The notes under the pieces are model-generated. The model searched no databases and was not told the origin of the DNA. It saw only the letters and a list, made by a program, of their open reading frames with translations. DNA of 64,000 nt, taken from positions 192,001 through 256,000 of the IMG/VR virus record IMGVR_UViG_3300015606_001334; one strand, 5' to 3'. The position numbers were made by a program, and so were the translations under genes. The stretch is from a virus (lineage: Duplodnaviria > Caudoviricetes). This document shows, one piece after another, positions 1-64,000 of this stretch (its first letter is position 1; each line of letters opens with the position of its first letter).

Positions 1-222
1 TTGTAACTGTTTTTTCATTTGTAACCTATTGAACGCACGGCGCAGAGCATAAGTTCTAACAATTGAAACAATTGTAAAAAACACGGAAGCTTTCAGATTT
101 GCCTCAAGGGGAAGGTCGACTCCCAATAATGGGAAAATAAACGCTGACGAGGCTACTGAAACAACCCACCCAATAAAGATGTTAGACGCAGATTCAAGTA
201 TGCTGTGCTTCTTCGACTGCAT
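1..222 (-). CDS. small membrane protein, runs off the window edge (3' end missing)
   Basis: Manual translation MQSKKHSILESASNIFIGWVVSVASSAFIFPLLG...VRTYALRRAFN gives two hydrophobic segments. It is absent from the ORF track because no stop lies in the window. Confidence 0.6.
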   Translation of the reverse strand, partial: MQSKKHSILESASNIFIGWVVSVASSAFIFPLLGVDLPLEANLKASVFFTIVSIVRTYALRRAFNRLQMKKQLQ

Positions 223-448
223 CTTCTTCTTTTTCTTCTTCTGTTACGATTTCGACGTATTGTCCATTGAGCTGGAGAACACGGTTGGTCGCCTGTTGTT
301 GGAGCTTATTGGTCAAGTAGTGGTAGAAAATGGCGACCTCCTGGTCATTCTTGCACCTCTCAAGGGCATTATACATGACCATTTGGATTTTTGCTACATC
401 AGCGCGGTGATTGACACCAAGTTGTTCTTGAAGTTTTTGACTATCCAT
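194..448 (-). CDS. hypothetical protein
   Basis: 84-aa ORF in the co-directional run downstream of the ligase. Confidence 0.55.
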   Translation of the reverse strand: MDSQKLQEQLGVNHRADVAKIQMVMYNALERCKNDQEVAIFYHYLTNKLQQQATNRVLQLNGQYVEIVTEEEKEEDAVEEAQHT

Positions 449-449
449 C

Positions 450-794
450 TCAATCTTCCTTTTGATTTTCTACGGCTCGAGCATATTGTTCAGCAAGTTC
501 GGCCAACCGACGATATTGAGCAGTTGGCAGGCATTGAGGTGATGAAGAATGACGACGACCTTTGATCACATCTTGAAGGAACTTAATAGCTTCTTCGGCG
601 ATTTCAGCAGGTGGCGGAGTAAGTCGATCAATAGTATCAACAGTGCCAACAACATAGTTGACGCACCCAACACCAGACTTTGCTAGCTCTTCAGCCTTTT
701 CGAGGTCAGGACCAACTACTATCGTTTCTACCGCGTTCGTATTTTTGTCTACCCGTATTACAAAATACGGAGGAATATTGATCATGTTTTTCAT
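450..794 (-). CDS. hypothetical protein
   Basis: 114-aa ORF, ATGA overlap with the ligase stop. Confidence 0.6.
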   Translation of the reverse strand: MKNMINIPPYFVIRVDKNTNAVETIVVGPDLEKAEELAKSGVGCVNYVVGTVDTIDRLTPPPAEIAEEAIKFLQDVIKGRRHSSSPQCLPTAQYRRLAELAEQYARAVENQKED

Positions 795-2839
795 TTGATG
801 AGTTCTTTCAATTCGTCTGCAGTGATAACCTTGGTACCTTGCTTCTTTGCCTTTTCGAGCTTGTTGGAACCTTCAGCGATCGAATCGGGACCGGCAACCA
901 AGTACGTAAGACCCTTGCCCATTGAAGCGATCGTGCCACCAGCATCCACAATCATTTTTTCGACTATCGCCTTCTTGACCTTTTGACCATCCAACTCAGG
1001 AGAGCCAGTCAAGCAGAACGACATTCCAGTCAGAGGACCTTGAATTTGGACAGGCTTGACATCAACCGTCATGCCAATGCCTTCAGCGATCAGAGATTCG
1101 ACGATGTTTCGCATTTCATCGCGATTGAAACCTGCGATAATGTTGGTAGCAACTACATCACCAACCTTATCCAGTTCACAGAGCTGATCGTAATTGATGT
1201 GGGTGAACACTTCGAATAGAGTCGACCATTTCGAGGCGACTTGCTTGGAGGTCGTGTTGCCAAGGCCGCGAATCATGAGACCTGCTAGAACTCGCCATAG
1301 CGGTTGGTTACGAGATCCTTGGATGTTCTTGACAATCTTGGTTGCTGAGCTTTCACCAAGCCGTTCCAAGTTCATGAGTTGATCAACAGTCAGCTTGTAG
1401 AGGTCTTGAGGACCTTTCACCAAACCATCTTCAACGATTTTGAGAAGGGTGGTCTCGCCGATGTCATCGATTTCCATGGAACCGATGAAGCGAAGAATCC
1501 GATTGAACGATTTACCATCGCAATCATCGTTGAGACATTGGAAGATTTCACCCTTGAAACCGGTTTCGCCACCACAGCAAGGACATTTTGCAGGAGGTTG
1601 CGGGAATTCTTCAGTTTGGGAATCACAAGGCGGAACTTCAACGACCTTGGGAATCACTAGGCCAGCACGTTTGACGATTGCCAGCTTGGAACCCTTCTTC
1701 CAACCAATTCGCTTCAGCTCAGCGATGTTGTGAAGGGTAGAATGTCGGATGGAGACTCCGAGGATTTCCATCGAACGAGGATTTTCGTAGAAGTGTGCAC
1801 GAGGAGTGATAACGCCCGTCGAACCGAAGCACCATTCGATACCGTCTTCGTAGACAGAATCGTCAATCTTGAATTCGATTTCGACATCCTTGAACTTGAA
1901 TGCGAAGGCGTATTCAGGAGTGTTGGACTTGATGCCAAGCTTTTCGCGAACATCATACTCATTGACCATTGCGACGAGGCCGTCGACTTCGTAGCCGAGT
2001 TGGAATCGTTCACCATCACGAGCATTAAAATATGCGGTTAGATGTTCGACGGTAATGTCAGTCGGAAGTTTCGAATAACCGACAACATCGAAACCTTGTT
2101 CTTTCAGCCACAAAAGCTTTTGTTCATGAGTTTCGAACTCATGATCTTGACTGAGAACGTCGTAAGCGATCATGCTCAAATGTAAGTCGCGAATCTTTTC
2201 AGCGTCCTTGGTTTGAGAAACCCCTGCTGCGGCATTACGAGCATTTTGGTAGGGTTCGAGACCCTTGGCTTCACGTTCTTGGTTGATGCGATTGAAGTCT
2301 GCTTCACGAATGACCATCTCACCACGAACTTCATAACGATGATCGGTAATCGCAGGCTGGTAGATTCCTTTACGATGAAGAGTCTTTGGCAGATTTTCGA
2401 TTTGGTAGCCAGTAACGGTCAAATCCTTGCCATATTCGCCGGTGTGACGAGTCAGAACTTGAGAAAGAACGCCATCACGATAACGGTAAGCAGAAGAACT
2501 ACCATCAATCTTCCACATGAGGATGAAGTGCTTTGCACCAGCAGCCTTCCACTTTTGAACTTCCTTGAAGAACAGATTGATGTCGTTCGACTTCGCGAGG
2601 GACATCATGGGGAAATCATGCTTGATGTCACCAAAGGTATTTTCCAAACGGGAGAAGCTGGTTGCAGTAAACTCCGCCCAAAACTCCTTCTTCAGGGATT
2701 CATTGGCTTCAAGAGCTTCGCGAATCTCGTCCTTCAGCGAATCGTAGGTCGCATCAGAAATCAGACGACGGCCTGCGTAGTAGGCATCATCCCAAATGCG
2801 CTTCAAATCAAGTTTTTGGCGAATCGTATTTGCATCCAT
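791..2839 (-). CDS. ligA: NAD-dependent DNA ligase
   Basis: YY..ISDATYD Ia domain, KIDG adenylation motif, EVRGE, RNAAAG, DG..AFKF, Zn finger CPCC..C..C, HhH motifs, C-terminal BRCT. Confidence 0.97.
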   Translation of the reverse strand: MDANTIRQKLDLKRIWDDAYYAGRRLISDATYDSLKDEIREALEANESLKKEFWAEFTATSFSRLENTFGDIKHDFPMMSLAKSNDINLFFKEVQKWKAAGAKHFILMWKIDGSSSAYRYRDGVLSQVLTRHTGEYGKDLTVTGYQIENLPKTLHRKGIYQPAITDHRYEVRGEMVIREADFNRINQEREAKGLEPYQNARNAAAGVSQTKDAEKIRDLHLSMIAYDVLSQDHEFETHEQKLLWLKEQGFDVVGYSKLPTDITVEHLTAYFNARDGERFQLGYEVDGLVAMVNEYDVREKLGIKSNTPEYAFAFKFKDVEIEFKIDDSVYEDGIEWCFGSTGVITPRAHFYENPRSMEILGVSIRHSTLHNIAELKRIGWKKGSKLAIVKRAGLVIPKVVEVPPCDSQTEEFPQPPAKCPCCGGETGFKGEIFQCLNDDCDGKSFNRILRFIGSMEIDDIGETTLLKIVEDGLVKGPQDLYKLTVDQLMNLERLGESSATKIVKNIQGSRNQPLWRVLAGLMIRGLGNTTSKQVASKWSTLFEVFTHINYDQLCELDKVGDVVATNIIAGFNRDEMRNIVESLIAEGIGMTVDVKPVQIQGPLTGMSFCLTGSPELDGQKVKKAIVEKMIVDAGGTIASMGKGLTYLVAGPDSIAEGSNKLEKAKKQGTKVITADELKELIK

Positions 2840-2862
2840 GTTTAATCTCCGTCAATAAGAGA

Positions 2863-2892
2863 ATTATATCTCAATCTTACCTAATTGTAAAC
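2863..2892 (-). promoter_or_regulatory. early (sigma70-type) promoter GTTTACA-N17-TATAAT
   Basis: Exact motif with 17-bp spacer upstream of ligA; the motif recurs at 11 sites. Confidence 0.85.
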
Positions 2893-3284
2893 TTTTTCAT
2901 TGCTTCTTCAAATTCGCGTTTTTTGACACCAAACATCCAGTCTTGATGTCCTTCAAAATCGTACTTACCATCTTTGATGAACTTCGTAGCAGTTTCGTCA
3001 CCAACTGGCGGATGGTTGTGAACCCATTCAAGCCATTCTTCTTTGGTGAATCGTCCGCCTAAACGCCCAGAGCAATTTGCAGCTCCCATACAGGCGCAAC
3101 CAAATCCTTGTGGTTCGCACCAGCGATATTGCCATTCTGAAGGAATACGCGCCATTGCTTCATCGATCGTTTCCTTTTCAGGAAGAACTGCAGACGAAAG
3201 TGCCATCTGCTTGTAGTAATCTTCGCGATAGTTACGATAATCGCGATACGAGTCTAATTGGTCTGTCATAGTTCGATAATCCAT
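2877..3284 (-). CDS. hypothetical protein with Cys cluster
   Basis: 135-aa ORF containing WCEPQGFGCACMGAANC. Confidence 0.55.
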   Translation of the reverse strand: MDYRTMTDQLDSYRDYRNYREDYYKQMALSSAVLPEKETIDEAMARIPSEWQYRWCEPQGFGCACMGAANCSGRLGGRFTKEEWLEWVHNHPPVGDETATKFIKDGKYDFEGHQDWMFGVKKREFEEAMKKFTIR

Positions 3285-4075
3285 TTGTCGTTAAATTTTT
3301 CGTTCATTTTGTCACCAAAGTATCCACGTGGATTGCAAATGATACGAGTGTTGTAGATCGGATAGTCGTGAGTCGTGTGAATGTGTCCATGCTGCCAAAG
3401 CAGGAAGTTGGAATAAGCGATCTCATTTCCAAATTCTGTTGCATACAGATAGTTGATTGGCCCTTGGCCATACCGAGAAAAGTCGATCGACTTCCAGCAT
3501 GGCGCATGATGCGAAAGGACAACCATCTTCTCGTCATTTTGTGCAAAGCTGAAGATGAAATCGCGATGTCTGATGTGCTCAGCAAGCAGATCACGAGGCT
3601 TTACTCGACGTTCGTAGTTGTTCTTCCGCATGAAGAAGTAATCATTCATCTCGCGTTCGGCCATGTTCAAGACGAGTGAGTCACCTTTGTTGAAGTCTGT
3701 CCAAAGGGTCGCACCAATGAAGCGAACGTCATCGATTACGACAGAATTGCAATCAAGCAAATGAACGTTCGTGACGCCAGCCATAGCCAACGTCTTCTTG
3801 ATCTGCTCTGGGTGGGACTGAAGGTCCCGCTTCCAATAGTCATGGTTACCAAGGACACAGACAACTGCCTTAAACCTCTTTGACATTTCAATGAGGAACT
3901 TGGCCGTATACTTCTGAGTGTCCATATCCCCCGCAATCCCGAGAACCGTGTCCTTATCGGTATCGAGATGAGAAGGCGTGTAAATGTCCCAAAGCTCTGG
4001 TTTCTTCTTCATCCATCTTTGGAAGTACCACCGGTCAAATTCCCGGTGAATGTCGCTAATTGGTCTGTAAAGCAT
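3266..4075 (-). CDS. calcineurin-like metallophosphoesterase
   Basis: Metal-binding motifs SDIH, AGD, GNHD, SHH and HGHIH in canonical order. Confidence 0.92.
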   Translation of the reverse strand: MLYRPISDIHREFDRWYFQRWMKKKPELWDIYTPSHLDTDKDTVLGIAGDMDTQKYTAKFLIEMSKRFKAVVCVLGNHDYWKRDLQSHPEQIKKTLAMAGVTNVHLLDCNSVVIDDVRFIGATLWTDFNKGDSLVLNMAEREMNDYFFMRKNNYERRVKPRDLLAEHIRHRDFIFSFAQNDEKMVVLSHHAPCWKSIDFSRYGQGPINYLYATEFGNEIAYSNFLLWQHGHIHTTHDYPIYNTRIICNPRGYFGDKMNEKFNDKWIIEL

Positions 4076-4608
4076 TAAGCAGCTTTCTTCATAACGTTGG
4101 CGCCCTTACCGATGAAGCGAAGGTCGACGTTGCAGTGGATGCAGTGATATTGAGCTTTACCGCGCAGCATCTTATTGTGCTTCACTGTGGAAACCTTGTG
4201 CTCACGGCAGTCGCATACGTAAACCCAGTCACGTTCGATGACACGAGACTTTTTAACACCTTCTTTGTAGCTATGACAGCGGCTCGGTTCAAGACCAAAA
4301 ACCTTGATCATGATGTTCTGCCAATACTTACCGTGGCCATGACCATCGCGACCGTAAAGGGCATAAGACACCAGGTGAGCAACTTCATGCGGGACAGTCC
4401 GTGCCAAATAGACGTCTTTGTTCGGCGTGTAGATGCTAACATTCCAGCGGAGGATACCAATGTACTTCGCCTGGGCAGAGGTAGTTCCACGAAGATCGTA
4501 TTGATGAACAGGACGATCAAACTTACGGCCAAAGAAAGCTTCAGCCTTCTTGTAAGCCTTTTCAGTTGCTTCTTCAATTTCTTGGATGTAGCTGATTTGC
4601 GGTTTCAT
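4075..4608 (-). CDS. SprT-like zinc metalloprotease
   Basis: HEVAH zincin motif, HG..W, C-terminal C-x-C...C-x-x-C Zn ribbon; start chosen by the GAGGA SD. Confidence 0.9.
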   Translation of the reverse strand: MKPQISYIQEIEEATEKAYKKAEAFFGRKFDRPVHQYDLRGTTSAQAKYIGILRWNVSIYTPNKDVYLARTVPHEVAHLVSYALYGRDGHGHGKYWQNIMIKVFGLEPSRCHSYKEGVKKSRVIERDWVYVCDCREHKVSTVKHNKMLRGKAQYHCIHCNVDLRFIGKGANVMKKAA

Positions 4609-4634
4609 CTTTAAGTCCTCCATCGATTAAGTGC

Positions 4635-4664
4635 ATTATAACAAATTTCGGTTTCGGTGTAAAC
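4635..4664 (-). promoter_or_regulatory. early promoter GTTTACA-N17-TATAAT
   Basis: Exact motif with 17-bp spacer. Confidence 0.85.
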
Positions 4665-4717
4665 GTCTAAATTTCAATGGATAAATAGATCGATCAACCA
4701 TTTCCTGTTGGAGTAAC

Positions 4718-5167
4718 ATGACTAAAAAGAAAATACCACCGCTCATTATCGAGCACTTCGCGGACACTACGAATCTTTGCTTTGTGTCGCTTATTGAGTA
4801 CAAACGAGAACAATATCTCGGGATCATCGACAACATTACCGATACCGAACTGAATGCATTCATTCTAAGCCACGCGAAACCAGAAGTAATCTCAGCAAAC
4901 GATTTTGTACGTTTTGCTATTCGTTGGTTCTACAAGAGCTCTGGAAAATATCCGCTATCTTTCGAATTTGCTAGACTTGGCCTATCAAACAAGATTCAAC
5001 CTTTGTACAAAACCTTCGATTTAGGCTATGTTTCAAGAGTGGTTGGTAGACCATTCATCTTTGAAGACCTAAATGCTGGCACTAAGATCAAACGTCGTAG
5101 AGTAGTTCAAGTTCCTGAGTACGTAGAAATCAAATTCAAAAAACCAGCTTTGCAGCAAACCGCTTAA
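4718..5167 (+). CDS. hypothetical protein (late-promoter driven)
   Basis: 149-aa ORF with GGAG SD and ATAAATA at 4681-4687. Confidence 0.75.
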   Translation: MTKKKIPPLIIEHFADTTNLCFVSLIEYKREQYLGIIDNITDTELNAFILSHAKPEVISANDFVRFAIRWFYKSSGKYPLSFEFARLGLSNKIQPLYKTFDLGYVSRVVGRPFIFEDLNAGTKIKRRRVVQVPEYVEIKFKKPALQQTA

Positions 5168-5354
5168 ACTGACTTTTTATAATTTGGTAAGCACCGTAGC
5201 AAATTACTCCAACGAAACCAACAGCAATACCTCCTACAGTCACAGTACAAGCAAAAGATACTAGGAGAACGAAGATGCCGCAGAATAATGGGGTTGCGAT
5301 AACAAGATAAGCGATCGCAAGAAAGAGTCTAAAAACGAATTGAAAGAAGTTCAT
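5136..5354 (-). CDS. small membrane protein
   Basis: 72 aa, two hydrophobic helices, TAATG coupling to the upstream gene. Confidence 0.55.
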   Translation of the reverse strand: MNFFQFVFRLFLAIAYLVIATPLFCGIFVLLVSFACTVTVGGIAVGFVGVICYGAYQIIKSQFKRFAAKLVF

Positions 5355-5947
5355 TAGAATTCGAATCCCAAGCTAATTAGATGAAGTTGTAATTGAACCA
5401 CAAGCGCATAAGATATTGCGTGGGCCTTTTTGAATGAGTACTCGTCATTCTCACCCTTTGCGTAAAGGAGTCTTCTACAAGACTCCTTTTCTTTTTGGTA
5501 GAGTCCAATCAGTGACTTCTTACCTGGGCGAATAAGAGCCAATACATCAGCTAGCTCTTCAGTAGAACGAGGACGGATCTTTGACACAGTCTCAAAATGA
5601 TTCGCCAGTTGGAATAGCTTTGACACGATCCCTGGGGACAGGAGAAGATTCCAATCCGGGTCAGTGTCTAACAACTCCTTTATCTCTTCACGACTTGAGA
5701 AATGATCATAAATTGTCAAGTGAAGAAAGTCAAGCTTCACATAGCCAAGTTCTTCAGCAATGTTGTACGGAATTGCACAAAGTCCTGAAATCGGATCCCT
5801 TGCGATTTTCTGCGGATAGACTCCGCAAGGATGAGGCTTTACTGTTTGGTCATCACCATCATAGATGCATGCCTTAGGCCAATTAGGAAAACACGACTCA
5901 GGCTTGAATGACGTCGGTAAGTCGATGTCGATATCGGCCTGATTCAC
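5354..5947 (-). CDS. DNA polymerase III alpha (family C)-like catalytic palm/fingers fragment
   Basis: DIDID, HPCG, KLDFL, LALIRPG and FKKAHAISYAL correspond to DnaE motifs PDxDxD, HAxG, KxDxLGL, xALxRPG and FNKSHxxxY. Confidence 0.85.
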   Translation of the reverse strand: MNQADIDIDLPTSFKPESCFPNWPKACIYDGDDQTVKPHPCGVYPQKIARDPISGLCAIPYNIAEELGYVKLDFLHLTIYDHFSSREEIKELLDTDPDWNLLLSPGIVSKLFQLANHFETVSKIRPRSTEELADVLALIRPGKKSLIGLYQKEKESCRRLLYAKGENDEYSFKKAHAISYALVVQLQLHLISLGFEF

Positions 5948-6723
5948 AGATTCATTTCCTTGTTGATTGCCATAATCTCTTTGACGAGTTCTTTATTGTC
6001 TTGTAGCTTCGTAGTCCAGTATGCTGGGTTGATAATTGCCGACAACTCCATCGACTCTTCTTTGGATACTGCCTTCAGATATTCGCTGAAACGTCTAGAG
6101 CAGAATAGGAACCAAGGAGAAAGCTTACGAAGACGGATCAGTTCAGCAATTCGTCGAACTCCAAGATGAATGAAAATGTCACCTATGTTTGCAACTTCGT
6201 CGGCTTCGGTGATGTCAAGCAGAGTTTCAATACTCAATTTGACCTGCTCAAGAGGATCAAGTTTCTTGTCCATCCACTCGAGATACATGGTGTAACATTG
6301 GTCTCGACGCCACAGAGCCGGAGAAATGTCCTTGTTGCACATGATCTCGACAAACTTTGCGGGATCGGCAATGTTCAATTTCTTAACGTGACGAGCAAAC
6401 TCAATAAATGAAGTATAGTATCGAGAAGTGGCAAAAGTATCGGCAGAAGGAGCTTTACGCTTGTATGCCTTCATCCAATCGCAATAGAACATGTACGCAC
6501 CTTGACCGATCGGTGTTGCCAGTTCTTCAGTACGCTCTTTCTCTCGACAGCTGTGCTTCATGTAGTAAGTTTCATTCGCGAGAACCTTACCACAATATTG
6601 ACATTTCCACTCAGGATTGTAGCTATCTTCTGTCGAAACCTTTCGACGACGATGCGAGGCTGAGCTGACTAAGTCATCAGCATCCATCATCACTACCGGA
6701 TTTTCTTTTGCTTTTCTAGCCAT
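5944..6723 (-). CDS. zinc-finger-containing hypothetical protein
   Basis: WKCQYCGK...HSC motif; ATGA-coupled to the DnaE fragment. Confidence 0.7.
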   Translation of the reverse strand: MARKAKENPVVMMDADDLVSSASHRRRKVSTEDSYNPEWKCQYCGKVLANETYYMKHSCREKERTEELATPIGQGAYMFYCDWMKAYKRKAPSADTFATSRYYTSFIEFARHVKKLNIADPAKFVEIMCNKDISPALWRRDQCYTMYLEWMDKKLDPLEQVKLSIETLLDITEADEVANIGDIFIHLGVRRIAELIRLRKLSPWFLFCSRRFSEYLKAVSKEESMELSAIINPAYWTTKLQDNKELVKEIMAINKEMNL

Positions 6724-6744
6724 ATTTCACCATATGATATTATA

Positions 6745-7227
6745 TCATTTTCCCTGAGCTTTTTCAAATTCTTTTTTGAGCTTCTTGACTTCGTCATCCT
6801 GCATGCCGACTTCATGACATATTTTGACGAACTCTTCTGGGGTCAATCGTTCAAGATAATATCCAATATTTCGTTCAGATTCTTCGAAGTATTCCTTGAG
6901 AATAGCCTTGACCGCATCGGCTTTAGCACCTTTCTCTTTGTTTGAAGGTCGTTTTACCCATGAATACCGATTTTGTCTACCTCTAGAGGACAATGCCAAC
7001 ATAATGAAGGCGACATCTTCTTTACCCTTTAAGGTGGTAAACAGGTGTGGGTTAACAAACTCATTGAGATAAAGAACTTGACCGTCATTATCAGAGTTTT
7101 GCATCCACATAGTGAAGACATATGGAGATGCTTGCTTCTTTTCTTCGTCAGTTAGCTTATCCCAAAAATCAAAGTCAAGGGAGTTAAGCCTACGAAAGGC
7201 ACCAAATATGTCAAGTTTTTCGGCCAT
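6745..7227 (-). CDS. probable clamp loader small subunit (gp62-like)
   Basis: Position just downstream of the gp44-like gene; PY..WM...N..VN..H...R..W.K pattern. Confidence 0.55.
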   Translation of the reverse strand: MAEKLDIFGAFRRLNSLDFDFWDKLTDEEKKQASPYVFTMWMQNSDNDGQVLYLNEFVNPHLFTTLKGKEDVAFIMLALSSRGRQNRYSWVKRPSNKEKGAKADAVKAILKEYFEESERNIGYYLERLTPEEFVKICHEVGMQDDEVKKLKKEFEKAQGK

Positions 7228-7511
7228 TACGCGTCTTCCAAACCTACTGATAGTGACTCTTTGAATGAGAACATTTGACGCTCAAGAAGAGCACCATGAT
7301 TCGGCTTCAACAAAGCTGGTACTTGAGGATTACTGTCGATAGCTTTCAGCATTACGATAGCTTGGACATACTCATGTTGAAGTTTCTCGATTGCTGCATC
7401 CATCGACCCATTCTGTTTTCCAGATTGACGTGCATCAATAATTCCTTTAGATGCGCTCATCAAATTGAGAAGTTGGGTCTTGATCTTTTCGACATCTTCA
7501 GGCTTACTCAT
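7227..7511 (-). CDS. hypothetical protein
   Basis: 94-aa ORF within the operon. Confidence 0.55.
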   Translation of the reverse strand: MSKPEDVEKIKTQLLNLMSASKGIIDARQSGKQNGSMDAAIEKLQHEYVQAIVMLKAIDSNPQVPALLKPNHGALLERQMFSFKESLSVGLEDA

Positions 7512-7513
7512 TT

Positions 7514-8443
7514 TTACACTCTCCCTAGGCTGATCAGCAAAGCTTCCATGTTTAGTTCAGGCAAAGCAACGATGCTATGCTTGTACACATAATCGTTCAA
7601 AGTGATGATGGACTCTTCCAACTTTGCTGCGTCAGTCTTATACGCTAGCTTGAGACCATCATAGATGAGACGGAACAATTCTTCGTAATCTTCCTTGGCG
7701 ACAGAGGTTCTGACTAGCTTGCGAAGATCGCCGAACTTCTGTGCCTTCAACAGGTCAAGAACTGCGAACTTGTAGTCAGAAGAATCACCAGTGTTTGAGC
7801 TTGCTACGACTAGCTTACCAGTCGAGCTAAAATCTTCGAGATACTTGATGATGCTACGAATGTCTGGATAGTTTGCGTTGACGACCTTTTCTAGATCATC
7901 AGCATCAAAGTCGACATTTTCAGTGAATAGGATTTCGCCCATTCGCATGAGAACTTCATCGAGAGCTGGTGTCGCGAAACGGAAAGATACCGAACGGGAC
8001 TTAATCGCTGGCATGATCTTGTTGTCATAGTTACAAGTCAAGATAAAACGAGCGGTGTCAGAGAAGTTTTCCATGAGAACGCGGAGAGCTGCTTGAGCGT
8101 TCAAAGAAAGGTAATCAGCTTCTTCAAGGCGAACAACCTTGAAGTTACCAACGGGCATGGTGGAGACGAAATTCTTGATCTTGTCTCGCATGGCATCGAT
8201 ACCGGTTTCTTCAGAGGCATTGATAGTTAGGACGTCGATACGATCGATCTTCAAGTCCTTGATCAATGCTCGAGAAATTGTCGTTTTGCCGCTACCTTGA
8301 ACCCCTGATAGTAGAAGGTTTGGGAATTCCTTGCTCTTTCGATATCCCAAGAACTTTTCCTTCTGAGAATCGTTCTGGAAGATTACTTCGTCAAGACTAT
8401 TCGGGCGATATTTTTCAACCCACAAACGACTAATTGATGCCAT
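7514..8443 (-). CDS. clamp loader AAA+ subunit (gp44/RFC-small-like)
   Basis: LWVEKYRP, Walker A GVQGSGKTT, INASEE, EEADYL, AQAALR, SR sensor. Confidence 0.95.
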   Translation of the reverse strand: MASISRLWVEKYRPNSLDEVIFQNDSQKEKFLGYRKSKEFPNLLLSGVQGSGKTTISRALIKDLKIDRIDVLTINASEETGIDAMRDKIKNFVSTMPVGNFKVVRLEEADYLSLNAQAALRVLMENFSDTARFILTCNYDNKIMPAIKSRSVSFRFATPALDEVLMRMGEILFTENVDFDADDLEKVVNANYPDIRSIIKYLEDFSSTGKLVVASSNTGDSSDYKFAVLDLLKAQKFGDLRKLVRTSVAKEDYEELFRLIYDGLKLAYKTDAAKLEESIITLNDYVYKHSIVALPELNMEALLISLGRV

Positions 8444-8470
8444 GCTTAGACCCTTTTAAGGTAAATAAGA

Positions 8471-8500
8471 ATTATAAACTAAATTGTGAAGCTTGTAAAC
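8471..8500 (-). promoter_or_regulatory. early promoter GTTTACA-N17-TATAAT
   Basis: Exact motif with 17-bp spacer. Confidence 0.85.
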
Positions 8501-8504
8501 TGTC

Positions 8505-9767
8505 TTACTCAGCGGCCGAGTAAATGTTCAAGACTTTTTTTGATGGTTTCCATGCACCCTCGCTTTCTTGATCATTGAAGGTCACATCAGCTTCGTGATG
8601 ACTTACCTTTCCAAGATCAGAAGGTTGGACTTCTGGAACTTCTTCTTGAACTTCCTCAACTATTTCATTTTCAAGAATTTCTGCTAGCTGTTCGTCAGTA
8701 GTGACGGTTGGCTTTGGCTCTGATTCTTCTTTACGCTTTCTGCCTCGCTTCTTCTTACCTGATTCAGTTTGAACTGGAACGTCGCTTTCAACGACCAACT
8801 CAACTAGACCAGTTGGAGGAACAAATTCTTTCGCAGCTTCTTCTACGGCCTCAGCAGATTGCTCGAATGCTTGGTCTTCTTCTAAAGGCTGAATTCCGGT
8901 CAAATCTGGAATTAGCACTGGAAAATCAGCAGGAGTTTCAATCTTGCTTTCTACAGCTTCTGCCTTTGGTTCTTCACCTAAGATCTTCTCGATTTCTTCG
9001 TAATCTAGCGATTCTTCAGGAACGAATTCGTCTTCTTCCTCAAGCTCTTCAAGCTCTTCTTCGAAAGAAGGTTCGACAGGCTTTGGTTGATTTCTCAACT
9101 GATCGAGCAAGAAATTGCCAGCAATAATCAAAGCGACAGCTAGCGGGTCAAATACGAAAATGATGAGTAGAATGACATACTTAACTGCGGATTCAACAGT
9201 TGTATCGAATGCCTGAGCGATGTACAAGATTGGACCAGCGTGAGCATTGACGTCAACTTGTTCCAATTGTAGCTTTGGTAGCTCTTGATCAATCTCTACG
9301 ATACGAGAGTTGATATGCTCAAGTTCGCCTGCGAACTGCTTTTGAAGCTTTTGACGGCCACGAACGTTTTCTGGCGGCAACTGAGAAATCTGCTTATCGA
9401 TTTCCACTTTACGAGATTCCAAGCGAGTCTTCTCTTCAGTCATGGACTTAACCACGATTTCAGAACCCTTAGTAGGGATGATCGCTTTTTGGAATTCTGC
9501 AGACAAATAACCTGCTGCCCCAGAAGAGGTAATCACCATGAGAATAGCAGCTGCTACCGTCATGTAGTACTTCATGGACTTAGGGATGTTATTCCACTGC
9601 TTGTAGAGGAATGAAACGGTGATCACCTTAGCTATGTCCAGCGACAAAGCAAGGGCAATAATGACAGGGTTTGTAGAGAAAAGTGCGGACAGGCCCACAA
9701 TCGAAATGTATGAGCCTATCGATTCAATCAAAAAAGCAGATATAAAAACTAAAGATGCGAATAACAT
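8505..9767 (-). CDS. membrane protein with coiled coil and acidic disordered tail
   Basis: Three N-terminal TM segments, coiled coil, a fourth TM (IFVFDPLAV) and a Glu-rich C-terminus; TATAAATA at 9797-9804. Confidence 0.75.
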   Translation of the reverse strand: MLFASLVFISAFLIESIGSYISIVGLSALFSTNPVIIALALSLDIAKVITVSFLYKQWNNIPKSMKYYMTVAAAILMVITSSGAAGYLSAEFQKAIIPTKGSEIVVKSMTEEKTRLESRKVEIDKQISQLPPENVRGRQKLQKQFAGELEHINSRIVEIDQELPKLQLEQVDVNAHAGPILYIAQAFDTTVESAVKYVILLIIFVFDPLAVALIIAGNFLLDQLRNQPKPVEPSFEEELEELEEEDEFVPEESLDYEEIEKILGEEPKAEAVESKIETPADFPVLIPDLTGIQPLEEDQAFEQSAEAVEEAAKEFVPPTGLVELVVESDVPVQTESGKKKRGRKRKEESEPKPTVTTDEQLAEILENEIVEEVQEEVPEVQPSDLGKVSHHEADVTFNDQESEGAWKPSKKVLNIYSAAE

Positions 9768-9796
9768 TGTTATTGGCCTATGCGGTGATAATTAGT

Positions 9797-9804
9797 TATT
9801 TATA
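9797..9804 (-). promoter_or_regulatory. T4-type late promoter TATAAATA
   Basis: Exact T4 late consensus about 30 nt upstream of the 9767 start. Confidence 0.7.
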
Positions 9805-9824
9805 TCCAACTGACACGGATGGTG

Positions 9825-10139
9825 TCAGTATGATCGTACTTGAGTGTCGGAGATCGCCGAAACGTGAGGATAATTGGTTTTCCATAGCTTGGTTTTATCT
9901 TCAAGCGTGACACCCGGTGTCCATTTAAGACCATCAACCAAAACGAACTTGCCTGGTTGAATCTCCTCGCCAACTTCTGGGCCAACAGCTACGACAACTC
10001 CCCAACGAGCGTCGTCTTGCTTATCGATAGTTGCTACGTTAGCTTGGATGATGTCACTCAACTTCGGAGTAAACATACCACCTTTAAAATCGTCAACAAA
10101 CGTGAAAAGGATTGAATCGCCTAGAGCTTTCAATTTCAT
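9825..10139 (-). CDS. groES: GroES-like co-chaperonin
   Basis: MKLKALGD, G.VVAVGP, I.PG..V pattern; 104 aa. Confidence 0.8.
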   Translation of the reverse strand: MKLKALGDSILFTFVDDFKGGMFTPKLSDIIQANVATIDKQDDARWGVVVAVGPEVGEEIQPGKFVLVDGLKWTPGVTLEDKTKLWKTNYPHVSAISDTQVRSY

Positions 10140-10271
10140 TTTATTATCCTTATTTTGGAAATTGTGTCAATATGAGGGTCGGTCACCTGCCAACCAAATC
10201 CGAAAATTGCCGCGAAAAAGATCGCACACAGAATGAGAGGGAAACCTATCATTGCTAATGGGAAAGTAAAC

Positions 10272-10294
10272 AAAAATGCGGGACACCCGCAAAA
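10272..10294 (-). terminator. intrinsic terminator
   Basis: TGCGGG-TGT-CCCGCA followed by TTTTT on the minus strand. Confidence 0.6.
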
Positions 10295-10305
10295 GAATAC
10301 CCTCA

Positions 10306-10563
10306 TTATTCTGCTGAGGTGTCTTCGTCAGTTTCTTCGACTATGGACTCTTGGACAGCTTGGACCGCCAATGCCATTGCGGATGAAGCAGTCTCGCCGC
10401 TTATTTGAGCAGCCTTCTTTGCAGAAATGCCATCTTTATCATTGATGAATTGACGACGTTGGTCGACTGAAACGGGAGGTGGAACACTCTTAAGCGCTTG
10501 TTTGATTTCTAGTTCATCGAAATTAACTACTGCGCCACGTGCGCTACGTGCAAATTTTCCCAT
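10306..10563 (-). CDS. hypothetical protein (late-promoter driven)
   Basis: 85 aa, AAGGA SD, TATAAATA at 10600-10607. Confidence 0.7.
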   Translation of the reverse strand: MGKFARSARGAVVNFDELEIKQALKSVPPPVSVDQRRQFINDKDGISAKKAAQISGETASSAMALAVQAVQESIVEETDEDTSAE

Positions 10564-10614
10564 ATTTGTTATCCTTATTGGTTTGTTGAAAAACTTAACT
10601 ATTTATATGTCGAA

Positions 10615-11172
10615 TCAGTGGAAAAATTCTTCAACGGGAATATTGTATTTGAGAGGGTTGACTAAGTTCAAGCCCAAAAGAAAGAGAATGTAGCATGCGC
10701 ATGAAGATCCACGGCCAACACCGAACACTACAGAATTTTTGTTAAAGGTATCAACCACATAGATGATAGTCTTAAACAGTAGTTCAATGTTCCGTTTACC
10801 GATTTCTTCAAGCTCACGATCAACTCGCTTCTGAGCTTCATATTTCTGAGATGCCGTCATAGGAATCTCATCAAGCTTTTTCTGAACGAACTCTTTTAAG
10901 TCCAATGTCAAATACTCAATAGGAATATTGTAGACAAGCGGAGAAATCGCGGTTAAGATTTCCTCGTTCTGCTTAGACAATCGAATTTTATCGGTGTCTT
11001 CGTCAACCAATTGATTATGCTGCTTAATGTCCTCTGTTATTGAGAGGGTAGAAATCTGACTCGGTTTCAGCCCCTTCAATAACAGATCGCATGTCTTTTC
11101 TGGATCATGAGCTTCAACCGTACCGTCAAAGTACAGTCGATACTTCTGAAGCTCAATAAACAGCTCTTCCAT
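10615..11172 (-). CDS. DNA polymerase III alpha (family C)-like N-terminal fragment
   Basis: R...EL..I and GVGRGSSCACYILFLLG..VNP.KY....F match the DnaE GRGSxxxSxVxYxLGIT.xDP motif. Confidence 0.85.
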   Translation of the reverse strand: MEELFIELQKYRLYFDGTVEAHDPEKTCDLLLKGLKPSQISTLSITEDIKQHNQLVDEDTDKIRLSKQNEEILTAISPLVYNIPIEYLTLDLKEFVQKKLDEIPMTASQKYEAQKRVDRELEEIGKRNIELLFKTIIYVVDTFNKNSVVFGVGRGSSCACYILFLLGLNLVNPLKYNIPVEEFFH

Positions 11173-11531
11173 TAGATTTTTGAGATACCCTTACCAATGA
11201 AGCCCATCACGCTGTCGCTGATCTTTTCGACTTTCTTTTCGTGAGGGCGATGGGTGTGCATGTTGAAGGTGTCGAAGGCTTCGTACTTGACGCCGTCCAC
11301 AGCACAAACTTCCTTCATTTCCTTTTGGCAGGCATATTCAGCCAGCTTGAGGAGAATGGTCTGCGGCACAGTGGTGCAAGGCCATTCAGCATTGAACTTC
11401 AGATCCCAAGTACCTTCACGGAAGAACTTGATCGCGGCTTTTCGATGCTCTGCGTTTTTAGGATCAAAATCGATGCGGTCCTTAAGGAACTGAACACGGC
11501 TCGGATAACGTTCAACAAAAGTTTCAACCAT
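11172..11531 (-). CDS. hypothetical protein
   Basis: 119-aa ORF coupled to its neighbours. Confidence 0.6.
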   Translation of the reverse strand: MVETFVERYPSRVQFLKDRIDFDPKNAEHRKAAIKFFREGTWDLKFNAEWPCTTVPQTILLKLAEYACQKEMKEVCAVDGVKYEAFDTFNMHTHRPHEKKVEKISDSVMGFIGKGISKI

Positions 11532-11532
11532 C

Positions 11533-12159
11533 TTAGTTACTCTCCAGAATGTGATTTAGTCGGCCAAGGTATGCTTGGAGTAAATTATCGTCCATCAATT
11601 TTTCAATTATAACACCTTTCTTGAAAAGATGTAACCGCTGATCTTCATAACTATCGACACGATCATACAAATCCTTGAACACGATTCGCTTGATGCCGAC
11701 AGCAGGAAGATTCTTTGAACATTGAAGACATGGTTGGAGGGTACAATACAAAGTAGAGCCATCCAACGAGATGCCATGCTTTGCGGCCCAATTGATCGCA
11801 TTCAATTCAGCATGGGCCTCATTGACATCAGACCATGCACGATGCGCCTTTGCATCAAAGCCTTCCAATGGGAAAAGCTCATCGCAATTCTCGTCTCCGC
11901 TCGATGTTCCATTGATACCTGTAGAGAGTGTTCTACCATCTTTCTCGATTACGCAGCCAACTTGCCGTGACACACAATGCGAGAGATATGATAGATTAAT
12001 TGCGTTGCCAATGAAGACACGATCCAGAAGGTGCTGCTTCAAAAACACTTCAGCTTGTTCTAATATGACTCGCTGATCGGCAAAACGAGGAGCCTTCTTA
12101 ACTCGACTCCTCATTTGCTTGATTTGTTGGGTAAAATCTCTGAGACTTGTGTTATGCAT
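11533..12159 (-). CDS. dCMP deaminase
   Basis: S.C..RQVGCV, HAELNAI and PCLQC zinc-deaminase motifs. Confidence 0.93.
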   Translation of the reverse strand: MHNTSLRDFTQQIKQMRSRVKKAPRFADQRVILEQAEVFLKQHLLDRVFIGNAINLSYLSHCVSRQVGCVIEKDGRTLSTGINGTSSGDENCDELFPLEGFDAKAHRAWSDVNEAHAELNAINWAAKHGISLDGSTLYCTLQPCLQCSKNLPAVGIKRIVFKDLYDRVDSYEDQRLHLFKKGVIIEKLMDDNLLQAYLGRLNHILESN

Positions 12160-12793
12160 TGTTGATTTCTGCTTTCATACCACGGGAGGAGAGGATAACG
12201 GTGTCACTATCTTCAAAGTGCCACTTCACCTTAGCATTGAGGTTGACCGTCAAACCCTTTTCAAGGGCTTCGGTAAAGAGGTCGATGAACTTTGCTGCGT
12301 TCGTCTTAACAGTGAAGAAGATACCAGCCTTGTTCTTCATGGAAATCTTAGTGGTTACGCCAGCGAAGTAACCTTCACCGACTACAACTTCTTCGACCTT
12401 GCGAACTTCCAGCTTTCGGATTTCAGACTTTTCACCAACGACATACCATTCGTCGATGACTTCAGCAACGGCGGCCTTACGCATATCGCGTTCAGTACCA
12501 TTGATGAGAACTTCCATTTGCTTCTGCGACAGGTTACCAAAGCGTTGCCACTTGTTGGCGATGTCCAGGAAGAAATCGTTCTTGGAGTTAACTGCGAAAG
12601 CCAAAGCCTTTTCAAACTTGGCCTTGAACTCCGGTTCCAGCGTTGCAAGGATCTTTTCCCGAGATTCAGCAGCTTGCTGTGCCCAAACCGCTTGACGAGC
12701 CTTCCATTCGGCTTCACGTTGAGCTTGCTTTTCGGCCTTCTTAGCCAGCTTACGTTCCATCTTTTGTTCTTCGGTCATCTTCGGGCGGGCCAT
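12152..12793 (-). CDS. hypothetical early protein
   Basis: Start MARPKMT with GGAG SD directly downstream of an early promoter. Confidence 0.7.
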   Translation of the reverse strand: MARPKMTEEQKMERKLAKKAEKQAQREAEWKARQAVWAQQAAESREKILATLEPEFKAKFEKALAFAVNSKNDFFLDIANKWQRFGNLSQKQMEVLINGTERDMRKAAVAEVIDEWYVVGEKSEIRKLEVRKVEEVVVGEGYFAGVTTKISMKNKAGIFFTVKTNAAKFIDLFTEALEKGLTVNLNAKVKWHFEDSDTVILSSRGMKAEINNA

Positions 12794-12824
12794 GATAATC
12801 TCCAAGTTTGCTGATGTTAGGTGA

Positions 12825-12854
12825 ATTATATCAAACAAACTTGGAAATGTAAAC
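12825..12854 (-). promoter_or_regulatory. early promoter GTTTACA-N17-TATAAT
   Basis: Exact motif with 17-bp spacer. Confidence 0.85.
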
Positions 12855-12861
12855 CAAAATT

Positions 12862-13122
12862 TTATGGAAGCGTTGTTGCCATGATTCGGTTGTCTCTTGC
12901 GTCTCTGATGTTGTCTGCTTTGTATCTGTCTAGATACCACTCTAGACCTTTAGGAGTTGCTGCGTAAAACCAGTAATCCTTGTCGATTACTACTTCAGCT
13001 GCAAAACCTAACGCGAGCAAACCATTTCTACCGACCTTTGAAGGTAAACCTCCATCTCGTAGAGGTCCTCTTTCAACTAAGGCGACGAGAGTATCGATTT
13101 CTGCGCCAGTTAGAGCTTGCAT
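12862..13122 (-). CDS. hypothetical protein
   Basis: 86 aa, TAATG-coupled to dut. Confidence 0.6.
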   Translation of the reverse strand: MQALTGAEIDTLVALVERGPLRDGGLPSKVGRNGLLALGFAAEVVIDKDYWFYAATPKGLEWYLDRYKADNIRDARDNRIMATTLP

Positions 13123-13577
13123 TACTTGGTACCAGTAGATCCAAACCCATCTGCACCACGAGCACCAGCGACGTGGATGTCGCGATATAGCTCGTCTTCA
13201 GGAACAGCAATGGTTTCAAAGGTGATGACTGGAATCAAGATGCCTTGAACGATCTTCTCACCTGGAACAATAGTTTGATCCTGCTCGCCAGCATTGATCA
13301 TGTTGATGTGAACTTCACCAGAGTAACCGTGGTCGATTACACAAGCACCAACAATCAAAGAGCGCTTTGCCGCAACACCAGACTTGTTGAAGAAAACTAG
13401 AGCGTAACCTGCTGGAACTTCGACCTTGATACCAGCTGGGATCTTAACACTTTGACCTGGCTTTAGAACAGTTTCGGGGAAATCGTTTGGTACAAAGAAA
13501 TCGATACCCGCATCGGCGCCAGAGTTAGCACGTTGAGGAATTTTGACGTCGCGGGTTTGTGCCATTTTAAGGTACAT
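13122..13577 (-). CDS. dut: trimeric dUTPase
   Basis: AGIDF, KSG, VIDHGYSGE, QG and RG.DGFGSTG (motifs I-V). Confidence 0.95.
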   Translation of the reverse strand: MYLKMAQTRDVKIPQRANSGADAGIDFFVPNDFPETVLKPGQSVKIPAGIKVEVPAGYALVFFNKSGVAAKRSLIVGACVIDHGYSGEVHINMINAGEQDQTIVPGEKIVQGILIPVITFETIAVPEDELYRDIHVAGARGADGFGSTGTK

Positions 13578-13645
13578 GTTATTGTTCTCCGTTTTTATTA
13601 TGATTATGAGAGGTAGTTGGCATTGCACCAACTACCAAGTTGAAA

Positions 13646-13675
13646 ATTATAAACTAACTTGTTGATTTTGTAAAC
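13646..13675 (-). promoter_or_regulatory. early promoter GTTTACA-N17-TATAAT
   Basis: Exact motif; followed by a 9-bp 5'-UTR stem GGTAGTTGG/CCAACTACC (13612-13636). Confidence 0.85.
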
Positions 13676-13681
13676 GTTTGC

Positions 13682-14050
13682 TTAAGCAGCAGGGTCGTCT
13701 TTTCTTTTACCGCCTGGTATTCCATACTTAGCGGAAACGAACTTGCTGTAGCCTTCAACAGAACCAACATAAGCAAGATAAATTGCTAGAAGATCCCAAG
13801 TCATTTTATCGTTCATAGCCAATTTGACCATGATCCAAGTCGCAATCATTGCGCCAACCAACTGGATTAGTTTGGTTAGAGAAATTTCATGAGCGCCTGG
13901 TTTTCTAATAAGGTCAATCCAATTCAACTTGCTCTGAGCCTGAGCGGTCCAGAACATGATGACAAATGAACCAAACATTAGAATGATAACGAAAGACATT
14001 AGATCCATTCCGTTGAAGAATGCTTCTTGAAGACTGTGTAAAAATTCCAT
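13682..14050 (-). CDS. putative holin
   Basis: 122 aa, about 3 TM segments, charged C-terminus; late promoter and RBS-sequestering hairpin like the nearby endolysin. Confidence 0.6.
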   Translation of the reverse strand: MEFLHSLQEAFFNGMDLMSFVIILMFGSFVIMFWTAQAQSKLNWIDLIRKPGAHEISLTKLIQLVGAMIATWIMVKLAMNDKMTWDLLAIYLAYVGSVEGYSKFVSAKYGIPGGKRKDDPAA

Positions 14051-14051
14051 T

Positions 14052-14099
14052 TTAGGTTACCTTTCATAAACCGGTAAAGTATTTATGAAGGTAACCTAA
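14052..14099 (-). promoter_or_regulatory. RBS-occluding hairpin with overlapping late promoter CATAAATA
   Basis: 18-bp inverted repeat with one bulge; the 3' arm contains the AAAGG SD of the holin-like gene. Confidence 0.8.
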
Positions 14100-14111
14100 T
14101 TTTAGTTCATT

Positions 14112-16709
14112 TTAGCTGCACTTGCTGGAACCGCAGTTGACACACTTCTTACAACCTTCTTCGTAAATCACGTTGGAAGAACCACAGTCTTGACAGGTTT
14201 CGCCTGCGACCTTCTCACCGTCCTTGATAAAGGAAGATAGGTACTTCTTGATTTGGAAGAGGAAGGAACCTGCGTAAACGTCTTCCATTGAATCGATGAC
14301 GTTTACGATGTTCTTAATGAGAACGCCATGACGTAGGTTCAAGGAGATAACGCGAGCAATCTTGGAAGCGTTGTCGTTAGAACTGATCTTAGACATTACT
14401 TCGTCAATATGATCGGCAGGAATACCCTTGCGTTTTGCTAGGTCGACTAGCTTTTCTACCGCATCAGAAGTTGTGACATTCTTTTCGTGATGGTTAGTAT
14501 GAACAAACAACGCGAATGGACGGGTTTGGGTTTCATTCCAAATAACGGAGAGATACCACTTGCGACCTTCTGCCTTTAGGGTCTTCATAGAAGCTGGAGC
14601 AGAATCAGGTAGCTTGACGTTTTCAAGGATGATTTCTTCGTCTTCTGGCTCAGCAGTCTTTTCATCCTTTGCGGATAGAACTGCGGTCATGGTACCAGAA
14701 CGGTAAGTAGTAAAGCCCTTGATGAAACCAGTGTTGTAGACCTTGAGGTAGAGGTCCTTGAAGTTTTCGTATGGGTAGTCGAATGGAATATTGCAGGTCT
14801 TTGAACATGCAGAGTCAGTCCAACGAGCGAAACCTTCTAGGTCAGAAACGTGATCATCAACTGTTAGGTTGGTGGTAGTCACTGCCCAATCAGCAGATGG
14901 ATCCCATTCACCGATAGACTTGAGGAAGCGGACGCCGTAGTCTTCGCACAGAACTTCTTTGGTGAGGCCGCGATTCTTGTCGATCTTGTAGGTAGTACCG
15001 TTGAATACGCCCTTAAGGATTTCTTCGTCACCTTCCTTAGCAAACTTGAAGAGGCTGGTTTCAAACCATTCGCCTTCATACCATTTTGGAGTTACTGCGG
15101 CGATTTCGTCTGGGGCACGAGACTGGATAACAGTGCGAACATACTCAGGCATGAAGATTGGTTCAATACCACCAGAAACCACGTTTGCAACGATTGAAGT
15201 GTTGCCGTTTGGTTGTTGGCTGAGTAGGGAAGCATTACGGATACCAGTGGTACGTAGCTTGGTCATGTATTCGTTAGACAGCTTTAGCTGTTGGACGAAT
15301 GGGGTTTCAGCATGCTTGATTGGGTCACAGAATTCAAACTTACCCTTTTCGACGGCTAGATCGATAGAGGTTTCGTAAGCAGTGCGAGCGATAACTTGCA
15401 TTAGCTCTTCACGGATGGACGAAGCCTTTTCAGAAGCAAAGCGAGTCTTCATCATGAATAGGGCAGAACCCCAACCCATGACACCAAGACCGATACGACG
15501 CTTCTTCTCCATGGACTCACGATACTCAGGTAGCGGAGCAGAAGAGTAGGAGTTGACGTTGTCTAGGAAGCGAACCAAGTAGCCAACGAAACGCTTGACT
15601 TCAGCTAGGTTAAACCCAGTGCGGTCAGAATTTACGAATTGAGTTAGGTTGATGGTACCCAAACAGCAAATGTTACCAGGAGAAAGAGTCTGTTCACCGC
15701 AAGGATTGGTTGCGAAGATGGTTTCGCCGTAGCCTAGTGGGTTGAAGTAGTTGGCGCGATCAAGGAAGAGAACGCCTGGTTCAGCGCGGTTGTAAGTGGA
15801 CTCCATGATGAGGTTCCACAAGTACTTAACCGACACAGTGTTGTGAACCTTGAGTGGCAGACCCTTAGATTTCCATAGCTTGATGTCGCCATTCCAAACT
15901 GCTTTGTAGTCGGCAGAAGTAGTGTCTGGGAAAATTAGATCCCACTTGTCTGCATCTTCTAGCTCTTTTTCGAGTACTGCTAGCTTTTCACCAGAGACTC
16001 CGTGATTCTTTAGTTCAGCGATGCTCTTTTCAAGTAGAGCTACGTCGTTGACGCGCTGCATGAAATCGTCGGTACAGTTCACAGAAATGTTGAACTTAGA
16101 TAGACGACCAGCTTGTTGTTTTGCAGTGATGAACTCGACAACGTCTGGATGCCAAACGTCGAGAACGCCCATCATTGCGCCCTTACGAATCTTGCCCTTA
16201 GCTTTCTTATTGGAAGACTTCTTACCAGAACCAGAGGTGATGATTTCAGATGCCTTGTCGAATAGCTCCATGTACTTAACAGCACCAGGAGTTTCAACAC
16301 CGATACCGTGGATGAAAGATCCACGTGGACGAATATAGGAGAAGTTTTCACCCCAACCACCTTCAGACTTTAGGGTCTGGGATTGGCTGAGTAGGTGGTT
16401 GTAGATACCTTCGAGAGAGTCGATATCGAACTTACCGCGAGGACCAACGAAGCAGTTCATCAGAGTGGTACCAGACCATTCAGTGCCTGCATTAGATAGG
16501 GTACGGCCACCAGGCACGCCCTTGAAATTGGTTAGCAGATCGTAAAAGCGCTCTTCCCAAAGAGTACGTAGTTCTTCAGTCGCTTCCACTGAAGCAATCG
16601 CCTTAGCAACTCTTCGCAAATTTGAGTTGATGTCTACGTCCTGATGGTCCTTGTACGTAGTTTCCCAAATTTCTTGTGAAAACGAATCTTGGAAGACGGT
16701 TCCTGTCAT
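14112..16709 (-). CDS. nrdJ: class II (adenosylcobalamin-dependent) ribonucleotide reductase
   Basis: NCFV, GG.G, R.GA.M, TNPCGEQ, RRIGLG.MG, SGGIEP, KGFTTYR.G, C-terminal C..C...C..C Zn ribbon; no R2 subunit gene adjacent. Confidence 0.9.
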   Translation of the reverse strand: MTGTVFQDSFSQEIWETTYKDHQDVDINSNLRRVAKAIASVEATEELRTLWEERFYDLLTNFKGVPGGRTLSNAGTEWSGTTLMNCFVGPRGKFDIDSLEGIYNHLLSQSQTLKSEGGWGENFSYIRPRGSFIHGIGVETPGAVKYMELFDKASEIITSGSGKKSSNKKAKGKIRKGAMMGVLDVWHPDVVEFITAKQQAGRLSKFNISVNCTDDFMQRVNDVALLEKSIAELKNHGVSGEKLAVLEKELEDADKWDLIFPDTTSADYKAVWNGDIKLWKSKGLPLKVHNTVSVKYLWNLIMESTYNRAEPGVLFLDRANYFNPLGYGETIFATNPCGEQTLSPGNICCLGTINLTQFVNSDRTGFNLAEVKRFVGYLVRFLDNVNSYSSAPLPEYRESMEKKRRIGLGVMGWGSALFMMKTRFASEKASSIREELMQVIARTAYETSIDLAVEKGKFEFCDPIKHAETPFVQQLKLSNEYMTKLRTTGIRNASLLSQQPNGNTSIVANVVSGGIEPIFMPEYVRTVIQSRAPDEIAAVTPKWYEGEWFETSLFKFAKEGDEEILKGVFNGTTYKIDKNRGLTKEVLCEDYGVRFLKSIGEWDPSADWAVTTTNLTVDDHVSDLEGFARWTDSACSKTCNIPFDYPYENFKDLYLKVYNTGFIKGFTTYRSGTMTAVLSAKDEKTAEPEDEEIILENVKLPDSAPASMKTLKAEGRKWYLSVIWNETQTRPFALFVHTNHHEKNVTTSDAVEKLVDLAKRKGIPADHIDEVMSKISSNDNASKIARVISLNLRHGVLIKNIVNVIDSMEDVYAGSFLFQIKKYLSSFIKDGEKVAGETCQDCGSSNVIYEEGCKKCVNCGSSKCS

Positions 16710-16747
16710 ATTTTAACCTCTATTTTTGTTTTGTTAGAATTAGAATT

Positions 16748-17326
16748 TTATTTTTGGGAAGCAATATATGCTTTGATGCTAGCAATGCGGTTTAGCCATC
16801 CTTTTAGGAATTTGACTTGCTCTGGCTTTCTGCTAACAATCGATCTGAATAAGTCTTCTCTCGATTTGAGTATTTTATCACAAATCTCAAGGGAATTAAA
16901 CGTTTTTGTTGCACTTATTGTTTGATTTCCAATTTGACCGTCTGGTGTAGCGCCAACTGCTCGTTGAAGCATTTTTGCTGCGGCTCCAATGCCGTGATTA
17001 ACTGCAGCGTCAAATAGGTTTATTGCCAATGGGGCATCAAAGCTTTCGCAGCTTAGCGGCTTCCAATAGCGGTTGTAATACACTTCCATCGCCTGTCGAA
17101 GAGTAAGCGATTTGATGTCTAGGTCGGGGTTGGCGTTTTTGGCAATACCAAACTTGGTCTCGCCGCCAGCATCTTCAGCTATACATGAATAGCCGGTTTT
17201 CCCTTGTTCGATTTTTGTGGTGCATTTTCCAGCGACAGTATCGGGATCTTCGAAGTTAAACTTTGGACCAACTTCATAAATCATCGAGAACTTGAATGCA
17301 CTCACAAATGCAGGTGAAAATTCCAT
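16748..17326 (-). CDS. endolysin, glycoside hydrolase family 108 with peptidoglycan-binding domain
   Basis: D.GGETKFGI, Y..RYW, FDAAVNHG, LQRAVG..PDG.IG..T, FLKGWLNR. Confidence 0.92.
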   Translation of the reverse strand: MEFSPAFVSAFKFSMIYEVGPKFNFEDPDTVAGKCTTKIEQGKTGYSCIAEDAGGETKFGIAKNANPDLDIKSLTLRQAMEVYYNRYWKPLSCESFDAPLAINLFDAAVNHGIGAAAKMLQRAVGATPDGQIGNQTISATKTFNSLEICDKILKSREDLFRSIVSRKPEQVKFLKGWLNRIASIKAYIASQK

Positions 17327-17327
17327 T

Positions 17328-17380
17328 TGTGGTCTCCTTTACTTTTAGATGATTTATTTATCTCGTAAAGGAGTACCACA
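17328..17380 (-). promoter_or_regulatory. RBS-occluding hairpin with late promoter GATAAATA in the loop
   Basis: 15-bp inverted repeat with one bulge (TGTGGTACTCCTTTAC / GTAAAGGAGACCACA) covering the AAGGAG SD of the endolysin. Confidence 0.85.
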
Positions 17381-17415
17381 GTCCGGATGTGCACTATCTA
17401 GTTGATTTTAAATGA

Positions 17416-17922
17416 TTACAAGATGTCGCCGATGGTCTTATTATTTAGCCACTTGTGGAGGTCGAAAGGACCTACGATCACACACACGTCAGATTCTTGT
17501 TGACGGTCGACCACTGTTCCTATTGGGTGACAGAGAGCTGTGGCACGCTGAATCATCGGGTGAACCAGAGACATCTTCGGTTCAAAGTCGTCAATAGTCA
17601 CTTCGAACATTCGCATTTTCGAGTCAGTCGGCGACATCGCAAATGCATGGCACTTAGAGTTCGAACACGACGTGACTGGAATCGTATCGATCTGATAGGT
17701 ATCGTCGTCAACAATCAGGATATTCCAGGTAGCAGGAACGAAGAAGGCGAAGTCATTGATTTTCAGTTTGACTGCAGGTCCAGAGCTTTCTTCAAGATAG
17801 GAGATTTGAGCAATCTTGAAATCTAGCATATGTGCTGAGAAAATCCAATGATGTTTGATGACCATTGGTTGATTCAAAGAATCGACGATATACGGCTTGT
17901 TTAGATCGGATAGAAATAGCAT
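17416..17922 (-). CDS. hypothetical protein
   Basis: 168-aa ORF in operon. Confidence 0.7.
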   Translation of the reverse strand: MLFLSDLNKPYIVDSLNQPMVIKHHWIFSAHMLDFKIAQISYLEESSGPAVKLKINDFAFFVPATWNILIVDDDTYQIDTIPVTSCSNSKCHAFAMSPTDSKMRMFEVTIDDFEPKMSLVHPMIQRATALCHPIGTVVDRQQESDVCVIVGPFDLHKWLNNKTIGDIL

Positions 17923-18626
17923 TATTCGATTCCTAGTTTCATGCGCTGAACATAAAGAGCATATTCTTCTTTTTTGATTTTCGCTACTTCCTCGTCTAGA
18001 TTTAGACCGTGCATTGCTTCAAAATCCTTTTTTGCATTGGGGTCTAAATCTCTTTTATAAAACTCGGCTTCCCATTCTTCAAACGGGAGAATCTTTGCTT
18101 CACTTTCCTTTTCAAGTTCTTCGAAATGGTCTTTATACCGAAGGTAGAATTCTTTTGCCTTTTCGAAATCTGCCCTTAATAGTTGTTTAGCAATATCTTC
18201 AGCGTTTTTCTTTTTAATCGCGATGGAATCTGCTAGGTTAGTTTCATAACCACGGAAGAATTCTTCAAACACCGCAGGATCATGAATTTCGGTTAGAAGC
18301 TGTCTCTTGATATTGAGAACATCATTTGGACGCTTTTCGCCAGTGATAACTTCACGATCATCCATCAGATGAACTCGGATGTTATCTCCTAGGTTATCGA
18401 TCGAGGTTACTCGGTAAGTGGTGTTAGCCCAAGGGCGTTTGAATTCGAGACGAGAATGAATCTCGTTCTGCTTTCGAATAATCTTGTTTGCTACACGCTC
18501 GACATATTGCGTTAGAAAGTCATAATGCTTTTTAACCGCATCCCAAGATTCGAGCATATTTTTAACAAGAGATGATGAACCATCATCGTAAATGTCTGGA
18601 TGTAGGATTGAATCAGTGTCTATCAT
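17922..18626 (-). CDS. hypothetical protein
   Basis: 234-aa ORF in operon. Confidence 0.65.
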   Translation of the reverse strand: MIDTDSILHPDIYDDGSSSLVKNMLESWDAVKKHYDFLTQYVERVANKIIRKQNEIHSRLEFKRPWANTTYRVTSIDNLGDNIRVHLMDDREVITGEKRPNDVLNIKRQLLTEIHDPAVFEEFFRGYETNLADSIAIKKKNAEDIAKQLLRADFEKAKEFYLRYKDHFEELEKESEAKILPFEEWEAEFYKRDLDPNAKKDFEAMHGLNLDEEVAKIKKEEYALYVQRMKLGIE

Positions 18627-18633
18627 GAGTTCC

Positions 18634-20040
18634 TCACTTAATTTTGATTTTTACAGTAGCAGTCACTGGATAACCTGCTTCGTCGTAATACTTCTTACGT
18701 TCCTTGAAGTGCTTCTTAGACCATTTCAAGTTAGCATAAACGTCTACTACGTGAACGCTGTTTTTGTCAGCTGCGAGTCGAGTTCCTCGGCCTACGGATT
18801 GGATCGCTCGGACAAAGCTCTTACCAGAATCAAGGAGCATCAAGCAGAAGATTCGATCGATAGAAATACCGGTTGACGCGATACCAAATGTAGCAATCGT
18901 GATAACGTCATTACGATCCTTGTACATGTCGTACTGAGCTTTACGTTCCTTCTTATCATTTTCTCCATATAGGAATACAGAGTCTTTGATCATGGCTTGA
19001 AGCTTTTCGCCCATTTCAACTGAGTTGACGAGGACCAAAGTGTTGCCGTACTTCTCGCACTTGCTGATGATTAGGTCGGCGATGACGTCGAGACGCTTGA
19101 TATTCTTCGCAATGTAAGATCTTTCAGACGCGTAATCTGGGAAATCGTCTTCAGCAGCCTTAGATTCGATAACGACTGGTTCGATTTCGACCTTTGCGAG
19201 GTAACCATTCTCGATTAGCCACTTTGCTGGAATTTCCTTGTGAATCTGACCGATAGTCGACTTCAAGGTCATTTGATCAGCAGCAGGTTTTGGGAACGTA
19301 CCAGTCACACCAAATCGGAATGGGATGTTCTTGCCGTGCTCAGTGATTAGATCGTAGATGACCTGACCCTTAACACCGTGAGCTTCGTCGATAATGAACA
19401 TATCGAAGAATCCCATGAGCTTTGGATTATTCTGAAGGGATTGCCAAGTAGCAACAACGTGCTGACAATCGATTTCCTTCTTTGCACCAGAATATTCGCC
19501 GGCATCCATGCCACAAACTTTGTACCAATCAGCGGTTTGGGAAACCAAATCGGAAGATGGAACAACTGTGATCGTCTTGTAACCTGATTGCCCGTAAATG
19601 TCAGCCAATGAAGCGCAAATTAGAGATTTACCAGCTCCAGTACCAGCAATAATGAAACCAGAACCTTCATCCAAAAGGATGTTGACTGCACCAGTTTGGT
19701 AAGGACGCAGCTCAACTCCAAATTCCTTGAACTGATCCTTATGAGAACGACCAGTCGGATTTTGGAATGCCTTACGTTGATCGATTAGTTCGACGTCGTA
19801 ATTTTCCTCGATCAGGATTTCGAGAATTTCTGGTAGGAAACGAATGTAGGTCTTACCAGTCTTTTCGAAGAACTTCTTCTTTCCATCCCAACGACCTAGC
19901 TTGTATGCAGGCATGAAGAAATAGCCATCAACATAGACGGCAAATTTCTTTTCAAGGGCTTCTAGTGTAGTTGGGCGAAGATTCGAAATGAAGCAGAAAA
20001 CTTCATCTTTGACGGTGATGATGCACTTTTGTTGTTTCAT
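18634..20040 (-). CDS. uvsW: UvsW-like superfamily 2 DNA helicase
   Basis: LRPYQ, TGAGKS, DEAH, GVTGT, STGISI, QSVGRG.R. Confidence 0.93.
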   Translation of the reverse strand: MKQQKCIITVKDEVFCFISNLRPTTLEALEKKFAVYVDGYFFMPAYKLGRWDGKKKFFEKTGKTYIRFLPEILEILIEENYDVELIDQRKAFQNPTGRSHKDQFKEFGVELRPYQTGAVNILLDEGSGFIIAGTGAGKSLICASLADIYGQSGYKTITVVPSSDLVSQTADWYKVCGMDAGEYSGAKKEIDCQHVVATWQSLQNNPKLMGFFDMFIIDEAHGVKGQVIYDLITEHGKNIPFRFGVTGTFPKPAADQMTLKSTIGQIHKEIPAKWLIENGYLAKVEIEPVVIESKAAEDDFPDYASERSYIAKNIKRLDVIADLIISKCEKYGNTLVLVNSVEMGEKLQAMIKDSVFLYGENDKKERKAQYDMYKDRNDVITIATFGIASTGISIDRIFCLMLLDSGKSFVRAIQSVGRGTRLAADKNSVHVVDVYANLKWSKKHFKERKKYYDEAGYPVTATVKIKIK

Positions 20041-20351
20041 TTTTCTGTGAAGTGTCTTTCAATCCCGTTTTCCTTTAGAAAAGTTTGGACATCAACATTG
20101 GCCCAGCCTGAAGCATAAGCCCAGAGCCGAAATACATGGCTCATCTCAAATGCGGTAATGTCTTCTTGAGGAGTGAAACGGAAATCTTTTTTGTTCTTAT
20201 TATCGTGAAAAGAGATTTCACATGCGGTCTGATAGGCTGGAGCTATAGTGAAGGATTTGAGAACCTCAGAACCTACGAATAGCTTTGAGCTATCTAAAGA
20301 ACTGACATTATAATTCGGTTCTTCAGATTTGTAAACGTTTTCTTCACTCAT
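20037..20351 (-). CDS. hypothetical protein (paralog of 20360-20689)
   Basis: Shares DIT..E...D[VI]Q.F[LI]K..G[IL]ERH with its neighbour. Confidence 0.6.
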   Translation of the reverse strand: MSEENVYKSEEPNYNVSSLDSSKLFVGSEVLKSFTIAPAYQTACEISFHDNKNKKDFRFTPQEDITAFEMSHVFRLWAYASGWANVDVQTFLKENGIERHFTEK

Positions 20352-20359
20352 TTTAAAAA

Positions 20360-20689
20360 TTAAAGATTTTCTTCGAAAAGGACCTTGATTACAGGAAGGT
20401 GTCGTTCCAACCCAAAAATTTTGATAAATTTTTGAATATCAAAATTAGCTTTGCCTAAGACCAAAGTCTTTAACTCGCCAAGATAATAAAGTTCTTGTGT
20501 TGTTATATCAGATTCAGCGTCAATCGAATAGAATATATTTCTATTTAGCTCGTCTTTCAAATTGGTACCAATGATAGCTTTAGGACCTGCAGTTCTTGAA
20601 AAACTTTGAACTTCGTCAGTGACGAACATTTGAACAGTTAGCTCACTTAGAAGTTCTTTAGTTAAATCGGAGTATTTTAGAATGCTCAT
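20360..20689 (-). CDS. hypothetical protein (paralog of 20037-20351)
   Basis: Shared C-terminal motif; GAAAGG SD. Confidence 0.6.
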   Translation of the reverse strand: MSILKYSDLTKELLSELTVQMFVTDEVQSFSRTAGPKAIIGTNLKDELNRNIFYSIDAESDITTQELYYLGELKTLVLGKANFDIQKFIKIFGLERHLPVIKVLFEENL

Positions 20690-20728
20690 TTTTACCTTTC
20701 AAATAAATAATTCGTACAATTTAGGAGG

Positions 20729-21466
20729 ATGGTTATGTTCTATGTTTATGTGTATTGTGATCCGAGAAAACCCTCAGACTTCTCATCTGGATTCGAACCT
20801 TTCTACATAGGCAAGGGGACGAAGGATAGAGCCTATCATCACCTTCAACCAAACAGAAAGAACTCAAATGCAATCTTCACCAATAAGATTTCCAAGATAA
20901 GATCATTAGGTCTTGAGCCAATTGTCTCGATTGTAGCGGACAATCTCTCAGAAGATCAAGCGTTTCAGCTTGAGGTTGAACTCATCTCTAAATTCGGAAT
21001 GTATCCTAATGGTTGCTTATGTAACTTAACTGAAGGTGGGGTTGGCGGTAGATTATCGGAAGAATCTATTTCCAAAATCTCCGCAACCCTAACTGGCAGC
21101 AAACTTACAGAAGAAACCAAGAAGAAAATCTCTCATTCTCTACAAGGTAAACATCGAGATGCTGAAACTAAATTGAAGATCGCATCAACCCTTAAGGGAA
21201 CAAAACATTCAGAAGAACGACGCTCAAATTTAGTTAAAGCAATCAACGAAAAATTCTCCAACCTTCAAAATCTACAGAGATACACGATCTTCAATAATGA
21301 TGGGCCATTTGCTACTGTTTTTGGTAATGACTCTATCACCGATCTTGGATTCTCAGAGATTTACAACTCACTGAGAACCGGTAAACCGCTATCTCGCGGT
21401 AAATTCAAAGGTTGGAAAATCATCAAAGGACAGTATCCTGAAGTTCAGCAATGCGAAGTCTCGTGA
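20729..21466 (+). mobile_element. free-standing GIY-YIG homing endonuclease with NUMOD3-type repeats
   Basis: YVYVYCDPR...FYIGKG..DR..H, E..LI, N.T.GG.G, and repeats such as SEESISKIS / TEETKKKIS / HSEERR; antisense to the surrounding operon. Confidence 0.85.
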
Positions 21467-21896
21467 TGTGACCCACCATCCACGAAAGGCTTTCAAACGC
21501 CTTCACGATTGATTGAAGTTTTGCCTTAATGTTTGCCACTTCAAGAATAATTTCAGTGAACTCGACATATTCAGGATCACCTTGGATATACATCTGGATG
21601 TCCTTTGAAGCGAGAGCACGCGGATAACCTTCAAGAAACTTCTTCCAAAGCTTTGACTGAATCTTTTCCCGTTTGACGACCATCCATTCCTCAAGAGTTT
21701 TCATCTCTTGGTAATAGCGATCATAGACCGATAAGTTCTTTGGGAGAGTACGACAAACCTCTTCAAGTTTCACACCATCAATCTTGAAGAACTTCTCAGA
21801 ATCATCCACGTATCCTTCGTATCTTGTGATTATCCCCAATAGTTGAGGGAACAGCTGAACATCGTCGGCTGTATCAAGCGTCATTACAATTGACAT
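21423..21896 (-). CDS. uvsY: UvsY-like recombination mediator
   Basis: Helical 157-aa protein with D..MYI.GD.EY motif, located between the uvsX and uvsW homologs. Confidence 0.7.
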   Translation of the reverse strand: MSIVMTLDTADDVQLFPQLLGIITRYEGYVDDSEKFFKIDGVKLEEVCRTLPKNLSVYDRYYQEMKTLEEWMVVKREKIQSKLWKKFLEGYPRALASKDIQMYIQGDPEYVEFTEIILEVANIKAKLQSIVKAFESLSWMVGHITRLRIAELQDTVL

Positions 21897-21907
21897 ACGG
21901 AGAATCC

Positions 21908-22168
21908 TTAAAATCGGAGAGTAAGCTCGTTGGCTTGTTCGTTGAAATCTAAAATAGAATTAGCAAATTTAATGTAGATGATTGGTTTGATGAGAACTGT
22001 AGGAGTTTGTGTTATTGTTATGAACTCCATTGGATAGTCATTCTCAAATGTTATTATTGTTTGAAAACCATCAACGTCATTACCGGCTAATGAAATATTT
22101 AAGAAATTAGCTTTGTTCTTTTCTAGTAGTTCTTGTATTTTTGTTTTAGCTAATTCTGTGATAACCAT
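21908..22168 (-). CDS. HesB/IscA-like protein lacking the Cys ligands
   Basis: M.ITELAK.KI.ELL, L.ISL.G...DGF and F.NS.LDF resemble an A-type Fe-S carrier N-domain; no Cys present. Confidence 0.45.
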   Translation of the reverse strand: MVITELAKTKIQELLEKNKANFLNISLAGNDVDGFQTIITFENDYPMEFITITQTPTVLIKPIIYIKFANSILDFNEQANELTLRF

Positions 22169-22185
22169 TTTATTCTTATTATTGG

Positions 22186-22208
22186 AAGGGAGGGAATTTC
22201 CCTCCCTT
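22186..22208. terminator. perfect GC-rich hairpin after uvsX
   Basis: AAGGGAGGGAA-T-TTCCCTCCCTT; weak U-tract. Confidence 0.55.
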
Positions 22209-22212
22209 ATGG

Positions 22213-23268
22213 TTATGCTTCTTCGAGAGCTGCCGCTTCCGGCATGAGATTGTCTTTAGTGACTAGCTCATCTGCTTCGCGAATGGTCGAAAGACCGAGG
22301 ACCTTGTCGAAGATTTCCTTACCAAAGTTCTTACGTTGGAACTTGATAGGTTCTTCGCCTTCGATCTTCAAGGTGTACCATGCGCCGCCTTGCTCAACGA
22401 GACCTTCTGCTACGAGATCTTCGAGAACGCCGTCGTATGGGTCCATACCCTTGGTATATGGGACTTCAATTTCGACTCGAGTTCCAAGCTTCGCAAAGCG
22501 AGACTTGTAGGTGTCAACTCTCATTCGGATACCCAGAATTTCAGTACCTTCTTTGAGGTTCAACTTGCTGATTAGAGCAATTTGAGATGCAGAGTAACGA
22601 ACTGCGTTGTTGACGATCCACTTACCTTGACCGTTGGTAATGTCTTGGTTGACATACACTTGGTGGGTAGCGACGAATGCGACATTGAGACGAGAAATAC
22701 GGGAAACGATAGTACGTAGCAAGTGCTTGACTAGCTTAGTACGCTGACCCATATCACCAGTTTGTTCGCCCTTTTGGAACTTTTCGCTTTCCGAATCAGT
22801 CAACAACATGTCGATAGAGTCGAGAACGATCATAACCTTTGGAGCGTCTGGATTGTCCTTGCCGTATTCTTTTTCGTAGCCAGTGATGAACTCCGAAACA
22901 ACTGCAGTAACGTCTTGAATGGTGACAACCCCGACGTACATGAGCTTGTCTGGGGAAATATCAACACCTAGGGCTTGCAAGAAGCCTTGGTCCATAGCGT
23001 TTTCAGAGTCAAGGACTAGGATGAATGCACCTTCTTGTTGAGCTTCACGGATAGTGTTGCCGCAAAGGAAGGATTTACCAGCACCTGATTCGCCTGCAAA
23101 AACGGTTACGCGACCAATAGGAATACCACGAAGATAGGAACCACTCAAGCTCTTGTTGAGCGCGTAATTTCCGGTGCTAAACCAATAAGTTGGCGGTGAA
23201 AAGTTGGTAGTCACCGTAGTCATCTTATCCATAGTCTTACGGAAATCTTTCAAAAAGCCTAAAGCCAT
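22213..23268 (-). CDS. uvsX: RecA/UvsX recombinase
   Basis: STG..ALN, GESGAGKS, LDSENA, VLDS, Y.AS; start MALGF chosen by the AAGGAG SD. Confidence 0.95.
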   Translation of the reverse strand: MALGFLKDFRKTMDKMTTVTTNFSPPTYWFSTGNYALNKSLSGSYLRGIPIGRVTVFAGESGAGKSFLCGNTIREAQQEGAFILVLDSENAMDQGFLQALGVDISPDKLMYVGVVTIQDVTAVVSEFITGYEKEYGKDNPDAPKVMIVLDSIDMLLTDSESEKFQKGEQTGDMGQRTKLVKHLLRTIVSRISRLNVAFVATHQVYVNQDITNGQGKWIVNNAVRYSASQIALISKLNLKEGTEILGIRMRVDTYKSRFAKLGTRVEIEVPYTKGMDPYDGVLEDLVAEGLVEQGGAWYTLKIEGEEPIKFQRKNFGKEIFDKVLGLSTIREADELVTKDNLMPEAAALEEA

Positions 23269-23300
23269 TTGATTCTCCTTGTTGTAATAATTATTGGGAG

Positions 23301-23327
23301 AAAATGGGGTCCCGAAGAACCCCATTT
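23301..23327 (-). terminator. intrinsic terminator with cUUCGg tetraloop after the SSB gene
   Basis: AAATGGGGTTC-TTCG-GGACCCCATTTT. Confidence 0.8.
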
Positions 23328-23332
23328 GCTAC

Positions 23333-24253
23333 TTACTCGGCGTCAGCCTTCTTTGCAGCAGCGCGGGCACGAAGCTGTTCAAGAACAGACTTGGCCTTGT
23401 TGGAAGCGCCAGAATCTTCCTGAGGAGCGGAAGAATCGCCAGAATCCGAATCGGTAGACTCAGACTTAGCTGGTGCGCTTTCCTTTGCAGGAGCTGGGGT
23501 GGAATCACCAGAATCGTTGGAATCCTGGAGTGCCTGACCGGTTTGATCAGCTAGAAGGTAAGCTTCTAGGGAAGCACGAGAAACGTACTTTTCACGGAAC
23601 TCAGATAGAGAGTGAAGTTCTGCCTTGATGGCATCGATAACTTCGTCTTCCAAATCGGTTTGCTTTGGAGAGAAGCTGGAGGTACCGTAATCGGACCATT
23701 GACCTGCCTTGGTCTTCTTGATACGGAAGTTGTAACCACCCTTGTACTCGTATGGAGCTTCTTCGAGGTCACCAGACTGGAATGCAGTCTGGATGCACTT
23801 GAAGACCTTTGGACCGAAGTCGATTAGCTTGACGATGCCAGGATTTTCGTCCTTCTCGTCGATGTATTCGAATGGGGATTCGACAACCAAAACTTGGCCA
23901 AGGTAAGAACGCTTCTTGTAGTACTTCTTACCCATGTCTTCGTTGCCTTCGGCGTACAACTTCTGAGAGTGTTCGCAGATTGGGCAAGCTTCGCCGTACA
24001 TGGACAAGCAAGGAACTTTCTTCTTCTGTCCGTTAACGACTAGTTCGTGGGTGAGGTTTTCGACCAAGAACTTTAGTGGATTGGAATCCTCGTCGCGGTC
24101 TGGTAGGAAACGTACTTGTGCGGTGGTGTTGTCTGGCATTTTCCAGAATTGGTAGAACTTCTTCCAGACTGGAGTCTGGTTTCCACCTGCGGAATTATTC
24201 TTGCCAGCGAATGCTGAGGTTAGAGCCTGTAGGCGATCTTTTGCGGATGACAT
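23333..24253 (-). CDS. single-stranded DNA-binding protein (T4 gp32-like)
   Basis: VRFLP, C....G..CP.C zinc site, G.NF.IK, Y..S.F, acidic tail. Confidence 0.9.
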   Translation of the reverse strand: MSSAKDRLQALTSAFAGKNNSAGGNQTPVWKKFYQFWKMPDNTTAQVRFLPDRDEDSNPLKFLVENLTHELVVNGQKKKVPCLSMYGEACPICEHSQKLYAEGNEDMGKKYYKKRSYLGQVLVVESPFEYIDEKDENPGIVKLIDFGPKVFKCIQTAFQSGDLEEAPYEYKGGYNFRIKKTKAGQWSDYGTSSFSPKQTDLEDEVIDAIKAELHSLSEFREKYVSRASLEAYLLADQTGQALQDSNDSGDSTPAPAKESAPAKSESTDSDSGDSSAPQEDSGASNKAKSVLEQLRARAAAKKADAE

Positions 24254-24457
24254 GATAAACTTCTCCTAAACGAAATAAACAAAATAAACTGTCGAAACAC
24301 ACGATTGTGTAGGGACACCGCTTCAATACAAGCAGCTTAAGGAGAATCAATCAAAGGAATTGCTGAAACTCAAACATCTAATGACGCATCAACTTTCTTT
24401 TATTCTCTTCGAACATGGCGTCCGAATCTTTTAAGTTGTTGCGATTGAAGAAATTAA

Positions 24458-24487
24458 ATTATACAACAAAAATCCAGCGGTGTAAAC
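24458..24487 (-). promoter_or_regulatory. early promoter GTTTACA-N17-TATAAT for the SSB operon
   Basis: Exact motif about 200 nt upstream of the SSB start. Confidence 0.85.
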
Positions 24488-24535
24488 AACTTTCTTCATT
24501 TTTATTTATTGTTTCCCGCTGGATTTTTCAAAAAT

Positions 24536-26053
24536 TTAGACGATCGCGAAAGGCATTGGCTCGTCTTCTGCTTCTTCTGCATGCTCGTAGTCGAAGACCT
24601 TCTGGTGAGCTTGCTCGTTGAACTTTGCCATGTAGTCCAAAATTCTGATTGTGATCAAGGTTGCAGCTACAGCATCGTCGTTTGCGCCCGGCTTAGCTTC
24701 ATAGCCCTTGCCCTTCGAAGCATAGTTCTTCAGTTCGAAGATCAGATGGTCGGACATGATCTGAATGCCAGTGACCTTCTCAACCATGGTCTTCAACTTC
24801 AAAGCTGCCTGAATTTTGGTCTTACCAGAAGTGTACATTCCAAGCTTTCCTGGCTCGTCACAGACAAGTTCAGCGTGTTCATTCTGATTTTCATCATTGA
24901 AGTACAATGCTGAGATTGCCTCACCAATCGCATTTCGCTCAAAAGACCAGTAAACTTCAGGGCGAAGGTTGTTCTTATGCTTCAAGCTGGTCAAGCGCTC
25001 AAGGATCCAGGTGATCTTCTTGTAGAGGAATGGGATGATTAGTTTGTTGCTTCGGAACTCAGCGACCTGCTTCAGATCAGGGAACGAGAAGACTTGGATG
25101 ACTGAGTAGTCACTGTTTGAACCTGTCGCAGGGTCGACGCCAACCAAGAAGATCGGCACTCTGAGAAGTTCTTCTTCGCTCATGAAGAACTTGAAGTCTT
25201 CCTGTTCAAAGATCGGCTTTGATCCTCTGATCTGGTTGAGCTTGATTGGGTCAATCAGCAAGGAGTCAGAAGATAGGAATTCGCAGTCCAATTCTTGACG
25301 TGTCTTCACAGGACCCAACTTACCCTTCATCTCTTCGTAGTACTCTGGACCACGGTCTGGGTGCTGGTGCCAAAGAACCTTGACAGGGAAGAAGGAGTTC
25401 TGACCTGACATCGCTCCTCGCCAAAGTGTAGCATACAACTCGTCATCACCGTTCGGTGTAGAAGTCAGAACAAATTTACCACCTGTAGAAAGTGCAGGAG
25501 CTAGAGAAGCCCAAAGCTCGTCTTGAATACGTTTTGAGATGAACGCAATTTCGTCTAGGAAGATGATGGTTGGGGAATCACCTCGACCAGTCTTTTCAGA
25601 AGTTGCTTCACACTTGATCTTGGAGCCGTTATCGAATTCGATAGAGGTTCTGTTGTAGAACTTACAACCCGCTTTGATCCAGTCTGGTAATTCTTCGTAG
25701 GCGTACTTGATACGCGACATGATTTCTGTTGCGTGGTTCATCGCCTTGGATGCGATAATCGCCTTGATGTCTTCGTGGAATGTTGTCCACCAAAGGATGT
25801 ACATCGAAACGACAGTGGTTTTACCCAGCTGACGTGAGCAGAGTAGGATCGTGTCCTTGTTGTTGTGGACAGCATCGATCATTTCGAGCTGGTAATCGTA
25901 AAGTTCGAATGGAACGCAACCCTTCGTTGGGTGCTGAATCTTCACGTACTTTTTGATGAAATACACCGGATCGTTTTGACATTTTGCCAATTCCATTAAC
26001 TGGTCCGGTGTATACTCCGATTCTCGATTTGCTCTTTTAATTCCAACAGCCAT
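24536..26053 (-). CDS. terminase large subunit (T4 gp17-like)
   Basis: DPVYF, YQ, SRQLGKTT Walker A, LDEIAF, TSTPNG, QE.DCEF, GVDPA, DDAV nuclease motifs. Confidence 0.96.
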   Translation of the reverse strand: MAVGIKRANRESEYTPDQLMELAKCQNDPVYFIKKYVKIQHPTKGCVPFELYDYQLEMIDAVHNNKDTILLCSRQLGKTTVVSMYILWWTTFHEDIKAIIASKAMNHATEIMSRIKYAYEELPDWIKAGCKFYNRTSIEFDNGSKIKCEATSEKTGRGDSPTIIFLDEIAFISKRIQDELWASLAPALSTGGKFVLTSTPNGDDELYATLWRGAMSGQNSFFPVKVLWHQHPDRGPEYYEEMKGKLGPVKTRQELDCEFLSSDSLLIDPIKLNQIRGSKPIFEQEDFKFFMSEEELLRVPIFLVGVDPATGSNSDYSVIQVFSFPDLKQVAEFRSNKLIIPFLYKKITWILERLTSLKHKNNLRPEVYWSFERNAIGEAISALYFNDENQNEHAELVCDEPGKLGMYTSGKTKIQAALKLKTMVEKVTGIQIMSDHLIFELKNYASKGKGYEAKPGANDDAVAATLITIRILDYMAKFNEQAHQKVFDYEHAEEAEDEPMPFAIV

Positions 26054-26082
26054 AAATCTCTTTCATAGTATGAAAGATGTAT

Positions 26083-27453
26083 TTATTGCACCATCCAGGC
26101 AATTTCGGGGAACACCCGCTCAAAGTCTAGCTCGCGTCTTTGGTCATACTCATTGTAGAAGAGCTTGAAATCCTGGAGCATTTCTGTGTGATTCGGTAAA
26201 TCCTGGTCCATATACTTCATGAGGCGCTCGAGCTGGTCGATTTCCTCAAGATAGAATAGAGCTTCACCAAATCCTGGCACCTTGTTTCTATGTGCTTCCA
26301 TTACTTCGGTGATATTCTTTTTAGCCTTCTCTTTGACGTCCTTTGGAAGGATTCGAATGTCCTGAAACATCGGCCAACGGAGGTAATTTACGCTCAGACC
26401 GAGAGTACTATGTGCTGCATCCTTAACGTGCTTTGCTCTAAGGATGATAATGTCCTCAAGGAATTCATGGAAGTTGAAGGCGCTAAGTGCATTCACTGTA
26501 GTCATGAAGACAATCTGAACTTCAGGCAAAGCAGTCATGATCTTATCGAGATTGTCGATAAACTTGTCGTAATCCATTCCATAACGAATATAGTTTGCCT
26601 GTTCGCCTGCTGCCTCTGCAGAGGTAAAGATCTTGATGTCTTTGACATTCCCCTGAATAGACTTCAGTTCTTCAATCAAGCGATCGATCAGCTTGTCTGG
26701 AACTCCGAGGTTGGTGTTGATCGCAAACTGTAGATTATGGTTTGGATTCTCTTTGATGTGGTCAATGACTTTCCATGTATGTTTAGAAAGAAGCGGCTCA
26801 CCACCAGTGATTCTGAAAACCTTCAATGTGGAGTAAAGTTCAGGCCACCATTTCCAAAACGCCTCGATGTACGGGTTGTATTCATCGCGATGGATAGGAT
26901 ACTTTCCAGACTGCTTTAACCAGTTGGAATCATGCATCGTAATGGTATGAAGTTTGTAAGGACCATGCTTCTCAACTTCAGCCATCCATTGCGTTGAAAC
27001 ATCTGGAGTGCAGTACATGCAGGCAAAATTGCAGGTGCTTTCAAAGGCAACTTCGAGGTAGGTTGGATTGAAGTTTGGACCTTCACCAGAGTCTAGGACG
27101 TCCTGAAGAAATGGACGAGACCATTGAGACCCAGATTTGTAGATTCGATCTGACACATTCTCATTGTTTGAGTTCTCGATTCTCCAGCAATAATCGCACT
27201 CTTTGGTTTGAATACCTTCAAGCAACTCTTTACGGGCGAACATCTTGATTGGAGTATTGTGGATTGCCTTATGATTGGTCTTCAAAAGCTCAGCATCAAT
27301 CTTATGTCTTGATGGGTGGTGACACGAATGAGTCTCGCCATTGTAAAGGAGAATGGTAGACTGAAGCCACTTTGCTAGGCAAAAGCTCGGGGAAATTTTG
27401 TCGAGCTCTTCTCTAACTGAGACGACTCGGTTAAAATATTCTAGGTTTGACAT
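26083..27453 (-). CDS. radical SAM protein with N-terminal twitch/SPASM-like domain
   Basis: CLAKW..CHH..CDYCW, CNFACMYC (CxxxCxxC), GGEP, NTN; late promoter GATAAATA at 27484-27491. Confidence 0.9.
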   Translation of the reverse strand: MSNLEYFNRVVSVREELDKISPSFCLAKWLQSTILLYNGETHSCHHPSRHKIDAELLKTNHKAIHNTPIKMFARKELLEGIQTKECDYCWRIENSNNENVSDRIYKSGSQWSRPFLQDVLDSGEGPNFNPTYLEVAFESTCNFACMYCTPDVSTQWMAEVEKHGPYKLHTITMHDSNWLKQSGKYPIHRDEYNPYIEAFWKWWPELYSTLKVFRITGGEPLLSKHTWKVIDHIKENPNHNLQFAINTNLGVPDKLIDRLIEELKSIQGNVKDIKIFTSAEAAGEQANYIRYGMDYDKFIDNLDKIMTALPEVQIVFMTTVNALSAFNFHEFLEDIIILRAKHVKDAAHSTLGLSVNYLRWPMFQDIRILPKDVKEKAKKNITEVMEAHRNKVPGFGEALFYLEEIDQLERLMKYMDQDLPNHTEMLQDFKLFYNEYDQRRELDFERVFPEIAWMVQ

Positions 27454-27493
27454 TGTGATTTGCTTGGTTGGAAACGATGGAGATATTTATCGT

Positions 27494-28228
27494 TTACTTT
27501 CTTACCCAATCGGTCATATCAGCGTCAATGAAATCACTTTGCATATCAAGTACATCACGATCACCCTGCAAATGGTCATTGATTATTTGTTGGGCTTTAT
27601 TGATTTCTGTTGCAGCTGAAGTTCCACCATAGTTATGGACGAATTTTACCTGCTCTAAACCTTCAACTTGTAGGAGCTCTAAAACTCCTCTTTCGATTGG
27701 ATCGCATTGTAGGACCGAACCCATTATCCAATTCTTCGAAATCCCAGTGAAGGTTGTAATCTTATTTCCGTGGATGATTAATTCACCGCACTGAGATGGG
27801 ATACCGTCCCAATCTTTAAGTTGGTTGTCCGAGACATCACATCTATCTTGAACCGAGCCGGCCATACCTTCAAGAGATTCAATGCCGAGCCCTGGTACGC
27901 TGTAACGGCCATAGACGGTTATTGGGCCATTCTTCAATGAGCGAAGCTTTTCTCTACCATTAGTGATAATAATGAAGTTGCCATTTACTTCTCCAAATTG
28001 GTAAGGTAAGTAGCACATGTTGTCATCATCCAGTGGAAGATCATTGGCACGGATTCGAACGCTCTCTTGACAATTGATTACGAAATTCTTACCTTCTTTT
28101 TCAACTCGAATATTCCGTACTTTGACACTTGCACACCAATCTTCGATTTCCTGTTTGGTTAAACGATCATGCTCATCGCCCCAATCAGATTCGTTTAGGG
28201 TTTGTTTGAAAATTGCGGATAGTTTCAT
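27494..28228 (-). CDS. LRR-type paralog family member 1 (capsid-targeting N-peptide, conserved C-tag)
   Basis: MKLSAIFKQTLNE; repeats GP.TV.G.Y / SLEG; C-terminus DVLDMQSDFIDADM. Confidence 0.8.
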   Translation of the reverse strand: MKLSAIFKQTLNESDWGDEHDRLTKQEIEDWCASVKVRNIRVEKEGKNFVINCQESVRIRANDLPLDDDNMCYLPYQFGEVNGNFIIITNGREKLRSLKNGPITVYGRYSVPGLGIESLEGMAGSVQDRCDVSDNQLKDWDGIPSQCGELIIHGNKITTFTGISKNWIMGSVLQCDPIERGVLELLQVEGLEQVKFVHNYGGTSAATEINKAQQIINDHLQGDRDVLDMQSDFIDADMTDWVRK

Positions 28229-29151
28229 ATTTTTGCCAATTCTGTAAATCCTGCGTCTACGAGTTCTTCTTGGAACTCAAAAACGTCGTGTGAGCCAATA
28301 TACTTTTCGACGATTGGAATGATTCCATCAGTCGGCCAAGACTTGTCTTCATTGTTTACGTCATAGAATGATTCTTCAACTTCATTTAATCCGTTGATCA
28401 TTGCCAGACCTAAAATTGAAGAAAAGATTTTGGTCTGATAAAGAGTAATTCGTTTTGCCGATTTGACGTATTTATGAATGTTATGGAGTGATGTTAATTT
28501 AGGTAGTTGATCTAGCGACAGCGTGTCTACTTCCTTCGGTAGATCTTTCAAATTGTCGTTAGTGAAATGCTCAGTTGAAGAAAGATTGAAGTTACCTAGC
28601 TTTTCTGGAATGCCAGAAAAGTCTTTAAAGTTTTTGCAGAATCTAATTGACAGATTCATGTCATTGCCGATTTTAGTTGGGAACCCTCTAATAGATTCTA
28701 TTCCATCACAAGCGAAAACTGAAAAAGATGAGTTAACCTCTTCTGGGCCACCAACAAGGTCTTTAACGGTACTATCTAAACCTTGTTCTTCAATAGTGAA
28801 CACTTCACACGAGCGAGGAACTCCAGCAAGAGATTTAAGCTTACAGCCTTGAGAAATAACAAATGCTGTTTTTACATCCTTAAACGGAAACGGCATTTGA
28901 CCATCAACCAGCATCCAATCTTGAATTTGGATTCTATCAACTCTATGGTGCCAATCGATACTAACAGTAACGTCATCATTAAACTTTACTGAAGCGTCCT
29001 CAAATAGGTCGCTAAACATGGGCATCATGACCTCTCCAGAATCTGGATCAACACATATCTTTGCGTAGATCTTTTTCAATTCCTCGACTGTCTTTGGCCA
29101 ATGAGGAAGTTTCTGGGATTCAATAAGGAAATGTTTAAATGTCTTTTTCAT
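28225..29151 (-). CDS. LRR-type paralog family member 2
   Basis: MKKTFKHFLIE; LKSLAGVP, LVGGPEEV, IRGFP repeats; C-terminus DVFEFQEELVDAGFTELAKI. Confidence 0.8.
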   Translation of the reverse strand: MKKTFKHFLIESQKLPHWPKTVEELKKIYAKICVDPDSGEVMMPMFSDLFEDASVKFNDDVTVSIDWHHRVDRIQIQDWMLVDGQMPFPFKDVKTAFVISQGCKLKSLAGVPRSCEVFTIEEQGLDSTVKDLVGGPEEVNSSFSVFACDGIESIRGFPTKIGNDMNLSIRFCKNFKDFSGIPEKLGNFNLSSTEHFTNDNLKDLPKEVDTLSLDQLPKLTSLHNIHKYVKSAKRITLYQTKIFSSILGLAMINGLNEVEESFYDVNNEDKSWPTDGIIPIVEKYIGSHDVFEFQEELVDAGFTELAKI

Positions 29152-29777
29152 AGTCTTGCGTACTCTTCAAAACCTAATTCTAATAGTGCGTCTTGGCAAT
29201 CGAAAATATCTCCGCCTTCATAGTCTGGACTAGCAGGCAAGTACTTAGCAATAAGCTCTTCAAAGTCAAATCCACGTTGACCATTTGCGCCTCCGGCAGC
29301 TTTTCTCCAATCTGCTCCCATAGACAGTGCAGTTACACCTTTAATCTTTAGGATACCAAGAATGTGAGATTTGATCTTATTTCCATCACAGTAAATTTTA
29401 CCATTGATTTCTGTGAAGTGTTTATCTATACCTTTGAATGAATTGAAATGACAGTTTTCACCGAACATTATTGTCGATCTAATAATCTTTGGGAACTTAC
29501 TGAAGTCATTAACAATTTCATCGCCTGTTACGAAAAACAACCCGGACCCAATGTTGAGATTGAAATTCTTTGAGTCATAAAATTTGATAAACTTAGTTAA
29601 CTCATCAAAGTCTGAAGAACGTAAACGTAACTCTTTATCTAAAGAAACACTTTGGAAATCTTCTTGGTGCTGGTCAAGAAATTTTTTAACTTTATCAGAT
29701 ACAGTATTACCAACAGGGAAAGTCTCGTAATAACCAACTTGATTAGTCTGGTTTTCGAACAAGTTAAATAATTTCAT
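29148..29777 (-). CDS. LRR-type paralog family member 3
   Basis: MKLFNLFE; SFKGIDKH, ILGILKIKG; C-terminus DIFDCQDALLELGFEEYARL. Confidence 0.8.
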   Translation of the reverse strand: MKLFNLFENQTNQVGYYETFPVGNTVSDKVKKFLDQHQEDFQSVSLDKELRLRSSDFDELTKFIKFYDSKNFNLNIGSGLFFVTGDEIVNDFSKFPKIIRSTIMFGENCHFNSFKGIDKHFTEINGKIYCDGNKIKSHILGILKIKGVTALSMGADWRKAAGGANGQRGFDFEELIAKYLPASPDYEGGDIFDCQDALLELGFEEYARL

Positions 29778-30574
29778 AGTCTTGCCTGCTTTTCAAAACC
29801 CGCGTCGATGAGCTTGTCTTGAACTTCAAATACGTCGTCTTCGCCTTGGATACTCGCCTCGATGATCTCGCACCATCCCATACTTCTGTCTGCCAAATCC
29901 CATATGATAGTCTTTAGGTTTTTGACAAGCATAAGATTCAATCCACATTCCTCAATCACTTGGCGTTTTCTACCATTGAAGAGAATCAATTCAGCTTTAG
30001 ACTTTTCTCCAAATTTGACATATTTGTGGAAGTCATGGAATGACTTAATAGCGGTATCTGTGATGTTTAGATTACCAAAAATAGTTCCCAATCCTTTTAC
30101 TGACTCTAGCTTTGGGCAATCTGATAGAATAACCGTTCCAGTGTAGAGCATTTGCCCTTGTTCAGAAACTCTTTCAAGTTCTTTACATTGTGCAAATGAA
30201 ACAGGCCCTTCACACTGAAAACCAATAAGCCCAAGGTAATCAAGGTTCTTTAGTGACCAACAATGTTCAAAATTAGCAGTACCTTTTACCCATTTAGGAG
30301 CCCCTTCGACAGACTTCAGCTCCTTATTCATTGAGCAATGGAAATGCCCGGTAACGATGTTGAATCTGAAAGGAAGATATTCAAGAGATAATGCTTTGAG
30401 ATTCACGTTTCCTTTTACGTTTACCGCAGGCCCAAAAGCGGTATCAACAATTTGACAATTGGCAATGCCGCCTTCAATACATTCTTCGAAATCCCAAAGG
30501 GCTTTCTCAGTATCTTCTTTAGTCTTAGGAAGAGGAGCTTTCTCTTCCTTTAGGAAACGTTTAAATGAAATCAT
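29774..30574 (-). CDS. LRR-type paralog family member 4
   Basis: MISFKRFLKE; LP.RF..V.G.F.C..N.EL.S.EGAP; C-terminus DVFEVQDKLIDAGFEKQARL. Confidence 0.8.
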   Translation of the reverse strand: MISFKRFLKEEKAPLPKTKEDTEKALWDFEECIEGGIANCQIVDTAFGPAVNVKGNVNLKALSLEYLPFRFNIVTGHFHCSMNKELKSVEGAPKWVKGTANFEHCWSLKNLDYLGLIGFQCEGPVSFAQCKELERVSEQGQMLYTGTVILSDCPKLESVKGLGTIFGNLNITDTAIKSFHDFHKYVKFGEKSKAELILFNGRKRQVIEECGLNLMLVKNLKTIIWDLADRSMGWCEIIEASIQGEDDVFEVQDKLIDAGFEKQARL

Positions 30575-30575
30575 T

Positions 30576-31043
30576 TTACTGGTTCACGATTGGGCCATTA
30601 CCTTCGGCCATCATTTTCAAAAGTTGATTACGATCTGCCACTACAACGTTGTTAGTGGTTTGGTTTGCATAAGGAACGAAACCACCTGCAGATTTCTTAC
30701 GCTCATTCTTCACTTTAGCACGTAGAGCCACTGCATTTAGAGCAGTGTTCAAGTATCCCGCAGCAACTTCTGCGTTTCTTGCGGCATAACGTGGTTCAAG
30801 AATTTCAACAAATGCAGTTTGATTCTGATAAGCAGACATTGCTTCGCCGTAAATGGTGTCGATCTTCTTGTTGATTTCTTTATCTTCTTCGTCGGGTTCT
30901 GCAACAGGAGCCGGAAGATTAGCTTCAGTGGTTGCTAAATATTGATCGTCATCGATTGTGGTTAGATCAGTTCCTTCAAGAGGATCTGAATTGTAAGTAT
31001 CATCTAGACCGAATGTGTCTTCTAGGGGGTGTTTCATTTTCAT
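30576..31043 (-). CDS. probable terminase small subunit (gp16-like)
   Basis: R..EVA...L..AL.A helix and TNNVVV.DR..LLK C-terminal strand typical of T4-like TerS; upstream of TerL. Confidence 0.6.
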   Translation of the reverse strand: MKMKHPLEDTFGLDDTYNSDPLEGTDLTTIDDDQYLATTEANLPAPVAEPDEEDKEINKKIDTIYGEAMSAYQNQTAFVEILEPRYAARNAEVAAGYLNTALNAVALRAKVKNERKKSAGGFVPYANQTTNNVVVADRNQLLKMMAEGNGPIVNQ

Positions 31044-31052
31044 GTTTTCTCC

Positions 31053-31550
31053 TTATGCAATATGAACAGCTTGTCTATATTTCTGAATATAGCCCATGGT
31101 GAAATCAATTGCATCATGAACAATCTTAAGATCTTCTTTGTTTTTACCAAAGAACCACTTCTTGAAATCGTCAAATCTACGCTCAACAATAGTCTTAAAG
31201 CTCATGAAGTGGTTATCATTGTAAGTGTTGAGAATCTTTTCAATTCCCTTTTCGACTTCACCCTCATTTGCGTGATCCATATCATTGTTATCGACTAATC
31301 GCTTGAAACCGATTAGGTCAGTAGGATCAATCTTCTTAGCTTGAACGAAACGGAAAAACTGTTCAAAAATAGCAACGATCTTAAGATAGTGATCAACTTT
31401 ATGGTTGTCGAGCTGCTCATCTTCTTTTAAAAGCTCAACAAGCTTTTTCTTTAAAACAGACAAAATATCTAGAATGTTTTCTTCCTGAATCTGCTCAATG
31501 AAACCTTCAAAAAGATCATTTGCGAGATATTGTTTTAATGTGAATTTCAT
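31053..31550 (-). CDS. hypothetical protein with capsid-targeting-like N-terminus
   Basis: MKFTLKQYLANDLFE; late promoter CATAAATA at 31577-31584. Confidence 0.65.
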   Translation of the reverse strand: MKFTLKQYLANDLFEGFIEQIQEENILDILSVLKKKLVELLKEDEQLDNHKVDHYLKIVAIFEQFFRFVQAKKIDPTDLIGFKRLVDNNDMDHANEGEVEKGIEKILNTYNDNHFMSFKTIVERRFDDFKKWFFGKNKEDLKIVHDAIDFTMGYIQKYRQAVHIA

Positions 31551-31579
31551 TTTGATTCCAATTCAATAACTTAGGCTAT

Positions 31580-32251
31580 TTATGCTAACAGAAGATCAAG
31601 CACTTTATGAAGTGCTTCTTTTCTTATAGCTAAATACTCATCACATTTAATCATTACTTCATGTTGTTTAAAATCTCTAAATTTGACAAGATCTGTTCTT
31701 AGTGAGTCATCATCGCAATGATAGTCAAGTGAATCCATAAATTCTTGGAATTCTTTGAATTCAGTGTTTGACACTGGAACTTTATCTAAATCTTCGTCGT
31801 CTCTATGACGATTGTTAAACTCTTGAGCAGAATAAGTAAAGTCTTCAACCTTAGGAGACCAACAAAATGTCACTCGGTCTAAAGGAAACACTGCGTAAAC
31901 ATCACCATATGATTCAGCTAGACTAGTCGAACGAGAAACGAAAATAGATTCTGATCTAAATTTTGTTCCAAATTTGTGTTTAAAATAGTCATCAGCAAGC
32001 TCATGGACCTTTTTCGCAGTAGTCATTGGACGACGCGAGGTGCGAGGATATTTCAAACAGATATCTGGAGAGAATCTCTCCTTCATTCCGCGATACACAA
32101 TCCAATTCAGATTATTTGTCGCGTATCCTCCAATGATCTTCTCCCATTCTTTGCCACGCTCTTTGATCATTTCAGCGGCTTCTTCTGGAGAAATTTCATC
32201 AGCTTGAAGGTAAGTTGATTCTTTAAGAAAGTCTTTAAATGTTAGCTTCAT
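31580..32251 (-). CDS. putative ADP-ribosyltransferase-fold protein, probably virion-packaged
   Basis: MKLTFKDFLKE; VYRGM, IFVSRS..A.SYG..Y and HEVMI fit the R-S-E triad layout. Confidence 0.65.
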   Translation of the reverse strand: MKLTFKDFLKESTYLQADEISPEEAAEMIKERGKEWEKIIGGYATNNLNWIVYRGMKERFSPDICLKYPRTSRRPMTTAKKVHELADDYFKHKFGTKFRSESIFVSRSTSLAESYGDVYAVFPLDRVTFCWSPKVEDFTYSAQEFNNRHRDDEDLDKVPVSNTEFKEFQEFMDSLDYHCDDDSLRTDLVKFRDFKQHEVMIKCDEYLAIRKEALHKVLDLLLA

Positions 32252-33132
32252 TTAATGTTCAATGTTCTTTTGATAAAACCAATTGATTCAGCCGAAACTA
32301 GAATACATTTGTCGCCAATCCAGACTTCTTTATCGTTTGGTGCTTGGCTATAGAAATTTTGTGGAAGTAATGCTTTGAACTTTAGGTTTTGTGGAGAAAG
32401 GGTTTTGTAGAGATAGTCAAGGAAAGTTTTGCCGTCAGAAATGCCAAACTTTTTAGCGAATTCTTTAGCACCCATATCCTCGTCTTTAATGAACGGGCTC
32501 CATCCATTTTGTAGACTAGTGACTACACGCTCCATTCCGATTTCATCAATATTCTTGACGAAAATCTCAGGAGTGATAATGCCTACTTTGACTTTTTTAT
32601 TTCCTGCTCCACGTGCATTGGTAAAAATTCGATTGATCATCGTAGAGATACCATCAACGTTTGCTTCTCTATCAAACACCTTAAAATTCAAATCAAAGAT
32701 GTCATGTTGCGGAACTACACCTATGATTGTATTGTCAAATGGGAACACAACGTAAAGAGCTTCACCGTAGCCGGTAGCGTATTCTCTACTAGTGGAAGCG
32801 ATCATTGCTTTGTTTCGCTTAGGAAGATCTGTTCCCTGAAAATCAGGGTGGGTGTCGATAATCATTCGATAGTAGTCATGAGTATTTTCGGTAGTACGAG
32901 TTCCTTTATTGTACTGGACCTGAATGACTTCTGGGCCATCTGACATCCCACGGAAAATACCAAAATTAGTTTTGAAGAACTTGTCAGTAGCGTGCTTGCA
33001 GTTCTTGTTCAAAAGCTTCATTAGCTCTTTGACTTTTTCCTCAGAATCGATTTTGTCAAAGATGATCTTTTTTCTATTGACGCTATCTTTTACTGTAGCT
33101 TCAGCAAGGAACTCTTTAAACGTTAGCTTCAT
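32248..33132 (-). CDS. putative ADP-ribosyltransferase-fold protein, probably virion-packaged
   Basis: MKLTFKEFLAE; IFRGM, ASTSREYA.GYG..Y, KEVWI. Confidence 0.65.
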   Translation of the reverse strand: MKLTFKEFLAEATVKDSVNRKKIIFDKIDSEEKVKELMKLLNKNCKHATDKFFKTNFGIFRGMSDGPEVIQVQYNKGTRTTENTHDYYRMIIDTHPDFQGTDLPKRNKAMIASTSREYATGYGEALYVVFPFDNTIIGVVPQHDIFDLNFKVFDREANVDGISTMINRIFTNARGAGNKKVKVGIITPEIFVKNIDEIGMERVVTSLQNGWSPFIKDEDMGAKEFAKKFGISDGKTFLDYLYKTLSPQNLKFKALLPQNFYSQAPNDKEVWIGDKCILVSAESIGFIKRTLNIK

Positions 33133-33616
33133 CTTCCTGTTCCTGTGCTAGGTTGACGATAATGACTTTTGGTTTAAATCCAAGAGCGAAAGCCGCATTG
33201 CATCGAGTATTTCCAGAAAGGATCCACATTCCTTTCGCGCCCTTCACGATGATTGGCATTGGGAGTTTTTCTTCGTTCTTTATCCCGTTGGCAATACGAT
33301 CGACGTCTTTATGAGAGGAATAAGTCTTGACCAAGCTCTTAAGAGAACTAATGCTAGAAACAGACGACATACCTTGAACATGACTGACAAAAGATCTGTC
33401 AATCTCTCGGATTTCTCCCGCTTCTACCTTCTCCCTAAAATCATCGAAGTCAGTAAACAGTGGGGACTGGAGCAGTATAATACGGGCACGATTCTCCCAT
33501 TTGTCCTGCTTTCGCTGGAACTGGGCAAAGTCGTCCTTCAAGGTCTTCACAGAAGGGAAGACCCAAGGCTTGTATGTCTTGAGCTCTGAAGACTCGTATA
33601 GTTGGATTAGATGCAT
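33116..33616 (-). CDS. ParB/Srx-fold protein with capsid-targeting-like N-terminus
   Basis: MHLIQLYE; V.RI..GIK....PMPII....W.ILSGNTR..A; late promoter at 33647-33654. Confidence 0.65.
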   Translation of the reverse strand: MHLIQLYESSELKTYKPWVFPSVKTLKDDFAQFQRKQDKWENRARIILLQSPLFTDFDDFREKVEAGEIREIDRSFVSHVQGMSSVSSISSLKSLVKTYSSHKDVDRIANGIKNEEKLPMPIIVKGAKGMWILSGNTRCNAAFALGFKPKVIIVNLAQEQEDEANV

Positions 33617-33652
33617 TTAAGGACTCTAAGTCAAAATTGTCTGAAGTATTTA

Positions 33653-33681
33653 TTTACAACTGACCAACTATGTGATAAAAT
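33653..33681 (+). promoter_or_regulatory. early promoter TTTACA-N17-TAAAAT
   Basis: 17-bp spacer, TG extension; overlaps a divergent late promoter. Confidence 0.7.
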
Positions 33682-33704
33682 CAGGCAAAAGCGGAGGTGT
33701 AAAC

Positions 33705-33953
33705 ATGGCAATCATTGACGTAATCAACGAGCTCGACAAAGACAACGTAAACGAAGAACAGATCGGAAGGATCCTTCGTGAGCTGAAGGAAAATGGTATT
33801 GGAGTCGAGTACTACTTTGTTGACCGGCAAAAGCTTTGGCAGACTGTGATCAGTTGTGGAAACGATCTTCAGTACTTCGGGTCAGGCAAGACTTTGGCTC
33901 TTGCCTTGTCGAACGGACTAAGCGACTGGTTTATGGAGTACGACTGCGAGTAG
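33705..33953 (+). CDS. hypothetical early protein
   Basis: 82 aa, GGAGG SD, own promoter. Confidence 0.65.
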   Translation: MAIIDVINELDKDNVNEEQIGRILRELKENGIGVEYYFVDRQKLWQTVISCGNDLQYFGSGKTLALALSNGLSDWFMEYDCE

Positions 33954-34727
33954 TTAGAACCACTTACGCAGTAGTTCGATAATATCGCTCTTGCTGACGA
34001 TGTCAGTGAGGGCTTTTTTCTTTTCGGCCTTCAGTTGGTCAAGATACTCTTTACCCTTAGGATTCTTGACTGGAGAGCTAAAGAATGCTTCTGCTTGTTT
34101 CTGGATTTTCTTGATAGTTACTTCGTCGATGAATCCGTCATTCTTTATTTGGGTGTAGAAGTCAAGAAGCTCCTGGTTTCCTGAAGCCTGGTCGAAAAGC
34201 ATGTCCTGATATTTCTTAGCATTCACTACCAGCTTGCGATAAGAATCATAGACATGCTCAGACGAGATGTGACGATGTTTGTCCTTATTCTTTCCATATC
34301 GGCGAGCAATGACCCTCTTCAACGCGTCTTCGATGTCAGCATTTATGTAGACCATACCAACGTCGTAACCAAGGTCACGTAGCATTTTAATGCGGGCCTT
34401 TGTTCTGTCGATATCGTCCCCGACCACGTTAATCACCATCGGCAACATTCCACTGACGTAGTTGATAAGTTCTTCAGTCGTTACCCTCTTACCAATCTCG
34501 CGAGCACGACGTTTACCCGCTGCGTCGCCTTCTTTACCAAGATCGAGGTTATATTTCTCTGAATAGAACTCGATAGGGTAATCCACGTCAATATGTTTTG
34601 CGTAGAATTTTAGAGGGGTAGAGATGGTGGACTTGCCAGAAGCAGCAACACCAACAACAAATAAAGCCTTGAAGACGAATTTGTCGTTTATGCCCTCTGT
34701 AAGTTGGTGAAAGCTCTTGAAGTTCAT
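33954..34727 (-). CDS. P-loop kinase (zeta-toxin/AAA_33-like) with capsid-targeting-like N-terminus
   Basis: MNFKSFHQLTE; GVAASGKST Walker A; L.DLGY.V.M.Y..A....AL.R..R.R lid. Confidence 0.75.
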   Translation of the reverse strand: MNFKSFHQLTEGINDKFVFKALFVVGVAASGKSTISTPLKFYAKHIDVDYPIEFYSEKYNLDLGKEGDAAGKRRAREIGKRVTTEELINYVSGMLPMVINVVGDDIDRTKARIKMLRDLGYDVGMVYINADIEDALKRVIARRYGKNKDKHRHISSEHVYDSYRKLVVNAKKYQDMLFDQASGNQELLDFYTQIKNDGFIDEVTIKKIQKQAEAFFSSPVKNPKGKEYLDQLKAEKKKALTDIVSKSDIIELLRKWF

Positions 34728-35119
34728 GATAAGTCGGCCACAGTCTTTTTGTAAAGGTCGGTAATTTGTTTGATTCTCTTACCAAACATTTGCTTGCCTT
34801 GATCGTTACAGAAATTATCAATACGTGGAGTAACGTATTGTAGGAATTGATAGGTCCACTTGAGCAAATGAGGAATGACTTTAGGATTCTTGACAGTCAC
34901 CAAGCCAACTTCACTCATGAGGTCGCCGATCTTTTTACCATTCAGGATTGGACTACGGAATTGCTTCATCATAGCTTCGAGCTCTTTGTTAGCAGCTTCG
35001 TCTTTTCCGTAGGTATTTAGCTTAGCAGTATTAAGAGTGGTGAACCACATAATCTCATTGAGCATTTCAATATAGCCCTTGAGGTCTTTGGTCGCTTCAA
35101 ATAAAGTTTCTAATCTCAT
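34724..35119 (-). CDS. hypothetical protein with capsid-targeting-like N-terminus
   Basis: MRLETLFE; ATGA-coupled on both sides. Confidence 0.65.
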   Translation of the reverse strand: MRLETLFEATKDLKGYIEMLNEIMWFTTLNTAKLNTYGKDEAANKELEAMMKQFRSPILNGKKIGDLMSEVGLVTVKNPKVIPHLLKWTYQFLQYVTPRIDNFCNDQGKQMFGKRIKQITDLYKKTVADLS

Positions 35120-35145
35120 AGGAATCTTTCTAGTCCTGCGTCAAT
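35116..35145. repeat. 30-bp perfect direct repeat, copy 1
   Basis: TCATAGGAATCTTTCTAGTCCTGCGTCAAT, identical to 36928-36957. Confidence 0.95.
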
Positions 35146-35679
35146 AAATCTGTCCTGAACTTCTAGAATATCATCTCCATCTTCAAAACCGAACTTCACT
35201 AGCAAGAACGCCTTTTTAAAGTCAGGATCGATAGAAGATGTTCCACCACTAACAAGTATACCACCTCGAATATTTTTTATTCTCAGTAGATCTAAAAGAC
35301 CAGAAGTAGTTTCTTTGCTGATGTAGAAAATATTGCATTCAGTTACTCGTTTGTAAATCCCCTTTAAGCTCATCTTGAAGTCAAACTGAAGGTTGTAATC
35401 GCAACGATAAGGGAGAAAATCGAATTTGGTAAATGAATTAGTGTTGTCGAATTCTATTTCTCCAACAGAACCAAACTTCCATTCTGGAATGTCTTCGTCA
35501 GAAATCCCACCGAAGACTGCTCTAGAATCTTTGTTTAGATTGAGCTCGCCATTCTCAAATGAGAAATGTGATGCATTTTTCAAATCAAAATTCTTAAGGT
35601 GTAGTTTTAACCAAGAAACCACGTCTTCTGGGATATGCGCCCAAGGATTTGACGCTTCAAAAAGATTTTTTATTTTCAT
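35116..35679 (-). CDS. LRR-type paralog family member 5 (short)
   Basis: MKIKNLFE; SLKGIYK, GLLDLLRIK; C-terminus DILEVQDRFIDAGLERFL. Confidence 0.8.
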   Translation of the reverse strand: MKIKNLFEASNPWAHIPEDVVSWLKLHLKNFDLKNASHFSFENGELNLNKDSRAVFGGISDEDIPEWKFGSVGEIEFDNTNSFTKFDFLPYRCDYNLQFDFKMSLKGIYKRVTECNIFYISKETTSGLLDLLRIKNIRGGILVSGGTSSIDPDFKKAFLLVKFGFEDGDDILEVQDRFIDAGLERFL

Positions 35680-36368
35680 GCAAATTGCTCAAATCCATTG
35701 TCTATCAAATGATCCTGAAGATCAAGAATATCTCGTTCGTCTCTATGAGTTGAATCTAAGTAGCTATTTACAGCATCAGTCACCTTAATGTTTCCAGCAA
35801 ATTCAACTCTGTCTAGATTCTTTATTCCTGCGAGGTAAGAAACATTTCGTAAACAGTCTTCTGATCCACTGAAATAAAGTTCACCACAAGATTCAATCAC
35901 TTTATGGATGTTCTTTAGTGATTTTATTCCAGTTCCATCTTGCTGATATCGTGTCATATGGTTAGGGAACCAAGAAGGGAACTCAGTAAGAGTTTCACAA
36001 GTTCCATAAACGCCGAAATCGTAAATTTCTTCACCACGTTTAAACTTGAACGGTGGAGCGCCAGCAATGTCATAGATGTAAATGGTAATGCCAAGCCCGT
36101 ATTCGCAGTCAAGAAACTCACCGTTAAATCTTACCTGCTTTAGATCGTCTTTATTGTTGTGGAGAAATTTATCTCTTTCGGACTGATCCATCTTTCTTTC
36201 AAGATAATACTTAGCGATCTTCTGCATATTCTTGCTCTTTGCGTTCTTATAGAACTCAGCAAACTTAGGACGATCATTCCCATTTAGGTTGCCGTAGAGT
36301 AGATTCGCAAGAATGTAATCTTCAAAGATTTCTTCCTGTGTAGATTCAAGTAAAGTATTCAGTTTCAT
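35676..36368 (-). CDS. LRR-type paralog family member 6
   Basis: MKLNTLLE; IKSLKNIHK; C-terminus DILDLQDHLIDNGFEQFA. Confidence 0.8.
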   Translation of the reverse strand: MKLNTLLESTQEEIFEDYILANLLYGNLNGNDRPKFAEFYKNAKSKNMQKIAKYYLERKMDQSERDKFLHNNKDDLKQVRFNGEFLDCEYGLGITIYIYDIAGAPPFKFKRGEEIYDFGVYGTCETLTEFPSWFPNHMTRYQQDGTGIKSLKNIHKVIESCGELYFSGSEDCLRNVSYLAGIKNLDRVEFAGNIKVTDAVNSYLDSTHRDERDILDLQDHLIDNGFEQFA

Positions 36369-36931
36369 TAGCAGAATTCCTTAAAGCCAGCGTCATGAAG
36401 GGCTTCTTGACAGTCAAAAATATCTTTGCCTTCTCTTACATGACTCTGGACTATAGCAAATGCCCCGCCAAGTTTAGGATTTGCGGACCCATTTAGAAAA
36501 ACTTCCTTTAGACCCTTCACCTTCATTATTTCAAGAAGTCCAGAACGAATATCTCTAGGGAGAGTTAGCTTCTCGCATGAGACGATTCCCTTTGAAAGTC
36601 CTTTTAGGTCTTTTGGAATGCTTGCACCTTTCTTAAACTCGATATGCTTGCACTCGCTTGGTAGAATATCAAAGTTGTTAAGAGTAACTGAACCGTCTAG
36701 AATGAAAAGTTGGACTTTACCAAAACGAACGCTTTCAGGAAGCTTGTCATAAGGTTCCTCATAGTCATGAATGTGAATAAAGGTTCTAGATGTTACGATA
36801 CGTCCTCTGAAGGTTCCAAACTCTTCATTGGTTTTTATGTCGGCGGCGTGAACGAAGGTTAGCAACCACTTCTTCTGTTCTTCAGATAATGGGGCGGATC
36901 GGCTCTCTACTTTAATTTCAGTCAATTTCAT
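36368..36931 (-). CDS. LRR-type paralog family member 7 (short)
   Basis: MKLTEIKVE; GLLEIMKVKGL; C-terminus DIFDCQEALHDAGFKEFC. Confidence 0.8.
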   Translation of the reverse strand: MKLTEIKVESRSAPLSEEQKKWLLTFVHAADIKTNEEFGTFRGRIVTSRTFIHIHDYEEPYDKLPESVRFGKVQLFILDGSVTLNNFDILPSECKHIEFKKGASIPKDLKGLSKGIVSCEKLTLPRDIRSGLLEIMKVKGLKEVFLNGSANPKLGGAFAIVQSHVREGKDIFDCQEALHDAGFKEFC

Positions 36932-36957
36932 AGGAATCTTTCTAGTCCTGCGTCAAT
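36928..36957. repeat. 30-bp perfect direct repeat, copy 2
   Basis: Identical to 35116-35145. Confidence 0.95.
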
Positions 36958-37530
36958 GAACATATCTTGAATGTCTAGAACATCAAGATTTTCTTTCTTG
37001 CCTTTTTGTAGTAGTTTGACTGCGTTAAACAATTCGCGATTCTCAGCTACAGTTATGTTGTTTCTTATCGCCCCAAGCTTTTGGATTCGCGCTACATCCA
37101 ATAGTCCGTTCTTGACGTTCTTTCCGATGTAAAGCTCTTTGACTTCTTTAACCGCCTTGTGTATACCTTTTAAAGTCTGGACTTTCGAATTTAGGAACAT
37201 AAGGATAGAACATTTCTCCGGCAGCCAAGAGAAATCGGTAAATTCGCAAGAGTTGTCAAATCCTACCCAGCCAGCCTCCTTGATCTTAAAAGGAGGGAGA
37301 AACAGATCAGTCACTTTTCTGAAATAAAGAGAGGTAGTTTGATACGCGCAGAAGGAACCGTCTTTTTCGTCTACCCAATAATTCTTGTGGTCGTACGGAG
37401 TATAGTCAGCAGAACCCTTATGTGTAAATCGAGTCAGGTATCTGACCATTTCTTTAGTTGGAGGAGTCTCTCGACCTTGAGCCTTAGGCCATCTTCTAGC
37501 TTCAGCTTCGAATAATTCCATAGCCTTCAT
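36928..37530 (-). CDS. LRR-type paralog family member 8 (short)
   Basis: MKAMELFE; TLKGIHK, GLLDV.RI; C-terminus DVLDIQDMFIDAGLERFL. Confidence 0.8.
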   Translation of the reverse strand: MKAMELFEAEARRWPKAQGRETPPTKEMVRYLTRFTHKGSADYTPYDHKNYWVDEKDGSFCAYQTTSLYFRKVTDLFLPPFKIKEAGWVGFDNSCEFTDFSWLPEKCSILMFLNSKVQTLKGIHKAVKEVKELYIGKNVKNGLLDVARIQKLGAIRNNITVAENRELFNAVKLLQKGKKENLDVLDIQDMFIDAGLERFL

Positions 37531-38033
37531 TTAGACTTCCTTTCACCGGTCTTCTTATTTGGTTTGGTTCCATTTGAGGCACGGGTTCTTTTTGTCTTGT
37601 TCGCTGGCTTTCTACCACCAGCAAAGATTGACTGTTCGGTCAAGACACGGAATTTCATGCCGTTTGCTGCACAGAACGCCTCAGCTGCTTGCCACTTCGC
37701 ATGGTTAACCATAATTGCGAGCTTATCGTAATTGGAGCTACGTTCAGTAAGGACTGATTCCTTCAATGGCTTTACCTCAACCAATTCCTTGATAAGGTTA
37801 CCTTCTTTGTCCTTGTAGACGACGATAAAATCTGGGAAATAGTAATGGACTTTTCCGTCTGTAGGCTTTACATAAGGGATCTTGATTTCTTCTGATCCCC
37901 ATTTGTAGACACTTGGATGACTATCAAAAAATTTACAAACAGAAAGTTCCCAAGAACTTCTACAGAAGATGTTTCCTGGGTTGCCAAGGTATTTCCCTGG
38001 ATTTTTAGGTATGAATCTAGCTCTAAGTGCCAT
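37527..38033 (-). CDS. head completion nuclease (T4 gp4-like, TnsA-type endonuclease fold)
   Basis: PKNP.KY.G, RSSWE, W.SEE..IPY, YFPDF, EVKP, N.AKW.AA. Confidence 0.92.
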   Translation of the reverse strand: MALRARFIPKNPGKYLGNPGNIFCRSSWELSVCKFFDSHPSVYKWGSEEIKIPYVKPTDGKVHYYFPDFIVVYKDKEGNLIKELVEVKPLKESVLTERSSNYDKLAIMVNHAKWQAAEAFCAANGMKFRVLTEQSIFAGGRKPANKTKRTRASNGTKPNKKTGERKSK

Positions 38034-39211
38034 TATGGAATAATCTTATCAGACTGATCAGCCGGGTTGGAAGGATTAGAAGCCGCAGGTTCTGAAGGCT
38101 TCGCAATTGAGTTATTTATTCCTTGTGCTGCGGTGCGCAACGTATCTCTACCAATTGCGGTCGTTACTCGGCCAGCCATCGCTCCAGCAAATCCTGAGAG
38201 CTCGGATCCGACGAAAGGTATCTTGCTGACGGCCTTACCGATGATGCTTGATGCCATACCACCAGCCATTCTTGTGCCTGCGTTGATCACCGAATCGAAC
38301 AAAGAGTTCTTCATTGTGTCAGCTGCGGTCAAACCACCAGATTTTCCAGGACGGTTGCCCAAAATATCGGTCTTTCCCCACTGAGGAGATGGAGTTCCGT
38401 TGGTGTTTCGCATCTCAGAGACATGAAGAGAATCGTAGTCAAATTGGACAGTTAGACCATTTCCTTCACCAGTTTCATGATTCACTTCGTCAAAGTCGAA
38501 GCGGCTGATACGTGGGTTGTTGAAGGTGTACTCACACATTCTAGTACCATGTGCGAAGATCTGACGAATTACGATGGCTTGCAAACAGTTGTAAGCATCT
38601 CCAAATAGGACGCCTCGAGTTGCAGTGTCCATCTGATTCTCAAGAAGAGGGAACGAGAAGTTCATACCTGACTGCTGAGCTTGTCTCACATCTAGGCCGG
38701 TCGGAAAGTCGCTTCTTGAGATTGGGGAGAATGCTTTGCGATACGCGTTGAAGAAGTCGGTAGTGTTGTTGCCGATGTCGTCAATGAAGGTCATCGAAAG
38801 AGGTTCATGACGAATTTCTTTCAATACCTTGGTTCTAAAATTGTAGTAGTTGACGTCTTCGTAGACGAACTCAACTTTAGGTCTGTCGATCATCTTTACT
38901 AGGAAGGTAAAGGCGTTCTTCTCGCGACCTCCCATCAACTTGTCAGAGTATCGTGGATCAAATTTGAAATCCACCTTGAACATGAAGCGATGCTTTGGTG
39001 CATACTGAACAAGGTCGGCAGCATACTTTGTGGATTGCCATCTGCCCGAGAACGGTGCTGCACCCTCTCCTTCTTCATTTCCTACGACACTCTTAAGAAT
39101 GTCACCACCAATCGCTCCAATGGCTCTGCCACCAAAGTCGCGCACTGCGCCGCCGAACATGTCGTATGCGCTTTTTTCTAAATTTAGGTTTACACCCGGC
39201 AAGAGACTCAT
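38033..39211 (-). CDS. tail tube-fold baseplate/tube initiator protein
   Basis: K..F.V.F, V..IDRP, YN, P.SMTF.DD, V.F.YD tube-fold pattern; late promoter at 39239-39246. Confidence 0.65.
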   Translation of the reverse strand: MSLLPGVNLNLEKSAYDMFGGAVRDFGGRAIGAIGGDILKSVVGNEEGEGAAPFSGRWQSTKYAADLVQYAPKHRFMFKVDFKFDPRYSDKLMGGREKNAFTFLVKMIDRPKVEFVYEDVNYYNFRTKVLKEIRHEPLSMTFIDDIGNNTTDFFNAYRKAFSPISRSDFPTGLDVRQAQQSGMNFSFPLLENQMDTATRGVLFGDAYNCLQAIVIRQIFAHGTRMCEYTFNNPRISRFDFDEVNHETGEGNGLTVQFDYDSLHVSEMRNTNGTPSPQWGKTDILGNRPGKSGGLTAADTMKNSLFDSVINAGTRMAGGMASSIIGKAVSKIPFVGSELSGFAGAMAGRVTTAIGRDTLRTAAQGINNSIAKPSEPAASNPSNPADQSDKIIP

Positions 39212-39270
39212 TGTTAGTCCTTAAAATAAAGTTTAGAGTATTTATTGGAAAAGGTCAAATGCAAAAACAC

Positions 39271-39300
39271 GTTTACTTTCTTGAGATTTCAGTGTACAAT
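39271..39300 (+). promoter_or_regulatory. early promoter GTTTACT-N17-TACAAT of the rII island
   Basis: 17-bp spacer; heads the plus-strand island. Confidence 0.75.
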
Positions 39301-39307
39301 TCATAGA

Positions 39308-39712
39308 ATGAAGTTACTTACGCGCGAACAATTTAAGGAACAGGTGTTTGCAAGATCTGGTGGGAAGTGTGTCTTTTGCGACAAACCTGCCATTGATCCC
39401 CACCATATCCTCGACCGTAAGCTTTTCCCAAATGGCGGCTACTATTTGAGCAACGGCGCGGCTGTCTGCGAAGAGCACCATCTGATGTGCGAGTATACTT
39501 TAATCTCTGTTGAAGAAGTTCGTGAAAAAGCAGGGATAGATAAAGATGAACATGTTCTCCCTCCAGGCTTCATCCATCACGTCCATTACGACAAATGGGG
39601 AAATCTCTGTAATATCGACGGGACCAGATCGGCTGGACCATTGATTGGAGATGATGGATGCCTTAAGGCACTAAAAGCCAAAGGGATGATCAGACTTTTT
39701 AACCGATACTAA
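39308..39712 (+). CDS. HNH endonuclease-like protein
   Basis: VF.R..GKCVFC, DPHHI, NG..VC..HH. Confidence 0.8.
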   Translation: MKLLTREQFKEQVFARSGGKCVFCDKPAIDPHHILDRKLFPNGGYYLSNGAAVCEEHHLMCEYTLISVEEVREKAGIDKDEHVLPPGFIHHVHYDKWGNLCNIDGTRSAGPLIGDDGCLKALKAKGMIRLFNRY

Positions 39713-39721
39713 GGAAGAAAA

Positions 39722-42586
39722 ATGGACGAAGTTGTCATGGAGACCCAAGGCCTTGTGGGCCAAAAGGGCTTCACTATGAAAAATAGTGTAAAGGCGTTCA
39801 ACATCCTAAGCGATAGCCTTTACATGAACAAAGCTCTTGCTGTGATTCGAGAGTTGAGTACTAACGCTTTTGACGCGCATATTTCAGCAGGAACTCAAGA
39901 CGTTCCATTCGAGATTCATCTACCAAATGAGGTAGCTCCATATTTCTACATTCGAGATTTCGGTACAGGGTTGGATGACGATCAAGTCCTGAACCTGTAC
40001 ACGACCTATTTCGACTCTACGAAATCTGATTCAGTCGACGCGACTGGCGCATTGGGTCTTGGCTCAAAATCTCCTTTCTCGGTAGTCGACGACTTCACCG
40101 TCGTTTCTTACCAAGGTGGAAAGGCTCGCACATACTTCGCTTATAAGAACGAAGAAGGTTTCCCGTGTATCAGCTTTGTTAGCGAAAATGAAGCTGACGA
40201 ACCGAATGGCATGAAGATCCAGTTTGCCGTTCGTCGCGACAAGTACAACGAATTCAAAGTAAATCTGCCAATGGCGATTTACCACTTCAATCCGAAGCCA
40301 GCGATTCTCAACGTCCCGGTAAATGTAGCAAAAGAGAACATCGGTCTTCATGGCGAAGATTGGGAAATCGCAGAAAACAACGGGACTGGCTACTACCTTG
40401 GCGATAAGCCATTCGTAGTGATGGCTAGAATTTCCTACCCAATCGATGTTCTACAGCTTGAGCATCTATTCGACGAAGAAGATCTCTATCTTCTGAGCCT
40501 TTGCAAAGTTCCTCTTCGCATCTACGTCGAAAACCGTCAGGTCGACCATACTCCGTCTCGTGAGCATTTGCAATACACGAAGAAGACCGTTCGTACGATC
40601 CTTGCACACCTGAAAAAGATTCATGAAGCTCTAATGGAGCGAATCAACGAAGAATTCGGTGAGTGTACTTCTATTGCTGAAGTTGAAGAACGCTGTTTCT
40701 TCCTTCGCGAAGTTGACGAGACTAACATCAAGGTTGAGCCATGGAAGTCGATGAAACGATCTTTCGGAATTTCCGAATTCAAGCACTTCGGCAAGCTCTT
40801 CAATCATCCAGTAGACGTGAAGCTCAAAGGAGGTTTGACCACCAAGGTTAACCTCTACAGCCTCCATGAACAAAACCCGAATCATCGGCCAGCACGGACC
40901 GCTGCAGTAACTCTTGGTGAAATCACCGAACAGGGCGTAGCCGCTGAGCATGTTGCTCGGGCATGGCGTCGACTCCTCATCAAAACGATCGATAAATGGC
41001 AGTCTTCTACCAACACGGTTCCTACAGAAGAAGAACTCCTTGAGTCAAGCCAACGGATCGGAAAAGATCTTGAAACGACTCGCAACCAAATTTTGCGCAG
41101 TTTGAAAGAAAAGCTGAAATCTCCGTTGTACGACGCGAACAATGTCAGCTTTACCGAGAAGTTCTTGTCTACGGTTGATGATTTCGGCAACATGAAGGCT
41201 TCGCGGCTGTTCAACACTAAAGCGACGTCAATTAATGTCAGCATCAAGCGCCGCAATATTCGTCTTGGCTTCATTATTGATGACTATCCAAAGGATGTTT
41301 CGGCAAATATCCGCGCAGGTTTCATGCGAGCAGTCAAGCGGAATTATGTTGACTATCTGGTCGTTACTCATGCCCACCGTTCTGGTGGTCGATTTGACAA
41401 AGACGAGATGGCAGCAGTTGAGCTAACCATTAAGCAAATCGCAAAAACTCTCAATGCCGAAGTCATCAAAGCTTCTGAGGTTGATGTTCCTGAGGTCTTC
41501 AAAATTGCAGAACCGAAGACCTACATGTCAAAAAACGAATACTGTGCGTTCAACATTTTGACCTTTGGCGCAGATGAAAAATTACCAAGAGAGGAAAGGT
41601 TCTACGAAACCCCAGCTGACAAGATGGGGAATGATTTCAAACTTCCTGGCTTTGAAGAAAGCAATGTCGTCTACATTCGCAGACAATACAACCAAATGGA
41701 TTTGTTTGGTTCTGAAGGAGACCGAAATCATATTCGACATGAATACAAAGTTGGCGACTCAAGTTTCTTCGAGCTTGCTGAGCTGATCCGTGTTTTCTCT
41801 GCATTCTCTGGCGAGTATCTCCTCAAGGATAAAGTCTTCGTCGTAATCAAGACTAAGTCCCAGTTTGAAAAGGCGCAGAAGGGAAAATGGACTTCCTTTA
41901 CCGATCTTTTGATCAAAACCATCAAGGGTCTAAAGCAAGATAAGCTCGAACAGCTCGTAAGCTTGCTGTCTCTGTCGAATAGAAACGGCATTGCTGAAAT
42001 ATCCAGAACCATCGACGACTTCAATCGATATGCAACAGCTGGCGCTTTCCCAGTCAAGCTGCCTTCAAGCTCAATTGACACAGCAAAGAACTTCCTGTCT
42101 CCGATTTCTGGTTTGACCGCATCTATCTTCTCGACTAGAACTAAGATCATGATGGAAGACCAAAATCTGCAAGATCGGATCAAGCTCGTAAACGATCTTC
42201 CTGATTGCGATTACAAAAAGATTGTCGGATCTGCGGCACAATTCTTTAGTCATTGTGAAAAGCTGAAGGACCGTTCAAAGATCTTTTCTCAATTCTCAAT
42301 GAACACCGAAACCTATGGCTTCGGTCATGATGGAGCCCGCAGTATTCTTGCAGACAGTAAGTACATTTCAAAAATTCTATCGTGGGTTCTTGGTGAAAAT
42401 TACTATGTACTTGCCAAACAATTTATGATACAATGCAAAGATGTAGTTGAGAAATATCCCCTAATCGGCTCCTATGCTTCAAAGTACACGAAGCATGAAT
42501 CTGTTTTCCAAGCAGTGAATTACGAAAGATCAGCCGATCAATTCCCACACATAGTACAATACATCAAACTAGTAGAAGGAGTGTAA
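39722..42586 (+). CDS. rIIA: RIIA-like protein (GHKL ATPase N-domain)
   Basis: LY.NK..AVIREL.TNA.DAH, RDFGTGL, STK, G.LGLGSKSPF, PSRE.L; followed by rIIB. Confidence 0.92.
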   Translation: MDEVVMETQGLVGQKGFTMKNSVKAFNILSDSLYMNKALAVIRELSTNAFDAHISAGTQDVPFEIHLPNEVAPYFYIRDFGTGLDDDQVLNLYTTYFDSTKSDSVDATGALGLGSKSPFSVVDDFTVVSYQGGKARTYFAYKNEEGFPCISFVSENEADEPNGMKIQFAVRRDKYNEFKVNLPMAIYHFNPKPAILNVPVNVAKENIGLHGEDWEIAENNGTGYYLGDKPFVVMARISYPIDVLQLEHLFDEEDLYLLSLCKVPLRIYVENRQVDHTPSREHLQYTKKTVRTILAHLKKIHEALMERINEEFGECTSIAEVEERCFFLREVDETNIKVEPWKSMKRSFGISEFKHFGKLFNHPVDVKLKGGLTTKVNLYSLHEQNPNHRPARTAAVTLGEITEQGVAAEHVARAWRRLLIKTIDKWQSSTNTVPTEEELLESSQRIGKDLETTRNQILRSLKEKLKSPLYDANNVSFTEKFLSTVDDFGNMKASRLFNTKATSINVSIKRRNIRLGFIIDDYPKDVSANIRAGFMRAVKRNYVDYLVVTHAHRSGGRFDKDEMAAVELTIKQIAKTLNAEVIKASEVDVPEVFKIAEPKTYMSKNEYCAFNILTFGADEKLPREERFYETPADKMGNDFKLPGFEESNVVYIRRQYNQMDLFGSEGDRNHIRHEYKVGDSSFFELAELIRVFSAFSGEYLLKDKVFVVIKTKSQFEKAQKGKWTSFTDLLIKTIKGLKQDKLEQLVSLLSLSNRNGIAEISRTIDDFNRYATAGAFPVKLPSSSIDTAKNFLSPISGLTASIFSTRTKIMMEDQNLQDRIKLVNDLPDCDYKKIVGSAAQFFSHCEKLKDRSKIFSQFSMNTETYGFGHDGARSILADSKYISKILSWVLGENYYVLAKQFMIQCKDVVEKYPLIGSYASKYTKHESVFQAVNYERSADQFPHIVQYIKLVEGV

Positions 42587-42587
42587 T

Positions 42588-43712
42588 ATGACTTCAAAAG
42601 TCGCGTATATCGTGAAAGAACAAGGCGTCACCCTATTCAAGGATGGCCGTCAATTCTCTGCGCCAAGTGATTTTTGGTCTTTCAACCGAATCATTGAAAA
42701 GATCAAGAACCGTGATTTCGACGGAATCGAAGATCTATTCAACACTAAGGATGCAGTCCAACGTGTTGAAAAGGAAGTTAGCAAAGAGATTACTGAAACC
42801 ATCGGTGAAGAAGTTCGCATCGTCAATGGTGAAGTTTTTGTTGGTGAACGTAAGGTCTACAATAGCGTAACCAAGCGTTTGGTTAACATGCTTGCTGCAG
42901 GGTTCGACATCAATCCGCTTTCAAATTTCTTAAAGCGTCTGCTCAAGAATCCTTCCAAGACCGCTATCGAAGAATGCTATCCATTCATGGAAAAGGCTGA
43001 CGTTACGATCGACGAAGAAGGCTACATCATCGCCTACAAGAAGGTCAAGGACGACTACTTCGACATTTACTCCGGTACCGTCAATTACAACATTGGCAAT
43101 ATCGTTGAAATGCCTCGTAACGAAGTCGACGACAATCGTGCAAACCTTTGCTCTGATGGTCTACACTTCTGTTCCTTCTCGTACCTTGGTCATTTCGGTG
43201 CTGGTACCGGCAACCGAATCCTAATCGTCAAGGTCGACCCGGCGGACGTGGTTTCTATTCCTGCTGACTACAACGACGCTAAGGCTCGTGCATGTCGTAT
43301 GGAAGTTATCGGCGAAATTGAAGAACAGAAGGATGTTCTTGCTAAGACTCCTGTCTACAAGAAGACTGAATCTGCTCCAGCCAAGCTGATGAATGAAGTT
43401 GAAGAAACTGGAAATGTGGTATTTAGTACCATACCATATTTGGTCACAGATTACAAGTTTAGCGAAAGACTCAGCCAGAAGGCTGGTCGACAGCTCAATG
43501 TCATCTTCAAACAAGATGAAGATTTTCAAAATGAAACATTGAAAAACCTAACTGACGTTTACAACAACTTGGTTTCGGTTTATAATGTCATTCAAGATGA
43601 AGAACGCAGACCAACTATCGCAATGTTCAAATGCTCAAAAATTGACGCAATCGACCGCATCATCAACCTTAGCGGTGACATTGCAGTTTGGTACTCAAAA
43701 CTAACCGATTAA
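42588..43712 (+). CDS. rIIB: RIIB-like protein
   Basis: L.NPS, AYKKV..DY.D, MPR..VDD....CS.GLH.C, V.P.DVVSIP.DYN..K.R.C. Confidence 0.92.
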   Translation: MTSKVAYIVKEQGVTLFKDGRQFSAPSDFWSFNRIIEKIKNRDFDGIEDLFNTKDAVQRVEKEVSKEITETIGEEVRIVNGEVFVGERKVYNSVTKRLVNMLAAGFDINPLSNFLKRLLKNPSKTAIEECYPFMEKADVTIDEEGYIIAYKKVKDDYFDIYSGTVNYNIGNIVEMPRNEVDDNRANLCSDGLHFCSFSYLGHFGAGTGNRILIVKVDPADVVSIPADYNDAKARACRMEVIGEIEEQKDVLAKTPVYKKTESAPAKLMNEVEETGNVVFSTIPYLVTDYKFSERLSQKAGRQLNVIFKQDEDFQNETLKNLTDVYNNLVSVYNVIQDEERRPTIAMFKCSKIDAIDRIINLSGDIAVWYSKLTD

Positions 43713-43723
43713 AAGGAAATTCG

Positions 43724-44725
43724 ATGACTCCCATTGCTCCCCACTCTGTTGATCTTCTCGTAACTGGCTGGATTCAAGAAAACGATCTGGTCTATGTCAA
43801 GCTTGCTACTGGAAAGTATCAGCTTGGTGAAAAGATCTTCGACGTTCCCTACAATGGTGGGGAGCAAATCATCGACTTGGATCAAATTGAGAACCTCAAA
43901 AAGATCCATCAAGAACGCCGTTTGTCGCAGTACCAAAATGTCGACACGAAGGAATTTTCCAGCGTCGAAGATTACATTCTTCGTCGTCAAGGATTGGATG
44001 TAAAGCAATGGGATGAGACGAAAGAAATGGACGTTTGGCCGTCCATTACTGCTCGTCATGCATTCGAGCTGTTTACCGCTCTTTGGCAGCCAGTTTACGA
44101 AAACATCACGACTTTCCAGAATGTCAAGATCGTGGTAGAAGGTGAAGCTCCAAAAAACGACCATCCGTTCATCAAGCCGATTCGCAAGATTTCTGGCGAT
44201 TTGACGAATACTCTGTACACCTACGCAAAACTGTCTCATGTTATTTCGTTGGTGGAACACTTCTTCAAGAAGAACGGATACCGCCTGCTCGACCAAGAGC
44301 CTCCTTCGATGGGCAATCCGAAGGATATGGATCGCACTTACTGGTTGAAGGGCGGCGGACTAGAATTTTCTCGAATGTTTCCGTCTCGCGAAGCTGGTTC
44401 CAAGTACATCACCATTGAAATTCCTGGCTTGAAGCAGTACGAAAAGATCACGGGTCGTTTTACTGGAACGTATGATCAAATGGAAGCGTACTTCAAGGCT
44501 ACTGAAGAAGAAGTTCGAGCCATCCTTGGTTCTTACTTCAACAAGACTAGCTATTTGGAAACTATCGACAAGACAACTATCGGTGAAGCTTTGAACGGCC
44601 TTGAAACTTTGGCCCGTTTGATTCGTAACGTCGACTCAATGAAGAAAACCCAATCAGAATACCGCGAGGCGTGTCGCCAAGCAGATTCCCTCATTAAAAT
44701 GTTTAGAAAGGCAGCAAGCGAATGA
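43724..44725 (+). CDS. hypothetical protein
   Basis: 333-aa ORF with AAGGA SD. Confidence 0.7.
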   Translation: MTPIAPHSVDLLVTGWIQENDLVYVKLATGKYQLGEKIFDVPYNGGEQIIDLDQIENLKKIHQERRLSQYQNVDTKEFSSVEDYILRRQGLDVKQWDETKEMDVWPSITARHAFELFTALWQPVYENITTFQNVKIVVEGEAPKNDHPFIKPIRKISGDLTNTLYTYAKLSHVISLVEHFFKKNGYRLLDQEPPSMGNPKDMDRTYWLKGGGLEFSRMFPSREAGSKYITIEIPGLKQYEKITGRFTGTYDQMEAYFKATEEEVRAILGSYFNKTSYLETIDKTTIGEALNGLETLARLIRNVDSMKKTQSEYREACRQADSLIKMFRKAASE

Positions 44726-44949
44726 CATCAACTCACGTTGAAGTAAAAGGTACCGTGGTCCAAGGAGTAGAATCTCCTTCCTTGGATTTTCTCAAATCTG
44801 AAAAATGTACGAAGGCCCAACTCCAGGCAGCCTTGGTTCAACTGATCGAAATCGTGAACATGAACCAAATCGATTATCGTAAGTGGGCTGACCATGTCGA
44901 TGCCACCCTGGAAAATAAGCAAGATAAGCCGATTACCTTCGGGAGATAA
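44722..44949 (+). CDS. hypothetical protein
   Basis: 75 aa, ATGA coupling. Confidence 0.55.
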   Translation: MTSTHVEVKGTVVQGVESPSLDFLKSEKCTKAQLQAALVQLIEIVNMNQIDYRKWADHVDATLENKQDKPITFGR

Positions 44950-44951
44950 GC

Positions 44952-45275
44952 GTGCAGGTATGTAACACGCTCAATATCGTCACGAACTCGAATGGAATAG
45001 TTCGAGTTTATGCAGATGGTGGTATGGTTTTTGAAATCCAAGCAAGCTACGTGAAGACGGAAAGCTTCGTGGACTGCGATAAGCCTACTGCCTCTGGCAC
45101 GGTTCCAAAGGCTAAAAAGGCTTCACCTGTACCTGAAGAAAAACCGGCACCAAAAGGTCGGATCATGCTTGAGGATGGAGATTTTGAACCAATGTCTGCA
45201 GATGAAAAATGGAGACGTGCTAATTGGGACATCCAGCCTGAAGCACAACACGAACGTATGATGAGAAATCGATAA
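44952..45275 (+). CDS. hypothetical protein
   Basis: 107 aa, GTG start after GGAG. Confidence 0.55.
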   Translation: MQVCNTLNIVTNSNGIVRVYADGGMVFEIQASYVKTESFVDCDKPTASGTVPKAKKASPVPEEKPAPKGRIMLEDGDFEPMSADEKWRRANWDIQPEAQHERMMRNR

Positions 45276-45283
45276 GGAAAAAC

Positions 45284-45550
45284 ATGAAACTACTAGGAAT
45301 TTTGATTGCTATTGCGGGCGTTCTAACCGGCGTCTATGTTGGTTTTTGGGTACTGTTTGTCGGCGGAATTGTCGACATCATTTATGCCATTAAGGCTCCA
45401 GTTACCGAGGCTTCAGCAATTGGTTTTGCGGTGCTTAAAATCTTTTTCGCCGGCCTTGCGGGTGGCGTCATTGCATGGGTCGGTATCGCAATTGGCGCAG
45501 TGTTCGGCTTTACCACTTCGTACAAGTTCCGTTATCGTCACCGTCGATAA
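45284..45550 (+). CDS. small membrane protein
   Basis: 88 aa, two long hydrophobic segments, basic tail. Confidence 0.65.
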   Translation: MKLLGILIAIAGVLTGVYVGFWVLFVGGIVDIIYAIKAPVTEASAIGFAVLKIFFAGLAGGVIAWVGIAIGAVFGFTTSYKFRYRHRR

Positions 45551-45562
45551 TCAGAAGAGCGT

Positions 45563-45598
45563 AAAAGAAAAGGGAGTCTTTCGACTCCCTTTTTATTT
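45563..45598. terminator. bidirectional intrinsic terminator
   Basis: AAAAGGGAGTC-TTTC-GACTCCCTTTT between convergent genes. Confidence 0.9.
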
Positions 45599-45611
45599 GC
45601 CTCGTTAAAGC

Positions 45612-46025
45612 TTAATCTAGGAAGATTACGCGGGCGACGCCTGACTGTGCGTTAGTGAAAGTGATACGAATAGTATTTGCATCAACGATCTGTGTAGTGT
45701 CAGGGATTAGAACGTAGTTGTTCTCATCGAAGCACTGAACGATAACGTCATCATAACCGAGATTATGATTGATAGTCCAAATGGTCTGAGGCTCAGTGAT
45801 AGTCAAAATGGCCTTCTTCATGCCGCTTGCGACAAGAGAAGTAACCGAAATTGCTTGTAGTTGACCGTTCTGATAACCTAGAACTTGACCTTCACCAATG
45901 GTAATTGCATCAAATTGGCGTGGGCCGCTACCACGACGAATAATGACGGTTTCCTGAGGAACATCGCTATTCAAATAGCCACGTTTTGGAAGTTCTGTCT
46001 GGATAAAATCCTCAAATGCGCTCAT
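45612..46025 (-). CDS. virion structural/fiber-associated protein
   Basis: W.I.HNLG...V.V.D....I.PD....D.NT..I.F....SG.A beta domain typical of fiber genes. Confidence 0.6.
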   Translation of the reverse strand: MSAFEDFIQTELPKRGYLNSDVPQETVIIRRGSGPRQFDAITIGEGQVLGYQNGQLQAISVTSLVASGMKKAILTITEPQTIWTINHNLGYDDVIVQCFDENNYVLIPDTTQIVDANTIRITFTNAQSGVARVIFLD

Positions 46026-47665
46026 TATACGGCCTCGCTAATATCTACCTGTAGAGTACCAGAGGTGTTAGCACCTGCGTACGCTTGGTCAGTAATGAAT
46101 AGGTAACCACCGTTGACGTTGTAGTTTCCAGCAGCATCAGTAATTGTGAAGCCTTGGAATGCGTTTGCAGTGGAGTTCTGTAGGGTTAGGTTGTTTGCAG
46201 TGCCGGTGTACTTAGCAGTAACCTTAGCAATGTTTGCAACTGGAGTACCGATCGCAGCAAGCTGAGAGAATGCAGCGAAGGTTAGGGTTCTAGTTGCGAA
46301 ACCACCAACCACATAAGCTGCACCAGAAGTAATGGTGTTACCAGTTACACCTGCGAGGTTAGGTAGTGATAGTCCAGAGAAGTTGAAGGAACCCTTAGCG
46401 TCGGTATCCTTGATCACTAGAGTGCGAGACCAAGTTGTACCTGAACCAGTCCAAGAACCAGACCATGTTCCGCTTGGAGCGGTTAGAGATGGTGCAGCAT
46501 TTAGAGATTGGTTTGCAGTAATGGTTACAGTGTAAGACTGACCAGCAGCAGAAGAAATCAATCTAGCTGGAGAACCAGTGATAGTGATTGCTGCAGTTGG
46601 AGCAGTATCAGCGATCGAAATAGCTGCTGAACGGGTAGAAACTGCGCCGTTAGAAGCCTTAGTTGCAGTGATGGTGTAGTTGTTTACGCCAGTTACGTAA
46701 CCACCAGAAGCACGGGTAACAGACTTACCAGCTGCGTAAGTGTTTGGAGATGCAACGGTTAGGTTAGCGGAGGAGGTGTATGCTACAGTATCAGCGTTGG
46801 TGATAGTAGAAGAAACGGTTGCGGTTTCAGTACCCTTCAACGCAGACTGACCAGCTGGGTAAGCAATAGTGATAGTGCCAATAGTTGGTGCAGTTTGGTT
46901 TAGAGTTACAGAGTTACCGGAAGTAACGGTAGTACCGAAAGTTCCTAGAGCATTCTTAGCTCTTGCGGAAATGGTTTGAGCACCGGAGCCAGAACCGACA
47001 ACGAAGGTACCGGAGAAAGTACGGTTACCAGAACCTGCAGAACCAGTTGCGCCAAGAGTCATAGAAGACAATGCAGAAGCTGCGCCACCAGCGATAACTT
47101 CAACGTAGGTTGCATCATTTGGAACAACACCAGAAACTTGAACCACGTCGCCAGACTTGACTTCAGTTTGTGAACCTGGTAGAGCGCCGATGGTTAGAGC
47201 GCCGACGACTGGACCAGCGCCTGCTAGGTGAACAAGACCAGAAGCGGTAGCACCAGTAGAGGAAACCACATTGATTGTGGTATCACCAGCTGGGATAGTT
47301 AAGTTTGCGACACCTGTGTAAACGCGAGAAGAGTCAGAAGCAATTTTGGTTAGGGTTGCCTGAACTCCGTTTACCGTAACGGTTGGAGAATAGAATGCAT
47401 TTCCGCCTTCTGCAAAAATCTTAACGGTGATGTTCGCGTTGTCTGAAGTAGCTTCAGTTAGGACTGCATTTGCTGGAACAGTGTTTGGATCGTAAATCTT
47501 TTGTGCGACAATACCCGAAGATTGAGGAACGATGTCAGTAATGTAGACATTACCAACAATAACGGTCCCTAGGCCTGCGGAAAGCTTATTGTCAACGTAT
47601 TCTTTTGACGCGACACCCAACGGTAGTGTTGGATCGCTATCGACAATTGGAGCAAATAGTTTCAT
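46025..47665 (-). CDS. T/G/S/A-rich virion fiber or surface protein with Ig-like domains
   Basis: 546 aa beta-rich low-complexity sequence, ASKEYVD fiber motif, late promoter at 47697-47704. Confidence 0.65.
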   Translation of the reverse strand: MKLFAPIVDSDPTLPLGVASKEYVDNKLSAGLGTVIVGNVYITDIVPQSSGIVAQKIYDPNTVPANAVLTEATSDNANITVKIFAEGGNAFYSPTVTVNGVQATLTKIASDSSRVYTGVANLTIPAGDTTINVVSSTGATASGLVHLAGAGPVVGALTIGALPGSQTEVKSGDVVQVSGVVPNDATYVEVIAGGAASALSSMTLGATGSAGSGNRTFSGTFVVGSGSGAQTISARAKNALGTFGTTVTSGNSVTLNQTAPTIGTITIAYPAGQSALKGTETATVSSTITNADTVAYTSSANLTVASPNTYAAGKSVTRASGGYVTGVNNYTITATKASNGAVSTRSAAISIADTAPTAAITITGSPARLISSAAGQSYTVTITANQSLNAAPSLTAPSGTWSGSWTGSGTTWSRTLVIKDTDAKGSFNFSGLSLPNLAGVTGNTITSGAAYVVGGFATRTLTFAAFSQLAAIGTPVANIAKVTAKYTGTANNLTLQNSTANAFQGFTITDAAGNYNVNGGYLFITDQAYAGANTSGTLQVDISEAV

Positions 47666-47718
47666 AGATAGGTCTCTTTAAAAGGCTGGTTGATGATATT
47701 TATCTTTATGATTCTGTT

Positions 47719-48744
47719 TTATAGTTTACCCGCTGCTTTCAAATCCTTAGAAATACCGGTGGTAATCACTTTAGGATCTGAAAGGTCGATGCTCCTAAGA
47801 ACATCTAAATACTGCTGATACTCAGGGTGTGCAGGATTTCCGATGTATTTATGACTAAACTCAGCATCAGTGCCAGTTCTAAAGTCAACAATCATATCGA
47901 AGAAGATTCCATCTGCACCAACACGATGTCCAAGTTCGATAAACTTTGGAATCTCTTTGTAATTTGCTTGTTGTACAACAAAGAGGATCGTGAACATTCC
48001 AACTTGACCTCTCTTCTTTTTATGCTTTACGAAAAAGAGATTTTTGATTAGCTCTTTCCAACTACCGCCTTGACGAGTATAGGAATAAGTTTCTTCTGTT
48101 GCTGCGTCTATACTTATGCTGACATTTCTAACTCGATCTTGCAAGCCAATTTTGTTCCAAGTTCTTCTGTTTAGAAGCTGGGCATTGCTATGTAAATCAA
48201 AATTAATGTGGGCATACTCTGGAGAATTAACAACTTCCTTCATGACGTTAATGAAGTGCTTGCTTGCGAAGGGCTCTCCGCTCCCAGATATGTGTAGGGT
48301 TTTTAGAGTTGGCATCCAAGGTCTAACACCTGACTCATAGTAGACTTTGAATTTTTCTTGAGAAGCATCATCATTGTAGATGTTCTTAGTATTTCTGCAA
48401 GAAGGACAAACCAAATTGCATGAAATATCGTAAGACAGCTTTATTGATTCAGGCTTCTTTTCGAGGTATTCATCAACATTTACTGAGTCTCTATCCAATA
48501 AGCCAACATCATTTGCTAATCTTGGACAAAATTCACGAGAGCAATATTTGTAGTCACCATCAATGACAGACCTACGAATTTCTTTTGCCCTTGGTGAATT
48601 CCAAATTTCTTCAGGTGAGTGCCTGAAAATATTTCCGAGAGGAATACTTAGCCACTTTTGACAGCAAAAGTAAACGTCTCCGGACCTGTTCAGCTCCATG
48701 TTGGTGAATGGACGGGTACAGAATTTCTTAGTAAGATCTATCAT
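47719..48744 (-). CDS. radical SAM protein with N-terminal SPASM/twitch domain
   Basis: CTRPF..GDV.FCC..LGNI...EEIWNS, CNLVCPSC, SGEPF, SIDA. Confidence 0.9.
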   Translation of the reverse strand: MIDLTKKFCTRPFTNMELNRSGDVYFCCQKWLSIPLGNIFRHSPEEIWNSPRAKEIRRSVIDGDYKYCSREFCPRLANDVGLLDRDSVNVDEYLEKKPESIKLSYDISCNLVCPSCRNTKNIYNDDASQEKFKVYYESGVRPWMPTLKTLHISGSGEPFASKHFINVMKEVVNSPEYAHINFDLHSNAQLLNRRTWNKIGLQDRVRNVSISIDAATEETYSYTRQGGSWKELIKNLFFVKHKKKRGQVGMFTILFVVQQANYKEIPKFIELGHRVGADGIFFDMIVDFRTGTDAEFSHKYIGNPAHPEYQQYLDVLRSIDLSDPKVITTGISKDLKAAGKL

Positions 48745-48755
48745 TATTCTCTCAT

Positions 48756-48788
48756 AAAAAATGACGCCGCTGGGACGTCATTCTTTTT
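48756..48788 (-). terminator. intrinsic terminator after the tail tube gene
   Basis: AATGACG...CGTCATT stem followed by a T-run on the minus strand. Confidence 0.65.
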
Positions 48789-48794
48789 GATTGA

Positions 48795-49388
48795 TTAGGT
48801 AGCGTGGCCGCCGATAGCAGTGCCGTAACCTTGACCTGCAAGCTCTTGGTAAGCGTGGTCGAAGCGAATAGTTAGGCTGATCTGAGCTGCTTCAGATGCT
48901 GCGTAATCCATTTCACCCCAATCACAAGCTTGAATGAAACAACCTTCCATCTTCCAGGTTTCAACAACTGCTTCATTGCCGTCTAGCAATTCTAGCTTCA
49001 TTGCGAACTTGTAACCAGATGCGGTTGGTTCTGCATTCAACCACTGACCATTTGCAGAGTCTGCACCGATCAAACGTTGTTGGGTTTCTAGTTGTTGTTG
49101 AACAACGGTAGCTGCTAGACCAGTGATGTCATCTTCAACGGTTAGGCTTAGAGATTCCCAAGAATGCTTGCCTGCGACGTAAGCGGTAGAGTTGTAACGA
49201 TCTAGCTTAACTTCTTCGAAGGATAGGTTTGGACGGGAAACAGTGACTGCCTGCGCGGTTAGATCTTTACCGTTACCATTTGCAGCCTTAGCGATACCGA
49301 TAAAGCGGACTTGCCAACGGTTCTTTAGTTTTGGTGCTAGGATACCAGCGCCGGAGCCTGGGATACCCATTTGTGATAATGTTGCCAT
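48795..49388 (-). CDS. tail tube protein (gp19-like)
   Basis: PKLKNRW.V.F, RP...F, AGK..W, W..EGCF, ISLTIRFD.A; late promoter at 49440-49447. Confidence 0.9.
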   Translation of the reverse strand: MATLSQMGIPGSGAGILAPKLKNRWQVRFIGIAKAANGNGKDLTAQAVTVSRPNLSFEEVKLDRYNSTAYVAGKHSWESLSLTVEDDITGLAATVVQQQLETQQRLIGADSANGQWLNAEPTASGYKFAMKLELLDGNEAVVETWKMEGCFIQACDWGEMDYAASEAAQISLTIRFDHAYQELAGQGYGTAIGGHAT

Positions 49389-49541
49389 TGTGTATTCTCC
49401 ACTTAAAAGTAAGGGTTAAAACGTGTCTTTACGTTTTGGTATTTATTTGAATTGGGAATAATTGGTCAATTTCCGAGGGTTTCACATTTCCTCTTTCGTG
49501 TGTTTTCGAATAAATATAGATTATTGTGTCATTTGATCGTC

Positions 49542-50342
49542 ATGAAACTCTCTTCCCTGCTTGAAGCAAAACAACCAAAACGTTGGCTTACTGAACCGTC
49601 AGAAATTGCATCCTACATAGGGGAAGCAAGATTAGGGGTAGTCAGCGACTATCAAGTAAACAAAGATGGGACTGTTGATTTCTTTGGCGATGTCTTGTAT
49701 GATGCTGCGATATTCGAGGATCTATACAAGAATGAAAAGTTTCCACATTTCGCAAATACTCTCCCTCTAAAGTTTGGAACAGTGGATGGACAGTTTAATA
49801 TCTCTCGTCTAAGATTGAAAACATTAGAAGGTTGTCCAACTGACATAACTGGAATGTTCAATGCTTCATATAACATTTTTTCAGACCTTAAAGGCGGGCC
49901 AAAAAGAGTTGGTGGGGATTACTATGCAAGCTATAATCCAGAACTAAAGTCATTGGAAGGCTTGGCTGAAATTGTCGTAAAAACCCTCAACTTTACGGCA
50001 ACTAGCATTTCAGAAGACGATCTAAAATATCTTCCAGAGAAAATTGATTCGCTACGAATTGGTCAATGTCCAAATATCAAATCGTTGGCTGACATCGACA
50101 AATATGTCAAAGAGGCAAAACGAACAATAAGCCTATCTGATAATTCTTTGGAGCGAAATATCCTAGGACTTCTTAAGATCAAAGGACTAACTGCTCTACA
50201 ATATGGATTCCCGTCTGGTAAACCATCCGATAAGGCCCTCGAAATCATCGATAAATATCTTCCAGTTAAGGATGCTAACGCATTGCTAGACTGTCAAGAC
50301 GAACTTATCGACGCAGGACTATCGGAATATGCCAGAATATAA
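49542..50342 (+). CDS. LRR-type paralog family member 9
   Basis: MKLSSLLE; LKTLEGCP..I.G.F..S.N..SDLKGGP..VGG.Y..S.N..LKSLEG; C-terminus ALLDCQDELIDAGLSEYARI; late promoter at 49509-49516. Confidence 0.85.
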   Translation: MKLSSLLEAKQPKRWLTEPSEIASYIGEARLGVVSDYQVNKDGTVDFFGDVLYDAAIFEDLYKNEKFPHFANTLPLKFGTVDGQFNISRLRLKTLEGCPTDITGMFNASYNIFSDLKGGPKRVGGDYYASYNPELKSLEGLAEIVVKTLNFTATSISEDDLKYLPEKIDSLRIGQCPNIKSLADIDKYVKEAKRTISLSDNSLERNILGLLKIKGLTALQYGFPSGKPSDKALEIIDKYLPVKDANALLDCQDELIDAGLSEYARI

Positions 50343-50991
50343 CACAACAATCGAAGAACTTTTCTCAAAATACAAGCTAGATTTCAGAATCCTTTCTGAT
50401 TACATTCGCGCTACCTATGACGCAACAACAATGAGAGGAATTCCTCTCAACGTCATCAAGGATAGCTTAAGCGACGGCCAAACTGCTTCAAAGCTTTGGG
50501 TAGTAGATGAGCTTGGAAAATTCCTAACCATCAAAGAGAAATCTATCGGAGTATTCGGTGGATGGGTTGGTTTGCTATGCAGATTCCTAGTTGAAATGAT
50601 AGGAACTCCAAAGATCGCTAACATTGAGCTAGACGAAACACTGAAGCTCATCAACAATTATGTTATGCTCGGTCACCAGGATAAATTCCGGTTCATTCAT
50701 ACCGACATGTATGCGTTTCCATACAACGACGATCAGTTCGATGTCTACGTGAACACGAGCGGCGAGCACATCCCTTCTTTGAAGCAATGGATAGAAATGA
50801 TTCCTGCTGGCAAAATCGTTTGCATTCAGTCGAATAATTTCTTCTCTCATGAGCAACATATCAATTGCGTAAACAATGTGACTGAACTTGAGAACCAAAT
50901 TCTTGAGGCATCAAACGTAAAGGATACGGTTTTTAGAGGAACACTGAAGTTACCGATTTACGATCGGTATATGGTGATAGCAAAAACCTAA
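50329..50991 (+). CDS. class I SAM-dependent methyltransferase-like protein
   Basis: GQ..SK.W, V.GGW.G (motif I-like), I.ELD, DM, NTS.EH, QSNN. Confidence 0.7.
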   Translation: MPEYNTTIEELFSKYKLDFRILSDYIRATYDATTMRGIPLNVIKDSLSDGQTASKLWVVDELGKFLTIKEKSIGVFGGWVGLLCRFLVEMIGTPKIANIELDETLKLINNYVMLGHQDKFRFIHTDMYAFPYNDDQFDVYVNTSGEHIPSLKQWIEMIPAGKIVCIQSNNFFSHEQHINCVNNVTELENQILEASNVKDTVFRGTLKLPIYDRYMVIAKT

Positions 50992-51026
50992 AAAAGAAAA
51001 AGGGAGCCGAAGCTCCCTTTATTTTT
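50991..51026. terminator. bidirectional intrinsic terminator
   Basis: AAAGGGAGC-CGAA-GCTCCCTTT. Confidence 0.9.
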
Positions 51027-51042
51027 GCGTCTAACCCGAAGA

Positions 51043-52887
51043 TTAACCTGGCATTTGAGCGCCAGTGTTAAGAACGCGGATTGGGATGTAAATGAATTCA
51101 GCCGCTTTTACTGGCTTAATTGCAACATCCAACCATAGCTCGTTTCTGTCGATTCGAGTTGCGGTGTTGTTTGATTCGTCGCAAAGTGTAACGAAGTCAT
51201 ATAGACCGCGCTTGATCAAGATGTCATTCAAGAAACCGTCGGCTGCTGCCTTGAGGTTGTCACGAGTGATTTGATCGTTTGGTTCGAAGACGAATGGGAA
51301 TGCACCCTTACGTAGACCACGCTTCATGTACATAACTAGACGAACAACGTTTACGCGGTCTAGAGCGGAAGCTGCAGATGCTGCAGTCTTCTGACCCCAA
51401 ATGATGATACCACGACCTGGGAAGTAAACGATTGGGTTGATGTTCTTGTAGAACTCGTATAGGTTGTCACGTTGACCTTGGTTTAGGTTACATTCAACGA
51501 ATGTAGTTGGAGTACCGAGCGCGCCGGTCACATAACCAACCTTTGAAACGCCAGTAACTAGACCACGACGAACACCAGCTGGAGCGAACCATAGTTCTGC
51601 AACAGAGTCGCTGTACGCATAGGTACGTAGTGCGATACCAGATGGAGCGCAAACAACGTCATTGCCGTCCAAGTTGGATGCTAGACCCCATGGGTAGTAG
51701 TAAGCAACGGAGGTAGAGTTGAAACGCTCAGAGGTATTTGCCCAGTTTGCGACTTCGTCTGGGTTCTTGAAGACTGGAGTATCACCGATTACGAATGCTT
51801 CGTCGTTAACTGCGACAGATAGAGCTAGCATTTCGTCAACAACTTCTGGGTAACCTGGACATACGATTAGGTTGTATTCGTACATTTCAGAACGAACTTC
51901 AGTGTTGCTGTTGATTTCAGCTTGTAGTGCGGTGCGGATCGCTAGACGTTTTGCTGAATCGCTTGGACCTAGTGGGTTGTTCAATAGAACTTCGATTAGA
52001 TTTAGCTCGAAATAATCGCCAGCTACGAATGGAGCGGAGCCATTCACAATAGTGAAGCTTACGTAGCCATTGTCGTATGGTGAACCGACGGTACCGTTTG
52101 CGTGAGGACCGGTCAAGGAACCAACTACGGTAAATTGGGTTGCAGAGATGAATTCGACTGCAATGGTTTCTGCAACTGCTAGATCGCCTACTTGTAGATT
52201 AACGAATGATCCGTTGCCGGTGCCAGTGTATGACGATGGACCATACTGTAGCGCAAAGGTGAAGTAATCACCAGCTACGAATGGGGTAGAACCTGCATTG
52301 ATAGTGAAACGAATCTTGTCGGAAATAAAGACTTGACCGACAGTTGCGATGCCGATTAGACCAGATTTAGAACCAGTTACGTTGAAAGTATTTGCGCTAG
52401 TTGCAACTACGGTGAACGACTCAAGTCTAACCATTGGGCTAACTGCTTGTAGACCAGTGATAGTACCATTACCTACGCCCATTAGATTTGGGGTGGTAGC
52501 AAGAGGGGTTCCGATACCGATAAATGATAGTGGTGCATCGGTTAGATCGACGTTTGCGCGAACAACAAAAGCTTTGTTGCCTACGCCAAGGTATTGATTT
52601 AGTGCAAATAGACCGTATTCGTTACGAGCGTCGCCATGATATGCTTCACCGCTAGCGTTTTGCCAGAAGTAAGGAATACCATATAGCTGTACAGATTGAC
52701 CTAGAGAGGTAACAGTTCTGACGACAGAGTGCTCATTTGTGCCTGCTGCTGGAGTTAGACCGTTAGGCTGCATCTTGCCGGCGCGAGTTGCGACGAAGAA
52801 TAGCGGAACGGTTGGAGCGGACACAGGAATGTAGAATGAGTCATCAATAACTGGGACTGTTACGCCAGGTGAAACTAATGTTGGCAT
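51043..52887 (-). CDS. tail sheath protein (gp18-like)
   Basis: LVSPGV, WFAPAG..RG, RD.LY...INPI, WGQKT, DRVNV.RL, FEPND..TR, CDESNNT..RIDRNEL, P.KA.EFI. Confidence 0.97.
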   Translation of the reverse strand: MPTLVSPGVTVPVIDDSFYIPVSAPTVPLFFVATRAGKMQPNGLTPAAGTNEHSVVRTVTSLGQSVQLYGIPYFWQNASGEAYHGDARNEYGLFALNQYLGVGNKAFVVRANVDLTDAPLSFIGIGTPLATTPNLMGVGNGTITGLQAVSPMVRLESFTVVATSANTFNVTGSKSGLIGIATVGQVFISDKIRFTINAGSTPFVAGDYFTFALQYGPSSYTGTGNGSFVNLQVGDLAVAETIAVEFISATQFTVVGSLTGPHANGTVGSPYDNGYVSFTIVNGSAPFVAGDYFELNLIEVLLNNPLGPSDSAKRLAIRTALQAEINSNTEVRSEMYEYNLIVCPGYPEVVDEMLALSVAVNDEAFVIGDTPVFKNPDEVANWANTSERFNSTSVAYYYPWGLASNLDGNDVVCAPSGIALRTYAYSDSVAELWFAPAGVRRGLVTGVSKVGYVTGALGTPTTFVECNLNQGQRDNLYEFYKNINPIVYFPGRGIIIWGQKTAASAASALDRVNVVRLVMYMKRGLRKGAFPFVFEPNDQITRDNLKAAADGFLNDILIKRGLYDFVTLCDESNNTATRIDRNELWLDVAIKPVKAAEFIYIPIRVLNTGAQMPG

Positions 52888-53021
52888 TGTTTTTCTCCTT
52901 AAAAAATTCCCTAAATGTTTGAATTGGAAGCCATTAAAGCTGGAATCTTAGGAATATTTATCGGATTTCGGCTTTTTATCTTATAAATCGATGAGTTTTT
53001 CGGTGAAAGGTGAAGTGTACC

Positions 53022-53029
53022 TATAAATA
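53022..53029 (+). promoter_or_regulatory. T4-type late promoter TATAAATA (divergent from the sheath promoter at 52955-52962)
   Basis: Exact consensus about 30 nt upstream of 53059. Confidence 0.75.
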
Positions 53030-53058
53030 GGGATGAACCGTTTTCAACCGAAATTGTC

Positions 53059-53865
53059 ATGAGATTCAAAGAATACCTTCTAGAAGCACCACAAGACGAA
53101 GAAACAATTAAAGAGTTTTTAACTGAAACTCTTGGACTACACCCGTCCGATTTTCTCATCAAAGAAGATAATTCAGTTACTTTGTTCTCAGATCTAAATA
53201 TAGATGCAGTCCATGGTCAAACCTTAAAAAGGCTGCCAATTAAGTTCAACGAAATTGATGGTGATATTTGGATTAATAACTGTCAGTTGGAAACCTTAAT
53301 AGGTCTTCCAGCCATCGCAGAAAACATTTACCTAATCAACACTCGAATTAAGAGTTTGAAATATCTACCAAAGACAATTCACGGTGACTTGGTAATAAAC
53401 AACAACCGAAATCTTGCCTCTCTTGAAGGTTGTCCAGATTCCGTTCCTGGCGACTTTAGCTGTAGTGACAATCACGAATTGTTATCACTAGAAGGCGGGC
53501 CAAAAGAGGTTGGCAAAAGCTACAAAATCGATACTTGCAACAAGCTCAAGAGCATTGAGGGTATTGCATCAACTATCGGTAAACACCTCTCTATCTGTAA
53601 CAACCGTGGTCTTGACAACCTAGAAGGCATCAGTAGAAAAGTCAAGAGTTGCGGTGGTAAGCTTGACGTGTCTGGTAACTATTTCTCACGCGCCATCATG
53701 GGAGTAGTTACATTGAAGGGCATAACTGGTTTAGAATATAAATTTGGTGGCAAGGCATCGAAGGCCTTCGAAATTATCTTCAAGTGTCGTGAGGAAGGCA
53801 AGGATGCTCTTGAGTGTCAAGACCTACTCATTGATGCTGGACTACAGGAATTTGCAAAGCTATGA
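53059..53865 (+). CDS. LRR-type paralog family member 10
   Basis: MRFKEYLLE; about 5-6 repeats L.SL.G.P..V.G.F....N; C-terminus DALECQDLLIDAGLQEFAKL. Confidence 0.85.
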   Translation: MRFKEYLLEAPQDEETIKEFLTETLGLHPSDFLIKEDNSVTLFSDLNIDAVHGQTLKRLPIKFNEIDGDIWINNCQLETLIGLPAIAENIYLINTRIKSLKYLPKTIHGDLVINNNRNLASLEGCPDSVPGDFSCSDNHELLSLEGGPKEVGKSYKIDTCNKLKSIEGIASTIGKHLSICNNRGLDNLEGISRKVKSCGGKLDVSGNYFSRAIMGVVTLKGITGLEYKFGGKASKAFEIIFKCREEGKDALECQDLLIDAGLQEFAKL

Positions 53866-54698
53866 AAACCACATTCAAAAAACTTCTCATCAACGAATCT
53901 CAAACCAAATTTCTCAGTGAAGAGTCTGCTATCAGAGAATGGCTAGACAAAATGGGAGTTGAAGATTACTCAATCAACGGCGACATGACTGTATCGGTCA
54001 AGGGTCCTTTGTCTCTAGATGACAAAAATCTTGAAGAAATTCCGGTGAAGTTCAGTGAAGTCGGCGGATCCATTGATGTTACTAGCAACAAGTTAAAGCG
54101 AATTGACTGGGCACCAGCTACTGTGAACGGGGATTTTGACGCGTGGGATAACGAGATCGAGACCCTACAAGGTGGTCCAACTGAAGTCAAAGGCTCGTAT
54201 GACGTAGATGGTAACAAGATTACCGATCTTCATGGAAGCCCTAAAACCGTTGGCGTATCGTTCATCGTTTCAAAGAACCCTTTGCATGGACTTGCAGGTT
54301 GCCCTCAATCAGTTGGAAGTTATTTCAAAGCTGAAGCTTGCAACCTAACTGAGATTGACGACCTACCAAGATCTGTGGGTACTAACATCTACCTACAAGG
54401 CAATCATATTTCTTCGTTGAAGAACATCAACAAGTTCCTCAAAGAAGTCAACGCTAAGAATGATGCAAAGGGCGGTAAGGTCGTTTTGTCCGCTAACCCG
54501 ATTACTGCGGGCATATCTGCCCTACTAGCTATCAAGGGCTTCAAAGAAGTAGTCTTTGATGGAGTAAAGGGTCAGAGCAGCTCTTACCAAGAACTCATAA
54601 AGGTTGCCGAGATCATCAACAAGGGATTGAAGGCTAACGAAGATCCATTCGACATCCAAGAGAAGATTTTGGATTCAGATTGGTCATCCTTCGCTTAA
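53862..54698 (+). CDS. LRR-type paralog family member 11
   Basis: MKTTFKKLLINE; regular 22-aa repeats P..V.G.F....N.L..L.G; C-terminus DPFDIQEKILDSDWSSFA. Confidence 0.85.
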   Translation: MKTTFKKLLINESQTKFLSEESAIREWLDKMGVEDYSINGDMTVSVKGPLSLDDKNLEEIPVKFSEVGGSIDVTSNKLKRIDWAPATVNGDFDAWDNEIETLQGGPTEVKGSYDVDGNKITDLHGSPKTVGVSFIVSKNPLHGLAGCPQSVGSYFKAEACNLTEIDDLPRSVGTNIYLQGNHISSLKNINKFLKEVNAKNDAKGGKVVLSANPITAGISALLAIKGFKEVVFDGVKGQSSSYQELIKVAEIINKGLKANEDPFDIQEKILDSDWSSFA

Positions 54699-54753
54699 GT
54701 CACTTTCGTGCCCGTATAATATAGCGGCCGCCACTGATAGGGAGGGGAGAAAA

Positions 54754-55038
54754 TTGTATCTGATTAGATTTAAAGAGACGGATTTCGATTTGATAGCTGT
54801 AAAGGAGTTGTTCTACATACAGAATCGGATCGAAGCTAAGCAAGTCGCTGAAGAACTTCACGAGTTCATTCAGGAAATTATTGCTAAGGCAAGTGCAGAA
54901 GGAATTCTTGGCTGCGTATTTATCCCTCAACTTGACGTTACGATTGTTTCGACCAGGAGTATTTGCTCGGTAGAGGCAATCGAACTAAAGAGATTCGAGC
55001 CTCTACCTGATCTTACTTACGAACATTTGCTCGCTTAA
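54754..55038 (+). CDS. hypothetical protein in a 340-bp insert bounded by a 10-bp direct repeat
   Basis: TTG start with GGAGGGGAG SD, TATAAT at 54715-54720. Confidence 0.5.
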   Translation: MYLIRFKETDFDLIAVKELFYIQNRIEAKQVAEELHEFIQEIIAKASAEGILGCVFIPQLDVTIVSTRSICSVEAIELKRFEPLPDLTYEHLLA

Positions 55039-55787
55039 GTTTTTCTTTCAGTGACGGTCAAGCCGTAATAAGTAGTGGAGAACGGTTGAAGTTCTCCATT
55101 TTCGTCATACTCACTCAAATTAAACCCTTCTAGGTCGCCGATTCTAGTGATGACTTTATGGACAATTTCATCCTTAACATCCAACGGAGTAGAGAGATAG
55201 ATAGGGATGGTGAAGTTCAAGGACCACACCAACATACGACGATCCGTACCCATTGGGTAGTTTTCCTCGTTATTGATTCCCATTAGCTCAACTGTAGTAA
55301 TCTTGGTCCAGTCAAAGCTTGCATCGCTTGTCTGAATTTGTAGGATTGGATCGAACAACATAAGAATCTGTTCAAGGATCTGATGCAATTGAAGAGTGTT
55401 TGAAGCATAGATCGCAATCTCAGTAGTCAAGTTGTATGGGATTGGCATAACACGCTTGACCACAGCTAGATCGTTAGGAAAAACTCCGCCGGCCGGCATG
55501 TACACTCTTGAATCTACAACGCCCACACCCTTACGACGTTCAGGCGCCAGTTCAATTCCTGTGATGTAGGCTGACATCTGTGGTAGAGTAAATGATCTAT
55601 TATGAGTGTTACCTTCCATGATAGCCGCGGTCACACGGTCCTTTGAGCCAACGTTAACTGGAACGTTCATCATTTCGATAGTTCCGTCCTCTCCCTTACC
55701 AGTTGCTACCTTCATTCCTGCGAAAATGGCGCAAAACTGTAGGAGATAAGAACGGAGTTGTTCGTCGTAGAAATAGTGGGTAATCAT
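55035..55787 (-). CDS. tail sheath stabilizer/tail terminator (gp15-like)
   Basis: YFYD.Q.R.Y...F..IF, VP, LP.MS..I, P.PYN, QI.EQI...F.P. Confidence 0.85.
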   Translation of the reverse strand: MITHYFYDEQLRSYLLQFCAIFAGMKVATGKGEDGTIEMMNVPVNVGSKDRVTAAIMEGNTHNRSFTLPQMSAYITGIELAPERRKGVGVVDSRVYMPAGGVFPNDLAVVKRVMPIPYNLTTEIAIYASNTLQLHQILEQILMLFDPILQIQTSDASFDWTKITTVELMGINNEENYPMGTDRRMLVWSLNFTIPIYLSTPLDVKDEIVHKVITRIGDLEGFNLSEYDENGELQPFSTTYYGLTVTERKT

Positions 55788-55795
55788 GTTGTTCC

Positions 55796-56434
55796 TTATC
55801 TTAGCATTCTGTAGTAATTGTAGAAATAATCAGTAAACACTGAATTTTCGATTGCATAATACTCATCACAACAAACCATAATTTCATGCGATGAATAATC
55901 CTTCATAGCTGAATGAATATCATCGGTTCGGTATCTGGCGTTTGTTAAAACTTCTGCAATTTTGTCAAGAGTTTCTTGTGCATGTTCACCTTCACGCTTT
56001 GCTGCATAGCTGATTTCTTCAACATCTGAATAAACATCTTCAATGAAAGGCGACCAAGCATAAGAGAATTTTCCAATAGGCATAATCACATATGCTTTAC
56101 CAAAATTGAGAACCGTTTTCTGATCACCTGCACAGAAAATTGCGCCTGACCGGAACTTACTTCCTAATTCTTTTTCCATCCACTCGTCCATGAATTTGTG
56201 GATGTATTCTGGTGAATTCAAAGGAACACGATCTTTTCTAACTTTAGCACGATAAACGTCTTCAGCAAGTTCTTCCGCACGACGTCTAAACGAATCTACT
56301 CGAATTCCGCGATACAATCTAAAATCATCAACATCTACTACTTCATCAATAAATGGTTTGCAGTCATCAATAATTTGTTGCACAAGCTGTTTTGATATTT
56401 TGCTTGGTCCTTCAAGAAGAGCTCTTAATTTCAT
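55796..56434 (-). CDS. putative ADP-ribosyltransferase-fold protein, paralog of 31580-32251
   Basis: MKLRALLE; LYRGI, R.P..S, KFRS..IF, FG..Y...P, WSP..ED, HEIM..CDEY.AI. Confidence 0.65.
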   Translation of the reverse strand: MKLRALLEGPSKISKQLVQQIIDDCKPFIDEVVDVDDFRLYRGIRVDSFRRRAEELAEDVYRAKVRKDRVPLNSPEYIHKFMDEWMEKELGSKFRSGAIFCAGDQKTVLNFGKAYVIMPIGKFSYAWSPFIEDVYSDVEEISYAAKREGEHAQETLDKIAEVLTNARYRTDDIHSAMKDYSSHEIMVCCDEYYAIENSVFTDYFYNYYRMLR

Positions 56435-58239
56435 AGCGATTTCAATGTTTTAGCGGTTGATGAAGATAACATTCTTTGAGCCGATGGTTTATGAGAAGAA
56501 TATTCACCTCTTCGGTCGGTTTCAATGTAGATCCACTTTCTCTTGTATAGAGAGAATTGGTAAAGTCTTGCTGGCACGTTCAATTCTGGTGCGTAAATTA
56601 AGCGGTAATACTGACCATCTTGGCAAGTGTCCATATCTGGAAGCTTGTAACCTTCTTCATATGGAGCGCCATCTGGTGGAATTGCGTCTTCAACATAAAG
56701 ATCACGGCCATCGTAGCTATTTAACTTTTCTTCCTTAGTGATCGCGTAAGCAGATTGACCTGAAGCTACATCGGTTCCGCCTGCAGATCCAATCTCTGGA
56801 ACTTTATCTGCAGCCATTGCTTTGATATTCTCAGTTGAAGTCAAATCTTGGGTGATGACTTGCTGAATTCCGCTAAAGAAGTCCGAATCATCGATAGAGT
56901 ATTTCTGAGATGTAACAGTCTTGATGATGTCACGATGCTCTTGGCCCGGGATCAGTTGTTGTGCGGTGAATCGATAAATCAATGGTGTCCAGCCTGGAGA
57001 ATAGCCTTCAGCAGACCATCCTGCATCGGTAACTTCAAGATACTTTTTGACGATATTCATGTTCTGATCATATGCGGCTTCAGGACACACTTCGATAATA
57101 TCGCCGATAATGATTGGACGGCCTAACTTCTCGACCATTGAGCTAAATGCAGTAGTAAATGCATATTGGTCAAGAATGTTGAAACCAAACTTACCCATAT
57201 CTCCTAGTGGATCAAACGGCTGGTACTGGCAACGCAATGTCTCAGAGGTCTGAGCATAATCTCTATCTCGGTTTTCAAGGAAGAAAATATCCTGAATGTT
57301 GTCAATAGAGGTTTGCTCATAGTCCATTAATTCTAGACGCGCGACTTCCCAATTCTCATTTGCTGAGACACCGTTAAACATCAATGGGACAAATCTCCAA
57401 TAACGAGAAGGGACAGAATTCTTAAACGAGATTGCGTTGATTAGATTGTCATCTGGAAGATTGACAATATCTACACGAATCCATTCTAATTCGAAATCAA
57501 AGGTGAAGGTGTCATTTACCAAGAATGGTAGAGAACCCGCCTGAATAGTGAATGAAAGGAAATTCGAATAGAAAGATTTACCGACTTCAGCAATACCCAA
57601 ACTTCCATAGGCAAGGGAAATAACTTGGAATTGGGTTGCGGAAAGAGCGGAAATCATGAACTTGTCTGTGACTGCTCTTGGGCCTTTTTTGACGTCAATT
57701 AATTGGCCATTACCAAATCCGTAAAATGACAGATTCTTTGGGATAAAATTTCCCAAGCTGCGGTCAATACGAATTTGAGATGCTCTTCTCTCACGTACGC
57801 CGCTTTGTTGAATTCTAAAGGTGGAAATACGATTCAAATTTGGTTGAGGTGGATCGTACTTCTCATTGCCTTGTTTAGTTTTCTTGGTTCCAAAGTCGTA
57901 GCCAATCCATGCGGCAGCAGTTACTGCCGCACCCTGCTGGGAAGACTTCCATGAAGGAGAGCCAACAGTAAAAGCGTTAGTGATGCTAGTATCTGCCGAA
58001 GTGCCGCCGCTCAATGGAAACCCTGCGCCTGTAAGATCAATCAACTTACCTTGCTCGTGAACACCTAGCAATTTGAAGACGTTAATTGGCGCACCAGAAA
58101 TCTCAAGTGTCTCGACTACGTATTGGTTTGCGAGAATCGAATCATTTGCTCCGCAAGGAGTATCAGATTGAAGTCTCCAAGTACCAACACAAGTCTCTGA
58201 CTTGAGAATTTGGTTCATTGCATTTGTACATTCTGCCAC
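56431..58239 (-). CDS. neck/head closure protein (gp14-like) with inserted surface domains
   Basis: E..EISG..I, IQD.FFLENRDR.Y, KFG, LGR....GD.IE; between the gp13- and gp15-like genes. Confidence 0.75.
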   Translation of the reverse strand: MAECTNAMNQILKSETCVGTWRLQSDTPCGANDSILANQYVVETLEISGAPINVFKLLGVHEQGKLIDLTGAGFPLSGGTSADTSITNAFTVGSPSWKSSQQGAAVTAAAWIGYDFGTKKTKQGNEKYDPPQPNLNRISTFRIQQSGVRERRASQIRIDRSLGNFIPKNLSFYGFGNGQLIDVKKGPRAVTDKFMISALSATQFQVISLAYGSLGIAEVGKSFYSNFLSFTIQAGSLPFLVNDTFTFDFELEWIRVDIVNLPDDNLINAISFKNSVPSRYWRFVPLMFNGVSANENWEVARLELMDYEQTSIDNIQDIFFLENRDRDYAQTSETLRCQYQPFDPLGDMGKFGFNILDQYAFTTAFSSMVEKLGRPIIIGDIIEVCPEAAYDQNMNIVKKYLEVTDAGWSAEGYSPGWTPLIYRFTAQQLIPGQEHRDIIKTVTSQKYSIDDSDFFSGIQQVITQDLTSTENIKAMAADKVPEIGSAGGTDVASGQSAYAITKEEKLNSYDGRDLYVEDAIPPDGAPYEEGYKLPDMDTCQDGQYYRLIYAPELNVPARLYQFSLYKRKWIYIETDRRGEYSSHKPSAQRMLSSSTAKTLKSL

Positions 58240-58242
58240 GTT

Positions 58243-59751
58243 TTATCCAATCAAGAATGCGGTGTTGTCATAATCTACGCCACCATTACCAACTTCAAAG
58301 TCACGAATCTGACGTAGACATTCTTCAAAGTCCTGGCGTGCTTCGCTAATCAACATATCACCGTTGAGAGATAGACCACCGTTAGCTCCAGGTAGCGAAG
58401 GATATTTGGAACGGATCATACCAAGCATTTCTTTTAATTCAGCATGAGCCCATGACTGAAGCCACTGTTTTGCCCAGCGGTCAGTCAAGAGCTCCTGCTC
58501 GGTTCTTTCCATGACACACTCAATCACGACCTTTTCGTCTCTGTATAGCTTGCGGTAAAGCTCTAGTCGTCTAGTGTTCTCATTGAAATTGAACATTAAA
58601 TTGCCAGCAAAAATGCGTTCAAAATCCTCCGATAATGAAGCGATAAGATGCAAAGACAAAATATCAACCATGTTACCAGAGTAATATTGGTTGAAAAACA
58701 TTTGAGAATAAACTCCATTATCTCCTCCTAGTGTAGTAGCCCCTAGAGTATTAACTCTATGGATCTTTATTATGTTCACTATTTTATCAGTCCCTGCGCG
58801 AGGGTCATTGAGATAATAGATGCTCTGTTCTTTCTTTATAGTATAGAGTACGTAAGAACGATGGTAAGCATTATCTGCTCTACGACGGAATTCGTCAAGA
58901 GCGTTACCAATCGCAACGTTAAATGCTTCTTCAGTTAATTCAACACAAACAGATGGCCAACCCAACTGAACCTTCAAAACACGGATAAGGTTTGCTCTTT
59001 CGTCATAGCTTCCATCTGTACCAACGCCGATCTTATCGACCATTGGTGTACCTTCTTGTTGTCCAGCGGTCTTAGTCCATTCGGTACCGTTCCAAATGAA
59101 TAGTGTTTGGATATCGGTGTTGTAATAGAATTGACCAACTTGAAGGTTAGCAGTAGGAAACGCGGTTCCGGTCTGAACGGTATCAGTGCTTGCCAAAATC
59201 CAAGAGGTTCCATTCCACATGTAGACTTTGGCGTCTGATAAGTTGAAATAGGTTTGACCAAGAATTGGGTTGAGCGGTGGAGTAGGACTTCTATCCATAA
59301 CACTAGCTTGCGATGCATTTTCTTCAGCACCGAAAGACTGGTCAAGAGGATAAGAGTGAGCACCTGCAGTATGATACTGAAGGATGTTTGAACAAATATG
59401 GATGGATGCGTAGTATTGCTTGTCTGAAACTAGACCAGAAACTGAAACTGCTCTTTTAGTTAGGTCACCACCGAACTGGGCGTAGAATGCATCAACGACT
59501 ACAGCATTCCCAATCTTTGATGCTGGGGCGGTAATGTCTGAAGATGCAGTGTACTGTACCCCATCAGTCGGGAAGTTTGAAGGATCCATTGGCTTATCAG
59601 AGATAAGAACAATAGCTCCAGCAAAAACTTTGGCATCCGCAGGGATAGTCCAAGATAATGTAGCAGTGGTCAAAGAAGTACGAGTTAGAACAAGGCTAAC
59701 TAGACGTGCTTCAATAACAAGGTCGAAAACTGTGGTTTCAGTTAGGTTCAT
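58243..59751 (-). CDS. neck protein (gp13-like) with N-terminal extension
   Basis: LG.P.V.VEL, W..A..K..LG..RSKY..LPG..GG.SLNG....EA; extension with GQ.Y[FY]N....[YF].WNG..W repeats. Confidence 0.85.
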   Translation of the reverse strand: MNLTETTVFDLVIEARLVSLVLTRTSLTTATLSWTIPADAKVFAGAIVLISDKPMDPSNFPTDGVQYTASSDITAPASKIGNAVVVDAFYAQFGGDLTKRAVSVSGLVSDKQYYASIHICSNILQYHTAGAHSYPLDQSFGAEENASQASVMDRSPTPPLNPILGQTYFNLSDAKVYMWNGTSWILASTDTVQTGTAFPTANLQVGQFYYNTDIQTLFIWNGTEWTKTAGQQEGTPMVDKIGVGTDGSYDERANLIRVLKVQLGWPSVCVELTEEAFNVAIGNALDEFRRRADNAYHRSYVLYTIKKEQSIYYLNDPRAGTDKIVNIIKIHRVNTLGATTLGGDNGVYSQMFFNQYYSGNMVDILSLHLIASLSEDFERIFAGNLMFNFNENTRRLELYRKLYRDEKVVIECVMERTEQELLTDRWAKQWLQSWAHAELKEMLGMIRSKYPSLPGANGGLSLNGDMLISEARQDFEECLRQIRDFEVGNGGVDYDNTAFLIG

Positions 59752-59848
59752 TTATTTTCCTTACGTGTAGGCCGTAAATCACTATATTTATTTATTGATA
59801 TGGCTGACCGAATAAATATCTGTATCTAACTTTCTTACTAAGACTGCC

Positions 59849-61015
59849 ATGCTTCTTTTACGTGAAATGCTCGAAATTACCGAAGACGATTTACTTTGCG
59901 AGGACTTCGGAAATCTAAAGGGAATTGACCCAAATCTGCTTAAGGCCCTTATGAGTCAAGAGTACGTTGGTTCTAAAGGTCCAGGTCAATATCGTTATCG
60001 CGATGTTTTGTCAAAGTCGGCAGGCAAGGCGAGTAATACGTCAGACGTTGAGATAAAGAATTCGAAGACTGTCACTAACGAGTTTCAAAACAATCCAAAA
60101 ACAATTGGTGCAGTCATTTACGATAAGATCAGTGGTAAACAATTCGCAATGATCGGTATCAAGGCTGAAAAGACTTATAAGACCGAACGCAAGATGGGTA
60201 TTGTGGTCAACTACGTCGCCCTATCTGGAGACAACCCAAGACCAGATGACATCAAACATCATCGCAGCTTGGTGTGGGACGAAATAAAGTCGACTGGTGA
60301 AAAGCCAAAGAATTACCTGTCAGCAGAACGCGACTACAAAGATTCTCAAGTAGCAAAGGTCGTCAATCTAGTTCGTAATAGAGCAGATCTTTGGAAGACC
60401 AATGGCAAGACCGTGGATTTGTGCGTAAAGTTCATTTATGCTGACGAAGAACGTCCTAAGTTGAAAAGCGAAAGAGCTTTCAGAAAACAAGGAATTGTTC
60501 CTATCAAGCTAGTAGGAAAAGAACTTAGCGACTTTAAAGAGCGTGCGATCAATGCTTTAAAGCAAAGATTGGACAAATACAAGAGCGAAAAGCTAAAGAA
60601 TGCTGGTGATGGTATCAACATTAAGGATTTTGCTGCTGAAGTCCGTAAAGCTGGCTTCCTTGACAAGTTCAACGTTAATGGTTACATCTACAACTATTAC
60701 GATGATCGCATCAACTTCAGTGCAATGAAGAAGGGCAAGCATAAGCCCGACGAAAACGGATATTCTGACGCATCTTACATTACCTATCGAGTTGATGATA
60801 GCTCTCCTTCATACCAAGAAATGCAAAAGCAATATTGGGAAGAACGCTCTAATATTTCGGCAAACTTCAAAGACGATCCAGAAGCTTTCCATCGCGCTCA
60901 TGATAAGTTGAAGAAGCGTTTGAAGGTTCCACCAACAAGAATCGAGATCCTTCTAGATTTCGAGGGCGGTGCAATTGTTCCTTATGATGTTAAGCTTGAC
61001 TATAGCGGCGTATGA
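59849..61015 (+). CDS. hypothetical late protein with LxE-type N-terminus
   Basis: MLLLREMLE...LLCE; late promoter AATAAATA at 59811-59818. Confidence 0.7.
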   Translation: MLLLREMLEITEDDLLCEDFGNLKGIDPNLLKALMSQEYVGSKGPGQYRYRDVLSKSAGKASNTSDVEIKNSKTVTNEFQNNPKTIGAVIYDKISGKQFAMIGIKAEKTYKTERKMGIVVNYVALSGDNPRPDDIKHHRSLVWDEIKSTGEKPKNYLSAERDYKDSQVAKVVNLVRNRADLWKTNGKTVDLCVKFIYADEERPKLKSERAFRKQGIVPIKLVGKELSDFKERAINALKQRLDKYKSEKLKNAGDGINIKDFAAEVRKAGFLDKFNVNGYIYNYYDDRINFSAMKKGKHKPDENGYSDASYITYRVDDSSPSYQEMQKQYWEERSNISANFKDDPEAFHRAHDKLKKRLKVPPTRIEILLDFEGGAIVPYDVKLDYSGV

Positions 61016-61221
61016 TTTCTGAAAAAGTAGTTCAATGCGTTTGTATGCCTGGTCATACAATAGAAGCGTTGATCAAAAAAGAGAATCGTCATGATGTAAC
61101 TCGAGAAGAGCTCAATGTTCTTCTCGAGAGATTCAACGCAATAAACCCTCCAGTCGTCCCAAAAGCTGGAAACGTGCTCAACATCCCCATTTTACAAAGA
61201 CATCTCAGCGTGATAAAATAA
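61012..61221 (+). CDS. small LysM-like protein
   Basis: V..PG.TI..L.......F..IN....P..G..L.IP. Confidence 0.45.
   Translation: MISEKVVQCVCMPGHTIEALIKKENRHDVTREELNVLLERFNAINPPVVPKAGNVLNIPILQRHLSVIK
61191..61219 (+). promoter_or_regulatory. early promoter TTTACA-N17-TAAAAT
   Basis: 17-bp spacer, TG extension. Confidence 0.7.
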
Positions 61222-61250
61222 CAAAGTTCTTGTACTTTGTTAAATTTGAG

Positions 61251-61838
61251 ATGAATATTTTTGCTTTATCTGACGATCCAAAGCAGGCCGCCGAATGGCA
61301 CAATGATCGGCATTTGGTGAAGATGATTACTGAGACGGCTCAAATGCTATCTACTGCTCATCGAGTTTTAGACGGTAAGTCTGTAGTCTTTGGAAAGAAG
61401 AAGAATTTTCTGATCCTGCCATTTGAAGAAATCGTCGTCGACTACGAGAAGAGTACACCCAAAAATTTGGTGTACAAGCTAGAAAATCAAAAAGCAATGT
61501 TGGCTACCCATATCAATCATCCATCGTCTGTATGGATTAGAGAGAATACCGAAAATTATGAGTGGGCAATAAATCTTTGGGATGCCCTTCTTAATGAATG
61601 GCGAAAACGGTATCAACACCAAAAGATTCATGCTTCACAACGATTTCAGGGAACCTTCTGCACCTTTCCGAGAAATCTGCCTGTTGGAAAACGAACTCCA
61701 TTTGCTTTAGCTATGCCTGATCATTACAAGATTTCTGATGATCCTGTAATTTGCTATCGCGAGTACTATAAATTAGGTAAAGCGCATTTAGCGAATTGGA
61801 GAGGAAAAAATGCTCCTCCGTGGTTTTACAATTTTTAA
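61251..61838 (+). CDS. pyrimidine-dimer DNA glycosylase/endonuclease V-like family protein
   Basis: MNIF.L..DP..AA..H.D.H.VKM..E.AQMLSTAH, H.NHPS..W, F.LAMP..YK, YR.YY. Confidence 0.8.
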   Translation: MNIFALSDDPKQAAEWHNDRHLVKMITETAQMLSTAHRVLDGKSVVFGKKKNFLILPFEEIVVDYEKSTPKNLVYKLENQKAMLATHINHPSSVWIRENTENYEWAINLWDALLNEWRKRYQHQKIHASQRFQGTFCTFPRNLPVGKRTPFALAMPDHYKISDDPVICYREYYKLGKAHLANWRGKNAPPWFYNF

Positions 61839-61887
61839 ACGATGGTTCCAAAAGAAGCCAGAACAAAAGAGAGAAGGAATAACAAAT

Positions 61888-62103
61888 ATGACACCAGCAC
61901 TCACCCCAGAATACCTGGAATCACTCAAGCAGGAGTACCAATATGTCTCCACATGCTTGAACTATTCAACACAGAAGTTTAAACTACTCACTAACCAGGG
62001 ACTAAACCCCCAGGTACTTCAAGAAGTAAACAACGAGCTAGTCGTAAAGAAGGCTTCGTTGGAAGTTCAGATCTACGCGCTGACAGATTTCTTCTCAGCA
62101 TAA
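61888..62103 (+). CDS. hypothetical protein
   Basis: 71 aa, AAGGA SD, ends at a terminator. Confidence 0.5.
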   Translation: MTPALTPEYLESLKQEYQYVSTCLNYSTQKFKLLTNQGLNPQVLQEVNNELVVKKASLEVQIYALTDFFSA

Positions 62104-62106
62104 GAG

Positions 62107-62136
62107 AAAAGGGAGCTTAAAGCTCCCTTTCTTTTT
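62107..62136. terminator. bidirectional intrinsic terminator
   Basis: AAAGGGAGCT-TAA-AGCTCCCTTT. Confidence 0.9.
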
Positions 62137-62139
62137 AAG

Positions 62140-62373
62140 TCATTCTGGTATCCACCGTTTCTCGGCGTCGCCATGAATGAAGCACCCTTCAGCACCACAC
62201 CCACAGACTGAAACGTATCGATATCCCTTACGTTTTGGAATCTCTCCACGTTTTTCTCTTGAGTTGAGAACCGCTTCGTCATGCTTGATGATTGCCATGT
62301 CAAGAGCGGTATAGAAACGATGTCCCATACGACCTTCTCGACGATGTTTGATTTTGCTTGTTAGTTTTGCCAT
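62140..62373 (-). CDS. hypothetical protein
   Basis: 77 aa, CGCG..GC..H. Confidence 0.55.
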   Translation of the reverse strand: MAKLTSKIKHRREGRMGHRFYTALDMAIIKHDEAVLNSREKRGEIPKRKGYRYVSVCGCGAEGCFIHGDAEKRWIPE

Positions 62374-62376
62374 TTT

Positions 62377-62613
62377 CTACCGTTTACGGAATTTGACTTG
62401 GGAATGGTCGTAAGTAAACACAATGTCACCAACACGAACAGGTGCATTGCTGTAATGAATCTCATTCGAGACAGGATCGGGATCTTGACGAAAAACGCCC
62501 TTGATGATGGACCCATTCGCCCCGATTTCGAAGAGTTCCAGCCAACCACGGCATGGATGCTTCAGATATTCATTGTCACTTGAGACGAGAGTGACGTACA
62601 GTTCGTTTGACAT
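62377..62613 (-). CDS. hypothetical protein
   Basis: 78 aa in a co-directional run. Confidence 0.55.
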   Translation of the reverse strand: MSNELYVTLVSSDNEYLKHPCRGWLELFEIGANGSIIKGVFRQDPDPVSNEIHYSNAPVRVGDIVFTYDHSQVKFRKR

Positions 62614-62615
62614 GA

Positions 62616-63047
62616 TTAAAACTCCTGATAGCGTTTGAGAAGGACTTCACGGAATTCAAGAGCTTCAGGACAACGCTCAAGTTCTTCGTCAGTCATTTCA
62701 CGGATTTCAAAGACGCTCTTTCCGCAGCCTGGGAAAAGCTCATCATTTTCAAGTACGTGGCGAATCGTACTTTCGATGGCATTGCTGAAGAAGCAATCTG
62801 CCCAATGGCCTTGGTGACCTTCAAACGTGTCACCATTGTCGACGGTGATCCAGATCGGATTCTTGTTGAGAGCTTCAGCAAGGCTCAAAGCTTCCTTCTC
62901 GCCGAAGGGACCGAACTTCATGACGTTATGGCCAAACTTTGTGCCTTTGTTGATGACATCCCAATGAACGACTACCCATTCAGCAGAGCGCTCGTTCGGC
63001 TCTTCTTCGTGGTAGACTGCTTCGTAGTTATGCTTCATTTTGTTCAC
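62616..63047 (-). CDS. hypothetical protein
   Basis: 143 aa in a co-directional run. Confidence 0.6.
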   Translation of the reverse strand: MNKMKHNYEAVYHEEEPNERSAEWVVVHWDVINKGTKFGHNVMKFGPFGEKEALSLAEALNKNPIWITVDNGDTFEGHQGHWADCFFSNAIESTIRHVLENDELFPGCGKSVFEIREMTDEELERCPEALEFREVLLKRYQEF

Positions 63048-63633
63048 CCTTTACGACGAGGACCTTGACTTCCTTGGCACCGAACATTTCCTTCACGCTT
63101 TCGAAATGCTTGGCCATCTCGCTGAGATATGCCTTTTCAGTCTGAGAAATGCTTTCAACGGGAAAGCGATGTGCCATTTCACGGGTAGTAAGTTCCGCAC
63201 CGAACAGTCCGTTGTACATCAGCCATTGAGCGCCCTTTTCGAAGATGAAGAGAACAGAAAGGAACGTGTTTTGAAGTTCCTTGCTTTCACGACGGAGGCG
63301 GAATGCCTTATCGCATTCAAACTGACCACGGTCTTTCCACCATGCACGAACATCAGCGTAGGTGTGACCTTTCTTGTGATAGTTTTCGGAAAGCTTTTGC
63401 AAGCGGCCCAAATCGAAGTCGTCGAGGTCGGAGTATTCGGAGGTCAGTGGCAAATTACCATCAATTGCCAACAGCAAGCGGAAATAGCGATTGCGAGCAG
63501 CATAGAGTTGAGTTTGCCAAAACTCTTCAGGCATGTTGTCGAGGGATTCGATACCAAGAGCTACGCGAACGGCATCAGCATCGATTGCGATAGCGCAAAC
63601 TGAATTCATAAACAATTGCAAACGGTAGTTCAT
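63028..63633 (-). CDS. hypothetical early protein
   Basis: GGAG SD downstream of an early promoter. Confidence 0.65.
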   Translation of the reverse strand: MNYRLQLFMNSVCAIAIDADAVRVALGIESLDNMPEEFWQTQLYAARNRYFRLLLAIDGNLPLTSEYSDLDDFDLGRLQKLSENYHKKGHTYADVRAWWKDRGQFECDKAFRLRRESKELQNTFLSVLFIFEKGAQWLMYNGLFGAELTTREMAHRFPVESISQTEKAYLSEMAKHFESVKEMFGAKEVKVLVVKGEQNEA

Positions 63634-63662
63634 GGTCATCTCCAAGTAATCATCGTAGGTGC

Positions 63663-63692
63663 ATTGTATACCAAAATTTCGGTCTTGTAAAC
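63663..63692 (-). promoter_or_regulatory. early promoter GTTTACA-N17-TACAAT
   Basis: 17-bp spacer. Confidence 0.8.
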
Positions 63693-63694
63693 TG

Positions 63695-63913
63695 TTAGCG
63701 CTTACCGAAGCTGTTCATTTCGCTCATCTCTTGGAACAACGCGTAGCCTTGCTCGTTGGTCAGATCCTTCACATTAAAAAGGCCCGGGACGATCGTATCT
63801 TTCCAATGATTGGTAGCCGGGCCTGCAAAGTAAACGTAACCCTTACCAGGAAGAATCTCTGCTTCGATGTTGAGCTTCTTCAGTTGCTTGTTGATCTTAG
63901 CCAGCGTGGTCAT
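63695..63913 (-). CDS. hypothetical early protein
   Basis: GGAG SD downstream of an early promoter. Confidence 0.6.
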   Translation of the reverse strand: MTTLAKINKQLKKLNIEAEILPGKGYVYFAGPATNHWKDTIVPGLFNVKDLTNEQGYALFQEMSEMNSFGKR

Positions 63914-63936
63914 GACCATCTCCAAAATTTAGAGAT

Positions 63937-63966
63937 ATTGTAAACTTTCCGGCTACAGTTGTAAAC
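63937..63966 (-). promoter_or_regulatory. early promoter GTTTACA-N17-TACAAT
   Basis: 17-bp spacer. Confidence 0.8.
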
Positions 63967-64000
63967 TTAAAAGGCCCAAGTCATAAACTTTGGGCCTTTC

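Follow-up and report, generated by a model that had tools for sequence, protein, structure and literature searches.

The window analyzed here is a 64,000-nucleotide stretch of viral DNA (positions 192,001 to 256,000 of IMG/VR record IMGVR_UViG_3300015606_001334) that encodes 11 LRR-family paralogs ending in a similar tag, and the question raised by this locus is whether that tag does more than close the fold of the proteins that carry it. An initial annotation of the DNA had proposed that it might be a handle for docking to a shared partner, in a design combining a variable binder with a constant adaptor. The tag was followed through the genome, through related proteins, and into predicted structures.

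Identification of the tagged paralogs

Each of the 11 C termini said to share the tag is the last 18–20 residues of a real open reading frame (Table 1). The Gln described as invariant is present in 11 of 11 window tails, and in 16 of 16 when paralogs from the rest of the genome are included; the placement of the tag at the stop codon was likewise borne out, with all 11 proteins ending 12 or 14 residues past the Gln. As originally written, the sequence pattern works as a consensus but, taken literally, matches only one of the 11 tails. A looser form of it occurs at 13 ORF tails in the window, versus a mean of 0.08 and a maximum of 1 in 50 shuffles, and recurrence of the tag in the window is far above chance. 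An HMM of the 11 tails, searched against the 2,398 ORFs of a six-frame translation of the whole genome, recovered the window ORFs with E values of 4.7e-20 to 1.1e-14 and added five paralogs outside the window (4.5e-13 to 5.1e-5), the next ORF having an E value of 0.63. The genome carrying the tag, a 359,550-bp jumbo myophage genome, thus holds 16 tag-bearing paralogs in all, and within its 490 ORFs the tail is restricted to these family members. ORFs 20037–20351 and 20360–20689 matched the loose pattern and were rejected as family members because neither matched the tail HMM.

Table 1. Tag-bearing paralogs in the window, with tag positions and E values from the tail HMM
Paralog	Length (aa)	Position	Strand	Tag	HMM E	Remarks
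LRR-family	244	27494..28228	-	27497-27556	4.7e-20	most divergent tail; canonical repeat undetected
LRR-family	308	28225..29151	-	28228-28287	2.2e-17	canonical repeats present
LRR-family	209	29148..29777	-	29151-29210	6.9e-17	
LRR-family	266	29774..30574	-	29777-29836	7.5e-20	
Short-form	187	35116..35679	-	35119-35172	2.2e-17	AF2-modelled
Short-form	230	35676..36368	-	35679-35732	1.1e-14	canonical repeat undetected
Short-form	187	36368..36931	-	36371-36424	4.9e-20	
Short-form	200	36928..37530	-	36931-36984	4.9e-18	
LRR-family	266	49542..50342	+	50280-50339	2.1e-18	
LRR-family	268	53059..53865	+	53803-53862		AF2-modelled; 17 orthologs aligned
LRR-family	278	53862..54698	+	54642-54695	5.9e-18	

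A canonical 22-residue repeat with the consensus PKEVGGDFSCSNNRKLTSLEG was detected in six of the 11 window paralogs and was undetectable in the other five, all of which have the tag, in agreement with the earlier statement that the tag is kept where the repeats have decayed. Conservation extends beyond 18 residues, to a block of approximately 33 that forms two to three helices and lies in a C-terminal module of about 80–110 amino acids. The last 20 residues carry a net charge of −2 to −5 in 16 of 16 paralogs, with protein pI values ranging from 4.8 to 9.0. The last residue is variable among the 16 (I, L, A, C, K, F, Q, or Y), and the tails fall into two length classes.

Regarding individual genes, the 187-residue paralog at 36368–36931 shows full-length homology to array members of ∼200 amino acids on other phage contigs, and the ATG of the ORF at 49542 is internal to a longer TTG ORF from 49452, with the N-terminal leader (described below) starting at that ATG. 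The T4 late-promoter word TATAAATA has three matches in the window, a count reached by 22 of 100 shuffles; one match lies 30 bases upstream of 53059, which is no evidence of a promoter.

Distribution of the tail in other phages

Searched against 1.84 billion proteins, a 46-position profile built only from the tail matched 1,192 cluster representatives (50% identity). Of the best 150 of these 1,192, 149 have a match that ends at the C terminus, although conservation statistics for those 150 are inflated because the profile itself selected them. The protein ends exactly 14 residues after the Gln in 108 of 120 cases, and the Gln is nearly invariant in the wider family, the exceptions being P0021 and P0235 (Ile) and L010:5162-5725 (Lys). 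The tail family is not covered by Pfam or PHROGs. Pfam holds no family for the 11 window proteins, and on 125 tail-bearing relatives it gave two matches above cut-off, P0155 (LRR_4) and P0157 (LRR_EndoS). Literature searches turned up no account of LRR proteins in phage heads and none of this tail, and the words "LRR" and "leucine" are absent from the text of Iyer et al. 2021 (PMC7824862). The tag marks a very large family of small LRR proteins in T4-related jumbo myophages that is in no curated library, and it provides a clean signature by which the family genes are easy to find. These genes sit within the structural gene block and form tandem arrays in relatives, with up to 34 copies in ∼27 kb of a 360-kb phage contig.

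The arrangement of a variable N-terminal part and a constant C-terminal module, one half of the earlier proposal, is thus real and widespread. Carriers lacking an LRR N-terminal region, for which a tail HMM search had been suggested, do exist (the HExxH-bearing P0148 and P0166, and P0128), but in these three the last LRR-like unit accompanies the tag. The module also occurs in mini-proteins of 72–87 amino acids (P0150 and P0156), and, among the ORFs examined, only in the 72-residue P0150 is the tag found without a preceding LRR-like unit. In the fused double-unit proteins P0114, P0115, and P0137 the first tail is internal and is followed by the second unit, so the tail marks the end of a domain and not a free terminus. 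Of 80 LRR relatives that share the repeat type, 57 have other C-terminal ends, from which it follows that the solenoid does not need this particular cap.

Predicted structure of the tagged proteins

For structural analysis, AF2 models of the 268-residue paralog (53059–53865) and of the 187-residue short form (35116–35679) were used. The former (pLDDT 93.6, pTM 0.90) is modelled as a curved LRR solenoid of the bacterial short type, with one parallel sheet and a strand period of 22 residues; tail helices at residues 233–245, 250–259, and 263–266 follow right after the last strand, and the tail blocks have pLDDT values of 93–97. In the short-form model (pLDDT 88.6) the corresponding helices, 152–167, 171–180, and 184–186, have values of 91–97. 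Neither model has a low-confidence or flexible linker ahead of the tag.

VIA alignment of the 53059–53865 model gave the SspH1 LRR as the best match (4nkh_E, Z 15.2, rmsd 3.7, 214 residues), with YopM, IpaH, and internalins next. When the short-form model was scanned without bias against 48,161 chains, the matches listed were mostly LRR proteins, with a best Z of 6.9, and the model aligned to U2A′ (1a9n_A, Z 6.1) and LANP (2jqd, Z 6.3) in alignments that reach model residues 166–183 and so enter the tail. Thus, the "decayed" 187-residue paralog still looks LRR-like in its predicted structure. The LRR assignment rests on these VIA alignments, Foldseek against the PDB having returned nothing at E ≤ 0.001 for either model. 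A PDB sequence search with the tail profile gave chance-level matches only (E 0.035–1; designed TIM barrels, DARPins, and the Rho N-domain), and an ESM Atlas search with the tail part gave no usable match.

The tail as a probable C-terminal cap

We consider it probable that the tag is a family-specific LRR C-cap closing the open end of a short bacterial-type solenoid, because the conserved residues suit helix-capping and core positions and the Gln falls in the middle of a hydrophobic face. The proteins have three parts: a leader, a variable N-cap with a variable number of regular and irregular LRRs, and a constant end. The constant end runs from the last LRR-like unit (...LGLLKIKGL..V) through a helix (..IINKHL..) to the tag, which would supply the last two helices of the constant capping module. 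Numbering relative to the Gln, Asp(−5) and Glu/Asp(−2) would occupy the helix N-capping box position, and the Ile/Val, Leu/Phe, Leu, and Ile positions would form the putatively buried helix face. The invariant Gln, at the center of this face, may hydrogen-bond to the free backbone of the last repeat and so end the LRR ladder. Ala-Gly-[Phe/Leu] would act as a glycine C-cap, after which a short terminal helix would be packed by the aromatic residue, the Ala, and the final Leu.

Several features of the 53059–53865 model are relevant here. Asp249 immediately precedes the helix, Glu252 is its third residue, and Gly261 comes after its end. A helical wheel combining the model helix limits with conservation places hydrophobic positions −4, −3, +3, and +4, together with Cys −1, on one predicted face with the Gln central. 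Lys193 of the last repeat is nearly invariant, along with Asp249, Gln254, and Asp259. The predicted position of the tail helices, directly after the last strand and at pLDDT 91–97, is as for LRR C-caps. Caps shield the LRR core, and the stability of pp32 depends on its caps (work cited in PMC9525666).

Other observations count against a purely structural cap. Mean pairwise identity among the 17 orthologs is 0.68 for the tag, 0.54 for the LRRs, and 0.44 for the N-cap, and conservation of a C-cap above that of the N-cap is not obviously predicted by such a role. Several conserved acidic tail positions should be on an exposed face. Occurrence of the module behind non-LRR regions and in mini-proteins points in the same direction.

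N-terminal leader and possible packaging

All 16 paralogs begin M-[KR]-...-[LI]-x-E, with a leader of ∼8–11 residues. This pattern is present in 29 of the 490 genome ORFs, ∼14 of which are tail-less, compared with 11 of 2,061 in an internal-Met control. The leader resembles the T4 capsid-targeting sequence at the sequence level, and a gene for a gp21-type prohead protease is present in the genome (PF03420, 94.1 bits, genome positions 265704–266192, minus strand). In T4 the first 10 residues suffice for packaging, according to PMC9026906. The leader would be a likelier shared address than the tag because tail-less proteins also carry it.

A family member has been found in the virion of a cultured relative. 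RsoM2USA ORF89, of 28.56 kDa, matches a virion band in mass, and PMC8504454 gives its LC-MS/MS identification in a band that belongs to the 10 main ones of the virion. This is indirect support for the presence of family members in virions; they would be packaged in the head, lose the leader, and be ejected into the host. Taken together, the T4-like leader, the location in the structural block, and the abundant virion protein of the relative suggest packing, and probably injection, of entire repertoires of LRR binders by jumbo phages. If packed or injected, such binders would be natural candidates for a part in anti-defence or host takeover.

Possible alternative roles of the tail

The idea that the tag docks its carriers to a shared partner found no direct support. 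The tag is modelled as an ordered, integral end of the LRR domain, and ordinary structural explanations are available for most of its conserved residues. This idea, in which the cap doubles as a docking surface whose exposed acidic face and fixed C-terminal end bind one common partner, is unlikely, if not negligibly so. Candidates for the partner would be a component of the prohead core or inner capsid, part of the portal or of the ejection path, or a host hub. This proposal would account for the recovery of 1,192 representatives by the tail profile alone and the terminal position of the match in nearly all of the best 150, although the conservation statistics for these 150 are inflated by profile selection. 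It would also fit the constant Gln-to-end distance in most relatives, the acidity of the tail throughout, the greater conservation of the C-cap than of the N-cap, and the fusion of the module behind HExxH-bearing and other non-LRR regions as well as its presence in mini-proteins. The placing of ORF89 among the 10 most abundant virion bands, as given in PMC8504454, is a further point in its favor. However, a neighborhood search yielded no partner, with only ordinary structural genes recurring beside the arrays; the tag is modelled as packed, with no flexible linker before it; the presumed exposed positions +2, +9, +10, and the last residue vary in the 16 paralogs; and an address label is already supplied by the leader. 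That the module is itself a second address label beside the leader, an acidic three-helix handle for one shared partner in the head or for a host hub, seems to us improbable. Were it so, phages would inject a library of variable binders on a common adaptor, with hundreds of LRR and non-LRR cargo proteins. The tag is in any case a defined element to mutate, by which a folding role could be separated from a docking role.

A dimerization or oligomerization element, acting through the C-terminal helices of family members, would be in keeping with the conserved amphipathic helix pair at the protein end and the many co-expressed paralogs, but we regard it as very unlikely given confident monomer models in which the helices pack on their own solenoid, with no pointer to a shared interface. 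Least probable of all is a C-terminal propeptide, cut by the prohead protease at [IVL]-x-Glu before the Gln, or a terminal signal for a PDZ/Clp-type reader: T4 Alt is cut at both ends by gp21 (PMC9026906) and some tails have I-L-E or V-F-E directly ahead of the Gln, but the protease-site and degron readings were both rejected. Seven of the 11 window tails have Asp and not Glu at that position, a change that blocks processing at the T4 cleavage position (same source), and the last residue varies over the 16 paralogs, which also have two tail length classes, against expectation for a terminal-residue reader.

Comparison with known systems

The preferred reading, a C-terminal cap, invites comparison with LRRCT and the SDS22-like LRRcap (U2A′, pp32/ANP32). 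Like these, the tag is a non-repeat element right after the last repeat that would close the solenoid and surpasses the variable repeat positions in conservation. Unlike them, it shows no sequence similarity in a comparison with Pfam cap models and a PDB profile search (best PDB chain E 0.035), and its end has no cysteine knot, being three-helix, strongly acidic, and marked by a Cys-Gln pair. Its conservation also far exceeds that of the N-cap in these phage proteins. The LRR domains of SspH1, IpaH, and YopM are the best structural matches (Z 14.5–15.2) and share the 20–22-residue bacterial-type repeat; as type III effectors they are, in a further likeness, protein binders delivered into another cell. 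The phage family, by contrast, lacks the NEL ligase domain and secretion signal, has only 18–24% identity to them, and has another C-terminal end, so the resemblance is one of fold, not family.

The helix-turn-helix of the P22 scaffolding protein and the cargo-loading peptides of encapsulins are short, constant C-terminal addresses on varied cargo, with flexible linkers and unrelated folds. They are the model behind the docking idea, whereas the phage tag is predicted to be packed on its own domain. With T4 IPI-III and Alt the family has in common a short leader ending in hydrophobic-x-Glu and found on proteins of one phage that are otherwise unrelated, together with a gp21-type prohead protease in the genome and a virion protein in a relative; the T4 internal proteins, however, are no LRR proteins and lack a conserved C-terminal module. 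A large viral expansion of LRR paralogs is also described for the FNIP/FGxxFN family of Cafeteria roenbergensis virus in PMC9525666, where the caps are said to have little homology, whereas in the phage family the C-cap is the most conserved element.

Conservation and distribution of the C-terminal tag

The C-terminal tag of the LRR-family ORFs is real, far from chance, and marks a large unnamed family. All 11 C-termini on which it had been recognised in the window are true ORF ends, and a loose form of the pattern matched 13 ORF tails there, against a mean of 0.08 over 50 shuffles. As written in the initial annotation the pattern fitted only one of the 11 tails literally, so that it holds as a consensus and not as a rule; the invariance claimed for its Gln was borne out, this being the sole invariant column in the alignment of 16 tails. 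These comprise the window ORFs and five additional paralogs elsewhere in the genome, all recovered from 2,398 six-frame genome ORFs using an HMM built on the 45 C-terminal residues (E = 4.7e-20 to 1.1e-14 for the 11 ORFs; 0.63 for the next-ranked ORF). The Gln lies 12, 14 or, in one case, 15 residues from the protein end. Two small adjacent ORFs, 20037-20351(-) and 20360-20689(-), paralogs of each other, have a terminal helix motif with some likeness to the tag (D-[VI]-Q-x-F-[LI]-K-x-x-G-[IL]-E-R-H); neither matched the HMM, and a relationship is improbable.

A profile of 46 positions built from the 16 tails was searched against 1.84 billion cluster representatives, retrieving 1,192 proteins at E <= 0.001, of which 27 reached E <= 1e-10. 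The match ended at most three residues from the C-terminus in 149 of the best 150 of these 1,192. Three relatives (P0114, P0115 and P0137) are long fused double units, with two complete LRR-plus-tag domains per ORF, one tag internal and one terminal. Among the profile matches listed, 120 of 121 full-length proteins could be anchored on the Gln; it is preceded by Cys in 115, and in 108 its distance to the end is exactly 14 residues, both figures being inflated because the profile itself chose the proteins. No model of the tag was found in Pfam for 125 tag-bearing relatives scanned or in PHROGs for 36, and no published description of the family was found in the literature searched. The 11 window proteins matched no Pfam family, and their PHROG matches were weak and confined to the repeat part.

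In IMG/VR contigs, 123 distinct tag-bearing ORFs (median 207 aa; match C-terminal in 118) were found at 35 loci, arranged as tandem arrays. Contig IMGVR_UViG_3300009709_000002 (360,227 bp) holds 34 distinct copies among those listed in ~27 kb (loci L034 and L037), mostly with 4-base overlaps, and locus L018 holds 17; together with L014 these are giant arrays of ~200-aa leader-plus-tag genes on uncultured jumbo-phage contigs. The genes adjoining the arrays are the same as in the window, namely sheath stabiliser (9 contigs), head closure (8) and terminase (7). Among 185,579 species genomes a strict tag word occurred in a single 330-kb MAG contig, and the family therefore looks phage-specific. 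That contig, CAZFPB010000002.1 (330,120 bp; loci L041-L045), carries at least five copies and belongs to a MAG labelled Pseudobdellovibrionaceae; no other "bacterial" genome record searched has the tag, and mis-binning of a jumbo phage is the probable explanation.

The window covers bases 192001-256000 of a single virus contig of 359,550 bp, whose structural block contains the tagged genes; many of these have a 4-base overlap with an adjacent gene and share the strand of the structural genes. The nearest relatives of the tail sheath are those of the jumbo myophages RsoM2USA, XacN1 and PA5oct. Two radical-SAM-domain genes also lie within the block (26083-27453(-) and 47719-48744(-); phrog_14086 and phrog_21308). 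A possible homing endonuclease is encoded by ORF 20729-21466(+), which begins in a GIY-YIG-like manner (...YIGKG...), runs opposite to the neighbouring genes and falls where the GC content of the window is lowest (0.383).

Structural, tag-bearing and leader-bearing genes, in window coordinates unless marked genome
Feature	Position	Strand	Group or evidence
Large terminase	24536-26053		Structural block
Head-closure protein	37527-38033		Structural block
Tail tube proteins	38033-39211, 48795-49388		Structural block
Tail sheath	51043-52887	-	Structural block
Sheath stabiliser	55035-55787		Structural block
Tag paralog outside window	genome 1406-2293	+	Tag HMM
Tag paralog outside window	genome 175861-176634	-	Tag HMM
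Tag paralog outside window	genome 176631-177686	-	Tag HMM
Tag paralog outside window	genome 177722-178489	-	Tag HMM
Tag paralog outside window	genome 290491-291045	+	Tag HMM
Zeta-toxin-like P-loop kinase	33954-34727		Leader, no tag
phrog_11975/phrog_12810 members	31580-32251, 32248-33132, 55796-56434		Leader, no tag
gp21-type prohead protease	genome 265704-266192	-	PF03420, 94.1 bits

Predicted fold of the tagged proteins

The 268-aa protein 53059-53865 was modelled using AlphaFold2 with 31 sequences in the input (pLDDT 93.6, pTM 0.90). Between residues 63 and 180 the model has strands at a spacing of 22 residues, then helices at 233-245, 250-259 and 263-266; its last four 10-residue blocks have pLDDT 93-97, with no floppy linker at the C-terminal end. 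Foldseek alone returned nothing at E <= 0.001 for this model; VIA aligned it with the SspH1 LRR domain (Z 15.2, rmsd 3.7, 214 residues), followed by the LRRs of internalin A, YopM and IpaH. Its four best structural matches in BFVD are unnamed proteins of 253, 288, 236 and 288 aa, three of which equal the RsoM2USA genes in length and may be their products.

As had been noticed from the sequence, the tag is kept where the repeats have decayed: the canonical repeat was undetected in 5 of the 11 window paralogs, and the tag was present. Window paralogs of 187-200 aa are homologous over >80% of their length to ~200-aa array members elsewhere. The model of 35116-35679 (187 aa; pLDDT 88.6) has ordered terminal helices (pLDDT 91-97), and in an unbiased comparison with 48,161 chains its best matches were mostly LRR proteins (top Z 6.9; no chain at Z >= 8), including U2A' and LANP, with alignments extending into the tag. 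Taken together, this homology, the ordered model and these matches make it probable that the "decayed" paralogs are LRRs of a short, irregular kind.

Cap and docking interpretations of the tag

The most likely role of the tag would be that of a family-specific LRR C-cap, a reading that we favour with moderate confidence. At residue level we infer it from the helix limits of the 53059-53865 model and the conservation among relatives. The Gln, residue 254, lies within helix 250-259; numbered from it, the hydrophobic residues at -4, -3, +3 and +4, like the Cys at -1, are predicted to lie on one side of the helical wheel, with Gln central, and the acidic positions -2, +1, +2 and +5 on the opposite side. 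Asp249 immediately precedes this helix, in which Glu252 is the third residue, a placement that we take for that of an N-capping box; Gly261 comes right after the helix end, has a hydrophobic residue behind it and presumably resembles a glycine C-cap. In the last helix an aromatic residue, Ala and Leu would pack onto the domain. Lys193 of the last repeat is nearly invariant jointly with Asp249, Gln254 and Asp259, which suggests a polar network between tag and body.

The conserved end exceeds the tag: alignments of paralogs and database relatives delimit a C-terminal module of ~80-110 residues, running from the last one or two repeats (SL.GI.K.IK) through an LRR-like unit (IKSNVLGLLKIKGLK.V) and a helix (KA.EIINKHLKG) to the tag (DRDILECQEELIDAGFKEYAKL). 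The initial annotation had suggested that the tag could be a shared docking handle, and was right about the architecture, in which a constant C-terminal module follows a variable N-terminal part. Docking in addition to capping is nevertheless rather unlikely in our estimate. In its favour, mean pairwise identity among 17 orthologs is 0.68 in the tag and 0.69 in the preceding helix, against 0.54 in the repeats and 0.44 in the N-cap, and all 16 paralogs have a net charge between -2 and -5 over the last 20 residues, at whole-protein pI values of 4.8 to 9.0. Moreover, a different C-terminal ending was seen in 57 of 80 relatives built from this type of repeat, so closing the solenoid does not require the tag. 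In the LRR expansion of CroV, by contrast with the conserved tag, the caps are said to show little homology (PMC9525666). A second ending class (...DAGLEIPNR...Y.IIE or ...EEIGK.LPDKI.GY.YI) occurs in P0039, P0045, P0052, P0061, P0079 and other leader-bearing LRR relatives, with the D-A-G-L turn as the only feature common to it and the tag.

The module also occurs behind non-LRR N-terminal regions (P0148, P0166 and P0128), which agrees with docking; in P0148 (470 aa) and P0166 (403 aa), however, one or two LRR-like units intervene between an N-terminal HExxH motif, possibly of a metallopeptidase, and the tag. Neither protein matched a Pfam family. In P0128 an acidic low-complexity linker precedes a unit of only ~55 residues, and P0150 (72 aa) and P0156 (87 aa) are hardly more than leader and module. 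Dimerisation via the tag is very improbable, and a processing or degron signal slightly more so.

The N-terminal leader and virion association

All 16 paralogs start with M-[KR]-...-[LI]-x-E. The strict leader M-[KR]-x(2-7)-[LIF]-x-E was found in 29 of 490 genome ORFs, compared with 11 hits at 2,061 internal Met positions; the tag is present in 11 of the 29 ORFs, and ~14 clear leaders head tag-less proteins. Leader-headed ORFs occupy the window regions 31053-35119 and 55796-56434.

Ralstonia phage RsoM2USA encodes three family members in tandem, each having leader and tag (locus tags 88, 89 and 90). According to PMC8504454, ORF89 (28.57 kDa) and the neighbouring ORF86 were among 10 main virion bands identified by LC-MS/MS; the computed masses are 28.56 kDa (ORF89) and 96.43 kDa (ORF86). 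The tag matters mostly through the family that it marks, in which jumbo phages seem to carry a repertoire of LRR virion proteins headed by the leader.

In phage T4, packaging needs no more than the 10 N-terminal residues of IPIII; leader residues 4 and 7 matter in targeting, and residues 8 and 10 in cleavage after Glu (PMC9026906; see also PMC3012670 and PMC5694885). Given this precedent, the leaders on tag-less proteins and the gp21-type protease, the leader would be a better candidate than the tag for a common packaging address, resembling in sequence the capsid-targeting sequence of T4.
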